Source of the DNA: Proteromonas lacertae
Taxonomy: Eukaryota
DNA: 64,000 nucleotides
Assembly: GCA_002245135.1 (NCBI GenBank)
Contig: NGBS01000021.1
Location: 62,001 to 126,000 of the forward strand
Reading direction: 5' to 3'
Position 1 is the first letter of the stretch; the number at the start of each line of letters is the position of its first letter. Positions 1 through 64,000 of the stretch are shown here, in pieces. The position numbers and the translations under genes are program-made. The notes beneath the pieces are model-generated. The model was not told the DNA's origin. It made no database searches and saw only the letters and a list, made by a program, of their open reading frames with translations.

Positions 1-2207
1 TCTATTTTACAGTTATTATTTGGAATATAATTGTTATTGAACAAGATAAATATAAAATATATAAATTGTATAACATAGAAGTCTTTATATTCACATTTAT
101 TAATTTGAAACATTCCAAATCTCTTCATTATATATGCTAATGGATCATCTAAACCAGTAAGGAAGATCTGAAGATAGTGTATAAATATTTCTATATTGTT
201 CATTGTGTATAGTGATCTTATTCTCTATAATTAATAAAAAAATGATTAAAAATACATAAAATTTCAAAATATTACCGTTTCTAATCCACATATTTGATCT
301 GGCTTGAACATCAACAATCTAAATAAATACACATAAAGCATGAATAATATATACAAATAATCTAAGTGGTCCTTCTATCATTAATATTATTTGTTCATTA
401 TCCATATCACAAATTATATCATTCAACGTAATTATGCCATTAGTTATTCCATATTCAGCTATAATACTATACAAATACTCCAAAGGCCAAAAGAAGCTAG
501 CATTTGTTAAATAAGGATGAAAATTCGATTTACATTTGTTAAAATAATGACAATTTGACTGAAGTATATTTCCTTGAATAATTTTTAGTATTTTCATAAT
601 ATAATCTCTATTCTTTGTCATTGTAAAGAATATAGAAATGGTATTAATAATGGAATATAATGAGAGAAGCGTATAGTTATTATATAAATGATTGATTTTA
701 TCTAAGTCTTGAAGAATGTGCATTCTTATATATCTCTTTATATTACAGTGATTCTATGGATTAATTATTACATATATAAATAATATACATAACTTTCAAC
801 TAGTAAATTAAGATATGATACAATATTTTCATCAATTTTAAGTTGATAAAATATTTCAGAAGATTCCAAGTCTGGTTTGAATAAACTAAAATTGGATATA
901 TATTTCATGAATTCTACATTGATAAACTTTTTGAATAAACTACTTGTCATTCGTAGATTAAGGTTTATAGCATGATTATAAAAGAACTATTAATAAATAA
1001 TAATAATAATAATAAAGTAAATATACTGGAAATATCTTTAAATAATCACAAATACCTTTTTCTCTCTTCAACAATTCTATAGTAACTTCTTCATTTAATA
1101 ATTGGTATAAATTATGTGATTGTAATGTATATAAACCATGATGCATTTTAATTTGACATATTTGATATTGATATAAACTAATTAATACATTAATATATTC
1201 AATTTTGAAGTCTATATCGCTTACTAGTGACAATATATTTTCAATTAATTGACAATCATTGGGGAATAGTCTTTGAGATATTTTTACAAATAAATATAAC
1301 AATGATTTTGATCCAACATTCTTCTTTTCAATCTAATTAATATATTAATAATATATATATATATATATATATATACAAATAATCTACCTACAATATTAGA
1401 AAACTGTTGATTTGTATAAGCTGTATTAAATAACCACTTCAAACATACTTCAAACATTTTATGATGTAAGAATTGAGTTTTATCCATTATTACATAGGAA
1501 GGATAATTAGAAGAAAAAAATCTATCTATTTCTAATTGTTGTATATTTCTATATATAATTTTATTGTTATTTAATAGGGATTGAACTTCATCATTAATAT
1601 CATCGTTTGACTTTGTGATAAATATGTTTTCTATACATTCTCTAGCACTTTCACGAGTTAAAAAATAATTAGATAATATAATTAAATGTGAATGAGGTTT
1701 ATATCTCTGTGAAGCGAACAATTTAACATATTCCATAAAATATGAATGTATAAATGACAGTATTTCTCTACATGTTTCTTCATAAGCACAGATCGTTTTT
1801 TCTTGCATTATATAAGAGATCTCACCACTATAAAATCAATATACAAAAACTATACGAGTGTTCTGGACATGAATGAGATTTGATAATGTATGCATCATCG
1901 CCACAATCACATTTTCCATCTTGATAATGTAAGTAAGTGTAAGAATGGCCTAAATGTTCTTCTTCTCGAAAACACTCCAAACAATACACACTATCATTCA
2001 TTTTCTAATATAAAATATAACAATTAACCATACAGAACATGTATCGCAATGAACCGTAAACTCACCGGCTTTAATGCGTCTACTACAGGTACTTCTTCCG
2101 CTAAATGATTTCATATTGTTAACTCCAGTAGACTGAAATACTTTGCTATTTAAATACCCCTCTAGCTGGTTTAAACGACATTTTAGAATAGAATCTGTCA
2201 TTGACAT
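1..2207 (-). CDS. UBR-box (N-recognin) E3 ubiquitin ligase, 5' part; multi-exon, runs off the window start
   Basis: Splicing a short GT-AG intron near 1996-2030 gives C-SRRIKAGEFTVHCDTCS..DSVYCLECFREEEHLGHSY..GKCDCGD..SCPEH, a UBR-box zinc finger. Further exons continue to position 1; the WIRNG motif near 275-290 is UBR1-like. Confidence 0.8.
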
Positions 2208-2338
2208 GTAAATTACATATATAATTTTTAAATTTTTTTGAAAATAGTTTGTATGTAAATGATTACTACTAAAATTTAAAAGTAAACATGTTAAAAATAT
2301 GCAAATAACACAATAATAATAGTTAAGAAGTATTAATT

Positions 2339-4771
2339 CTATTTATAGCCAGAATTGCCACTTCCTCCATACCCACCTCCACTCCCATTGTTTGGAGGAT
2401 AATCATAATAGCCTTTTGAATCATACTGGTTAGAAGAACGAGGAACGTTTCCATAACCAGAATTACCTTGATAACCACCATTATTAGGAGGTGGAACATA
2501 TCCACCACCTTGACCACCATAATTACCAGCAGATGGAGGATAACCACCAGCATTACTTGAGTTATTTGACATACTACCATTATTTGGAGCTTGTGGTAAA
2601 TAAGTATTTCCATAACCACTACTACCACCAGAATATGGGTTTGGTGGTGGTTGTGGAGGCATAGAAGAAGGATAATTTCCATATCCACTAACAACTTCAC
2701 CACGATTATTACCATACTGTTGAGGTGATTGTGATGGTGGTATATATCTCATAGATTGAGATGGAGGAGGAATTGGAGGGGAAGTTGATGAATTATAGTA
2801 TCTATCATCATATCTCGGCTGCTGAAGTGGTTGTTGTTGTGGTGGTGGCTGATAATAATAATTATTACCACCATTATTACCAGGAACTCCACCATAACTA
2901 TGATGATGTGAATTACTGTTATAATAATCACTATTACTACGTGAGTCATATCCACTACCACCTCCACTATTACCTCCGCCGTATGGATCATATCTATTAT
3001 TATTATTATTATTATTAGCATGTGGCAAAATAGGTTGTGAGTAATTACTATTAAATCCACCATTTCCTCTATTATTATTATAATCATAATTATTATAATT
3101 TCGATGTCTATTATTACTGCTATTTCTACTATCATAATCATCATTTCTAGAGGAAGGTCTATTATTTCTACTATCATAATAATAATTATCTCTATTATTA
3201 TTATCTCTGTAATTCCTATCTCTATCTCTATTGTTATTATAATTATCATTATTATATCTTGCTCTCTTAGCAGGACGTTCATCTTCACGATCTCTACGTG
3301 GTGGACTTCTTCTTCTCTCATATTTTGTATCACTCTATAGAATAAATAATAATTTAAAATACATTTGTAGTTTTTCTCTTTATATTGATTGATTCTACTT
3401 TAATTCTTTTGTTATTAAACATCATATTATTCATTTCAGTCATAGCTCTATCAACACCTGATCTTTCTAAGTATTCAACGAAACAGGGACCTTTGATTCG
3501 TAATTCATTACCCATTTTTAATGGCATTGAAATACATTTGATTTGGCCATATTCACTAAACTTTTCTCTTACCATCTATTAATTAACAATTGAATAAAGG
3601 AATGAAAATGGGAGAAAAAAAGGAGAAAAGTAAAAAATAAGTGTTAAACAATATAATAAAAATTGAATAATATACTGCTGGTGTTGTAGTATCAGGTAAT
3701 CCAGTAATACAGACTTGAGTCACCAAATTATCTGCAAATATTGCATCAATGTTCCTCTGTGTATTCATATCAGTTCTAATCACAATATCATCATATCGAT
3801 ATCCATCCAATAATGACTTTGCTTTACTACAATATGATTTATTACAAAACTTTAATGCACCAGAAGTCCAGCCATCTTCGTATAACACTTGTTCTATTGG
3901 ATTATTATCATTCAAAGCAGGAATTAACAGTTCTTTGAATTTTTCTAATAACTTGTTCCAATTAGTAGTTGGCTTTAAATTGTTAATAATTAAATAGACT
4001 GGATCATGAGCTGGCTCTGGAACACAATAACAATCTTTTATTATTATAATTTCTTCATCTCTGACGCATATATCTCTTTCTTCTTTAGTTTGGAAATGTA
4101 AAAAGGCACTGTAATTTGGCATCTATATAATAAATAAATAACAATAAATATATATACTGATCTTGTTGGAGTTTGCATATAAACTTTAACTATTTTTCCA
4201 TACTTTTTAAACGCTTCTATTATGTCTTCTTTGGTTATATTCTTATTCAAATGACCTACATATACACTGTATGAACGATTTGCACCATCTTCATCTTCTT
4301 TATTTGGTTTTGATTCATCTTCTTTTGGTTTTTCTGTAGTTTTTTCTTCTTCAGTTAAATTTGCCTTTTTATCTGTTTCTTCTTCTAATTTATTACTCTT
4401 CATTTCATTCTTTTCATCTTTTTCTTGATCATCTGTAATATCTTCAAAAACTTCAGTCAACTTCATCATTACTTTTGTTATCAGCATTATTACTGTCAGT
4501 TTCTACAACTTCATTTATATCATCTTCCATATTTATTGCTTCTGCATTTTCATCAGCATCTTCTGTTTTTTCTTCTTCTTCTTTTTCATCAATTTTTTCA
4601 AATGGGTTTATATCAGCTTCTATTAACCTTTTAATCTAAAAGAATAACACATTAACACAATACTAGCTCATTTTTTATTCCTTTTGTAGGTAGCTGATGT
4701 TGTTTCAATAAAGATTGCAATGCTTTCACTGTCAGCTTTTTAAATTCTTCCTCTGCTTTCTGCTTGTCCAT
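2339..4771 (-). CDS. SAP-domain + multi-RRM RNA-binding protein with RD/RE-rich and G/Y/N/P-rich low-complexity C-terminus (SAFB/hnRNP-like)
   Basis: Exon 1 from ATG 4771 reads FKKLTVKALQSLLKQHQLPTKGIKNEL|IKRLIE (SAP). RNP motifs SVYVGHL, AFLHF and KGPCFVEY follow, then a prion-like tail ending at 2339. Confidence 0.8.
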
Positions 4772-4914
4772 AAAATCAAAATAAAAGAATAACAAGATTC
4801 AAGCCAAGCTTTTAGTTGATTAATTTTAAAATTGAATGTCAAAAGTCTTGTTTGTAACCCTATTTTTGTTTGCTTCAACATTGTATGCTTTGATATTTTA
4901 AACAATATAGAGCA

Positions 4915-5432
4915 ATGAAACCATCTTTAGAGATACATGATGTACAAATATATATATTTATTTCTTTAGTTGTCATTACAATTAGTCGAAAATTATACTG
5001 ATTTGGACCAAAGCAAGTTTTTAAGTGAATTCATCCAAATTAGTGGAATTAAGGCTGAATGTGTAAGAATTACTAAGCAATGGACAATTAAAAACTCATT
5101 CTTGAAATTTAATTGTCTTCAAGATAGTACAGTAATTGACATTAACTTTGTTCAATATCTTTTTTTGCAAGGCAGATTGAATAATCTTTAATACATTAAT
5201 ATCTGAAGCATGTGCTACAGCTGTTGATCCAAAAGAAGAAATAATCAAACAAGTAAGTGAACACAAATATAAATCAATGACATACCCAATAGCAGCTGCT
5301 TACTACAATCAAAATATGGACCTTAGTGAAGTGACTATAGCATTGTTTTGGGGACTTTTTATATACTGTTCTTTGATAATCGTTGAAAGAATCTCCTGTA
5401 TGATTATTGGTACTAAGCCAAAGAAACCTTAA
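4915..5432 (+). CDS. Small protein with predicted C-terminal TM helix; unknown function
   Basis: ATG 4915, GT-AG intron ~4942-4969, U12-type intron from 5155, last exon ..IALFWGLFIYCSLIIV..KKP* ending 5432. Confidence 0.55.
5155..5200 (+). other. U12-type intron (AT-AT ending 5200, or AT-AC ending 5194)
   Basis: Starts ATATCTTTTTTT, branch-like TCTTTAAT; both ends restore the frame. The GT-AG alternatives I tested hit stops. Confidence 0.65.
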
Positions 5433-5556
5433 GAATATTAAGACTCTTTCAAGTTGTTTTTTTTTGTGTTTGGTATTTCATTATTTCTGTTATTATGAAA
5501 GGACAAAATTTGTGTTTTTTTGAATTTGTCAAACCTTTTTCGCATTTTTTAATAGA

Positions 5557-7343
5557 ATGAGTAATAACGATGGTATAATTGCTTGATTATGTTACTTTAG
5601 AACATTTGTTAGAATCAAATTATGAAGAACCTACAGTATGATCTTTTTTGCTACATTATTATTTTAGACTTCAAAACCACGTCCTAAATTGGTAAATACT
5701 TTATCAATATCTAATTCTTCTTGGAATTACACTGTCTTTTCATTTGCTTTCGGACACTTCTTAAATGGTATGTGTGCTGGAACTTGGTTTAGTTACTTGT
5801 TTGTATTCCTTAATTCTGTTCCAAGATTGAAATCAGTACCTGCAGGAATAGTTATGTTTAGTGGGCAAGTATTAACTTCAAATTCTTTTCATTTAGATTG
5901 CTGATGCTGTATCTACTCCAATAGCTGGATTAATTTCTGATAAAAGTAGCGGAATTAAATGGCTAAATCTAGGAAGAAGAAAGATGTGGATTTTTGTTGG
6001 TAGTATTATAGTAATAATCTCATTTTCTTTGTTATTTGGATTTAGTATTCCAAATTACATTTCCGATCGTATATTTTATATCTATACTATCATATTATTT
6101 AGATCCAAGTCAAGTAGTGTTAGTAATATATTGTGCTTTCTTTGCATCTACTTTTAATCTTGGATGGGCTTTAGTTCAAGTATGTCATATGGCAATGGTA
6201 CCAGAAATATCAAAAAGACCATCAAGACAAGTACTATTAAACAGTGTAAGATATGTAGGTGAAGTTGTAGGAAATATGGTTGTTTTTGTTGTATATTTAT
6301 TCATTTTTTTTATAATTATGGATTATAATAGGCAATGATGGTTTTAGTTGAATTTTTTGGTGATGCAAATGCAGATACAGAACATCAAAGAAATAAATTT
6401 ACTGCATTAACAGTAATCATTATTGTTAGTGGAATTATTGGTACAATAATATTTTTAATTGGAACACCAGAACCATATGGTCTAAATCAAATCAATGCAA
6501 GACCTTCTGAACTTGATATTGTAAGTACAAAGAGATATAAAGTGGAATGGACTTATTATTTTAGACTTCCAGAATTCTATTTTAGTATATATAATTATTT
6601 TATTGTTAGTTAATGGAGTTTATATGTGTACAAGATGCGTAATTAATGTATCACAAGTATATTACCCTCTTTATTTGATTCATTCTTTACAATTGACTGG
6701 GTTTGAAATTGGTCTTGGACCAATGATTGTATATATTAGTTCATTAATAAGTGCATATCTTTTTTTTGTATAATGATTAGATTATTTCTTTAATTCTCAA
6801 TTTTTACTGGATTAATGAAGAAATATAATGATATGTTAGGAAGAAAAGCAACTTATTCTACAGGTGTTACATTCTTCTGTATTGGATGTGGTTTATTGTA
6901 TTTCTGTACAACAAATACACTGTATTTGATGTATATTGGTATTATATTGATGGGAGCTGGAAATGCAACAATGTTAGTAACTGCTACTTCAATGGCTTCT
7001 GATTTAATAGGACAAAAGACTGAGACTTCTGCTTATGTCTTTGGTGCTTTATCTTTAACAGATAAATTATCAAGTGGAATAGTTATTATTTTACTGCAAA
7101 ATGTATATATTATTAATCTAGATTTTCTTATATAATATAGATTCTTGATTCAACAGAAGCATCAATGATTCCTAACTTCTATCGTATGTGTTTAGGTTTG
7201 ATACCTCCATGTATTGCAGTTGGAAGTATGGTTTTTGCGTATGTTGTTGATACTATATTATACTTTATAGAATTTTGATAGATTTTGAGAAAATAAAAGA
7301 TGAGGATATTCTACTTAATGCTGCATCATCCAATCGTTTTTGA
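5557..7343 (+). CDS. MFS transporter, MFSD12/GPH-like
   Basis: FGHFLNGMCAGTWFSYL, SGQ|IADAVSTPIAGLISDK..LGRRKMW, GWALVQVCHMAMVPE, AYVFGALSLTDKLSSG; about 7 GT-AG introns plus one U12-type intron. Confidence 0.9.
6755..6801 (+). other. U12-type intron, AT-AT termini (47 nt)
   Basis: ATATCTTTTTTTT...TTCTTTAAT-TCTCAAT; removal gives SSLISA|FTGLMKKYNDMLGRK in frame. GT-AG alternatives give stops. Confidence 0.75.
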
Positions 7344-7512
7344 TAGATTTTTTATTATTTTTGTATTTGTTTAGTATAATTGAAATAAATGATATGTGAT
7401 TTATTAAGATGAAATAAATCTATACATATTCATTTTTTTTTATTTTAATCGCCATAATAAATAAACCTTTAATAAATCAAAAATTCTATCCGTTTCATAT
7501 CAAATACAAAAA

Positions 7513-10500
7513 ATGAGACTGTTTTCATTTATCGTTTTACTTATTTTTGAAATCTGTAGAGGTGATCCTGTCAAATTGAATATATCAATACCTCTATTAG
7601 ACACAGATGAATACAGTAGACAAAGAAAATCGGTGTTTGAAAAGCTGAGTAACAAATTTAAAGATCACATCAATTTAGACTTATCTTCAACTCCCAATGT
7701 AAACGATGTTGTAATAAATATTAATGAAGAAGTGCATGATAGTTGCTATTTACAACTAATGGTAAACTCAGAATTGAAAGCAGTATGTGATAACAAGACT
7801 ATATATTTACATCAAATATATAATTCAGTAATGAATGGTATTTTTTATGAAATCTATATTGTAGTAATTTTTGTTGAATCTCGAAAAGTGAATCGTTTTA
7901 ACTATATAATAGTTGGTGAATTAGAATATGTAGAAATATTCAATAACTTGAAGATGTTTGTGAAGAATATAGGTTTTGGTTGTGAGATTTACACAGATTT
8001 ATCACAATTGAGAATAGAACTATCAAATCCATCATTCAATGATGAATCCAATACAATAATATTAGATTTTTATACATCCTATGAATTATTAAACGAGTTT
8101 TATTCAGTTTTCACTTCTTCTTTTCCTCATTTCAATGATTTAATCCACATATCCTTCTATTTAGATGAATATTATACAACCACATATCTTCCTTCAAATG
8201 ATTATTCAAATACATACATTGTATCATCTTATTTTGAATCAATTGACAAAGAAAGAATATCAGTAGAATTGGGATTAAATTCAAATGAAATTGTTGATAA
8301 AAGAATATATGGAACATATTTGTACTTATCATTTTTATTGTCATTGAATGAAGATGAAAAGATTGGTTTAAACAAAGAAAGATTAAAACGAATATTAGGA
8401 TTATTATCAAGAAATAAGATAGTAAAATACAAAGAATGGAAGATATTTGATCATAGTTTCATTGGAAGTAGTTACCTTGGTAAAGTGAATATAAATGGAA
8501 ATATAATAGATATAATCAATTTAAACAGTGATGTTGCTGAATATAAAAATGATTTATGGGAATATGGAGATGGAATTGTATGTATGAATGGAAAAGAAGA
8601 AAAAGAAGAAACAATATTGATTGGAATAATGAGTGGATTGAATGGATTAAACAAGAATTATGAAGATATGATAATTGGAATAATTGAAACAATTGATGAT
8701 ATAAATGTTAATAATAATGGTTTATTAAATAAACGAATAAGAATAGTATTATCCACAATGTCATTATCAATAAAAGAAAAATATGATGAATTAATGTCTA
8801 AAATCCGTTTCAATGATAATCTATTATAGTTCTAATATAATGTATGATGAACTAATAGAAGTGTTGAATGAAGAAAGTCCATACATATTTACAATAGGTT
8901 ATAATAGTGGTGAAATGTGTCATCCAAATATAATTCCAATTGGAGTTAATATTCCAAGTCAATTTCATTATTTAAAATCCTTATATGATGATGAGAAGAG
9001 AATATATTTGATGTATTCCAAGAGTGAATATGGTAAAAGAAGTAAAGATTATATAGAAAGAGATTTAAAAGAGAGAAATAAAGAATTGAAGAGTATAATA
9101 GTAGTTGATGATAATTCAATTGAAATGAGTAAAAGTATAGGGGAATTGAAAAATGAAATGTTAAATGAGAATGAGAATGAAATAATGATTATATGTGTAT
9201 TAAGTGAAGAATATACCAAACTGTTTATTGAAGAATTCAATTCTTACAAATTGGCACATCCAAATTTGCTAGTTTATTTGATGGATATAAATGAGAATGA
9301 TTATATTGATAATTCAAAATGGATTAATTATCATACAATTCATCCTTATATTGAATATAATCCATTACCTGAAAGAATAATGAATAGATTAGAAAAATAT
9401 AAAAAATATGAAGAAGAGAATATTCATTATTTCGAATATTTGGGAAGTTTATCAATATTATTATTTAATGAATTAGTAAAAGAAAGTAAAACAACTAAAA
9501 TGATAAATCTAAATAAAACAATGAGTGATATAGGAATCTCAATAAAGAAACCTAAAGTATCATTATTATATGAGAATTATATTGAAATGGCAATAAGTGA
9601 TTTAAAAACGAATGATAATTGTAGTTACACATTATCACATGATATTCATCCACACATTATTCAATATCCATCATATATTCATATATTATCAGATAATACA
9701 ATAATGAAATGTGATTGGAAATCTCCAAATTATGAAAGAAAGAAGAAGGTAGAATCAATAATCTGTTTATATGAGAATATTGAATGTTCAATGTTGTTTT
9801 ATGTATTTTCTTATTTCCAAACATCTTCACATTATGATACATCTGAATTTTATTATGAAAGAATGAATTTACCAAATATTGAAAATGATGAAAATGAATA
9901 TGAAATGAAATTTAACAAAATGATGGAAGTTTATAATCCATTGATAATTTATGGTTTTAGATCAATGAAAGAAAAGATGAAGATATTGTCTTTATTATCA
10001 GTTGATATTCCATTATTTAGTTTATATCCTTCAGAGGATGATACAACTATGTGTTATATAAATCTATTTAATATAGGGATAGAAACATCAAGTTATATAG
10101 AATCATCTTTGCCATTTGAATATTACAGATATAATATAACAAGATATTATTATATTAGTAATTCGAAATTAATAGATCAAAATGGAATAAGAAAGATGTT
10201 TATTTATTTTGATTATTTATACAATTCAACAGGATTTGAATATAGAATAGGTGATATTGGTAAAAATACAGTTGATGAAGTAATATCTGATTTAAGAGAT
10301 TATTTATTAGATTACAATGAAAGCAATATAATATATATAAATCTATTTAATGATGAATCCGATTTAATAAACGAAAAGCTGGATTTATTGTTGTTAAACA
10401 ATAGTAAAATCTATTTTTTGAGAATGAATTCTAAATTCTTTACAAATCCATCATATGAAAGAAAACATCAGTTCGTTTCTGATTATTTACATTCAACAAT

Positions 10501-13500
10501 GAAAAATCTAAACAAAAATCTAAAAGATTTTGATGATTCAATATTGCCAATACAAAATTCAATATATTATTTTATGTTATCTTCAGTGTATATATATTCA
10601 ATAATATAATATATTTAGACTGTATTCTTATGAAATACTCTCATCCAGTAGAATGATAAGCAAATTGAAAAACAAACATTTGATAGATATAATAAAAGAT
10701 ACCAAGTTGAAGATAAGCAATAACAGTATATTTTTATTATAGTTTAATTAATATATATTAATAGTTACATTATATTTTACTGATGATAATTACCTGTTAA
10801 AACCAATATCAATAATAACCAACAATGCAAATAATAAGAATAAACCAGAATTTATCAGAGAGTATTATAACTATAAAAGTGAATTTAATTCATATTATGA
10901 AGCACTAATAAATAATAATGTTAAAGGCCAAAGAATGTTTGGAATTGTAATAGATTCTAAAACCAGATTATATGAAAGTAAATCTTTGTTATTTGCATTA
11001 CAAAATGTAATATCATTTTATGTTGATATACCATTTCGAATATATGATGTAGGTGTAAAACCAATAACTGGTTTAATAGATTATTTTGAAAGTTATTCGC
11101 TAAAATTCTTATTTGGTGTATTGAGTAGAAACAATTTGCCAGAATTAGGAAGATTATTATTTGAAAAAGAAATTTATATATTCAATTATGGTGAAGTATT
11201 TCAAGATCCAAATTGTTATTATCAGATATTAAGTATGAATTCAATAGTTAATTATGTATCATTTATATCTTATTCATATATATATCATCATTACAAAGGT
11301 ATTTTAGTTGTATTTGAAAATAATGAAGAAGTAAATGAATTGAATGAATTTATAAAAAGACAAATGAATATATTTGAATGGAGAATATCAACTATAACAA
11401 TAGAAAGTAATGAAGATGCTTATTCAACTGCATCAAAAATAAAGAGCATAAATCATTCAGGTGGAAATATTATATTATCATTTTCAAATAATAAACTGAA
11501 TTCTATTTTATCCACGTTGAGAAGATTATTATCTCCAGAATATGAATTAAATATACTTAATTATGATATGAATACTCCATTAGAGAAAGTAATATTCTAT
11601 TCATATAACAATTTTATAAATACAACAATGGTATTTCCAACAGCAAAAATGATATATGGTGATCATATAACACAATTATTTGACAAAATAATGAGAGTTT
11701 ATATGGATATAGCAGTTGCTACAAATAATTATGATGATTTGTTGTTTATATTATTTTGGGAAGTGAAAACATTAACTCAATACAATTATATAATTGAAGA
11801 CTATGAAATTTATAATGGAAAAGACAACTTGGATATAAGAATTCCATCTTTTTCAACTATATTCTACAAAAAAATTAATATTTATTATATCGAATGTATA
11901 TTTGATGATGGAGTTAAAATAGAAGCACCTTATGTTCACAGAATGGGATTATTGTTAGATAATCCTTCAGATTATAAAGATATATTAGTAGGTATGGAGA
12001 GCAAACTAATCACTGCAATATATTCACCAATTGAAGATTTGCTTATACCAATATTCGATGAAGGAAATTCTGAAGAATTTGTTGATAGAATTAAACAAAG
12101 TATGTTTGTAACTACTTTCTTTGGAATTACTTCATACAAGAATAAGATGTTATTAAATGATCATTTAAATACAAATGATAATCTTCTATATTTCATTGGT
12201 AATTCATTATCAATTGATTGTCTTAAGAATGTAATGATAAGTGGAATGCATATTATGACAATATTACCTTCTTTAGTAGGATTCACACATAACTATTGTT
12301 CATCAATAATTATCTTCTTTGAAAGTGAAGCATATCCAATAAAAGATTATAAAACCATAATCGAAGAATTAAAATATCATTCAGTAGTAATTACAAAAGT
12401 ATATTATATTGATAAAGAATCAGTTATACATCAATCATTCATAGATGAAATAAAAGGATTATTATCAGATTTAAACATATGTATTTTTAACTTTATGAGT
12501 GAATGGAGTTATGAATTTATATCCCATTTAGATAATGAATATAAAAATATTAAAAAGTTTTCAGTTGTGCATATAGGTTTAAGATGGGGTAAAGAACTGA
12601 TACTACCCAAACATTTCAATCAATACTTTATGGTGGGTTATCCTATAACTAACTTAGACTTATTTGATAGAGTAATTAAACCATATTATTATTATTATAA
12701 CAAATATGAATTACTTACAGAAAAATATATGCATATGTTTGTAATTACATCATTGTATAAAAATTATGTATCAAAGGTTGATCCTATGTTTTATTTTGAT
12801 TTTTATAAATCTTTACATTATACAATTTATTCAAACGATGATTTATTAGCAGCAAGGTATTTTTCTGAATCAAATAGTTTAGCTGTCGATATGAGAGTAT
12901 ATAAAGATGAAGGATATGATGAAGAATATAACCAAAGAAAAGTGACTGAATTAAATTGGGTTTTTTATACGTACTATTCACCTTACCCACCAAGATATCC
13001 ATTTAAATGTGATTGGAAAGATTCAAAAAGTGATAATATTACAAAAGATCCAGTTCTTTCATTTGGTTTTATATTTGATATATCTGGTAAACAAAAACTT
13101 CCTGATTATAGTTTGATGGTTGGTGGTATTAGCCTTATAATAGGTACAGCATCAAAATATTATTCAGTATCTTATGAAATTTATGATACAAAATCAACTT
13201 TAAGTGGTTGTATATCTGGATTAAAATCAATGTTAGATAAAAAGATTGGATTTATTATATTTGGTCATAATAATTATGATTGTTTGATTGAAGCTGAGAA
13301 AATAATCAATTCTCCAAAATATATTGATTTTGATGTTGTATTATTCTATCCTAACAATTTTCCAGGTGATTTTTGTGATAAAAGAATAGTAGTTGGTGGA
13401 ATGATACCTAATGAATTCTTTAATCCAACAATGTTCTATTATATAACTGAAAATCCCGAAATAGAAATATCATATTTGTTATATGATTCAAGATCAGCTG

Positions 13501-16500
13501 AAAGTAAATCATATAAAGAAGTATTAACATCATTTCTTAATCACTCTCCAATTTCATTTGTTAGTTATGATATTACAAAAATATCAAAGATAGAATTTGG
13601 TAATATAATAATGAATAAACCAGGTATTGTTTATGTAATTAGTCCAGTCAGTGATGAATTAGTATATTATGTTAGTCACTTGCATTATATAAATGCTGTC
13701 AAATCCAATATATTGACATTTGTTACAGTTTGTGAAGAAGAATTGATATATTTTGAAGAAGGAAGTGTAGAAGATTTCAATATAATTGATATATCATTCA
13801 GTGTAATGTTTTATAAAATTGATTTTACAATTATATATGTCACTCCATTTTTACAATTCAATACAAGTTCATTGACAAAGACAACATATATGTTGATGAA
13901 TTTTGTTAAGGATGTGACATCATTTCAAAGATCTCCAACTGCTGCATTAGAAATGATTAGTATTATGTTTGATTATAATAATGATGATGGAAGTAATAGA
14001 ATATTTTACAATAATTATATGAATAAAAGAGCCAAGATAGGTAGAATTAATAAATATAATAAAGTAGATGAAGTATTATTCATATCAAATACCAATGAAG
14101 ATCCTGATCCTTATTATCATCTCTATGATTATAATACAGATAGATGTGTTTTTCGAGGTTCATTATCTAGTTTTAAATCAGCAGGAATAGTAATTTTAGT
14201 TGATTATGAATATGATTTAGTTTTAAAACATTATGTATTTTTCTTATTGGATAGTTTTATGAAAAAAGAGATAAATGGATATAAATATAAAGGTTATGCT
14301 TATATAATATCAAAAGAAGATGAATGTAGAAATGAATTAGAGAAATATGTAAAACATGAAGATATAAATGTTTTAATATCAATAAATATTGATGTTTGTT
14401 CTGAATCCTTATTTACTGAATATGACAAATATAACAAGACAATATGGTTAGTGACAAATAGACCAGTCGAAACTCGTTTATATAATGTAATTAATACTGG
14501 ATTATCAATAACAAGTACAATTAGACCAGTAATAATGCAATTAATATTAAATAGATATAATAGTCCAGTATTAATAATTGTTCATCCAAAATGGAAGAAA
14601 TATTATGAATGGGTTGGAAAATTAATTTCAGAATATGGTCTTAGAATAATAGATGTGATATATTCAAATGATGAAAATATAATTAATAAAGAAGTAAATA
14701 ATTATGTGAAAGAATATTCAAATGGTTTTCATTTGTTTATAGAAGAGAAATCCATCATATTAGAAAGAATAATTGAGAATGTGAATATCAATAGTAATAA
14801 CAATAAAGATGGTTTATTTGATTTTGTATCATTCATTGAATCTCCAGATTACTTTATAGATGATCCTTATTATATAAGAATAGGAACATATTTACATCCT
14901 GCAACAGATGAAGATATGTCAAAATATCCATTATTCTTTAATGATTTAAGTAGAAGATTTAGTGATGGTTATCCACCAATATACAGTTCAATTTATATAT
15001 CGTTATTTTTTCAAGAATATTTGATATCACTTACAGGTTCTCCTAATCTTGATATTTCAATTAGGGATATTTTATTATCACTCCCATTACCTTCTATGGA
15101 AGGTCCATTTTCTTTGGACAGAGGAAATAACTTAAGGAGAAGATTATCAATTGCCTATTCTCCAAAAGGAATCTACACTGAATATTATCTGAATAATACT
15201 GATAGTTATATGAATTTATTTGATGCTTCATATAAAAGTATATCAATTCCAAATTGTAATAATAATCCATGTGAATATAAAAATATTGATGTAATAAAAA
15301 TTGGTTTAATAATTCCAAGTATTAATGAATCTGAAAGAGTGATAAACTCAATTCTTCATCCATTCTATTTAATAGAAAAATATTTCCATATTAATCGATT
15401 TATCCCAACAATAGATGATAAAATGTATTATCCAATTTTACATGTTTGTAATATATCAATAACCAAAACATTTGTAGATTGTGTGAATGAAGTATTAAAT
15501 ATTACTGAAGTATCTTACTTTGTGACAAATTTAGATTATGTAACTAATGAAGGAAATTATGCAAATAGATCATCATATTTACCAAAACATTCATTTAGAA
15601 ATGGATATAGATTTGACTCAATAATATTCAATATTGGTCATACATTATCAGATTATAAAAGTCCATTTTATTCATTAGGAGCATCTGTAGATTCAATGGC
15701 AAATGAAGTATATCTTTCAATAATGAAATCAATAAAACGAGATGTTTATATATTGAGTTACTCTAGAAACAAAATTTCTAAGAGAATAACCTCTTTATTA
15801 AATCAAATATTCATATCATCAGGAAATAATATAAATATAATTGAATATGATAATCCAAGCAAGTCAACAGAAGTATTAAAAGGATGTTATAATTCGTCAT
15901 CTTGTGCTTTTATTAATACATTACCATGTTCAATAAGTAAAAATGTTATGAAAGAATTCAATGAAAAAGGAAAATGTTCAACATATTTCTTATTTCAAGA
16001 TATAGTAACAAATGATAATTTAGAATGTAGTTATGAAGGAACTTATATAGTTCAAGGATATATTTCATCTTTATTAGATACTGATTATTCATTTATAGGT
16101 GAAACAACAAAACAATATGTAGATATTGTAAATTTATATTTAGGAGACTCATACAATATGTATGAAACAAACTGTTATGCTTATGATGTAATATTAATGA
16201 CATTAAGTTCATTTGAAAGAGTTGATAGATATACAATTGATACAGTAAATAATAATCTATTATATAAAGAGTTTGAAAGTGCAAGTGGAACAATATCATT
16301 TGGAGATAGTAATTTGATAAATAGAAACATCTATTTTGCTGAAGTAATTTCTTCAAAGAAAGTAGAAATGATAACTTATAAAGATTTATATTCATCTATT
16401 CCAGAATTACAAGCGTCATCAGAAACAAAGAATGTTTATATTGGTTTGTTGTTAGATTTTGGAGCAAATGAAGAGAGTTTATCAAAACATTTAGTATCAT

Positions 16501-18542
16501 TTGCAGATGCTGTATTAGTGTATATAAATGAAGAGAAAATCTCAAACAATATAACATTCTTCTTGAAAAGATATTCTTTGACTAGAAAGAACAAGACTGA
16601 AGATGTTAATACAATTAAGAATATATTGAATGATAAAGAGATAGATACAATAATTGGTTGTACATCTGGTTATTGTTTCAATTTATTCCTTGAATATTTC
16701 AACAGTGATTATAAGAAACTATTCTATCCAATTATCTCTCCTTATGGTTATATATGTGACAGATACATTATATTATTCTTGCAAAATCCAATCAACAAAA
16801 TACATTCATTAATGAATTCAACTGAAATATCAATAACAGATCATCTGATATTTATATATGACAACAATTCAAAAGAATTGATAAAAATAATGAATTTTAA
16901 GAATAATAAAAAGATTGATCATATTTTATATCCATTTGAAGGTAATATGACAATGAATGATTTTATCAATATGTCTAAAAGTCTAACAATATTTAATTTC
17001 ATCACTTCAGATTATTTAAGAGAATTTGAGATGAGTTATATATTATGTAATAGAATAATAAAATCCAATAGTTTACAAATCTTCTTCTATTTGGATGAAT
17101 ATGAGATTGGTTTAGATATAATGAAAGAATTAGGAAATAACATAATAGTATATTCATATAGTCATGATATTCATTCAACAAGTTCAACAACCTATATAAA
17201 TTATCTCCAAAAGCAATTAAGTACAAATGATTTGTATATAACCAACAAGATGATTACTTATGATGCGATATTTTCAATAGTGGTAAATAGTTATAAGAAA
17301 ACCTATTCATTAACAAAATTAAAACTAAATAAAGAAGAATTGATAGATTATCTTCAAATATCTAGTCATAGTAAAATGAGTTCATATCTAGTAGGAGATA
17401 TATATGGAACAAATTCAAACAGTTTTGAAGACTATTGTTATATATCGGATATAAATATGGATGGTTCAATAAGTAGTACATTTCAATTAAGTGATCAATT
17501 ACTTCCATATCAATATTCAACAGATAGTTGTATTTTATCAAAGAAAGAAATTGCTTATGAATTTTCAAAAGCAATATTCATATTAATATATATTCTTACA
17601 GTACTATTAATAATAATCTTCTTAATCTTATGGTTATTATTAGAAAGATATAAAAGTTCAGCAATATTCAGAGCAGATGAAGTTGTTCTTTTGAGAGGAT
17701 TATTATTGTCTGGCTTAATATCTCCAATTTGTAGTTTTTATACGAATATTAATTTGAATAGTGATACAAAATGTATAGTTAGAATGGCATTTCTTTTATT
17801 ACCATTTGATAATTTCTTTTATCTTTTATCAACTAGTTTATCATGGATAGAGAAAGTATATGGCAATAGTTTGAAGAATGTAGATTACAAAGCCAGATAT
17901 GTGATATTCAAATTATTATTGTTGGATGTTTTGAACATACTGTTTACTGTCATTTATTTATCGATAACTCCTTTTTCCTACTTTGTAAAACATGAAGATG
18001 TGAATAAAAGTGATTATATATCATTTTATTATTATCCTCAATGTTCAATAGAAACAGTTTATATAATTCTGAATTTAATGTTCTTCAGTTTATCATTGTG
18101 TTACAGTTATTATGAATTATATAAAATCAAAATGATTAAAGGAGATTATGAAATATCCAAACATTATACTAGAGCAATATCTTGGTGTGTTTTTATGATA
18201 GTTTTGTTTATTGCTTTTAATGTATTAGTTGAAGAATTTAATGAAGTGTTATATTTACTAGAAGAATTTTTGATATTATCTTATTCAATTGGAAGTAATT
18301 TGATGATTCTATTACCAAAACTATACTTCGTACATGTACATGAAATGTCTATTAGTTCAGGTATGATGTCAACAACAGGAGTGACAACAACAACAGTTGT
18401 TACTAATAATACTTCTAAAAATGTGGAATTTGAAGGATCAAGAGTAATATTTGTGAATAATGGAGGTAAAAAGAAAAACAAAGGAGTTGCTTTAAGTACA
18501 TTAAAAGCTGTTAAAACAGAAGATACTAGATTAAATTATTAA
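7513..18542 (+). CDS. Giant class C GPCR-like receptor: signal peptide, ~8-9 tandem periplasmic-binding (Venus flytrap, AmiC/UrtA-like) modules, C-terminal 7TM
   Basis: Repeated ~370-aa units starting I/F-G-I/L-I/L with YPxxxxGxxCxxxIxxxG-like motifs. Hydrophobic C-terminal region with C before TM3, an ECL2 Cys and an LLPKLY motif. One frame break at ~8800 and GT-AG introns near 10590 and 10730. Confidence 0.75.
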
Positions 18543-18575
18543 TATAAACATAAAATATAAATATTATGTATTTGA

Positions 18576-21500
18576 TTATATATTTTGTGTTTTATGTGTT
18601 TTTCTTCTCTTTTCAGCTTCTTCTTTCTTATTTACTATTAAAATATAATATTAATTATTTATACTCATTATTTTTGCTATATCACTAAGAGATTTCCCTT
18701 CATTCATCTTTCTCTTTTCCATTTCAAATTTCTTTTTCTTTTCTTTCCAATAATTCTTTGAACAAAATGAATTCATAAAACTCAATTGTAATTTAAATGC
18801 TGGAAATAATAATAATGGTTGACTTATATGTAAATTATTAATTGTACTGAAATCGACATCTCTTGTTGGATTTATATATTTATCTATATCACTACAGATT
18901 TCATTCACTTTGAATTCTTGACTGTTGTTTTCATTCAATTGATGAATTGTTGTTAATAATTGTTCTTTTGTTATTGAACCTTTTTGATTTTTATCATATA
19001 ATTTTATTATCATCTTTAATATTTCACTTTCATTTAATAAACAGTAAGGGCCAATTGTTTTTAATGCATTACATAGCGTTATGTGAGTTATTGATTCTTC
19101 TCTTGTATAATATTTAAATAGTCTTTTACTATATTCAGTTATTGGTTCCTATTTAATTAATAAAATAATAATAACAAATGATTGTTATATATACTCCAAT
19201 ATAATTAAACAATTCTTCCATTGTTATAAATCCATATCCTTTATTATCGATTTTATTAAAACATTTTTCAAATTGATTCATTTCATCTATATTCATTTCT
19301 AATTTATCACATTCATTTTGTAATTTCTTTAATTCTTCTTCTTTATATTTCATTAATTCTTCTAATTTCTTACTTGCTTTTTCTTTTATATCACTCAATA
19401 TATAATCTTCTGGATATTTATCCAGTAATTTATCTATATTTACTATTTCATTTTCTATATCAGAGATTCTAGTAAAATCATTATAACTTGGAATATTTCG
19501 TTTATAATATTGAAACCAAATATGAGAATCTTTATCTAATCCAAATTCACTTAAATCAATATCCATTTTCTTATAATGTTGAGAAGATAATTCAATGATT
19601 CTATCACTACCTATTGTTAAAGCAATATTAGATATAAATTGATCAGTTCCTCGATTAAACCATACATTAAACTAATAAATAAATATTAAATAATAATTAT
19701 AAAATATATACTCCATTTTCACCTTCTACTAATTCTTTTCTTTCATAAAAAGAATATTTATAATCACTCATATTTACATACAATTTATTATCTTTTTTAC
19801 TATGAGACAAGATCATCTCACTTATAAATAAAACTATTAAAATAGATAAACAACATTTTTATACATGGATCTTCACATTCTGTATACCACATACTGATAA
19901 CTTCCTTATCATTATATTTCAATGTTCCATTCACTTGAGTATAATAAGGTAATTTCATTTTTTGATTCCTCTTTTGTTCTTTTACAAAATTCTTCATCTC
20001 TTCTTCTCCATATAATATTATAAAATCACTTATTCCTTTTACACTATCATCTGCTGTTGGGATTACAAATTCTTTTAATTTCTCTTCATCACTTTCACTT
20101 TGAATTGAACTTAATGAACCTATTGCTCCGAATGTAAATGGAAATATTTCATCATTATGTTGTAAAAATAATGGAGTAAAAGATTTCTTTGATACTATTC
20201 TCAATATATTATAACAATAATTATAATTATACACATTTTCTTCAACTCTTCATCATGTTTCTTTAAATCTTCAATATCTTCTTTATTTAAGGAGAATTTC
20301 TCTCGTAGTCTTCTTTGTTTTGTTCTTACTTTTTCTACTGTCTGTTTTGCTTCTTCATATTGTTTATCTAATGAAGGATTTCCTAATGGAATTTCTACTT
20401 TATGTAAATCTTTCACTTTCCATGGTTCTGTTTCATACAATTTCGTCCATTTTACTACTGTATACATCAATCTTTCATCTCGATCTTTTAATATTGGAAC
20501 TACTTCTTTCTCTCGACTTACAGTATAAGCAATATCTTTGGATCGATATTTTGTTTCACTTTGACATAATCGATCGATTTCACCTACTATCAGATTTCTT
20601 TGATCTATCAAGTGTGATAATTTTATTGAGTTTAAATGTAATTGATTCGCATAGTCACAATTATTGTGTTTTTCTAAGTTATGTGGATCTAATGTTACTA
20701 CAATTGTTCTGATTGTACCTCGAAATGCATTGATTGTTTCTAAAAATTGACATTTCTCAGCAAAATATTCTTCTATGTGACTTTCTCTTACATTATCATT
20801 GAATAATTGAAGAATTGTATCATTTTCCCAAATAATTAAATAAAATTAAGAAAATGTTTAATGTAAAAATATTAGGGTTTAAAAAAAAAGATATTAATTT
20901 GTCCACTTAAATCTTCTTTCATTCTCAAGATTTCTTCTTTTCTATACCAATCTAATTTTCTGATCAATTTGAACCGTAAATTTTCATGTTCTAATTCATG
21001 AATAACTCTTTTTATTTCATGTTTTATTACAACATCAGGTGATATTTTCTTACTGTATTTTTCTATTTCAACTTTTTCTTCATTTAAAAATTTCAATTCA
21101 GCTTTCATATCAGCCAATTTCTCTTTATTTTTTTCAACTGTTACATCATATTCTAATTGTTTTATTCTTGTGTCAATTGTGTAATCAATTTGATCAATTT
21201 GTTTTATTGAATAAGATATATCTCCATGAAGTGTTCTTAATACATTTTGTTGAAGTTTTAATTCATTTTTTCGATTGTATAAATACTTCATTTGAGCATT
21301 TGTTATGTGTCTATAAATATCAAACCTTTTTACTAATCTTTCATGATAACTATACATTAAATGATTATACGTTATATATATACTCTAAATAGACTTGAGC
21401 TAAACGAACATAAGGCTGTAATAATTGATAAGTTGCTTCATCTCCTTTTTCTTCTGCTGTAAACATTGCTTTATCTAATAAATGACAATTCTTTTGTGCT

Positions 21501-24500
21501 ATTTGATAATTCCTTTCTTCCAATTTATCTATATATAAACATAATAAATATATAATAAAATTAAATAAATACATTCATAATAATATATTCCATCAATTTC
21601 ATCTAATTCCATCAACTTACTTTCATAATCACTCCATAAATCTCTATAAATGTAACTTTTATCTTCACATTCTTTCTTTTGAGCTACTTTATGCTCACTC
21701 TTATATTTTCCTTCTTCTAATAAATTCCTTAACATTTCTCTTCGTTTATCTGTTGGAGTATCTTCAGGTACTTGAGCTAATGATCGAGTGATGTGTTTTC
21801 GAGTTAAATATCCTCTAACTATTCTTTCTATTGCTTTAGCTGCTTCATTTTTCCTTTTATTAAAGTCTTCTTCTTCTTTCTTTTTTCTCATTTCTTTATA
21901 TATTTTTCTTCCTAAAAATCCTCGATAAGTACGTTGTACGAATATTGCTGCTTCTAATCGTTGTTTATTTATATCAACTAGTGTAATTTTTGGCTTTAAT
22001 ACTTTCGATTTAAACCCTTCTTTCATCATTCTTTGCTTGTTTTCTTCATTCTCTTTAAGTTTATTCAATTCTTTCTTTTTCATTTCCAATATTTCACTTT
22101 CTTTATATATCTTTTCTATATCTTCATTGATTATTTTCATTATATTTTCTAAATCATTTGTATTGTTATTGACAGAAGGATTATATTCAATATTTGATTG
22201 AAGAAATTTATAAGCAATATTTGTTAAATCTCGAAGGATTTGATTAACTGTACCATTATGTAGACTTAATTGAATTTGAATAAGATTTTTTGATAAAATA
22301 ATTCTTTCATTAACTTTTAATTTTGCTTTCCATAATACACATAGTAATGGATTTATTTCATTTATTAAATTCTTAAATTCAGGACTTTTTCTGTGATTAA
22401 ATATCATAAACTTTAATATTTCACATTAAATAAGAATTAAAGAAAATATATTCAAAAAGAAAATGAAAAAAAAATGATATGTCATTTTCAATTAATCTTT
22501 CAACTATTTGATTAATATATATTTCATGTTTCGTATCATTTGGATCAATAGATAATTGAATTATATTTATTGTTAATTTACATACAACATCTATCATATT
22601 CTCTATATTATTCAATAATAATAATCCAATATTCTCAGGTAAATATCTACTAATTAAAGTTTGAATAATATAACTCTTCCAATTATTTACTCTTTTATTT
22701 GCTAATTTGTGAATACGTTGAATTGAATTGGTTATTATATATCTTTGTTCAGAATCAGCTGGCATTTTTACTGAATTTAATGTTATAAATACATTTCGAA
22801 TTCTGTCTATTAACATATCAAATGTTCCACAATCATATCTTAAATAATCATTTTCTTTTGGTTCATTGATTTGTAATTGATATAATAACTTGATATGAGA
22901 TTGGGCTTCAGCATTACTATCATATATTATACCTCTTATTCTTTGCATATCTCTTCTTCTATTTACTTCAGTTTCTTCTAAACATGCTAATTTTCTCTCA
23001 CCATATCTTACATACGCTCTTCTCAGTATCAAAATTAAAGAAAAATAAATAATTAAAAAGTTATAAATTTAAAAAAAAGATATAATAATCTTGAATATCT
23101 TCACTTAATTCACATTGTACATCATAATCTAAACAATATTGATAATATAACATTGGTGCAACTCTACTACGATAAGTGGCTTGGATTTTCATTGCTTCTA
23201 ACTCTTGAATCACTGTGTATAATACTTTTCTTCTTCTATAATGCCAAGCTTGAAGTAATAATCTCAAACCTCCAGCTCGATTATTATCAAGCCTAATCTT
23301 ATTGGCTACTTTAATTGCTTGTTTCTTACGGAATAATGTTTGAATATTTATACATAACCTTTCAATTATTGACATTCTTTCTGCTGCTTTCTTTTTTAAG
23401 TCTTTTAATATATTTTTAGCTTCAACTTTTAGCGTATAATAATACCAAGCCATAGATATATTCATAACGGCTAGTCTTTCAGTATTAATTCTTTCTTTAT
23501 ATAAATATTGATAATATTTAGACATATTTCCTTTATAATCAAATCCAATTCCATTAACAAATAATTGTAAATCATCTCTTTTGTTATTGCAATATTTATA
23601 TAATAAACTAATCATCTCTTCATTATCTTCGCTATTGACAGTGTTTGTACAATCAAATATTCGAATAAATGAACAAACTAAAAGAATATGATTTAATGAT
23701 TCAATACTCACTTTAGAATTGATTAAATATAATTCATATAGATTATTATTAAAAGGAATTGTATTACCACTAACATACGTATTACATAATGATAATCGAT
23801 GAATATAAGGATTACGTTGGAATAACGAGTCTATGACTTCATCATTGATATTATTGGTTATTGAACTATCGAATGATTGTATTTCTAAATCTGTTATTTT
23901 AGTACATTTATTAATCAAATAGTAAATACAATCATTGGATAAAACATTGTAAGTTCCAACTTTTAGATACTTCAAATTCACTAATTCACCAAAATATTTA
24001 AATGATATATCCGTTACACCACTATCACAAACGACTAGTTTTTCAATATTTGGACTAAAACATATTAAACTATAAATTCCACGATCTGAGATATTCCAAA
24101 TGCCATTCATATATAATTCATTTAAATTATATAATGGAGTATTTATATTACAAAAGCATTTATCAGTAATTTCATAGATTCCTTGTATATTGATATATTT
24201 TATTGTCTTTAATAAGAATAACAATTGAATTGATTTATCAGTAAACTGTTTATTATTGGAGATATCTATTGATTCAATATTTAACATAAATGGAATTGCA
24301 TTAACCAATCCTTTATCATGAATATTGACAAGATTGTTTGCAATTACTTTCTATTAATAAAAAAGATAATAAGTATATATATATATATACTTTAACATTA
24401 TTCTGAAGTCTAAAAAATGTCAAAAATCCAACATCTGTAACTTGATTACAATTGGATATATTAATGGTCTCTAAACATACACAAGCACTTCCTAATATAG

Positions 24501-26245
24501 CCAACATTCTATCATCTAAATTATTGTTATTCATTAAATTAATCTCTTTGATAGATGTATGTAAAAACAGAAATGAAGTGCCAATGGTGGAGCTTAAACA
24601 ACCTGATGTTATTCTATTACAGCCATCAATATATAAATATTTCAATTCTTTTACATCATCTAATATTTGGTAGATATATTCATCAGTAAAGTTGTTATTG
24701 TTACATAAATAGAGTGTTTCAATATTTACACAATCTATTAATATTATAATAATAATATATATACTTGCTAAATAGATGAGTGTTTCATTCGTTATTTGCT
24801 TATTATCACTTATATTGACATATTTCAACTGTCTTTCGAATTTATTACACAATATTTCAATGGAATAGTAAAAAGAAATAGAATTAAATAAAACTAAATA
24901 TCTTCATAAATATTTATATTTATATCAAAAAAAAGGATATATCTGTAATATTCTTACAATTAGATAAATTAATATAATTGATTTTATTCAATGCATTTAT
25001 TAGTTTAATCAATATTTCATCATTAATAACATCATTATTACTCAAATCTAATTCATTTATATTTTTTCCATATTCACAGATAATATCATAACAACCTTCA
25101 GTTAATTCAATATGATAAGGTAAAACCAATTTATTTATCTCATAATTACTCATCTATATATTATAATTATATATTTATATATTTATACTATTTCCTTCAA
25201 TATTTCTTCATCAAAAGTCCAACAATCAGTTTCTATAAAATCAATTGGTTTTCCAACTTCATATTTAGTATTCAGCCATAATCCACCTTTATCTTCACGT
25301 AGCATGTAATATTTATGAATCATTTCAATTGGAAATAACGATCCTTCAGGGATTCTAGAAGGTGGAGGCATTCTAAATAATAGAAAATAATAATTATTAA
25401 TATTATACAAGTAAAATAATGAATCTGATCCTATTCTTACATCACAACATCTTTTCTTCTTTAATCTATTCATTATTATTATATAATTAATACTTTTCTG
25501 AATTCACACCATAGTTTACTAAATCATTATATGTTACTATTTGATAGTTTTCATTATTATTTGATGATGATGTTGTTGTTACTGGTCTGCTTGATGTATT
25601 ATAGAATGGAGTGGATGGACTGATTGTGTTGGTAGTTACTGTTGTATTGGACCTTGCAGTTGATTCTGCTGAATTATTATTGTTGTTGTTAGATTCATTG
25701 GATGTATCTCTATTTGAAGAATTTTGTTTGTTAGTTATTGTTTTGGTTTTGGAGTTGTTGAATTCTACTGTTGTATTGTTATTGATGAATAATATGTTAT
25801 TGGTAGAAGGAGAAGACTTCGATCTGTGGATTTTTGATTTTATGAAATTATTATGTCTTCTTTTTATACGATTATTCTCCTTTATATATGGCAAATAATG
25901 TTCTTCAAAATGACTGTAATTGCATTCTTCTTTGTGTTTCTTTTGAAATTTATCATATGGTCTATTCATCATAAACAAATAAATATATATATTATTTAAA
26001 TAATACGTTTTAGGCCTATTTTTATCCTTAGTTTTAGGTAATTTGGTTGAAGTATTTGCTTCTTTAGGATGCTTTTTTCCATATTCATCTATTGGTTGAT
26101 CTAATAAATAAGCTGTGCTAGGTCCCGAAGTTTTAGTTGAGTCTCCTCTTGACAAAAGCATTCGCAAATTTTCACGAGATTTAGCTGTGTCTGACATAGT
26201 AATCACATTTTCATCTTTTGATTTTAATGTGTTTGATTTACTCAT
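18576..26245 (-). CDS. Large LRR (FBXL/AMN1-type) + IQ motifs + coiled coil + EF-hand protein; single multi-exon gene
   Basis: All track ORFs from 26245 to 18576 join in frame using ~13 GT-AG and 4 AT-type introns. LRRs (LSNCKNITD, ISNCNQVTD), IQ motifs (AAIFVQRTYRGFLGRK) and EF loops (DNKGYGFITMEE, DKNQKGSITKEQ). Confidence 0.75.
20836..20894 (-). other. U12-type intron, AT-AA termini (59 nt)
   Basis: ATATCTTTTTTTTT...TTTCTTAAT-TTTATTTAA; no AG acceptor nearby; restores LSGQI|IIWENDT frame. Confidence 0.7.
22426..22480 (-). other. U12-type intron, AT-AA termini (55 nt)
   Basis: ATATCATTTTTTT...TTCTTTAAT-TCTTATTTAA; an in-frame TAA means the exon cannot start before TGT; gives IEND|CEILKFM. 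Confidence 0.7.
23026..23083 (-). other. U12-type AT-AC intron (58 nt)
   Basis: ATATCTTTTTTT...TTCTTTAAT-TTTGATAC; gives IQDY|LRRAYVR in frame. Confidence 0.85.
24868..24940 (-). other. U12-type AT-AC intron (73 nt)
   Basis: Canonical ATATCCTTT donor, ends TTTTAC; restores the LRR LSNCKNITD|YSIEILCNK. Branch site weaker (TTATTTAAT). Confidence 0.85.
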
Positions 26246-26365
26246 TTTAATTAGATTCAATAAAAATCAGAGTTTTTGAATTTTAAAACGAAAAGGTTTG
26301 ATTATGTTTGATCCCTTTTTTCTCTTAATTGGATGATTAAATTCTATCATTATTTATATAATTAA

Positions 26366-26840
26366 TTAATTACAGTTAGTTTTATTCTTTTTAATTAAAT
26401 TTTTTCTTCTATCAGCTAATCTACAGTAACTACATTGACGGTGATAGTATGAGGAATTAGACATTGCAAATCTATTTAACATCTTAAATGCATGACATTT
26501 AACACATTTTTTATATTTGTGACCCTTATTTTTGCCATGATGTTCTTCCCAATCGCATATTTCTTTGCGGCTGTATTTTAATGAGCAATTTACGCATATT
26601 ACTCCTGTTCCATTTTTCATTTTGAATAATTCTTCTAATTTAAACTTCTGGTTACAGCAAGAGCATGTTTTTACAGTTTCATTATTTAATATGCTATATA
26701 TATCCTCATTATCTGATGTGAGTAAACTGTAATAGTGTTCGTACAGACTTTCAATAAGGTTATTAGAATTCTATTATACAGATATGTTGAACATATACAA
26801 TTAAATCCAAATCATCGAGTTCTAAATTTTTAGAATCCAT
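26366..26840 (-). CDS. Small Cys-rich zinc-finger protein (four CxxC pairs)
   Basis: ATG 26840, one 28-nt GT-AG intron; CSCC, CVNC, CVKC, CSYC. Confidence 0.65.
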
Positions 26841-27497
26841 ATTTATCAATGTAAACAAAAAGATAAACAAGAGTTTAACCCGAAAAGAAAAATAACCCCT
26901 TTTCAAAATTGGTTTATGGAAATGACAATGTAAAAATTTATTCATACTTATTAACATTCAAATAAACAATAAAATAAATCATATATCTAGATCTTTCGAT
27001 TATTTGAGATAAAATGGATAATTAGAAATCTATTGAGTGTAATACTTTCCATTAAATCTATTCTTTACTTTCTTATTTCTTATATTCTAATTCTAGCGTT
27101 ATAGCGTTGATTTAACAACATTTTTCTTTTAATCTCATCTTAATAGTCATTTCACTCTGTAGTTAGATTTTATACACTTATATATCTTCAAATATAGGTA
27201 TACACAACTCTCTAAACAAGAATTGATATATTCTGTCTATTACTTTCAATTTATGTATATTTTGATTATCAAAATTTCTTATAAAATGACTCTTACTCGC
27301 TAAACCTCTATATATAATCACAACTTCAACCTATAAAGAAATGACACAAAACACCCTTTTCTTTATCTAATATTATCCAAAACAAGTTAATAAATATAAT
27401 AATATACACATCTTTTGTATATTATGATAATTACATCATAAAACTATACATTAGAAAACCCACTTTGGTCATCCAAAATACTCAACATATTTTAAAA

Positions 27498-30400
27498 ATG
27501 AAAATCTTCATTCCTTTGTTGATTACAGTTGGAATATGCTTATGTGTATGTCCAAACAACTGTAACAGTCATGGTAAATGTGAAAATGGTGTTTGCAAAT
27601 GTTACAAGAAGTCTGATGGTTCTGATAGTGACTATGTAGGTGCTGACTGTTCTAAAAGTATATATATTGTTGTAATTTTATTAAAATAGGAGGATGTGAT
27701 AGTGGTGATAGTTATAGTGCAATAACCACTACTTTTACTTATTCTACTAGAAGAGGAGATGAAACCAATCAAATACCAGATAGTCGAGTATTGGAAGGAA
27801 GAAACCTAGCTGGAAGTGAAAGTGAGTTTAAATTATTGAGTTTGTTAAGTTCAAGTGTTACTGATGATTCTAAAGTGTTTATTGTAAATACTGATATGAA
27901 ATTTACCTATTATGGTAATGACATTAATTTTAATACAGCTGTAGGAGGTAAATTGAACTGTTATGATGATAAGAATGTATTTAAAGGTTATAATGAACTG
28001 CTTGGTTATATTAGTGATACATCTTATTATATTCGAACAATAGATAATAGTAATTTGAATGGTTTAAAATGTGAAGTAATAATGGTTTATAATGATTTCT
28101 CATTAATTAATCCAACTGAAGTTGCTGATGATAATACTGTTACATGGAAGAATATGGCAAAAATATTCTCATATTTATTAGATATACCAGTAGATAAATC
28201 AATTAAAATGAAATGTAGTGAAAATGAGGCTATAGTTAATAAAGTTGAAACAAAAGATAATGATTTAGTCTTTACATTGGATGATACAACTAGTCCAAGT
28301 GGTGAATGTGTATTATTAACAAATAGAAAATTAGAAGCTGTAGAAGAAGATAAAAGTGATAAATCTAAAAGTGAAACAGTTGTAGAAAGTACAGTTATTA
28401 CGAACATAGCTGATATTAGTGTAGAGATACATCAGAAAATGTATACAGTAAAAAAGAGTCTTGTTAATTTAGATAAGGCTGATGGTTCAATTGGTAAATT
28501 AGACTGTTATATTCCTGGTAATAGAACAATACATAATGCATATTTATTAGGTAATGATGCTGATAATTATTATATTGTATATGATTTTAAGCCAGTAAAT
28601 GAAAAGAATGTAGCAAAGGTTGTACCATATTTGTATTATTGTAAATTAACTGAATATGTTGATTACTCTCTTTATTATCCAGTTAAACCACAATCAGATC
28701 AATCTATCGTTTGGAAAGGTTTGTTTAGTTTAATTAATGGTCTATTACCAACAGATGAGACTGAATATCAATTTGCATGTAGAAATAAAGATAATATTGT
28801 TAAATTATATTCTATATCCACTGCAACTCCACCAGATGTTACTTTTACAATTAGTGATACTGTAAAACCTGATGAAAATGATATATGTTATATTATTGCA
28901 GCTAAAGCAACTACACTTGTATCAATTGATATTACTGAAAGTGAATTATATAAAAAACATTTAACTATTACATGAACAAAAAAAGTCTTAATATTAAAAC
29001 CTGAAATTCCAAAAATTACTGCTGATGGTGTATATAAAATGGTAGGATTGAATGTTAATAGCGGTAAAACTGGAGGTATAATTGAATGTTTCAAAAGAGG
29101 AAGTGATGGTACAATTACTTCATTACAAGCTGATATATTATATAGGGATGGATATAATTATTATGTTAAAACTAAAGAGACATTAGAAAACAGTGAATGT
29201 AAGATGTCTTATTCACATAAAGATTTATCATTAATAAAACCTAGTACAACTGCAGAAAGTTCATTTGATGTTGTGTTTACTGGAATGAGCTATTATTTCC
29301 AACAGTATGGTTTTTTTAATTCTCCACAAACAGAATATACAATGTTATGCAATACAGATGGTGAAAAATTCAAAGAGTTCAAATACGTATTATCAGAACC
29401 AACTACACCAATTAAAATGCCAATTTATGATTCAACTACCAGTAATATAAAATTTTCATTAAAAGATGGAGAAACTGATAAACCTTCTGCAGGAAAGCAA
29501 TGTTATTTATTATCATCATTCGATGGTAAATATATATCTCCATCATCAAGTGATTTAACTAAACAATTTGCAATTACAGCAGGTGATAATGGTGAATATA
29601 CAATTACTAATCCAACAGTAACTGCAGATGAAGTTAAAACTGATTCTACTGTTTATACAGTTACTGGAGTTAAATATGATGATATAACTCAAGCAGGAGG
29701 AATATTAGAATGTTATAGTAAAGTGGGTAATGTTCCATTAGGTTTAGCAAGGATATATGGTTTTAAGGAGAATAATTATTACATTAAATATTATTTCACA
29801 ACAGCAGATCCTGAAGTAGCAAAATATAGTTGTAAAGTAATTGATAGTTATAAAGATTTGTCATTATACTTCCCTCCATTAGTATGTGATGGATCTAAAT
29901 GTGAATCTACTAATAAAGCATTAGTATCTAAAGTTACTACTGCTATTGGATTAGATTTATCCACTAAAACTGTTAATGCATTATGTTATACTACTGATGT
30001 TTATAAGTTATATTCAGGTTCATCTACAATGGGAGATAATGGATTACTTACAATTACATTTACAAGTGATCCAAAACCTGCTAATGGAGATAGTTGTTTT
30101 ATATTATCTGATTTTGTTGGAGGTAAAGTTGATGTATTAAAAAGTGATTTAACAAAGATATTTGATATTACTAAGAATGCTGATGATAGTTATAAATTAA
30201 CTAGAAAATCAACTTTGAAATATGCAACTGAATTATTAGATTCGAGTAATAATAAATTAGGTGTTTATGATTTAAAGAATTCTGATTATTCGATTGGTGA
30301 TGAATTATTCTGTTTAACTAATGATGATATTTCCTATCCAAATGCCTTAGTATTAAATACAAATGAAGGTAAGAATGGTTATTATTTAGATTATGAAACT

Positions 30401-32296
30401 GGAAAGAATTTATTTTACTTTAATTGTATGAAAATAAAGAAATATAATGATTTATCAATGTATGTAAAAGGAGGAGCTACAATTACATTGACTGGTAAAG
30501 CAAATGCATTATATTATATGGGTTATTTAAAAACATCAAATCCGTCATCAAACTTCATATGTAATGGAAATGATAGAAATGCACAAGTCACTCCATCTCC
30601 TTCATATACTCCATCTTCTGCTAATTCTAATGTTGTTTTTTCTATTACTGGTTATGCTGCAAATGAAGTATGTTATTTAATGTCAACATTTACAGGTGGT
30701 GAATTAAAAATTGAGTATAGTGATATGAAAGCTACAAACTATCTTCAAATAGAAACTAATCAATATAAATACTATGAAAATGCAGATGATAAACCAAATT
30801 ATAATCCAGGTCCAGAAGTAGTAGATGATAAAAACATGGATATAATTGGAAATATAGGAGAAATAGGTGGAAATTTACAATGTAAAAATAAGAAAGATGG
30901 AAAATATTTAGGAACAGCCACATTATTAGGAATAGATGAAAATGGTCAATATATAATGAAATATTATTTCGATATTCCAAAAGAAGAAGATACCAGTTAT
31001 AGTTGTGAAGTAAATGAGCCAATCAATGATTTATCATTAATAAAGAGTGATGAAGTAGTAGATGGTGATTGTCCAAATAAAGAAAATTGTATAATAAAAT
31101 TCAGTGGAATATATGAATTATTATTATCAAATAATTTCTACAAAAGTGAAAAACCATTAATGAGAGGATTAATAGATGAAGGTAAGACTTATAATGCAAG
31201 TTGTGTTAAAGAAGATACAGTATATATATATGAAGTAATAAGTGAAAATGATTTAAGTGGAGGAGATGAAGCAATCTTTAGTGTATCTAAGAATGATAAG
31301 AATACAAAATTACCAGTTAATATGAAATGTAGTTTATTAGCTAAAGTGACAGGTGAAAGTATTCCAATAGAAGAAAGTCAAATTGGTTCAAAATTGTACT
31401 ATAGAAATAATGAATTTAAAACAACCCCATGTGATGTTGAAAATGCAGATAATGGTGTATGTAATCCAGATAATGATGAAACTCAAATGAATGTAATAGG
31501 ATCATATGCAGATTGTATTAAGAATATTCTTGAAAAACAAAATATATTGATAATACCAACAGAAACAACTAATTCAACCATTTTTAGTAAATATTTAAAA
31601 GCTGGAAAATGGATTTCTATTGGAGATAATGAATATGTTCAAATAATAGAAATTGATACGGAAATAAAACCATATACATGTGAGATTACAGGTGGAAGAT
31701 TATTATCTCAATCAAGGATGTTATCTGTAACAGTTAATGGAGTAGCTGCAAAAATTAGTGAAGTACCTTCATCATTATCACCTTCATCTCCTTCACCTTC
31801 ATCATCAATTACAATCAATTTAAATCCTGATTTATCAGCAAATCCAAAATATGAACCACAAGTAGTAATAGAATGTTCTAACAATGGAAGATGTAATAGA
31901 GAAAGTGGATTATGTGAATGTTTTGATGGATTTACTGGTGATGCTTGTCAAAGATTAGATTGTCCAAATAATTGTAATGGAAATGGTCGATGTGTTCCTT
32001 TGAAAGAATTATTATCGAATGGAGAATTGAAAGATTATAAAGGATATGGAAATAAAGGTGTAGAAGTGAAGATGTATGGATGTTTATGTGATAAAAGACA
32101 TCGTGGATATGATTGTAGTTTGATTGAATGTCCATCTGATTTAGATCCTGAAGGAGCAACAAACAGTAATATAGATGGAAAAGATGAATATCGAGATTGT
32201 AGTGGAAGAGGTATTTGTAATTACAATACAGGAGTTTGTGAATGTTTTGATGGATTTAGTGGAGAAGGATGTCAAACTCAAGTTGAAATGATGTAA
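27498..32296 (+). CDS. Secreted EGF/tenascin-like (Sig/mastigoneme-type) protein with ~6 internal ~190-aa repeats; one in-frame TGA at 28973
   Basis: Signal peptide + CPNNCNSHGKC..GADCS. Internal repeats GGxLxCY..Y.I.Y..C.v...DLSL. C-terminal ECSNNGRC/CPNNCNGNG/ECPSDLDP/DCSGRGICNYNTG. Confidence 0.75.
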
Positions 32297-32440
32297 TATT
32301 GTTTTATTACTTTCATTTCATTCTTTATTATAGAAATTATATTAATTGATTAACTCTTATACTTTGTTAATCAATGAAAATTGTTTGTTTTTCACTTTAA
32401 TTACATAAAAACAAAATGAATAACTACATAATTGGTTTAG

Positions 32441-32857
32441 TTATGCAATTGTTACTGTTTCTCTTGTTGTTATTGCAGCAACTACTTCTGGAGAAGTGCA
32501 AATTCTTCCTACTTTCACATCACTCTCTTTCAATCCGTAGTGAACTACACAAGTCTTGCATGTTGCAATTTCAACACCTATAATAAGTAATATTCATTAA
32601 ATAATACCAAATTCAGCCATTTTCTTTAAACTGTCAATTATTTCAGCATCTTCAGAATAGGCTAATTTGGCAGCTGAATTGAGGAAAATTAACATTCCTG
32701 GTACTTTTTCAGTTTTTGATAAATTAGCTAAGAAGTTTTTCATCAATTTTCTGCCTAAATCTTCATCTCTTCCCATAAACTCACTCTCGAACAAGAATAC
32801 CTATATTACAATAAACTAATCACTTTAATAGGGTACTTTGTTTGTTACTGAAGGCAT
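32441..32857 (-). CDS. DsrE-fold protein resembling the C-terminal domain of bacterial selenium-metabolism YedF
   Basis: After removing introns 32801-32836 and 32578-32607: MPSVTNKVFLFESEFMGRDEDLGRKLMKNFL..LIFLNSAAKL..GVEIATCKTCVVHYGL..VGRIC (CxTC motif). Confidence 0.75.
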
Positions 32858-33021
32858 TGAAACGGAAATTAAAAATTAAAAAATCTCAAACTAGTCGTTA
32901 CAATAGTAATATTTCTTCATTGCTGCTTTATTTAATTGGTTCCTTTTATCATGTACTTGACTAAATGCAAAAAAAAATGAAAAGTAAATAATTATTTAAA
33001 TATTAATTCCAAATTAGCCAA

Positions 33022-33930
33022 TCAATCAAATTCTTCTTCAAGTTGTCTTTCTATTTCATCATATTCATTTATTAATTTATTTGTTGTATGAATATCTAAA
33101 ACTTAATAAAAATAAAAAATACTATTCTGTAGAAGAAATACAGAATTTAATGGATGTAAAGGTATTTGAGGAAAGAAATATTTCACTAGCAAATCTCCAA
33201 ATATCTAAAAATAATAAAATCAATGAATAGAAAAAGAAAAAATAATTCGACAACGATGAGATTCGAACTCACGCGGGAAAATCCCAATGACTTAGCAGGC
33301 CATCGCCTTAACCACTCGGCCACGTTGTCATAAAAGATTTAAAGAATTTTATATTCTTAAATCATACCTCATTTGTAAATTCAGTTTCTTTGTAAAGCAT
33401 TTCTAATTCAGAACTCAAATTCATTCCTTCTTCTCTACTAACTTCTCTTGTATTTGAAAATGATGTAGTTACATTATTGGCTATTAAAAAGTTGAAAGTA
33501 TGTCTGTTAATATTCACTATATTGAATAGTCTCTTTATTCCTTCAAATGATTTTCGTTTATTATCTATCAATGAATTATAAATCAATAGAATTATATACA
33601 ATCATAAATAAATATTATTCCAGCTGCATCAGAGGTAAACTGAGGTAAAAGTCTGTAATATTTTTCATCGGAAGGACAATCCCAATACTGAATTTTTATA
33701 ATAAAACCTGCATATGAATAATGTTTTGACTATACCAGCATAATAACATATAAACATACAAAATAATTTACACATGCTGGATACTGTTTATTAATTGAAT
33801 CAGGAGTTGCTCCTTCCTCTACACAACTAAAATAACAACACATACGTTTAATAAGTGTAGTTTTCCCTACACCACATGCTCCTATAACTGGTATTTTCAT
33901 TACAATGTGACTACTATCTTTTGCATCCAT
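33022..33930 (-). CDS. Divergent Rab-like small GTPase
   Basis: P-loop GACGVGKTT; G3 region IQYWDCPSDEKY; REVSREEG; 4 GT-AG introns; no C-terminal Cys. Confidence 0.7.
33248..33329 (-). tRNA. tRNA-Ser(GCT), inside intron 33205-33367 of the Rab-like gene
   Basis: GACAACG acceptor, TGGCCGAGTGGTTAAGGC D-arm, ATGGC-CT-GCT-AA-GTCAT anticodon arm, long variable arm, GTTCGAATC T-loop, T-run terminator. Confidence 0.95.
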
Positions 33931-34300
33931 TTATAAGGTTTAATTTCAATTTTTATTATCAAACTTGTTTGAGATTAATGAAACGTTTTTCTCAAATTCT
34001 CGATATGTAATCATTGAATTTGAATTCTTATATCTTTATTATAGCCAATATAGTAAAATAAACCAATATAAATAGTGTAATGGTGTAAAACTTAGTACTA
34101 GCCAAATTAGTGTTAGATGAAGTTTTGTGAGGAAATGAATGAATTTTTTTATTAGGTTCTGTATTTATTAGGAACAATTGATTTTATTATTTCTTCATCT
34201 TCTCAAGTAAAAGTGTTAGTTCTTTTTCTGCTTCGTTTCGCTGATACTTCACTTCACTATTACAGGCACATCTCAAAATAGTATTGTATGTATATAAGGC

Positions 34301-37300
34301 ATGTCTGAACCACTTGAAATTCAGTTCATACCACAGAATATTCTCTCATTTCACTATAATGTATTTCGTGTATGTTATTCTTTATAGATTGATAAGTTAT
34401 GGAATAAATCTATCCCTAAAACATCGCCAATAACATCCAATGTGGGAACTGCACAAATCAAAGAGGTTGATGAAATAATTAGAAATTTGATGAGAGTAAA
34501 AAGACAATCATCTCATCTATATTTCGATGATTATACACAAATAGAGAGCTTATTTGGTAATTCAATCGATTTTAAAAACGTTTCACATATATACAAAGAA
34601 TTATGTAAAAATCAAGAATCTAATAATAAAACAGCATTGAAATCTATTAAATGGAATGAAATAATATCTCGTTGTTTAAATGATAATTCATTATTTTCCT
34701 TACTAGTATGTATGAGATTGTTAATATCTCCATACGATGTAAATTATGAAAATGAAATAATGAATATTTCTGAAGCATTACTTCCTGTTTCATTTCCAAA
34801 TAAAATAAGTAATGAAATTAATAATAAAATTGTGTTATATCCAACTCCAGAGTATTTATTATATTATATTATTTATTTATTTATGTTAATAGACAATATC
34901 AGAAAGCAGCAGTTACATATGTTCCATCTCCAACATCACTTTCTATTGGTCCAACTAAAGATATATCCTACACTTTGTTATCTGGAAAACCAATCAAAAT
35001 AACCAATAGAAATACAAGCAATATCACAATAGAAAGTGAATTAAGTAACTATTCATCCACTTTTATACTAACCAATGTAGTATTAGAAGAAAGAGTCTAT
35101 TATTATGAATTTACAATAATTGATATTTCTAATAATTCTAATTCTAATAATGGTATAATGAATAGTAGAAGTATAAGTAGTTCAACATTACCAGAAGATG
35201 GTTTTTCATATGGATGGTTTAATACATCATCATTGTATTATTATTGTTGTATTTATGTTTATTTTTTATATAGAGTGGATGATAGTTATATTTTAGGTAG
35301 TGATATCAATAGTTTTGGATATATTTCAAGTCTAAATGCAATAATGTCCAATAATATATTAACTTACTGTGAGATGGATAATCATAACAGCAATAATAAT
35401 AATAATGAAAATATAAATATAGGAGATACATTTGGAACTTTGATTAATTTGCATACTAAAACAATTCGATTTGTTAAGAATGGCAATGAGATTAGCAGTA
35501 TTTATAATATTAATATTGAACCTTATAAATTCTTGCCATGTATTACTTTGTTTAAAAATACAAAAATATCAGTTGATTGGAATAATCGATCTTTTATTTC
35601 TACTGATATTTTAGATAGACAGATTTGTAGTATAAAAGAATCTATTACTCCTGTTTCTTTACAATTGTTAAGTGGTTATATTGAGTTTATTGCTTCAAGT
35701 ATATATTCATTTTTTATTTTCTATTAAATTAGAACCTCCAATTTATTCAAATTATGTAATTTCTTGTGATTTTTATGTTCCTTCTGATGCTGATATTTTC
35801 CAACCAATTGTTTTGCTTCAATGGTTATCTAATAATAATAATGTTAATATTATTTATATACAAAATAATGATCATATTGTTTATCAAAATGGTGAAAATA
35901 GTAAAGTGTTTGTTGATTTGAAGAATGTGTTTTGTATATCAACTTGGTATAATATATCGATTTGGTTTACTACAGATTCAATTGTCTTCTATGTATATAT
36001 TTATATTATCATTTATATAAATAGATTGATAGATGTTTTGTTGGTGTAATTCGAACAGCAATTCCATCCATTTCACTCAATAATACCATCAGAATTCATG
36101 GTTCTACTGTTCCTGAATTAATCACTTCCTACTGTAATTATATTATCAGTTCATTTACAATTACTGAGTTAATTATATCTCCTGTTCCATCATCAACAAC
36201 AGTTGAGAATTATCATCCAATTCATTCACTTTCTGCACCTGAAAATCTCTCTGGTGAATCAATAATAATGAATGAAACGACTAGTAATAACAACATAACC
36301 ACTATAAACAATAAAAACTATTGGAATTATGATTCAAATATATATTTTCAATGGTTTGCTGATTTAGGAAGTGGTGTTTATTTAATTGCTCATGATTCTA
36401 ATAATAAAACAATAAATGGAACAATAATGGGAGAATATCGATGGATTTATATTGTTAATGGCGATAATAAGAATATTAAACAATCATTCTATTCTCCTAT
36501 TTCTATTCCTCACTCTAATGAATCTTCATCTGTTATTCCTTCATCATCGTCATCTTCTTCTTCTTCTTGTAGTAGTAGTGGTAGTTCGAGTGATTATTCA
36601 TCAACTCCTGAAATGAAAGAAAGTGATAATGTTAAGAAAAATACTTCATCTACAACAACTCCATCTATGTTAAATGAAATTGATATTTGTGATTTAATCA
36701 CTTTAAGATTGTCAAATGTTTATGAATCGTATATTTGTTTATATTATTATTCTTATAATAGGTATTGTAATCTGTTGAATTATATAAAGAGAGAATATGG
36801 AAATGATACTGTTATTCCAATACCAAATAGTTGTGAAATGAAAGAAAAAGATCATTTTCAAATATATTTTTCATTTGTGTTTAGCTTATTATATAACAGA
36901 AATCAATGGATCGATAATAATTTACCAAATTCAATGGTTGTGAGAATGCTTGAAATGATGGAGTGTAACATTTATAATTTATGTATTTCATATTGTTTTT
37001 TATTCTATTCTTATTACTCATTTCTTTTATAGTGTCTCTGGATCAAGATATCATTTATTCTGCAATTGATCTTCTCTATTTAATTATGAATAATTACTTC
37101 AGATATCACAACGATTCAATTACTTTTAAAATCAATCAACACTTGTATAATAAAGCAATGTCTTTAGCTATATATTTAAATAAAGTATGTATTCTTTTAT
37201 TATTATAAAATAATGAATAGAATATAAATTCAGTTGATTATATATATAATATTTTATCTCATATTTCAAATCTAATTCATTTATCATTTACATCTTCTAC

Positions 37301-40300
37301 AGATAATATGAAAGGTTTAATTCCTCTTTTAGAAACAGTATTTATGAAGATAAAAAAGATAATCCCTTTAAATCAATGTATTTTATGGAAAACAAGTATA
37401 AAAACATATATTAATTATATATTATGAATAGATATAATAACAATAACACAATCAAGTAACAATACATCAAAACTCAATATTTTAAACTCATTTATACATT
37501 CATTCATTAAACTATTACTTATACTACACAATGAAGAAAGATTGTTTTATTTATATTGGAAATTACATCATCATATTCTAAATTTTCCCTCAGATTCATC
37601 AATCTATTTTTCATATATTAAACAAAACAATTGTTTAAAATATTTATTCCCTTCAGATATTCTTATGAATAACACTGTACCAGATCCAATAGTCGAGTTT
37701 GAAGACAATGATAAATATTCATTTGAAAGTAATTTTACAATTGCAAAAATGATTAAACCAAATGAAAAGTCAACTTTATTGTTAAAACAACATTTTCAAA
37801 GCAGTTTTGGCATTTACCAGGTTAATTTATCTATTAAATCAGTATTATTATTACACATTATACTACATTGAATAGCATAAAAGCCTTAATCCTCTTTTAA
37901 TTCAGATATACAAAGAAGATGATTTGAGTGAATGTGTTTGCTCATTATCATTGTCTGGTGATGTTTTGAACAAAAATAGATTTGAATGTGGTAAAATTAA
38001 AAATGTTGATGTATATTGTTAAATTATAATAATTCTATTTTATAGAACGATATTTCATTAAATATTGTGTATAACTCATATACAGGAGAATTGATATTAA
38101 CCAATAATACAACTAATGAAATAATAAGTGTGGCTAAACTCAATAACAGCAATTACAGAATTGGAATATACAACAATCACTTAGAATACGAGATCACTTT
38201 GGATTCAATAGAAATAGAACATAATAAGCAAGAAATCATGAAAGATGATAAACTATTCATTGAAAATATACCTCCTATGTATTTATATATTCAAAATTAA
38301 GTAAAATTTATGAGTCAGGCTGTCCGAGTGGTTAAGGAGTCAGACTTGAAATCTGATGGGCTCTGCCCGCGTAGGTTCGAATCCTGCGTCTGACGAATTT
38401 TTTCTTTTCTTTTTCTTTCTTTTTTATATCATTACTAATATCTATTTTTTAGATTAGTAATTTTATATACATCATTTGGAAAAGTAATCGAAGAGAATGA
38501 TATTCCTGAAGATAAGTATTTCTTTTTATTATTCAATTTAATAGGTTCTACTCATTCATTAGTTTATTTGGACCATATTTATCACTACTAACCATTTATA
38601 CACCAATTCATAACGATCCATCTCCCAATTATTACAATGCTACAATAAGTATATTACAGAAAACCAAACAATGGTTAATCAAATATCCAAAATATATTAA
38701 TGAGATTAAAAGTATCGTATCATCAGTACAGATTATATTAGCAAACTTAATGGTTTATTACTTAAATACTCCTATTGAAATTGTATAATAAATCTACTAT
38801 ATTAATTTAGAATAACAATTATCAAGATATAATACCATTATTCTATGGAGGTATGAAGAAAAAGAATATTAATGCAAATGACAGTTCTAATGAGATATCA
38901 AGTGAAATATTCAACTTATTTATATCAAATTATATAATTTATGATAATAACTACAGAATAACCTCACAAGTAATCAACAAAGAATTAAAAGAATTGACAA
39001 TTTTATTATTCAAACACATTTTACGATATTCAAATATTCATTTAGATGAATTATCACTTGTAAATGAGAAAACAACAACTGCAATAATGAAATGTTTAGG
39101 TAATTTCAGAATATGGTATTTATCTAAACCAAATGAAGATAGAATTCGCATAACAGATTATATGATATATATATTATCATTTATCAATGAAAATATTGAT
39201 GTTTATAAAGAAAATAGTGTTAATGAAGATTATGTAAAGTCAGTATGTAATATTACATTGAAAATGATACAGAATGAGATGAATAGTGATGAAATATTGA
39301 ATTATATACAAATTAATGAAGAATATTCTAAACTGTATTTATTATTATTTTAGTAATCTATTTAATAGAAGAAAGAACGTTTTGAATGATTTATATAGAA
39401 TCACTACTGATCGTGAGTTACAATTAACAAATTCATTTTATATATCTCTATTTAAGTATTTATATTATTTTTATGATTATTAGAAATACATATTCACTGT
39501 TTAATAACAAATACATCATTAATAAAGAGAATCAAACACAATTGAACAAAATCATTATCAATTATATAGAATACATAACAAATCAATTGCAGATAGCATT
39601 ATATTCATCACTAGATAATATAAATTATAATATTATATTACCTTTTAAACACATATTCACAAATCAATTCAGTGATTATATAATTCAATCCAATACAGTG
39701 TCTATATTAGTGGATATAACTCAAAAGACTAATAATAGCGTTGTTAATGAAGTTTTATTTTCATTTGATCAATGGGTTACACTGTATATTGATCAAAATG
39801 ATAATAGCTTGGATTCTGGTTTGAATGAGATATGTAAAAGAAGGTGTTTGTATATTTGTGGTTATTTACTATTCACTGTATATCTTATGTTTATAGTTAT
39901 TAGGATAATATTGAAGTAAATACATTAGAAAATATGTTATATTCTTTATATAAGTACAGTCAAAAACCTTTAACTTGAACAGCTTGAATAGCGAAAAAAT
40001 AACCAAAAATACCCCCATATTCAAGTTATGGTTTTATATATTAGAGGTGTTTGTTGGGGTTTTGAAATAGATAAGACGTTGTTATAAAACATCTATATAT
40101 CTATAGTCTTTTTATTTTCGCTATATATTTACATTACTATCTTATTTTGTTATTGTTTGATATATTATAAGTTATTATATATTAAAATCTTTATATACTG
40201 CTTCATGAATTGTATGTAGTGACTAGAGCATTTTAATTGTTGAATACTATTTAATTTGAGAAAAGAGTGGAAATTTCCTAATATTTGTTATGAATTAAGT

Positions 40301-43300
40301 TTAAACTAATGAATATTATAATCTATTTATGCTACGTATTACAGTTTTATAAAAAATGAAACGATCAAATTATTTTATACTTAGAATTCTTGTCTTTATA
40401 ACCACATCTAGGCATCTACATAATAAAATAACCATATCAACACCTTCTACTTATTTTATTGATTGATATTTTATAGTTAAACCCTCCAAAAAACAATTAA
40501 CAAATAAAATATGATGTAAAAATAATAGTATTAATCTATAAATTGGTTTTTAATTCGTCAAAACATTTTGATATCCTTTGTTTCTTAACGTCATTCATAT
40601 TGCAACATGATCTGTATAGTTTATTAAGTTTTCTTTTGAATTTTGTTGTCATTAATTCTTCTTTTTTGTCACTATCTATAATATTTTCAGTGATATTCAT
40701 CGAAGTGTCATTAATGACTGAAACTTGAAAGGCTGGAGACTCTTCAAAATGCATAAATGGACAAAGATCTTCAATTCTAGTTGCAGAATATAATGAAGTA
40801 CCTGTAATGAATGTACTTTTACTGTTTATAGGATTTAAAACCTTTATTTTTTCAAGAATATCAGCCAATGCTAACCTTAATTTTACACTATGGTCTTCTT
40901 CTGGTGGTAATAATTCTAGAACTCTTTCGAGCTTCGCCATTTGAGTTACAGTAGGTATTGTTGACTGTTTCCAGCAATTGATTACTGTTGAAGATTTCAT
41001 TTCATTAAATACAGTTGTCATATAAACAATCGAATCTGCAATATTAGGAGTTTTACCAAATTTCAATCCACCCATTCCATTTTTTACTTTTATTCGTCTA
41101 ATTTCTTCGAAATTGTCAATAGTTTTCACACATTCATTGAGGATTGATGTCTTGTAATTGCCCTTCAAAGCACTAATGATACCTTGATCTAGAGGCTGTA
41201 ATTTAGCAGTTGTATTTGGGGGTAAATATATGATTTCCAAATTTTTATACTTATCTTTTGATAATTCTTTCGGATGTCCACTGAAGTTATCCATTATTAA
41301 TAATATTTTACTATCTCCTAATGTTGACGTTACTGCTGGCATAAATATTTCATCAATCCAATAAATGAAAACAGTCGAATCCATCCAAGCATGATGTTGA
41401 CTGGTATAACATTTCGGAACATCACTGAAACAGTTTGGTTTTTTGGCCTTTCCAATGAACAATAATGGAATATATACACTGTTATCCATGTTGACTGTGA
41501 CTGCTATAGATATTCGTTGTTTAGACATCTTAAAACCTCGAAAATCTGATTTTTCTACATTTTTTACAACACATTTTTGAGGTAATTGCTGGTAAAATAG
41601 TGAGGTTTCATCCATATTGAAGATATATTTAGGCTCATATTGACTCATTACATCTTGTATTGGCTTTAGATTCACAGTACCTACAGAGAAAGCTTCTCCA
41701 TGTAATACGATACAAGATAAACCATTTCTTTTCATGAATCCATTTATATAGCTTTGACTTACTATAGCTTTACCTACATTATTCTTGTTTAGTATCCTAG
41801 CTTCACTTAATAATAAACTTTTCGTGACAGGAATATGTGTCAAAGGTAGTTTTTTATAAGCTTCATCAAACCATATCTTCAAACCTTTTTCCAATTTAGG
41901 GTTTTGTGTTTTTTTTTCTCTTTTAATAGTAGCCATGTATTTATCACAGTCAAAATACTTCATTATTGTATCTCTATTATAAAGCCAGTTAGTAATCGTA
42001 GAGTTAACAACATTCAATTTTGCCATCACCTTAGCTCTTGTTGTTTTCTTGTTATCAAGCTCATATACAGCCTCTGCTTTCTCTGCTAATGTTCTATTAT
42101 TGCATTTTCTAGTAATAGTTGAGTTTTGACAAGACATAAAAGGCGCTTTGTTCAAAAAATTCAAGCCGAGCCAAGAGAAAAGAAAAGGAATAAATGTAGT
42201 CTAGTCTTATTTAGTGAAATAAAATTCATATTTTGTGTCAACATCGTCAATAGATGTTGAGAATATCTACGCAGAAATTGATCATCAAGCTTGTATGTAC
42301 CATTTATTAAATTAGCACTTTATTGTTTATTACATCAAATCAGCATAACAATTATAACAACAATATAAAAAATATTACGGATTTAAATTACTGTTTCACT
42401 ATTTATTTTCGATTTTCTAACTTCTTCATCTCTATATACATCAATAACATTATTCATTTCAAATTAGATTCTTTTTAATGTAAAACCTATTACTCCATAT
42501 TTACTTCTAATCATTCAATTGAAAGATATATATCAACCAATTTACATTATTAAATGTATTGTCTTATCTCATACACTATTTCTGAATAACTTATGTGCAT
42601 TATTTCCAACAATTATGTTTTACATCATAACTAATAGTAATGTTGTGATTATACTAGCGTATATCATTTTTCATCAACCAGAACAGTGGTTTTACAGCTT
42701 ACATTTCATTCAACTGTATAGACATCACATTATTTGGTATTTTCTGAAGGTAATGTGTAATTATAGATTATTCTTTTCTTATTAAGCTGAATATTCATTG
42801 CATTTACTCCATTTACTTCATTTATTATCAGTTTCTGAGGTTGATTTCACTTATTCTTAGAACATTATCGAAAGTCAAAAAAACATTTACTATATTCACT
42901 CCAATTACCATCAACACAAATACTAAGTCTCAATCTACTATAATAAATAATTTAATTCCCAAACTACTCCCAAATATTTCTTATAATTTCTAATCTCTAT
43001 CAAATAACCATTTTTATTATTCTGCATACCTATAGAAATAAAATAAAAGCTATATACTTCATAATATATTAAACATTTACTCATTTATTTTAAATGAGCT
43101 ATAAAATAATAATACTTGTAGAGAATGTTATGTAACAAAGAAAAGTTTTAAAATTAAATACCCCAACTTAACACAAAATGCAAAAACTTTGAAAGAAAAA
43201 TGGTTCAAGTTATAAAAATTCAAGTTAAAGGTTTTTGACTGTATTCAAAAGTGAATAGAATAGAATTATTTTCTATTATTGATTTATCAAGCATTTTAAA

Positions 43301-46300
43301 TGTATATTTTGTTTATATATATATGTCGAATAGATATTTAGTATTCATTTAAAGTCAAATAATTGGAGAATATCCTATATTTTATTCCATTTATTTTATG
43401 AAGTATTTGATTATTATTCATCATCACAATTTGAAACAACAGTTTGGAATGAACCAATAGAAATACAGAATCAGAAATATGCGTTTAGTGATTTTATTAT
43501 GTTATTATTATCATATATAAATACAAGTGAAGAATCAGATAACTATACAGACAATATGTTATTTATAAAACATTTACATCAACAAACTATATACTTTATT
43601 TTACATTTGCTAACTTTACCGAATTGGCATTGTAGAATATTTGATATATTTAACGAATTACTTACAAAATCATTTGTACAATACAATGAGAATAATTGTG
43701 TTGCAATTTACTCAGTTTTTACCAATACAATCAATAATATCATCACATATGGAACAATAGTGAAGTATTACAATAAAAACAATGATAATAACAGTAGCAA
43801 TTGTTATGGAATTGTAAATGATGTAAAATATCATAAAACTAATAGAAATATTAATTGTTTTATAACTCCATTATGCTCAGAATGTAATAAAATGAATGAT
43901 TTTGTTGATTTAATATATCGTAATGAAGAAAGTGAAGGAATGAATTTACCAATTGATTTATATAATATTCTACCAGTTGAACAGTCAAATGATGTTGTTT
44001 ATAATGAAGATTTTATATTACTATTGTTTCAACATTTTCCACTACTCTTCGATGAAGATCAAAAGTATATTTTATATACATTTTAATTATTTTGATGAAT
44101 AGATCAGTCTCAGATTATTCTAAATCAATATATCTCCATTGTATATATAATATAGTCAAATCAAAGGAAGATAATCAAATAATCACTATAATAAACAGTA
44201 ATAGTGAATTATATGATGAAATAATAAACAATTTAATATATTATATAACAATTCCAATCTCAGATATTAGCATTGAAAACTATCATGAATATGAATATAC
44301 TTATTATTGTAATTATAACTATATTATAAATAAAACTACAGATTGTGATAATAATAATAATAATACCAACACTCCTCATAATTCTGTTGTTTCATCGTCA
44401 CCTGTTTCATTATCCAATCATAATTCAATCATATCACCAATTCAAACAACAGCCAATCAGAATCAAGAGAATAATACATTTGAAATTGTAACTGATTGGA
44501 GATATTATAATGATTTTGAATGGATTCAAGTTAGTAGTGAAATGAATACTATTTTAAATAGATGTCATGAATTAGATATTAAGAATTTCAACTTTAGTGA
44601 TAGTTCAGGTATTAATTATGGTGTTGATTTAGATGAAATGACAATAACGTTTAGTTATAACCAATCAAATCCTGTTCCAACTATATTTCTATTGAGTCAT
44701 ATAAGTCCAGATGAATTATTTGAAAGTTATATTTCTTCATTAGTTTCAATTGGTATTGATTCTGAGTTAGTTTATGATATATTATTATCTGATGAAAAAG
44801 GATGTGCTCATGCTTATCAACAGCAAATAGAATTGTATTTACACCAATCAAAAGAGAGAGAAAGTGAAGAGAATATTGAAGAGAATAGATCAACTAAATA
44901 TTGTTTAAGTATATTTCATTTATATTTATTATTGGTTAGATGATGTATTATTTCAACAATATTATCAAAATTCAAATATTTATTCAAATACATCTGTGAA
45001 TAGTAATGATTATTTAGTTGATAATAATCCAATTGTATATTCATATTATTATGTTTATAGAGAAGATATTTTATGAATAAATCATCAGCAATAACTAGTA
45101 ATCTTCCACTAATCAAACAATACTCATCCAATAATAATAATAACAACAATTACAGCAATTCAGAAATAAGCAAAGTGATAAAGAAGAATAAAGAAAAGTA
45201 TTGTTATTTATCAAGAATTTACCAACAACCAGAAATAAAGAATATTTCTTATTTAATACTCCAAACTATTGATATTTATTTATTACATTATATGTTCAAT
45301 TATTTAGTTTCTTCATTTTTAAATCAAAAAGATCAAGATTTTCCTCTTCCTATCATATCGTTGAACAATAACAAAGATCCAAATGATATGTTGTTTTTAT
45401 TCACTAAAATAAATGAATATTACTATCATACTATTCATAATTATTACATATTAAATCAACAACAACTACAAGAGAATTATAAAAGTATATTTATTTGCTT
45501 TATTTATCTATTTGAATAGAAAAATGTCCAGAATCAAAGACATTGAAAGATTTAATAGCATACTGTATAAAAGTCTCTATAGAAGATATTACATCATTAG
45601 TTAACGATTACTCATATGATACAAGCAATCCAACTAATACATTAATCCAATATATTATCACTAATTCACAATATTTTGAAGTTACTTATATCATATCATA
45701 TTTAGTGATAATTACCTATACAATAGAAAATTATTTGATCTATTATCCATTATCACTGAATAATCCATCCATTTTGTTATTAAAAGAATTAGTATACAAT
45801 GTATTAGAAATATCTAAAGATGAAAAAGATGTTTCTATTGTTATTATATTATTATATAAATACATAATGCCGTATTATAAACCACCGCTCTATGAAATGC
45901 TAACTCCAATTATATCTGAAATATTTACCGTTTTATCAAACATTTTGGAAGATAATTTGAATGAGTATATAAATGAAGATGATCAAAGGTTATACCTACT
46001 ATTATATAACTCACAGAATGTGATTGAACAAGATAGAAACCACTTAAAATCAATTTATTTACAATCATTATTCAACATCTGTACAATATTAAATAAAACA
46101 AATGTTGAAAAATCTCCCTGTTTGGATGATCAGAAGATTATTTATTTTAATAAACCAAATAGTTATATAAAAATAAATGCTGGAGAAATATCACCTCCAT
46201 TCACAATAGATTTTGATATATTTATCAAACCACTTAAAGAAAACACATTCTATTCATTATTCACAAGTAAATCAAGTCAAATTATGTTGGAATATAAGAA

Positions 46301-49300
46301 TGAAACAACTTGTGATTTAGTATTTATTTTTCAACTAAAACCTATTCGTTTTGCAACGAACTTATTTTATAATGAATGGATTCATTTGACAATAACTGCT
46401 ACTTCTCATACAATTGCATTATATTACAATTACATAATATCAGAATCACATTCACTTAATAAAGATATATATTTTCCACTTCAATATATTGGTAATTATT
46501 CTGATAATTCATTTAAAGGATCTATCCAAGATCTGAGTGTTTGGAATTTGGCTCGAACCTCTGAAGAAATAATCAATACAAAGGAAATACCATTTGATTA
46601 CACAATTGTTCCAAATTCATTAATTATTCATTTATTATTTAATGAGAATGTTGGCAATATTATTGTTGATAAGAGATGGGGATTAGAACCTTCCAACTGT
46701 TATAATATCGAATGGATTAAACCTGAAGAAGAAAACATACCGTTTCATATTAGAAAGAAAGTATAATTGTTTTTAATCTTATTTAAAATAGCATAAATGT
46801 AGTAAAGAAAGTGATTATATAATATATTCAGGTAGTTTATATATCAATAAGTATTCAGGAGTAGTTAATGATATTGATAAATTATTGATTAAATTGTATC
46901 TTAATAAAGACTATTCATATGGTTATATCGAATTCTATGAATTGTATATTGTTTATTCTGTCACATGTCAAAGAAGAGAAGATTCACTAGAGATTAATAT
47001 TGATAAATGTTTATATGTATATATATATTATTTTATTTATTTATTATGTGATATATATAATGAATAGGATAATAATACAGTTTCATTAAAGTGGTTATCT
47101 TCAATCAGTTTAATATGTCAATTTTCACCACATATTTCAGTAACATCTCCAAATCAATCACCAACTTCATCATTTCTTACAAAAGTTGATTCTAACAAAT
47201 CCTTACCAGATATGATCTATTTACCATCACCAGATTCTCCAGATAAACTAATACCAGTATCTCCAGAGAAGATTTCATTATCGATAATGTTAAGAGGAAG
47301 TTGGTCTGGTCATTTTGAGAATAGTGATAATATTCTTATTCCGCAAGGATTCTTTTATAATTCAATACTATGTAATAATGATATTAAATACAATTGTGAA
47401 GAGAATATCGTATATAATACAACAGATCATGTAAGATGGAATACTATTCTATTCTCAATTGAAGAACTTTCTGGAAAAGATGAAAAACTCTCTCTTTCAA
47501 CAGAAGGAATAAAATCAGGTACTTATTACTGGGAATTTGAAGTAATATCCAATAATAGTGGTTTTATAGGTATTGGAATAGGAAATAATCAATGTAATGT
47601 GAATAATTATTTAGGTTCTGATAGATATGGATGGTCATTTCAATGTACTCACGAAGTATGGCATAATGGAATTCATAACAGTTATTCAGATTCAATTAAT
47701 ATAAAATCAGGTGATATTATTGGTGTAGAATTGAATTTAATTGAAGGAACTTTGAGATATTTTATTAATAATGTGAGTTGTGGTATTGCTTTTGATCATT
47801 TGAACTCTGATGTTATTATAACTTCATTAGGTGTATTACCTGCTGTTTCAATGCTTGGTGATAAAGATAAAATCAAATTAAAAGGTTTTGCGAATGGTGA
47901 ATATAAGTTATACTATGAACCAAGTTACAATATTAAATATTATAATGGTAAATATTATAATGGAATGAGACATGGTTATGGAATGATAGAAACAAGGAAT
48001 AATTCAACCTTGGAAGGATATTTCTGTTATAATTGTCAAATTGGTTTGCATAAGAAAGTATTGAGCAATAGAAATGTTTGTTATTTCGTTATTGAAAGAA
48101 ATAGAATTGTAAAACCAGCTACTGAGAAAGATATTGATTATTTTAATAGTATATATAAATTGTGTTTATATTTTTGTATAGAATTATTACCACCAAAATC
48201 AGATCTTTATGATGAAAGTTCATTAATATCTGTTTATAATGCAATAACAATGTATGGCACATTTTATGTTTCAACAATAAGCAATAATGCCAATATCTCT
48301 ACAATCAACAAAGGTTCAAATATTATAGTGGATAATTCAGTAACATCTTCTTCATCAACTGTATCACCATCAACGATTATTCATTCTAATAACTCACAGA
48401 AAGGAATGATATTCAATAATGAAGGTTATACAACTGGTATTCATTATTGGGAATGTTCTGTTCATTGTCCTTATATTGATTCATCAGTTTTTATTGGTGT
48501 TTCTCCTTTAATCCCTAACTGTATATTATCCAATAATTGGTATGGAATTGGATTGACTAATAACAGATTACTAAAGGTTAATGGAAATGAAAAAGTTTAT
48601 GGCAAAGCATTTAATAATGAAGATGTGATTGGTATTTTGTTGAATTTATATAATAGTATAATATTCAATGAATATATATATATATATTTGCGTATAGATA
48701 CTATAAGTTTCATTAAAGAAGGTGAAGATTATTCATTCTTCAATAAAAGAATAACAAATATGGGAGTTGCTGTTGATGGAATAAAGTCTCAATTTAGAAC
48801 AAATAACAAAATATTTACACCATTATATCCATGTTATGGTGTAAAAACAAGAGATAGTTCAATAGCAATAGATAATTCGAGATCTTTTCACTTATATTTA
48901 GATGATAATGATATTGATGTATTTAAGAATTATTCCCTTTGTAATGAAATATTTTCTATACTTATTAATAATCAAAAATCTATATCTCCATACTTAGAAA
49001 ATCAAATAAAGAAGTATTATTTGATATATACTTCGAATTGTTTCAAACCATATAAAACAAGAATTGGAATTCCAATTTATATTGATATTTCAACAGGTAT
49101 ATGAATATATCTATAAATATAATGATAATAGAAACAATATCCAACTTCTTACAAAGTACATATAATCATGGAACAGTTGTATCATACGTTGATTATCAAA
49201 TTGAAATAATTGGAGTTGCTTATAATAGGTTGTTTGTTAAGAAATATGGCGATGTTTGGATTATCAATGATAGTGAATTAGATGTGTTGAAAAAGATGGA

Positions 49301-50920
49301 AGTATTGAATGAAGGAAAAGGTATAATTTGATTATCAATTATTATATATTATAGAAATACATAAATCATCATCATTATTATCATCGTTAGAGATTACACA
49401 GTTGTTGAACAAATATATTGAAGATGATAAATCAACAAACATATTAGAAAGTTCAAATTTAATAGATTTCATTCAGTTTATTAATGATTATAGTGAAAAG
49501 CACTCAATATTACCAAGAGAACTTACGATTGATATATTATTATCACATTATGAAGGTTCAGAAGCTGATTTATACAAAATTGTAATTACTTTTATTCTGT
49601 TATTCTTATTCAACCAATCAATAGCAGTTGTTTTACCATCAATTAATACATCTTTACATACAATGAAATATCCATCAAAATTGGTAAAAGATATACAGAA
49701 GTATAAATATTTAATGTTCTTTTCTACAAAATATCATTATTGGAATGTTATTTTGAAAGAGACAACTGAATGTACTCCATTGCCTTTAGTATTAATTATT
49801 ACTATGTATATTGTCTTTTAGGATGTTTTTGATAAACCTCTTTCAATTCCAACATTATCAGTGAAAAGAATAAGAATAGATGAATCTGATAATAATTCTA
49901 TCAATTCAATCAATACAAGTTTATATGGACAATATTGGGATTTATTAAGACAGTATATATCTCTATATTATATAATATTAATAGATTTCCATTATGTCAA
50001 TTTCGTCGTTCTTATATCCACAGTGAAGATAGTGGTCAACCAAGATGTTTTTACTTGAATCTGATTGGAGAAGGTGTTTATGATAGTGGTGGTCCATATA
50101 GAGAATTATTAACTTTAATATGTTCAAAAGAAGTTGTAGATGATTTCCACTTTTTAATTCCAATTCCTAATTCCAATTACAACTTGGGAAATGATTCTCA
50201 ATCATTGATATTCAATAGTTGTTATGAGAATAAAGACAAGTATTTCTATTTCTTAGGTATTTTATATGGAATATGTCAAAGAGATATGATTCGATTGGAT
50301 ATTGATATACATTCAATAATATGGAAGTATTTAGTAAATGAAGAAATTGTAAAGAAAGATATACTTGAAGTTGATAATTATATAGATGAAAATAATCCGT
50401 ATTTAATTATATATTTATATTATTAAATAGGTTTTTACTATTAGAAAAACAAATTCCATTGATAGAATCATTTAGAAATGGTTTATCTGAAGTTATTCCA
50501 ATGGATTTATCAATTATCTTCAATCCTTCAGAATTTGAGATTCTATTCACAGGACAGCATCATATTACAATTTCTTTATTGAAAAGTATTACTAGATATG
50601 AATCAGGATTATCAATCAATGAAAATAGAATAAAATTACTATGGCAATGTTTAGAAAGCTTCAATGAGACTGAATTAAAGAAATATTTGATGTTTGTTAC
50701 ATCCTGTTGTAAAATTCCAATATATAATAAGTCATTTTATATTAAAATATGTCCATTAAGCAATACTGTCCTTAATGCTGATGAATTATTACCTGCTTCT
50801 CATACATGCTTTTATACATTAAATTTACCCAATTATTCGTGTTTAGAAGTAATGAAACAGAAGTTATTATTAGCTATAAGCCAATGTGAAACTCTTGATT
50901 TAGATTTTCTACATCATTAA
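34301..50920 (+). CDS. Giant HECT E3 ubiquitin ligase with SPRY x3, LamG-like, WWE and MORN-like modules; interrupted by a transposon
   Basis: SPRY (YYWEFEV..IGIG..YLGSDRYGWS), WWE (DWRYYNDFEWIQ), HECT (GEGVYDSGGPYRE, LPASHTCFYTLNLPNYS); about 27 GT-AG introns. Confidence 0.8.
38314..38395 (+). tRNA. tRNA-Ser(TGA), inside intron 38279-38452 of the HECT gene
   Basis: GTCAGGC/GTCTGAC acceptor, TCAGA-CT-TGA-AA-TCTGA anticodon arm, variable arm GGGCTCTGCCC, GTTCGAATCC. Confidence 0.95.
39957..39979 (+). repeat. Left TIR of pogo element
   Basis: Exact reverse complement of 43219-43241. Confidence 0.95.
40536..42137 (-). CDS. pogo/Tigger transposase (CENP-B-type HTH + DDE_1, DD33D)
   Basis: Intronless ORF; LEKGLKIWF HTH; FNMDETSLFY, LLIMDNFSGH, LPPNTTAKLQPLDQGII. 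Confidence 0.95.
   Translation of the reverse strand: MSCQNSTITRKCNNRTLAEKAEAVYELDNKKTTRAKVMAKLNVVNSTITNWLYNRDTIMKYFDCDKYMATIKREKKTQNPKLEKGLKIWFDEAYKKLPLTHIPVTKSLLLSEARILNKNNVGKAIVSQSYINGFMKRNGLSCIVLHGEAFSVGTVNLKPIQDVMSQYEPKYIFNMDETSLFYQQLPQKCVVKNVEKSDFRGFKMSKQRISIAVTVNMDNSVYIPLLFIGKAKKPNCFSDVPKCYTSQHHAWMDSTVFIYWIDEIFMPAVTSTLGDSKILLIMDNFSGHPKELSKDKYKNLEIIYLPPNTTAKLQPLDQGIISALKGNYKTSILNECVKTIDNFEEIRRIKVKNGMGGLKFGKTPNIADSIVYMTTVFNEMKSSTVINCWKQSTIPTVTQMAKLERVLELLPPEEDHSVKLRLALADILEKIKVLNPINSKSTFITGTSLYSATRIEDLCPFMHFEESPAFQVSVINDTSMNITENIIDSDKKEELMTTKFKRKLNKLYRSCCNMNDVKKQRISKCFDELKTNL
43219..43241 (-). repeat. Right TIR of pogo element
   Basis: TTCAAGTTAAAGGTTTTTGACTG followed by TA. Confidence 0.95.
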
Positions 50921-51019
50921 CTCATTTGGTTAAATATTATTTTTTATATGTAAATTTATTGGATAATTACACAAATAAAACATAATTCAAGTAATAAATA
51001 TAAATAAAATGACTACTAA

Positions 51020-51355
51020 CTACAGATTTAACTGCTGATGAATTTTCTTATCCAATTTGCTTTCAATATTAGATAAACGAGTGTTAATATTACTTGACAT
51101 TGTTTCTATATCATTTATATCATTACTTAGTGTTGTGATTACTTTCAACGAATTCTCTACAAATATTGATCTTTTCTTCATATCTACATCTTTTATTTCT
51201 ATATAGGAGTAAAATTATTGTTTAATACTATCGATTAACTGTTTCATTTCTTCATCAATCTTAAGTATTGTTTCTTGACATTTTTCAATGTTAGATAAAT
51301 ACTCTTTTGTAATTGGTTTTAATTTTTCAGTTATTTGCCCATCAGTTGAAGCCAT
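51020..51355 (-). CDS. Small coiled-coil protein (possibly BLOC-1/Snapin-like)
   Basis: ATG 51355, one 30-nt GT-AG intron, ~100 aa heptad-rich; not in the ORF track. Family call is tentative. Confidence 0.5.
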
Positions 51356-51491
51356 AGAAAAGATTTTATAATCTGGTGATTTTTATTTATTCTGAAATTT
51401 TTGAAACACCACACAAATTTAAAAAGCATATATTACATATTGTAGTTATTTTATCAAATTAATATTGTCATATACGTAATGTTGTTATCTT

Positions 51492-52453
51492 TTACTCTTC
51501 AATATTCCAATCAATTGGTTCTAATCCTTTCGATTTTAATGCTTCATTACATTGAGAGAAATGTTTACATCCAAAAAACCCATTAGAAGCAGATAAAGGA
51601 GAAGGGTAAATAATTAAGGATGTTAAATCATAAAAATAATCAAAATGAAAAAAGATATGTGAGCACATTTCAATATAATGTGTTTGCTAGTATCCAATAA
51701 CTTTATTTTTGTCTATATAATCATAAAAATATAAAGTTATACTTGCGCTGGCTTTCCCCATAACATAAACACAACATTCTTTTTCTCTTTATTAATTGTC
51801 TTGATTATTTCATCAGTAAACTTCTCCCATCCTTTACCTTTATGTGCAAATGCTTTTCCCTTTTCTACAGTCAGTAAAGTATTCAATAATAACACTCCTT
51901 CTTGATTCCATTTAATTAAACTGCCTGACTTTGGTACTTTCAATCCAATATCTTCATGAGCTTCTTTAAATATATTTACTAAAGATGGTGGTTGTTTAAC
52001 TCCTGGCATGACTGAGAAACACAAACCATGAGCTTGATTAGGTTCATGATAAGGATCTTGACCTAATATTACTACTCTAACTTTATCAAATGGACATAAT
52101 TTCAATGCATTAAATACATATTGTCGAGGAGGATAGATTATTTTCTTTGCTTGTTCTTCTGCTTTTAGAAAATTCTATTTGTTCAATATAATTATTAGTG
52201 TAGCATTATACTAGTAAATTCTTGAAATATGTTTTTTCTGTTTCTGGTTGAAGAAATTTCTTCCAACTGGGATCAACATCGAAAACAAAAGGTTCAACCC
52301 AACTTTCTGGTTGTTTAATCTTTAGGTATAAAAAAATATAATTGATACAGGAATATCTTCACTTTCAATTGGTTTTTCTTCCTTTTTAGCCTTTTTAGCA
52401 GGTTCTGAAGATTTGAAGAATGAAGTAACAGAAGATTGTCTTTTTGTTGACAT
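51492..52453 (-). CDS. UNG: Uracil-DNA glycosylase (family 1)
   Basis: N-terminal PIP-like [50 protein letters not shown]. Confidence 0.95.
51606..51658 (-). other. U12-type AT-AC intron (53 nt) splitting UNG motif H|PSPLS
   Basis: ATATCTTTTTT donor, TCCTTAAT branch, TATTTAC end; exact removal yields KCAH-PSPLSA. Confidence 0.95.
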
Positions 52454-52460
52454 TATTAAC

Positions 52461-52468
52461 TTTCGCGC
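52461..52468. promoter_or_regulatory. Putative E2F site TTTCGCGC in the 62-bp divergent UNG/ORC5 promoter
   Basis: Matches the TTTSSCGC consensus in very AT-rich DNA, between two S-phase genes. Confidence 0.6.
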
Positions 52469-52515
52469 CACAAGTTTATAATACCTGAACATATTGAAAC
52501 GAATCTTTTTTTGAA

Positions 52516-53891
52516 ATGAATATTGAAAGAAACTCTGTTTCTATTAAAGACCAAATATATCAAATCGTTGGACTACTAGGAGATGTATTAATGTGAATTA
52601 TTAATTATATAGGGGAAAGGCTTTGTCCCTCCATTTTCAATATGTGGAAGTAACATTAAATTTATTCAAAGACTAATTCGAAATATGTTTAAAGCTACAA
52701 AATATGAATATATTTTGGTTGAAGAAAGTGATTGTCTCAATACTCGTTTAATCTTTCATAAGATTCTAGATGTATACCTTCATATCATTAAATTGTAGAT
52801 ATTAAATACAAATATTTCTATAAAATTCCCCAAAACTAGTTATTCAAGATTCAATGAATTTATGAATAGTCTAGAACTATTACTTAAGGATGATACTACT
52901 ACCTACATTGTATTTAACAATGCAAATAGAATTAATACTAATCTACTGAATAATTTCCAATTATTATCAAAAGAATCCAAAAAACCGATCAGTTTAATAT
53001 ATTTATGTGAAAATCCTCTAAAATTAGATAATTTATTAATATCAATATATCTTCGTAACTATAATAAAGAAGATTTATATACATATCTTAGCGAATATGT
53101 TGATGATGAAATAGATGAAAATATAAAGAAAAATTTAGTGAATATAATAATCGATAGTTATGAAGGAAAAGTAACTGATATTGATGAGTTAGGGTATATA
53201 ATTAATTATTTATATAAATATATAAAGAATGAGAATAGTATAATGTTATTATTATTTTATTATTATTTAGAAGAAAATATAAATACTAAAGTGAAATTAA
53301 TGAAATATTTACAAAAATATATATCAATTTTAAACAGCCATCTTTACATTCATGATTTGACTCAAGAAGAATTAGAAGATAAAGACACAATAAATAATAG
53401 AAATAAAAGTGATTTGTGGATTAATCTGCCTTATTTACCAAAACTATTATTGATTAGTGGTTTTTTATGTAGTTATAATCCATCAAATCAAGATGAAAGA
53501 TATTTCAATACAGTTAGTGGTAATAAAAGAAAAAGAAGAAAAATAAATACAACCTCTAAGGCTGAAAATACATATATTAGCAAAGGACCTGGTACATTTT
53601 CACTTGAAAGATTATTAACAATATTTCATTGTATTGGATTGAGTGAAATTGATAATTTTCAAGTTAAAGATAGTATTTCAATTGAGTTTTATAGTTTTGT
53701 ATTTTTATTATTATTTTATATGTAATTTATAGATAAGTCAGCTTGTGAGTTTGAATTTATTTGTAATTGATGGAACTGAGAATGAAGATTTAAAGATGAA
53801 TTATAAATGCACATTAGAAATATCAGAAGCAGAAGAGATAGGGAATAGTTTAAAAATAGATATTCATAAATATATGAGTGATTTTAATTGA
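52516..53891 (+). CDS. ORC5: Origin recognition complex subunit 5
   Basis: LPYLPKLLLISGFLCSYNP..DERYF..GPGTFSLERLLTIF (ORC5 C-terminal domain); 4 GT-AG introns. Confidence 0.85.
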
Positions 53892-53968
53892 AATAATCTT
53901 TTAATTGATTAATTTTAGTTAAATATTAAAAATAACATATACATATATAAAAGTAATGAAATAAATAT

Positions 53969-56358
53969 TTATATTATCTTAGTAGGTAAAGCATATGGAC
54001 TAAAATAACTACAATCTCCTCTTTGACCAACTTTCACATCTCCTTTTCTATCTCTATTATTACTACTTGCAAATTGTCCTACACAACTACAACTACCATC
54101 TTTTCTATTACATTTACCATGATTTGAACATTCAAAACATTTCCTAGTTCCTTTGTTATAATCTATAAAACCACTATTATCTACTACTAAATAACTATCT
54201 AAATCTTCATTACAATAGTAATAGAATCTTAAATGAATAATATTATTTGTATCTTTACATATTTCATCACCTAATGATGTAATTGCTATACAAGCTGAAG
54301 AATCTTTACATGAAAATGGAACTATTTCTCTATTAATATATAACAATAAAAACATATATATATATACTCTTTTAATTCAAATTTGTTATATAAACTATCA
54401 ATAACTTCACTGAATTTTGAAGATTTTTTCACTTCTATTTCTCTTTCATTATACTTTAATATAGCACTCTCTTTAGTATCAGTACATGATATTTGCAGGA
54501 ATGGAGGTTCTTCAGTATCAATATCACAATCATAAATATCAACTCCAAATGGACAAGTAACTTCTGAACAATTATAACCACCATATCCTTTATTACACTG
54601 ACATTCACTAAGTATTGGTTTATTAGTACTACCTGGATGAACACTTTGGCATTTACCATTTGGCTCACAATTATTAGGACAACTCACTATAATAATAATA
54701 TAACAATATAATAATAATATACTTTGTGAACAATCAGTACTTTCATATCCTGGTCTACAGATACATCCTTTATTAATATCGCATTTACCCATATCACTAC
54801 ATACACTGAGTCTTTCAACAGGTGAAAACCATGAGTTAGCTTTATTATCAAAACAAGTTGGTATATCACATTTATATCCCTTTTTATTATCATCACATTC
54901 ACAATATGGATGTTTTTCTATTGAAGTAGTACCAACTGTATCTATATTAACTTCTTGAGATTTACCATTACAAACTATGTAATAATAATAATCATAATAT
55001 ATATATATATATATACATCCTGATTTCTTATATGGACTATCAATACTATTGACAATTTGACAATTCCAACTCTTAACATAATCAATATCAAACATATAAT
55101 CATCTAATACATATTTATTAGGATCAACAGTTACACAAGTACATTTTCCAGTGGAAGTATCACACTGTCCATTTCCTGAACATATTTTATATGTCTTTAC
55201 ACTTTGATAATGACATAAAAATACACCATCAGTTAAACAGAGAGGTTTTGGTTGTTTCTTTCTACTACCAACTTCATAATAATCAGGATCATTAGTAGAA
55301 GGTGCAGTTGTTGATTCAACTTTTAAATCATCGACATGATTACCATTATTATCTGTTACTTTCAATATTCTTGCACTAATAAATATTAATATATAAATAA
55401 TTAAATATAATTATATACTATGGATCAGTTACAAAGTTAAATTCCCATACAGTGGAAGATTGTAAATCAGTTTCTATATACTTATTATCAGCAGAATCTT
55501 CTTTAAGAAAACGTATTACAATGTCACTAACTATTCCTTTACTCTATATATATATATATATATATATATGAATTCATAAATAATATACGATTATTAGATC
55601 TCTTAAATATTTATTATCTGCTCCATTATTAACTTGTATAATCATCTGCCTACAATATTGGTTATTCTGCTTCATTGGATCACTTTCTTCACCACAATTG
55701 ATAATTATTATTTTATATGGAAACTTACTTATATCATAAGCATGTTTATAAAATGAAACAGTATCATATTTATCTTTATTTTCTACAGCTCCTATTGGAC
55801 AATTTCCTATATTAATATATAATATATAATAAATAATACTTTCACTACAATCATATCCATACCATCCTTTATTACACATACAACCAAAGAATCTGTTTTT
55901 GTAAGGAAGAGTACTATCTTCTAGTGCATCTCCATTAGGTTTTACATAGTGATAATGTAATGCTGAAATTGATAAACAATTGCCATGACCATTACATAAA
56001 CCTTTTTCAGGTAATGAAGGACAATCTGTTACTTGACATGATTTACCTGTGAATCCTTCATCACATATACATTTACCATTTTGTTCATCACAAATACCTC
56101 TTCCAGAACACTCAATAAAAGATTCTGGGTCAAAACCCCAACTTGGTCCAGATGGACATTTTCCTATTGATCATTATTTGTTGAATATACGATGAGAACA
56201 ATCTACACCAGTCCAGTCGTCAAAGCACTTACAAGTTTGTGATTTAGAACATAAACCATGACCACTATGAATAAAAATGAATATACATACCTGCACTTGT
56301 TAGGACAGATCGATAAAACCCCTTCTAAAGCTAGAAAAAAGAAGAAAAAGTGAAACAT
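53969..56358 (-). CDS. Secreted multi-EGF tenascin/Sig/mastigoneme-like protein
   Basis: Signal peptide MFHFFFFFLALEGVLS; WTGVDCSHRKCPSG, ECSGRGICD, CPFGVD, ECSNHGKCNRKDGSCSC..ASSN..G.RGDCS; about 7 introns. Confidence 0.8.
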
Positions 56359-56501
56359 AAAAAATATGTTGGAATAACGACTCTATTTTTAATAATTGTC
56401 AAAGAATTAAAGTAAAGACATAAATAGACTATAAACAACAATTCTGAAACAAACATACAACATTAACTTATTTACGGAGAATATAAAAGTTTGAAGAAAA
56501 A

Positions 56502-57432
56502 TTAAATTCTGAAAATGATCATTCTTGGATTACCACCATAATCACATGCAAATTTCACAACAGTATATCCAAACTGTTTTAATAATTTCATTATACTTTC
56601 TTTTTGATCATAGCCAATTTCAATCACACAATATCCAGTATGTTTAAGCAAGTATGGAACTATATTAAATATCTGCATATATGATTCTAACCCAGTATAA
56701 CCTGGAGTTAATGCTATTTTCGGTTCATATTCTTTTATTTCTGGTGATAGTTTCAAATAATCATTATATCTTATATATGGAGGATTTGAAATAATAATAT
56801 CAAATTTAGATGGGAAAAGAGAAATATTTGTATTAATAAACGATTCTATTATATATATAATAATAAATATATATGATATTACTGTTTAATAAATTACTTC
56901 TAAATGATTGATTCAAATCATGAATATTCTTATAAGACACTTTCAATGCTTCTATTGATATATCTGTTCCAAAACCTGTTGCATTAGGATATTCTTGTAA
57001 TAAAGAACATAATAAACATCCACTACCTACTCCTAAGTCTAAAATTGAAATATTGTGATTGGAATTAAACAAGGACTATATTAATGTAAATATTATAATA
57101 CTTCTGATTATTTATACTGATGTATGTTCTATTAGAATTTCTGAATCGTATCTTGGTATTAGCACGTTTGGATTTACATAGTAATTGTGTTTCCAGAAGT
57201 ATTGTTGTTGTGTAATATATTGAAGTGGTTCATTATTCTTCAAGCGATTAATATATGATTTAAATAAGTCATATTGTTGTATGTTAAGATAATTTTTCCT
57301 GTTATTTAAATACCACACGTTTGAATATTCTTCATTTTTAGCATATGCGATCAATCTTGCAACATTTCTTTCTGATCCAGCTAATTTAGAAAATTCTTTT
57401 ATTATTTGGAGTATTGATAACTCATTAACCAT
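56502..57432 (-). CDS. HemK/PrmC release-factor glutamine methyltransferase
   Basis: EPLQYI, VLIPRYDSE, LDLGVGSGC, FDIIISNPPYI, EPKIAL, EIGYDQ. Confidence 0.9.
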
Positions 57433-57480
57433 TTAATTTTTGATTTAAAACATCAAACAAGTTTGACATTTCATTTTTAA

Positions 57481-58670
57481 ATGCTGAAGTTTGGAGCAAG
57501 AGTTCACAGACAAGTACATAATTTTATTGTTTATTGTTGCTAGATTAATGCATTTCACAAAAAATCATTACTCATAACAAAGAGATCTTTTGTTGAGACT
57601 TTGAAAGATGAATATGGTGCAATGGATTCATCAGGTGAGACATGCACAATTGAAAATTTCAAATTAGAGAGTGGAATTGTTCTACCAAAAGTAGATATTA
57701 GATATCGTGCATATGGCAAATTGAACAAAAAGAAAGATAATACAATGATTATTTGTCATGCATTAACAGGAAATGCATCAATTGAAAGTTGGTGGGGAGA
57801 AATGTTGGGAGAGAATAAACCCTTCGATCCCAAGAAGTATTACATTATCTGTGCCAATATATTAGGATCATGTTATGGTAGTACAGGTCCAACATCAATC
57901 AATCCAAAAACAGGTAAAAAATATGGAGGTGATTGGCCAATCATATCTGTAAGAGATAATGTAATAGCAAATCACAAAATACTTGAAGAAAAGGGAATTA
58001 ATAAAATCAACTGTGTAATAGGTGGAAGTCTTGGAGGAATGCAGACTTTAGAATGGTTGTTATTATATGGAAAAAATGAAATTGAAAAAGGAATAATTCT
58101 ATCATGTGGTGCTTATCACACTCCTTGGCAAATTGGATGGAATGAATGTCAAAGAGACGCAATAATGAATGACATAAACTATAACAATGGAAATTATTAT
58201 GAGACTGAGAAAATACCTTTTGATGGCTTGAGTTTGGCTCGTAAAATTGCAATGATTACTTACCGTTCTTATACTGGTTATCATAATAAATTTGAATTAG
58301 ATAATGAAGAGAGGAATGTCCAAACATATTTGAAGTATCAAGGTCAGAAGTTTAACAGTAGATTCGATAGTAATAGTTATATTGCATTGACAAGAATGAT
58401 GGATACTCATAATGTGGGCAGAAATAGAGGAGGATATATTGTATAATAATATATATAATGAAATAGAAAGCATTAGAATCAATCACAAATAAGTGTTTGA
58501 TATTAGGAGTAAATAGTGATATGTTATATCCAATCAGTGAGCAGAAAGAATTACATAAATATATTAAGAATAGTAGATTTGTGACAATTAAAAGTATTGA
58601 AGGTCATGATGGTTTTTTATTAGAACAAGATCAGATTAGTAAAGAAATGTTGAAATTTTTGAATGAGTAG
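57481..58670 (+). CDS. Homoserine O-acetyltransferase (MetX/Met2 family) with N-terminal presequence-like extension
   Basis: CHALTG, GSCYGSTGP, GGSLGG nucleophile, RFDSNSY, GHDGFLLE; 2 GT-AG introns. Confidence 0.9.
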
Positions 58671-58777
58671 ATATTAGTTTTTTTTTCTTATTTTTGGTTA
58701 ATGACTTAATTTTTAAAATTTTACTCTTCTTTTGTTAGAATCCATTAAAAACAATTCAAATAATAATAATAATAAAT

Positions 58778-60603
58778 TTAACACATAATAGGCCTTTGAG
58801 GCAAGCATAAACTATAAAATATGGATGGATTAAACACACTTTTATCTCTCCAACAACAACCATAACTTTTATATCCTCCTCCGCACATATTACACTGTTT
58901 ATTAACAACAGAATTATAATCATCTTCACCAATATAATGGGGATCTAATATCAAATAATTCACATCTCTTGTTTCTTCATTTATTCTTATTCCTAAGAGT
59001 GTAAAAGCTAATTGATTTCCACCAATCATTATTGGAGCTCCAACTCTTCTAAAATGATCAATTAATGCATTTGTTTTGTTTTCTATTTCATCTCCTCTAT
59101 TTAAAATAATAAATTTACTTTCTATTCCTAATAATTGATTGATCACATAACCAATTTCTTGAGATCCAATCCATTCATGTGAATCAATAAAACTGGACGG
59201 TTTATCACCAATTTTAACTAAAGTCTTTTGAATCTCTTTAATTGTTGGTATATTTTTATTATCTTTATATTTTTCATCTTCATCAGCATAATGATTCTCA
59301 ATAAAGAATGAATAAATCGATTGTAATGATCTATAAGCACAACCCCATCCACTATCTCTTTCACCATCTTGTAAATAATGATAATATCTATAATCACCAT
59401 CAATTAAATATTCTTTTATATTATTATTACTCTCATCATTACTTTTAATATGTCTATGAACATTCAATAAATGAATGCTTTTTGATTTTGTTTCAGTTTT
59501 TGAAGCTGTATTATCATCATTTACATCATTCATTATGTTATACTTTGAGAATATAAATCTATCTTTTTGATATCCAAATATATTGTGAATTATATCTCTT
59601 TTATTATCAAATAAACACATATTTATTAATCCTTTTTGAAATGGAGAAAATATAAACATTTCTGTTTTTGTTATGTTATATTTTATTCTACATTGAATTA
59701 GATAATATATTTCATCTATTATATTTTGTTTTATTGTTTTATATACATCTGATACAGTTGTATTATCTTCTTTTATAAAGTATAGAGTTAAACAGCATTT
59801 CAAATTTAACATATCTATTATAAATAACAAACAAAATAAAATATACAATAGGATTCAATAAATTGATTTGTCATTTCTAATTTTCTATTCTCTTCATTCA
59901 TATTCTTTGTTGAAATAAATGGAAATATTTGTAACATTTTACCATATTTATTATTACTAATCATATCACTTTCTTCATTTAATAGTAAATCTACTTTATC
60001 ATTGTTTGTATCACTTATTTCATTTCCATTCTTTGTCATTAACATATAATTGCTTAATAACCCATTTATATCACTTTTTATCATTTTAGATACTTCTGCT
60101 TCTGGTTTTATAATTTGAAGAGGCAACTTGCAGTAAATAAGATAAAGATTATCTTTCTTTGATAAATCTAAATTTTGATTGATTTTCATAGCTTCTCCAT
60201 TTGGATTTGTGAAACATATAATTGCATCACTATTGCAAAATATTAATATTTATATATAATACTTTTTTTGAAAAGCAATTATTTCACAGTTTTCTTTTGA
60301 TTTAACTATTTCTTGATTTTCTGTTGATATATTTTCCAATAGAGCTATAAATAAATTATATAAGAGAAATACATGATTCTGGAAGTTTATTTGATTGGAA
60401 TAACAAACCAATAAAAGGATATTGACAAAATACTCTATCTCTATCTTCATTTGCATTTAGCAACGTCTGGAAAACAAAATATTCATTCTGTGAACTCTTA
60501 AGTCCATACAAACAAAAAACATCTAATGTAGAATAAATATGAAATAAATGCCTTCTAGATTAGCACATTTTGGTAGTACATTTACAAAATTAATAATAGA
60601 CAT
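58778..60603 (-). CDS. UFSP2: Ufm1-specific protease (peptidase C78), UFSP2-like
   Basis: YYHYLQD..DSGWGCAYRSLQ, WIGSQE, PIMIGG, LILDPHY; first intron is GC-AG (60523-60551). Confidence 0.85.
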
Positions 60604-60799
60604 ACTACAAAACAGTCAGAAGATTAGAAAAATTAAAATGAATGAATTACAAAAATAGATTCGTTTCAAGAAATGAATAACATCGACTTATTCATCATAT
60701 ACAATTTTTTTAGATCAAAATGTATTATATATTAAATTAAATTATTAAATTTTGCTTATACTTTAATTTAATTCAAAGTAATGTAAATCACTTAATAAC

Positions 60800-61912
60800 T
60801 TAAATATATTCTGCAGTTTCAGTACAAGCTAATCCATAATATCCATTAAAACATTCACACAACCCAGTCTCCACATTACACAATCCATTATTACTACAAA
60901 TAGAAGGTTTATATTTCTCTTTATCAACATCAGGTATAGTATTAGAAATAGTAAAGCCAACATAAGTAGGACTATTTTCTCCTCTACTAATCATCCCATG
61001 AAATCCATTTCCATTATTAGCACCATGTTTATAATAATAACTACCAACATCTAATTGTAATTTACCTAATATTTGAATTGGACTAATTCTACCACTTTGA
61101 TGCTTTCCATACAGTATTGTCACTTGATTTAATGTCTTCATTTCATAATCAATATCTAATTTTATATCTTTTAAATCAATTATTTCATTAGGAAATTTAG
61201 ATATTTGATTAAACCATGATTCTTTATTCATTAATTGAATTAAACCACTATAATACAATCTACCATAAGAATCTTCATATTCAATATAAGCTGTATCACT
61301 TTCAGTTGGCTGAGGATCAAATTTTATTGTTTGCTTATAAGGTATATCTGGCGTACAAGTTTGATAACCTAATGCACATCTTCTCCTTTGACAAGAATAA
61401 CCACTATATTCAGAATCACATAAACATTTAAATCGATGATTTGGGTTTGTATTCTGTTTCATTTCTTCGTAATCCATTTCACAGGTTCTATCATCTAATG
61501 GATGGGTTTGTTTAAAATCTATTTCGTCCTGAGAAATTGCTTTTATCTCAACACAGATTCCATGTCCATTACAGTTGTTTGGACAACTTCGAATTTCACA
61601 TGCTTTGCCTTCATAGTATGAATTACATTCACATTCACCAGTATTTCTGTTACAAGTACCATGTTCACTACATTCAGCATATACTCTATCTGGATCATCA
61701 GTTTGTGGATAATCTTCACCATAAGAATCTCCAAAAGGGCAAGATCCTATCATATCTATATAATATAATATACTTATCGAACAATCATTTCCTCTCCAAC
61801 CTGAATTGCAGATACATAATCCCATATTACAAATTCCATGCTCACTACACATATTTGGACATATTTGACATTGCACAAACACAGCAAGAGATAAAAGAAA
61901 TATAAAGTTCAT
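60800..61912 (-). CDS. Secreted Sig1/Ocm1/Mas-type (tubular mastigoneme-like) EGF protein
   Basis: Signal peptide, CPNMCSEHG, AECSEHGTCNRNTGEC, CPNNCNGHG, central Y-D-YG..FPN..VT segment, terminal CSNNGLCNVETGLCECFNGYYG; probable short in-frame intron. Confidence 0.7.
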   Translation of the reverse strand: MNFIFLLSLAVFVQCQICPNMCSEHGICNMGLCICNSGWRGNDCSISILYYIDMIGSCPFGDSYGEDYPQTDDPDRVYAECSEHGTCNRNTGECECNSYYEGKACEIRSCPNNCNGHGICVEIKAISQDEIDFKQTHPLDDRTCEMDYEEMKQNTNPNHRFKCLCDSEYSGYSCQRRRCALGYQTCTPDIPYKQTIKFDPQPTESDTAYIEYEDSYGRLYYSGLIQLMNKESWFNQISKFPNEIIDLKDIKLDIDYEMKTLNQVTILYGKHQSGRISPIQILGKLQLDVGSYYYKHGANNGNGFHGMISRGENSPTYVGFTISNTIPDVDKEKYKPSICSNNGLCNVETGLCECFNGYYGLACTETAEYI

Positions 61913-62461
61913 TGAAACGGATCTATTTCATTAAATGATCCAATTTCATTTTATCAAAATTCTCATGTTTGATGTTGTATGTTATTTAGAAAACATTATC
62001 AATAGGATGAAAAAGTAGTACGACAAGATGTGATACAATTTTACTATCTTATTCTTAATTCAAATTCTCATGAATGTTTGTACTGTAAGATTTAATATGA
62101 CAACATGATATATGAGTGTGAAATAACTAGAATGTACACTTTAAATTAATAAATAAGATAAATGATAGAAATGTAGTTTAAAATTAGAATATACTGCTAA
62201 TGGTTTAAATTATTTTAAATTTGCATAATTTTTGTGATTATAAAATTAACAATAAAAACTTTTATGTTTTTAAGAAATTTTAATTTTCTCTCTAACAAGA
62301 CATGTTTATTACATTTTTAACTTATTTTAATATTCCTATAGTTATATTTGTTAATAACAAATCTAGTACACATTAAATAGCTAAGTAAAACTGAAGTAAT
62401 AGTAAAATTTAATGAAAAAAACTCAAGCTTGGGCTTGAATAAACCCAACATAATTTAAGAA

Positions 62462-63739
62462 ATGCGTTATCTAAAAGTTTGTGGAGCGCTTTTTATCGCT
62501 TCGTGTGTAATATTGATATATATACTCGGTCCCTCACATGAGCCCAACATACCACACCCAATTGAGCCATTCACAGAATCACCGACTTCTTATTTCTCAA
62601 CTCTTCCAGAAACATCAAAAGAAATTTATATAGTACCACCAAGAAAGCCAGCCAGCTATGTTCCAAAAAGATCCGATTTAGAGTCATTCTTTGGTAACCC
62701 ACCGTCTATAATATCTATATATTCAGAGAAGCATCGTTTGTGGATGAAGGAGATTGAAACAAAGTCTACAACTCCCGTATTGCAGTATCATCCTCATCCT
62801 AACCTTGGAATAAGTAACAAAATGAGAGGTTTAATGTCAGCTACATTATTTGCTATGTTAACAGATCGAGCATTAATAACAACTCAATGGAGAACAATTA
62901 AGGATTATTTCAAATTACCTATTGACATTTCACATGAACTGAATAATTTCAAACCAACAGTAAAACATGCAGATTATGAAAATTGCTTTGATAAAGATGA
63001 AATTAGACAATTAATAGATGAATCAGCTCCTCGAATAATATTCTCAACATTTTGTGATATAGTAAGTGATTTATTATCATCAAAGGATTATACACGGCAA
63101 TTATTAGATGCTGGATTAATTACAGAATCTGCTGATACAGTTGATGAAAAATCAATACAAATCAGATATTTTCTATATAAGTATTTCTTCATTCCTTCAA
63201 AATCAGTTCAAAAAATAATATCAACTGAAAAAATGAAGTGGAAAAGTAATAGTTATATAATTGGAATTCATATCAGACAGAATCACATAGGTTGGGAAGA
63301 TAATACGATCAAATTCCTCTCTCAGAATGGTATAGACAACATAATAGAAGAAGCAGTGAAATTGACCAATAGAATTCAAATGAACAGTAATAATATGACA
63401 AATGTAAAATGGTTTATTTCAAGTGATAATTCAACTACTATTCAGTTGTTACAGAAGTCTCCATTATATTCATCCTATATAACCACTATCAATGGATATG
63501 AGAAGCTGCATTCTAGGGATAGTGGGAAATTTACTAGAAGTAGTTATCTTGCTACTGTTGCTGATTTAATGTTATTATCTCAATGCAATTCATTGTTATT
63601 AACGAAAGATAGTACTTTTAGTGAGATAGGATATTATAGAAATAGAATTATATTGAATAAATTCTTAAAGTCAAATATGAAGGAATATAACGAAGTTAAA
63701 TTCTTTATTGATGATAATTTTGTTGATAGTATCCTATAG
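62462..63739 (+). CDS. Intronless type II membrane glycosyltransferase, fucosyltransferase-like (GT11/GT23/GT37 motif set)
   Basis: N-terminal TM + Pro-rich stem; GISNKMRG, IGIHIR, WFISSDN, ADLMLLSQC..STFS. Confidence 0.75.
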   Translation: MRYLKVCGALFIASCVILIYILGPSHEPNIPHPIEPFTESPTSYFSTLPETSKEIYIVPPRKPASYVPKRSDLESFFGNPPSIISIYSEKHRLWMKEIETKSTTPVLQYHPHPNLGISNKMRGLMSATLFAMLTDRALITTQWRTIKDYFKLPIDISHELNNFKPTVKHADYENCFDKDEIRQLIDESAPRIIFSTFCDIVSDLLSSKDYTRQLLDAGLITESADTVDEKSIQIRYFLYKYFFIPSKSVQKIISTEKMKWKSNSYIIGIHIRQNHIGWEDNTIKFLSQNGIDNIIEEAVKLTNRIQMNSNNMTNVKWFISSDNSTTIQLLQKSPLYSSYITTINGYEKLHSRDSGKFTRSSYLATVADLMLLSQCNSLLLTKDSTFSEIGYYRNRIILNKFLKSNMKEYNEVKFFIDDNFVDSIL

Positions 63740-64000
63740 CAGGGTATTTTGAAGTGATTTTTGATAAATCTTCACATAAATTAATTATTTAATCTTATAT
63801 CTGGGTTCGATAAAGGGCGTCCTTTTCGAATTTTGCCCTATTTTTGCCCCTTTTTTTCAGCTGAAAAGAAGCCTGCCCCTTACTGCTCGGGCATAGTAAT
63901 ATTACCATGTGTTATGCTGTAGTATATTTTTTCTGATTTTTTGTTATAACTTTTCCATATTATCATCTAGATATACTAACATATGTTAAAAAGGATATAT

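Follow-up and report, generated by a model that had tools for sequence, protein, structure and literature searches.

Locus and intron-bearing genes

The window, i.e. the whole stretch of 64,000 nucleotides that was analysed, has a GC content of 25%. Four of its genes contain a total of seven introns that start with AT, one of these genes harbouring four of them. The host genes and their AT-type introns are as follows.

4836..5432, + strand: host gene 1, small protein, two GT-AG introns and one AT intron
5155..5200, + strand: probable minor intron of the AT type, 46 nt with AT-AT ends, phase 2 (40 or 64 nt if it has an AC end)
5557..7343, + strand: host gene 2, MFS transporter, eight GT-AG introns and one AT intron
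6755..6807, + strand: probable minor intron of 53 nt with AT-AC ends, phase 2 (a 47-nt AT-AT version is equally in frame)
18576..26245, - strand: host gene 3, predicted 2,314-aa LRR / IQ / EF-hand protein, 4 of 17 introns AT-type
20836..20894, - strand: AT-type intron, most likely 59 nt and AT-AA, phase 1 (any length of 56-65 nt is in frame)
22426..22480, - strand: 55-nt intron with AT-AA ends, phase 0; the donor is ATATCA
23026..23083, - strand: AT-AC intron, 58 nt, phase 1
24868..24940, - strand: 73-nt intron with AT-AC ends, phase 0; the donor is the canonical ATATCCTT and the branch site is weak
51492..52453, - strand: host gene 4, uracil-DNA glycosylase (UNG), three GT-AG introns and one AT intron
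51606..51658, - strand: 53-nt intron with AT-AC ends, phase 0; the branch site is TCCTTAAT

The product of host gene 1 likely has a signal peptide and a hydrophobic C-terminal stretch; it matched no Pfam family, and the homolog search returned no homolog. Homolog searches with the MFS transporter gave no matches, and those with the window proteins gave no match named Blastocystis. An exact look-up of 10 window ORFs was likewise negative. In the ESM Atlas, host gene 3 yielded weak helical-repeat leads only; the same resource confirmed a homoserine acetyltransferase family.

All seven introns start with ATATC(T/C/A)TTTTT, at the coordinates and on the strands given in the initial annotation of this DNA. 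A frame check on both flanks showed that retention of any one of them causes both a stop and a frameshift. An intron is required at all seven sites, as the annotation had claimed. The ATATC-N-TTTTT pattern occurs 10 times in the window, versus 1.9 +/- 1.5 (order-4 Markov model) or 2.4 +/- 1.9 (order-2) expected. Of the three additional matches, one lies within a transposon (42661), one antisense to a long ORF (11655) and one at the window edge (63998). We also rejected the AT calls of the gene model at 38438 and 52782, which fall within ordinary GT-AG introns.

Five of the sites are firmly non-GT-AG, and the introns at 5155 and 6755 are rated as probable only, because canonical rivals exist for both. 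These rivals are a 37-nt GC-AG intron starting at 5172 and a 53-nt GT-AG intron starting at 6768; both end in AAG, which is atypical (1/84 GT/GC-AG introns). The intron at 5155 is the weakest of the seven. At 6755, the 53-nt version was preferred over the 47-nt one on the basis of its AC end, the gene model and the spacing that we take to be usual for this transporter family. For the intron at 20894, canonical rivals require at least 122 nt and cost at least 21 residues. Excising the intron at 24940 restores an LRR unit, which a GT-AG rival at 24957 fails to do. With the preferred ends, the terminal dinucleotides are AT-AC in four cases, AT-AA in two and AT-AT in one, the ends of the introns at 5155, 6755 and 20894 not being uniquely fixed.

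The best-defined junction is that of UNG, whose intron interrupts the HPSPLS motif immediately after the histidine. Against a profile built on 119 homologs, the protein scored 347.6 bits with the 53-nt intron removed, versus 282.8 bits unspliced; 21 GT/GC-AG rivals were scored as well, and none of them exceeded 280.0 bits. The 53-nt junction is thus fixed by a score 67 bits above that of any canonical rival.

Faults in the assembly, or frameshift errors that happen to lie beside a chance motif, might mimic such introns. The window does show what look like 1-nt frameshifts at about 8820 and 4455, as well as a TGA in frame at about 28973, and the donor and branch words do occur by chance antisense to AT-rich genes. 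However, all seven introns are on the sense strand, UNG requires the removal of exactly 53 nt, and two of the sites appear to be common to relatives (see below). We thus find this explanation scarcely credible.

Splice signals of the AT-type introns

We compared the AT-type introns with 84 GT/GC-AG introns of the window taken from the gene model, to which 12 located by hand were added for the counts (12 of the 13 motifs tried matched). The donors of the major introns are GTAT in 82/84 cases, and a model-free check found this donor at 35 of 58 sites, versus a background of 14%. A C at position +5 is present in 7/7 AT-type introns and in 1/84 GT/GC-AG introns (p = 1e-9). Similarly, a C-containing branch motif of the (T/C)C(T/C)TTAAT type is found in 6/7 AT-type and 0/84 GT/GC-AG introns (p = 1e-8). 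The initial annotation had located six such sites 7-10 nt from the 3' end; their number holds, and the distance is 7-13 nt. The intron at 24940 has only TTTAAT, 15 nt before its end, and none of the branch motifs has the canonical final C. The AT-type introns are 46-73 nt long, which confirms that they are longer than the GT/GC-AG introns (median 33.5 nt, p = 2e-5), and the GC content of the introns is 9-22%. Finally, TAG ends 83/84 major introns and none of the seven. As the +5C, the branch motif and the length set them apart as a separate class, the seven AT-type introns are likely to be U12-type.

Removal of the AT-type introns by the major spliceosome would be an alternative. U2-type AT-AC introns exist, and the GTAT donors of the major introns differ from ATAT at position +1 only. 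The available part of a review also states that AT-AC ends are not exclusive to U12-type introns. However, the +5C, the T-run, the branch motif and the length divide the two classes, the 3' ends of the AT-type introns are never TAG, and Blastocystis ST1 has all components of the minor spliceosome. We therefore consider processing by the major spliceosome to be very improbable.

U12-type introns are characterised by an extended 5' splice site [G/A]TATCCTT, by a branch sequence resembling TTCCTT[G/A]AC close to the 3' end and by AT-AC, GT-AG or one-off terminal dinucleotides, and in all three respects the introns of the window are of the U12 type. Compared with canonical U12-type introns as outlined in the available text of Turunen et al. 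(PMC3584512), and with the consensus cited in the Physarum preprint, the introns of the window have the RTATC donor core, the TTAA branch core and, in 4/7 cases, AT-AC ends. They differ by C-to-T changes at donor position +6 and in the branch site. Thus, ATATC is present in 7/7 donors, with T at +6 in five, A in one and the exact ATATCCTT in a single one. No exact TCCTTAAC branch site and no GT-AG subtype were found in the window. The initial annotation had reported no GT-type U12 introns, and the only one of the 84 GT/GC-AG introns that starts with GTATC indeed lacks the branch motif.

In the proposed mechanism, U11 and then U6atac would read the ATATC(T)TTTTT donor, and U12 would read the TC(T/C)TTAAT branch site. 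The 3' end would be chosen 7-15 nt past the branch site, at A-C, A-A or A-T. The C-to-T changes of donor and branch site would most simply result from drift in a 25% GC genome and might be tolerated through G-U wobble, in which case compensating snRNA changes would not be needed. The search for minor snRNAs proposed earlier gave a negative result for the window: an Rfam scan (E <= 1) revealed two tRNAs only and no U11, U12, U4atac or U6atac. A GC-richer stretch at 63800-63920 was discarded as an snRNA candidate, its folding being no better than that of shuffled sequences (z = -1.3).

Comparison with the minor introns of Blastocystis and Physarum

The annotation had pointed to minor introns in Blastocystis relatives, and this is borne out by ST1, in which 346 of 35,412 introns (0.98%) are AT-type minor introns according to the available data of Gentekaki et al. 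2017 (PMC5608401). The general baseline of well under 1% that it had assumed is therefore too low for the Blastocystis group. ST1 is described in the same source as encoding a full minor spliceosome, components of which are reported in both ST1 and ST7. Supplement 10 of PMC12129017 also records the U11/U12-25K protein, both in each of the three AT-rich Blastocystis isolates and in Proteromonas. The window resembles these isolates in its GC content of 25%, its canonical stops and its intron lengths of 25-51 nt, and its source is probably a Blastocystis relative.

The introns of the window share with those of ST1 their AT-start donors, short length, branch site near the 3' end and mixed A-N ends, as well as the possibility of several AT-type introns per gene and a background of ~30-nt GT-AG introns. 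In contrast, ST1 donors are ATATCC in 336/339 cases, whereas those of the window are mostly ATATCT followed by a long T-run (5/7). ATATCT is found in only 3/339 ST1 donors (Fisher p = 3e-8), in agreement with the earlier claim of a shifted donor. The branch sites also differ, being TC(T/C)TTAAT and T-ending here and mostly CCTTCAC or CTTAAC in the ST1 data at hand, as judged by eye. The introns of the window (46-73 nt) contrast in length with those available for ST1, mostly 37-43 nt (range 36-63 nt). A tally by eye of 129 ST1 rows gave 79 AC, 40 AG, 7 AA and 3 AT ends; AT-AG thus accounts for 40/129 ST1 rows and 0/7 introns here. In animals, AT-AA and AT-AT are given as the commonest non-canonical minor ends in the accessible text of Larue and Roy 2023 (PMC10639083).

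In Physarum polycephalum, 20,899 U12 and 154,299 U2 introns are reported genome-wide in the available part of bioRxiv 10.1101/2020.10.12.336362. As described there, Physarum introns have +6T donors, an altered branch motif, AT-AA/AT-AT ends and a high share in common with those of the window, where the share is a local one. They are mostly GT-type, whereas only AT-type ones, from one window, are found here. In addition, Physarum has a TTTGA branch site with a compensating U12 snRNA, in contrast with the near-canonical branch site of the window.

Age of the intron positions

We inferred the donors of relatives from protein read-through, an I-S-F tripeptide fitting ATATC without proving the DNA sequence. 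I-S-F is present at the 22480 donor in 6/6 ORF calls (76% and 40-43% identity), which then diverge. Four of five distant ORF calls extend far enough upstream to cover the 23083 donor, and all four have I-S-F there. In the 41%-identical relative, I-S-F is found ~43 nt upstream of an exon start that matches that of the 23083 intron. The ORF call P0126 is unlike its cluster mates only past I-S-F, as a non-coding T-run indel would give. P0123, a fish repeat protein, was excluded from the alignment as a chance match. The 22480 and 23083 positions thus appear to be common to a relative at 41% protein identity. The comparison with orthologs suggested in the initial annotation therefore yields two apparently shared positions, both of the testable ones, and covers two of the seven.

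The seven introns have no interior sequence in common, 19 of 21 pairs being no better than shuffles at the 5% level and the other two reaching p = 0.035-0.04. Neither terminal inverted repeats nor target-site duplications were detected at any of them. Since two positions appear shared and no transposon signature was found, the seven AT-type introns look old. Had a transposon-like introner recently caused a burst of intron gain, as suggested for Physarum, the uniform T-run donors would be accounted for, and the window does contain a pogo-like DDE element. However, the lack of common interiors, inverted repeats or duplications and the two positions apparently shared at 41% protein identity make such a burst quite improbable. 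Physarum introns, in the accessible text, have transposon-like ends and mostly unshared positions, unlike those of the window, where no transposon-like ends were found and 2/2 testable positions appear shared. On balance, we favour, with some reserve, the reading of the seven stretches as U12-type introns that are probably old and have been passed down in a Blastocystis-like lineage, instead of having spread recently.

Frequency of AT-type introns

With ~96 GT/GC-AG introns in the window, AT-type introns represent 7 of ~103 (6.8%), in line with the initial estimates of 90-100 major introns and ~7% U12-type. The exact 95% interval for 7/100 is 2.9-13.9%; given the two probable introns, the count is 5-7 of ~103. 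This share of a single window compares with 0.98% genome-wide in ST1, in which at least seven AT-type introns per 100 consecutive introns occur in 1/120 bins and in 0.45% of sliding windows. Under ST1 dispersion, a count of seven is 16-30 times likelier at a rate of 3-7% than at 1.07%. The count thus favours a genome-wide rate higher than that of ST1 and hints that this genome is several times richer in AT-type minor introns than human Blastocystis.

AT-type introns might make up at least 3% of all introns (roughly at least 1,000), second only to Physarum, following an ancient gain or retention from an intron-rich ancestor. Consistent with this, they are spread over four separate genes. Moreover, minor introns were rapidly lost in ST7 (11/12) according to the available text of PMC10639083; human subtypes may therefore be the depleted ones. 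Against it, 4/7 are in one gene, and at the gene level the difference is modest (4/22 window genes vs 319/6,544 ST1 genes, p = 0.02). Two of the introns may be canonical, and counts of 5, 6 and 7 per 100 are reached in 3.1%, 1.1% and 0.45% of ST1 sliding windows, respectively. In addition, the ~40 introns between 25 and 51 kb include no AT-type, and the window was picked out for its high count. A genome-wide share of at least 3% is thus possible, although we lean against it.

The genome might instead be at the ordinary Blastocystis level of ~1%, with the window as a chance hot spot. ST1 has comparable runs, with seven AT-donor introns in 63 rows (9023-9085) and in 108 rows (3369-3476). Larger intron-rich genes are also said to hold more minor introns in the available text of PMC10639083. 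However, a hot spot requires the window to fall in the top 0.5-3% of the ST1 distribution, which makes it unlikely. Because one gene supplies 4/7, we interpret the 7% as a raised genome-wide rate combined with local clustering. Clustering is also seen in ST1, with three AT-type introns in one gene in OAO18147 and OAO17624 and a variance/mean ratio of 1.5. The rate is likely to be somewhat above the 1% of ST1, with an estimate of 1.5-4%; the 16- to 30-fold likelihood ratio speaks for a rate above this central estimate.

The interpretation of the initial annotation as a whole is partly supported. At the sequence level, its U12-type assignment has good support. Its proposal of a lineage-specific expansion is weakened by the concentration in one gene, the gene-level p value and the comparable ST1 runs. 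The two positions apparently common to a relative and the absence of introner-like signs also speak against it.

Significance

A literature search of open papers revealed no report of such an enrichment in AT-type introns, and the main text of the AT-rich Blastocystis assembly paper (PMC12129017) mentions neither 'U12' nor 'minor'. We scanned metagenomes with an exon of host gene 3, which gave 571 pattern matches and no confirmed one. The donor-branch-AC pattern gave 118 stretches in 10 of 64 parts, with no clear intron-bearing relative among them. These were screened by composition and flanking frames and treated as background; the one that was examined is antisense to a gene.

An annotation restricted to GT-AG introns would cut genes such as UNG short at the catalytic motif. 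If the genome-wide share is ~1%, the result is modest, a known intron class with T-shifted signals. Minor-intron shares given in the available sources are ~12% in Physarum, 0.98% in ST1, 0.55% in Basidiobolus and ~0.3% in vertebrates. A lineage at several percent, if true, would be the second case after Physarum, others being at ~1% or less. Whether Blastocystis minor introns were recently gained is left undecided in the accessible text of Larue and Roy (PMC10639083), which requests more genomes. Two positions that appear common to a relative with 41% protein identity suggest that the introns are old, and they open this question to a direct test. Tentatively, minor introns may account for 3-7% of all introns across the genome of an AT-rich Blastocystis-like lineage, all of them AT-type, at old positions and with donor and branch signals shifted towards T; in minor-intron richness, the Blastocystis ancestor would then have been second only to Physarum among eukaryotes, and most of these introns would have been lost from the human subtypes.

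Seven AT introns and their host genes

The starts of the seven introns with AT donors lie where the initial annotation had placed them, all in sense orientation within four genes:

AT-intron starts (positions in the window), strand and host gene
5155, forward strand: small protein of no known family
6755, forward strand: MFS transporter
24940, 23083, 22480 and 20894, reverse strand: predicted 2,314-aa LRR/IQ/EF-hand protein
51658, reverse strand: uracil-DNA glycosylase (UNG)

The window has a GC content of 25.4%, and the motif ATATC-N-TTTTT occurs in it 10 times versus ~2 expected. As had been proposed, these introns are needed to keep the frames open, their retention causing a stop and a frameshift at 7/7 sites. 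Their phases are 0 (three introns), 1 (two) and 2 (two). Trained on the window itself, a gene model yielded 84 GT/GC-AG introns, hereafter major introns, along with six AT introns; the missing one is that at 5155, whose gene was below the model's threshold. This choice of AT introns is not independent evidence, because the model's seeds included the AT-intron motifs. With 12 further GT-AG introns located by hand, AT introns represent 7/~103 introns (6.8%), close to the ~7% first estimated.

A distinct, probably U12-type class

All seven AT introns have a C at position +5, versus 1/84 major introns, and six harbour a C-containing TTAA branch close to the 3' end, versus 0/84. They are 46-73 nt long, compared with a median of 33.5 nt for major introns. 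Donor and branch features of this sort define U12-type introns, as described in PMC3584512. The seven are real introns and, judging from these signals, likely of the minor (U12-type) class, of the kind known from Blastocystis, with T-shifted signals. GT-type U12 introns, not seen in the initial annotation, were not found among the introns of the window in our analyses either.

Individual sites were weighed against alternative GT/GC-AG readings. For the 51658 site, a profile built from 119 UNG homologs selected a 53 nt AT-AC intron whose removal restores H-P-S-P-L-S; the spliced UNG scores 347.6 bits, the unspliced form 282.8 and the highest-scoring of 21 canonical rivals 280.0. Removal of a 73-nt AT-AC intron at 24940 matches the LRR pattern, written by ourselves, that is common to three other units of the same gene, and the GT-AG rival breaks it. 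At 22480 and 23083, the AT reading is backed by the relatives described below. At 20894, canonical rivals require at least 122 nt plus odd donors, and the intron is probably 59 nt long, ending in AA; AT-AA and AT-AT are reported as the commonest non-canonical minor-intron ends in animals (PMC10639083). The rivals at 6755 (GT-AG, of equal length) and 5155 (GC-AG, 37 nt) both end in AAG, as does 1/84 major introns, and homolog searches for the 6755 transporter gave nothing to decide between its AT intron and the rival. Thus, five AT introns are firm (51658, 24940, 22480, 23083 and 20894), and those at 6755 and 5155 are probable.

Comparison with Blastocystis

Blastocystis subtype ST1 is reported to have 346 U12-type introns among 35,412 and all minor-spliceosome components (PMC5608401); Larue and Roy counted 253 minor introns, 77% of them AT-AC, with a mean of 42 nt (PMC10639083). 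In the ST1 sheet of the intron table (PMC5608401 supplement 32), 336 introns start with ATATCC and three with ATATCT. ATATCT is present in 5/7 introns here versus 3/339 in that sheet (p = 3e-8), and the shifted donor noticed initially is thus real relative to ST1. It may reflect drift from C to T in a genome this rich in AT, the changes being tolerated through wobble pairing. Among the ST1 minor introns of this supplement, a CCTTCAC branch is frequent and AT-AG ends occur in 40/129; the AT-AG pairing is called disfavoured in a review (PMC3584512).

None of the homology searches produced a named Blastocystis match, and the window's assignment to a Blastocystis-like taxon is presumptive; it resembles the AT-rich isolates of PMC12129017 in GC, canonical stops and intron sizes. 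The main text of that paper does not contain the terms 'U12' or 'minor'; its InterPro table, which is noisy and misses 25K in ST1, lists U11/U12-25K for 3/3 isolates.

Major donors of the window are nearly invariant in the 84 modelled introns (T at +4 in 84, A at +3 in 83, G at +5 in only 5), in contrast with those of ST1, which vary freely after GT. In a model-free check, GTAT donors accounted for 35/58, versus a background of 14%. Major acceptors are TAG in 83/84. A +4U preference accompanies loss of METTL16 or SNRNP27K (PMC10581693). In the PMC12129017 table, the METTL16/PsiM entry is 0 in 3/3 AT-rich isolates versus 1 in ST1, and the wider family is 0 in 2/3 versus 1. By analogy, the donor pattern would fit METTL16 loss.

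Other features of the window

Two tRNA-Ser genes (38314-38395, forward; 33247-33330, reverse) apparently lie within unusually long GT-AG introns (~174 and 163-182 nt, respectively) of same-strand protein genes. A pogo/Tc5-like DDE_1 transposon at ~39957-43257 has terminal inverted repeats and a TA duplication; it seems to have inserted into a coding exon of the large gene for a SPRY/HECT E3 ligase that spans 34.3-50.9 kb. Apparent 1-nt frameshifts (~8820, forward; ~4455, reverse) and an in-frame TGA (~28973, forward) interrupt otherwise continuous genes without intron signals, and represent assembly errors, broken alleles or readthrough. A canonical ATATCCTTTTT donor at 63998 (reverse) lies 2 nt from the end of the window and could belong to an eighth minor intron. 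The GC-richer, non-coding segment 63800-63920 contains repeated GGGGCA-type words, with no Rfam match and no significant folding. A very large, nearly intron-free gene (7513-18542, forward) ends with a class C GPCR (7tm_3) domain. Two intron-bearing genes look bacterial: a small one (32441-32776, reverse), whose product we take to be a DsrE/YedF-like protein, and a homoserine O-acetyltransferase family member (57622-58670, forward).

Local density and genome-wide rate

We sampled the first 130 of the 339 AT-donor rows of the ST1 table (rows 3-12,010 of 36,254), using row order as a proxy for genome order, as assumed from consecutive accessions. Counted per 100 introns, minor introns are overdispersed across the sampled rows (variance/mean 1.5), with up to three per gene. 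Seven or more per 100 introns occur in 0.45% of sliding windows and 1/120 bins (binomial, 0.012%), and five or more in 3.1% of sliding windows. These local runs and three-minor-intron genes indicate that a 1% genome does yield such windows, rarely. With the ST1 dispersion, a count of seven is 16-30x likelier at a rate of 3-7%, and 7x likelier at 2%, than at 1.07%; the gene-level excess is weak (4/22 genes with AT introns, p = 0.02). Judged rather than computed, with an ST1-centred prior and a discount because the window was flagged as high, a genome-wide rate of 1.5-3% has nearly an even chance, one of at least 3% is a substantial but lesser possibility and one of roughly 1% is rather unlikely. 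The local share and the likelihoods favour a rate above 1%, but the enrichment, in one window with four of seven introns in one gene, is suggestive and falls short of establishing the lineage-specific expansion proposed initially. Literature searches, with bioRxiv supplements and subscription papers outside their view, found no earlier report of such enrichment.

Age of the AT introns

A search with exon 22424-23068 against 1.84 billion representatives gave three matches, of which two are real. These are P0121, with 78% local identity, and P0122, with 40%, both ORF calls running into introns. We aligned them with four cluster mates of P0122; the five distant relatives form one lineage, making two independent relatives rather than six, and donors are deduced from protein read-through, not DNA. 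At 22480, I-S-F, the translation of ATATCnTTT, directly follows a common I-E-N-(D/K) in 6/6 relatives, which then diverge. P0126, one of the P0122 mates, departs from its near-identical mates only downstream of I-S-F, as expected if a single base had changed in a non-coding run of T. For 23083, I-S-F lies 14 codons upstream of the exon start in 4/5 distant relatives (those extending upstream), implying a ~43-nt intron at that position. The chance of I-S-F at any given place is ~3e-4.

A recent burst like that of Physarum (bioRxiv 10.1101/2020.10.12.336362), our comparison system for recent gain, is opposed by I-S-F in the relatives and also by the seven introns themselves, which have no interior sequence in common and neither inverted ends nor target-site duplications. 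In Blastocystis, 11/12 ST1 minor introns are reported lost in subtype ST7 (PMC10639083). Because of this reported loss and the evidence against a burst, inheritance with uneven loss is the simpler reading of these sequences.
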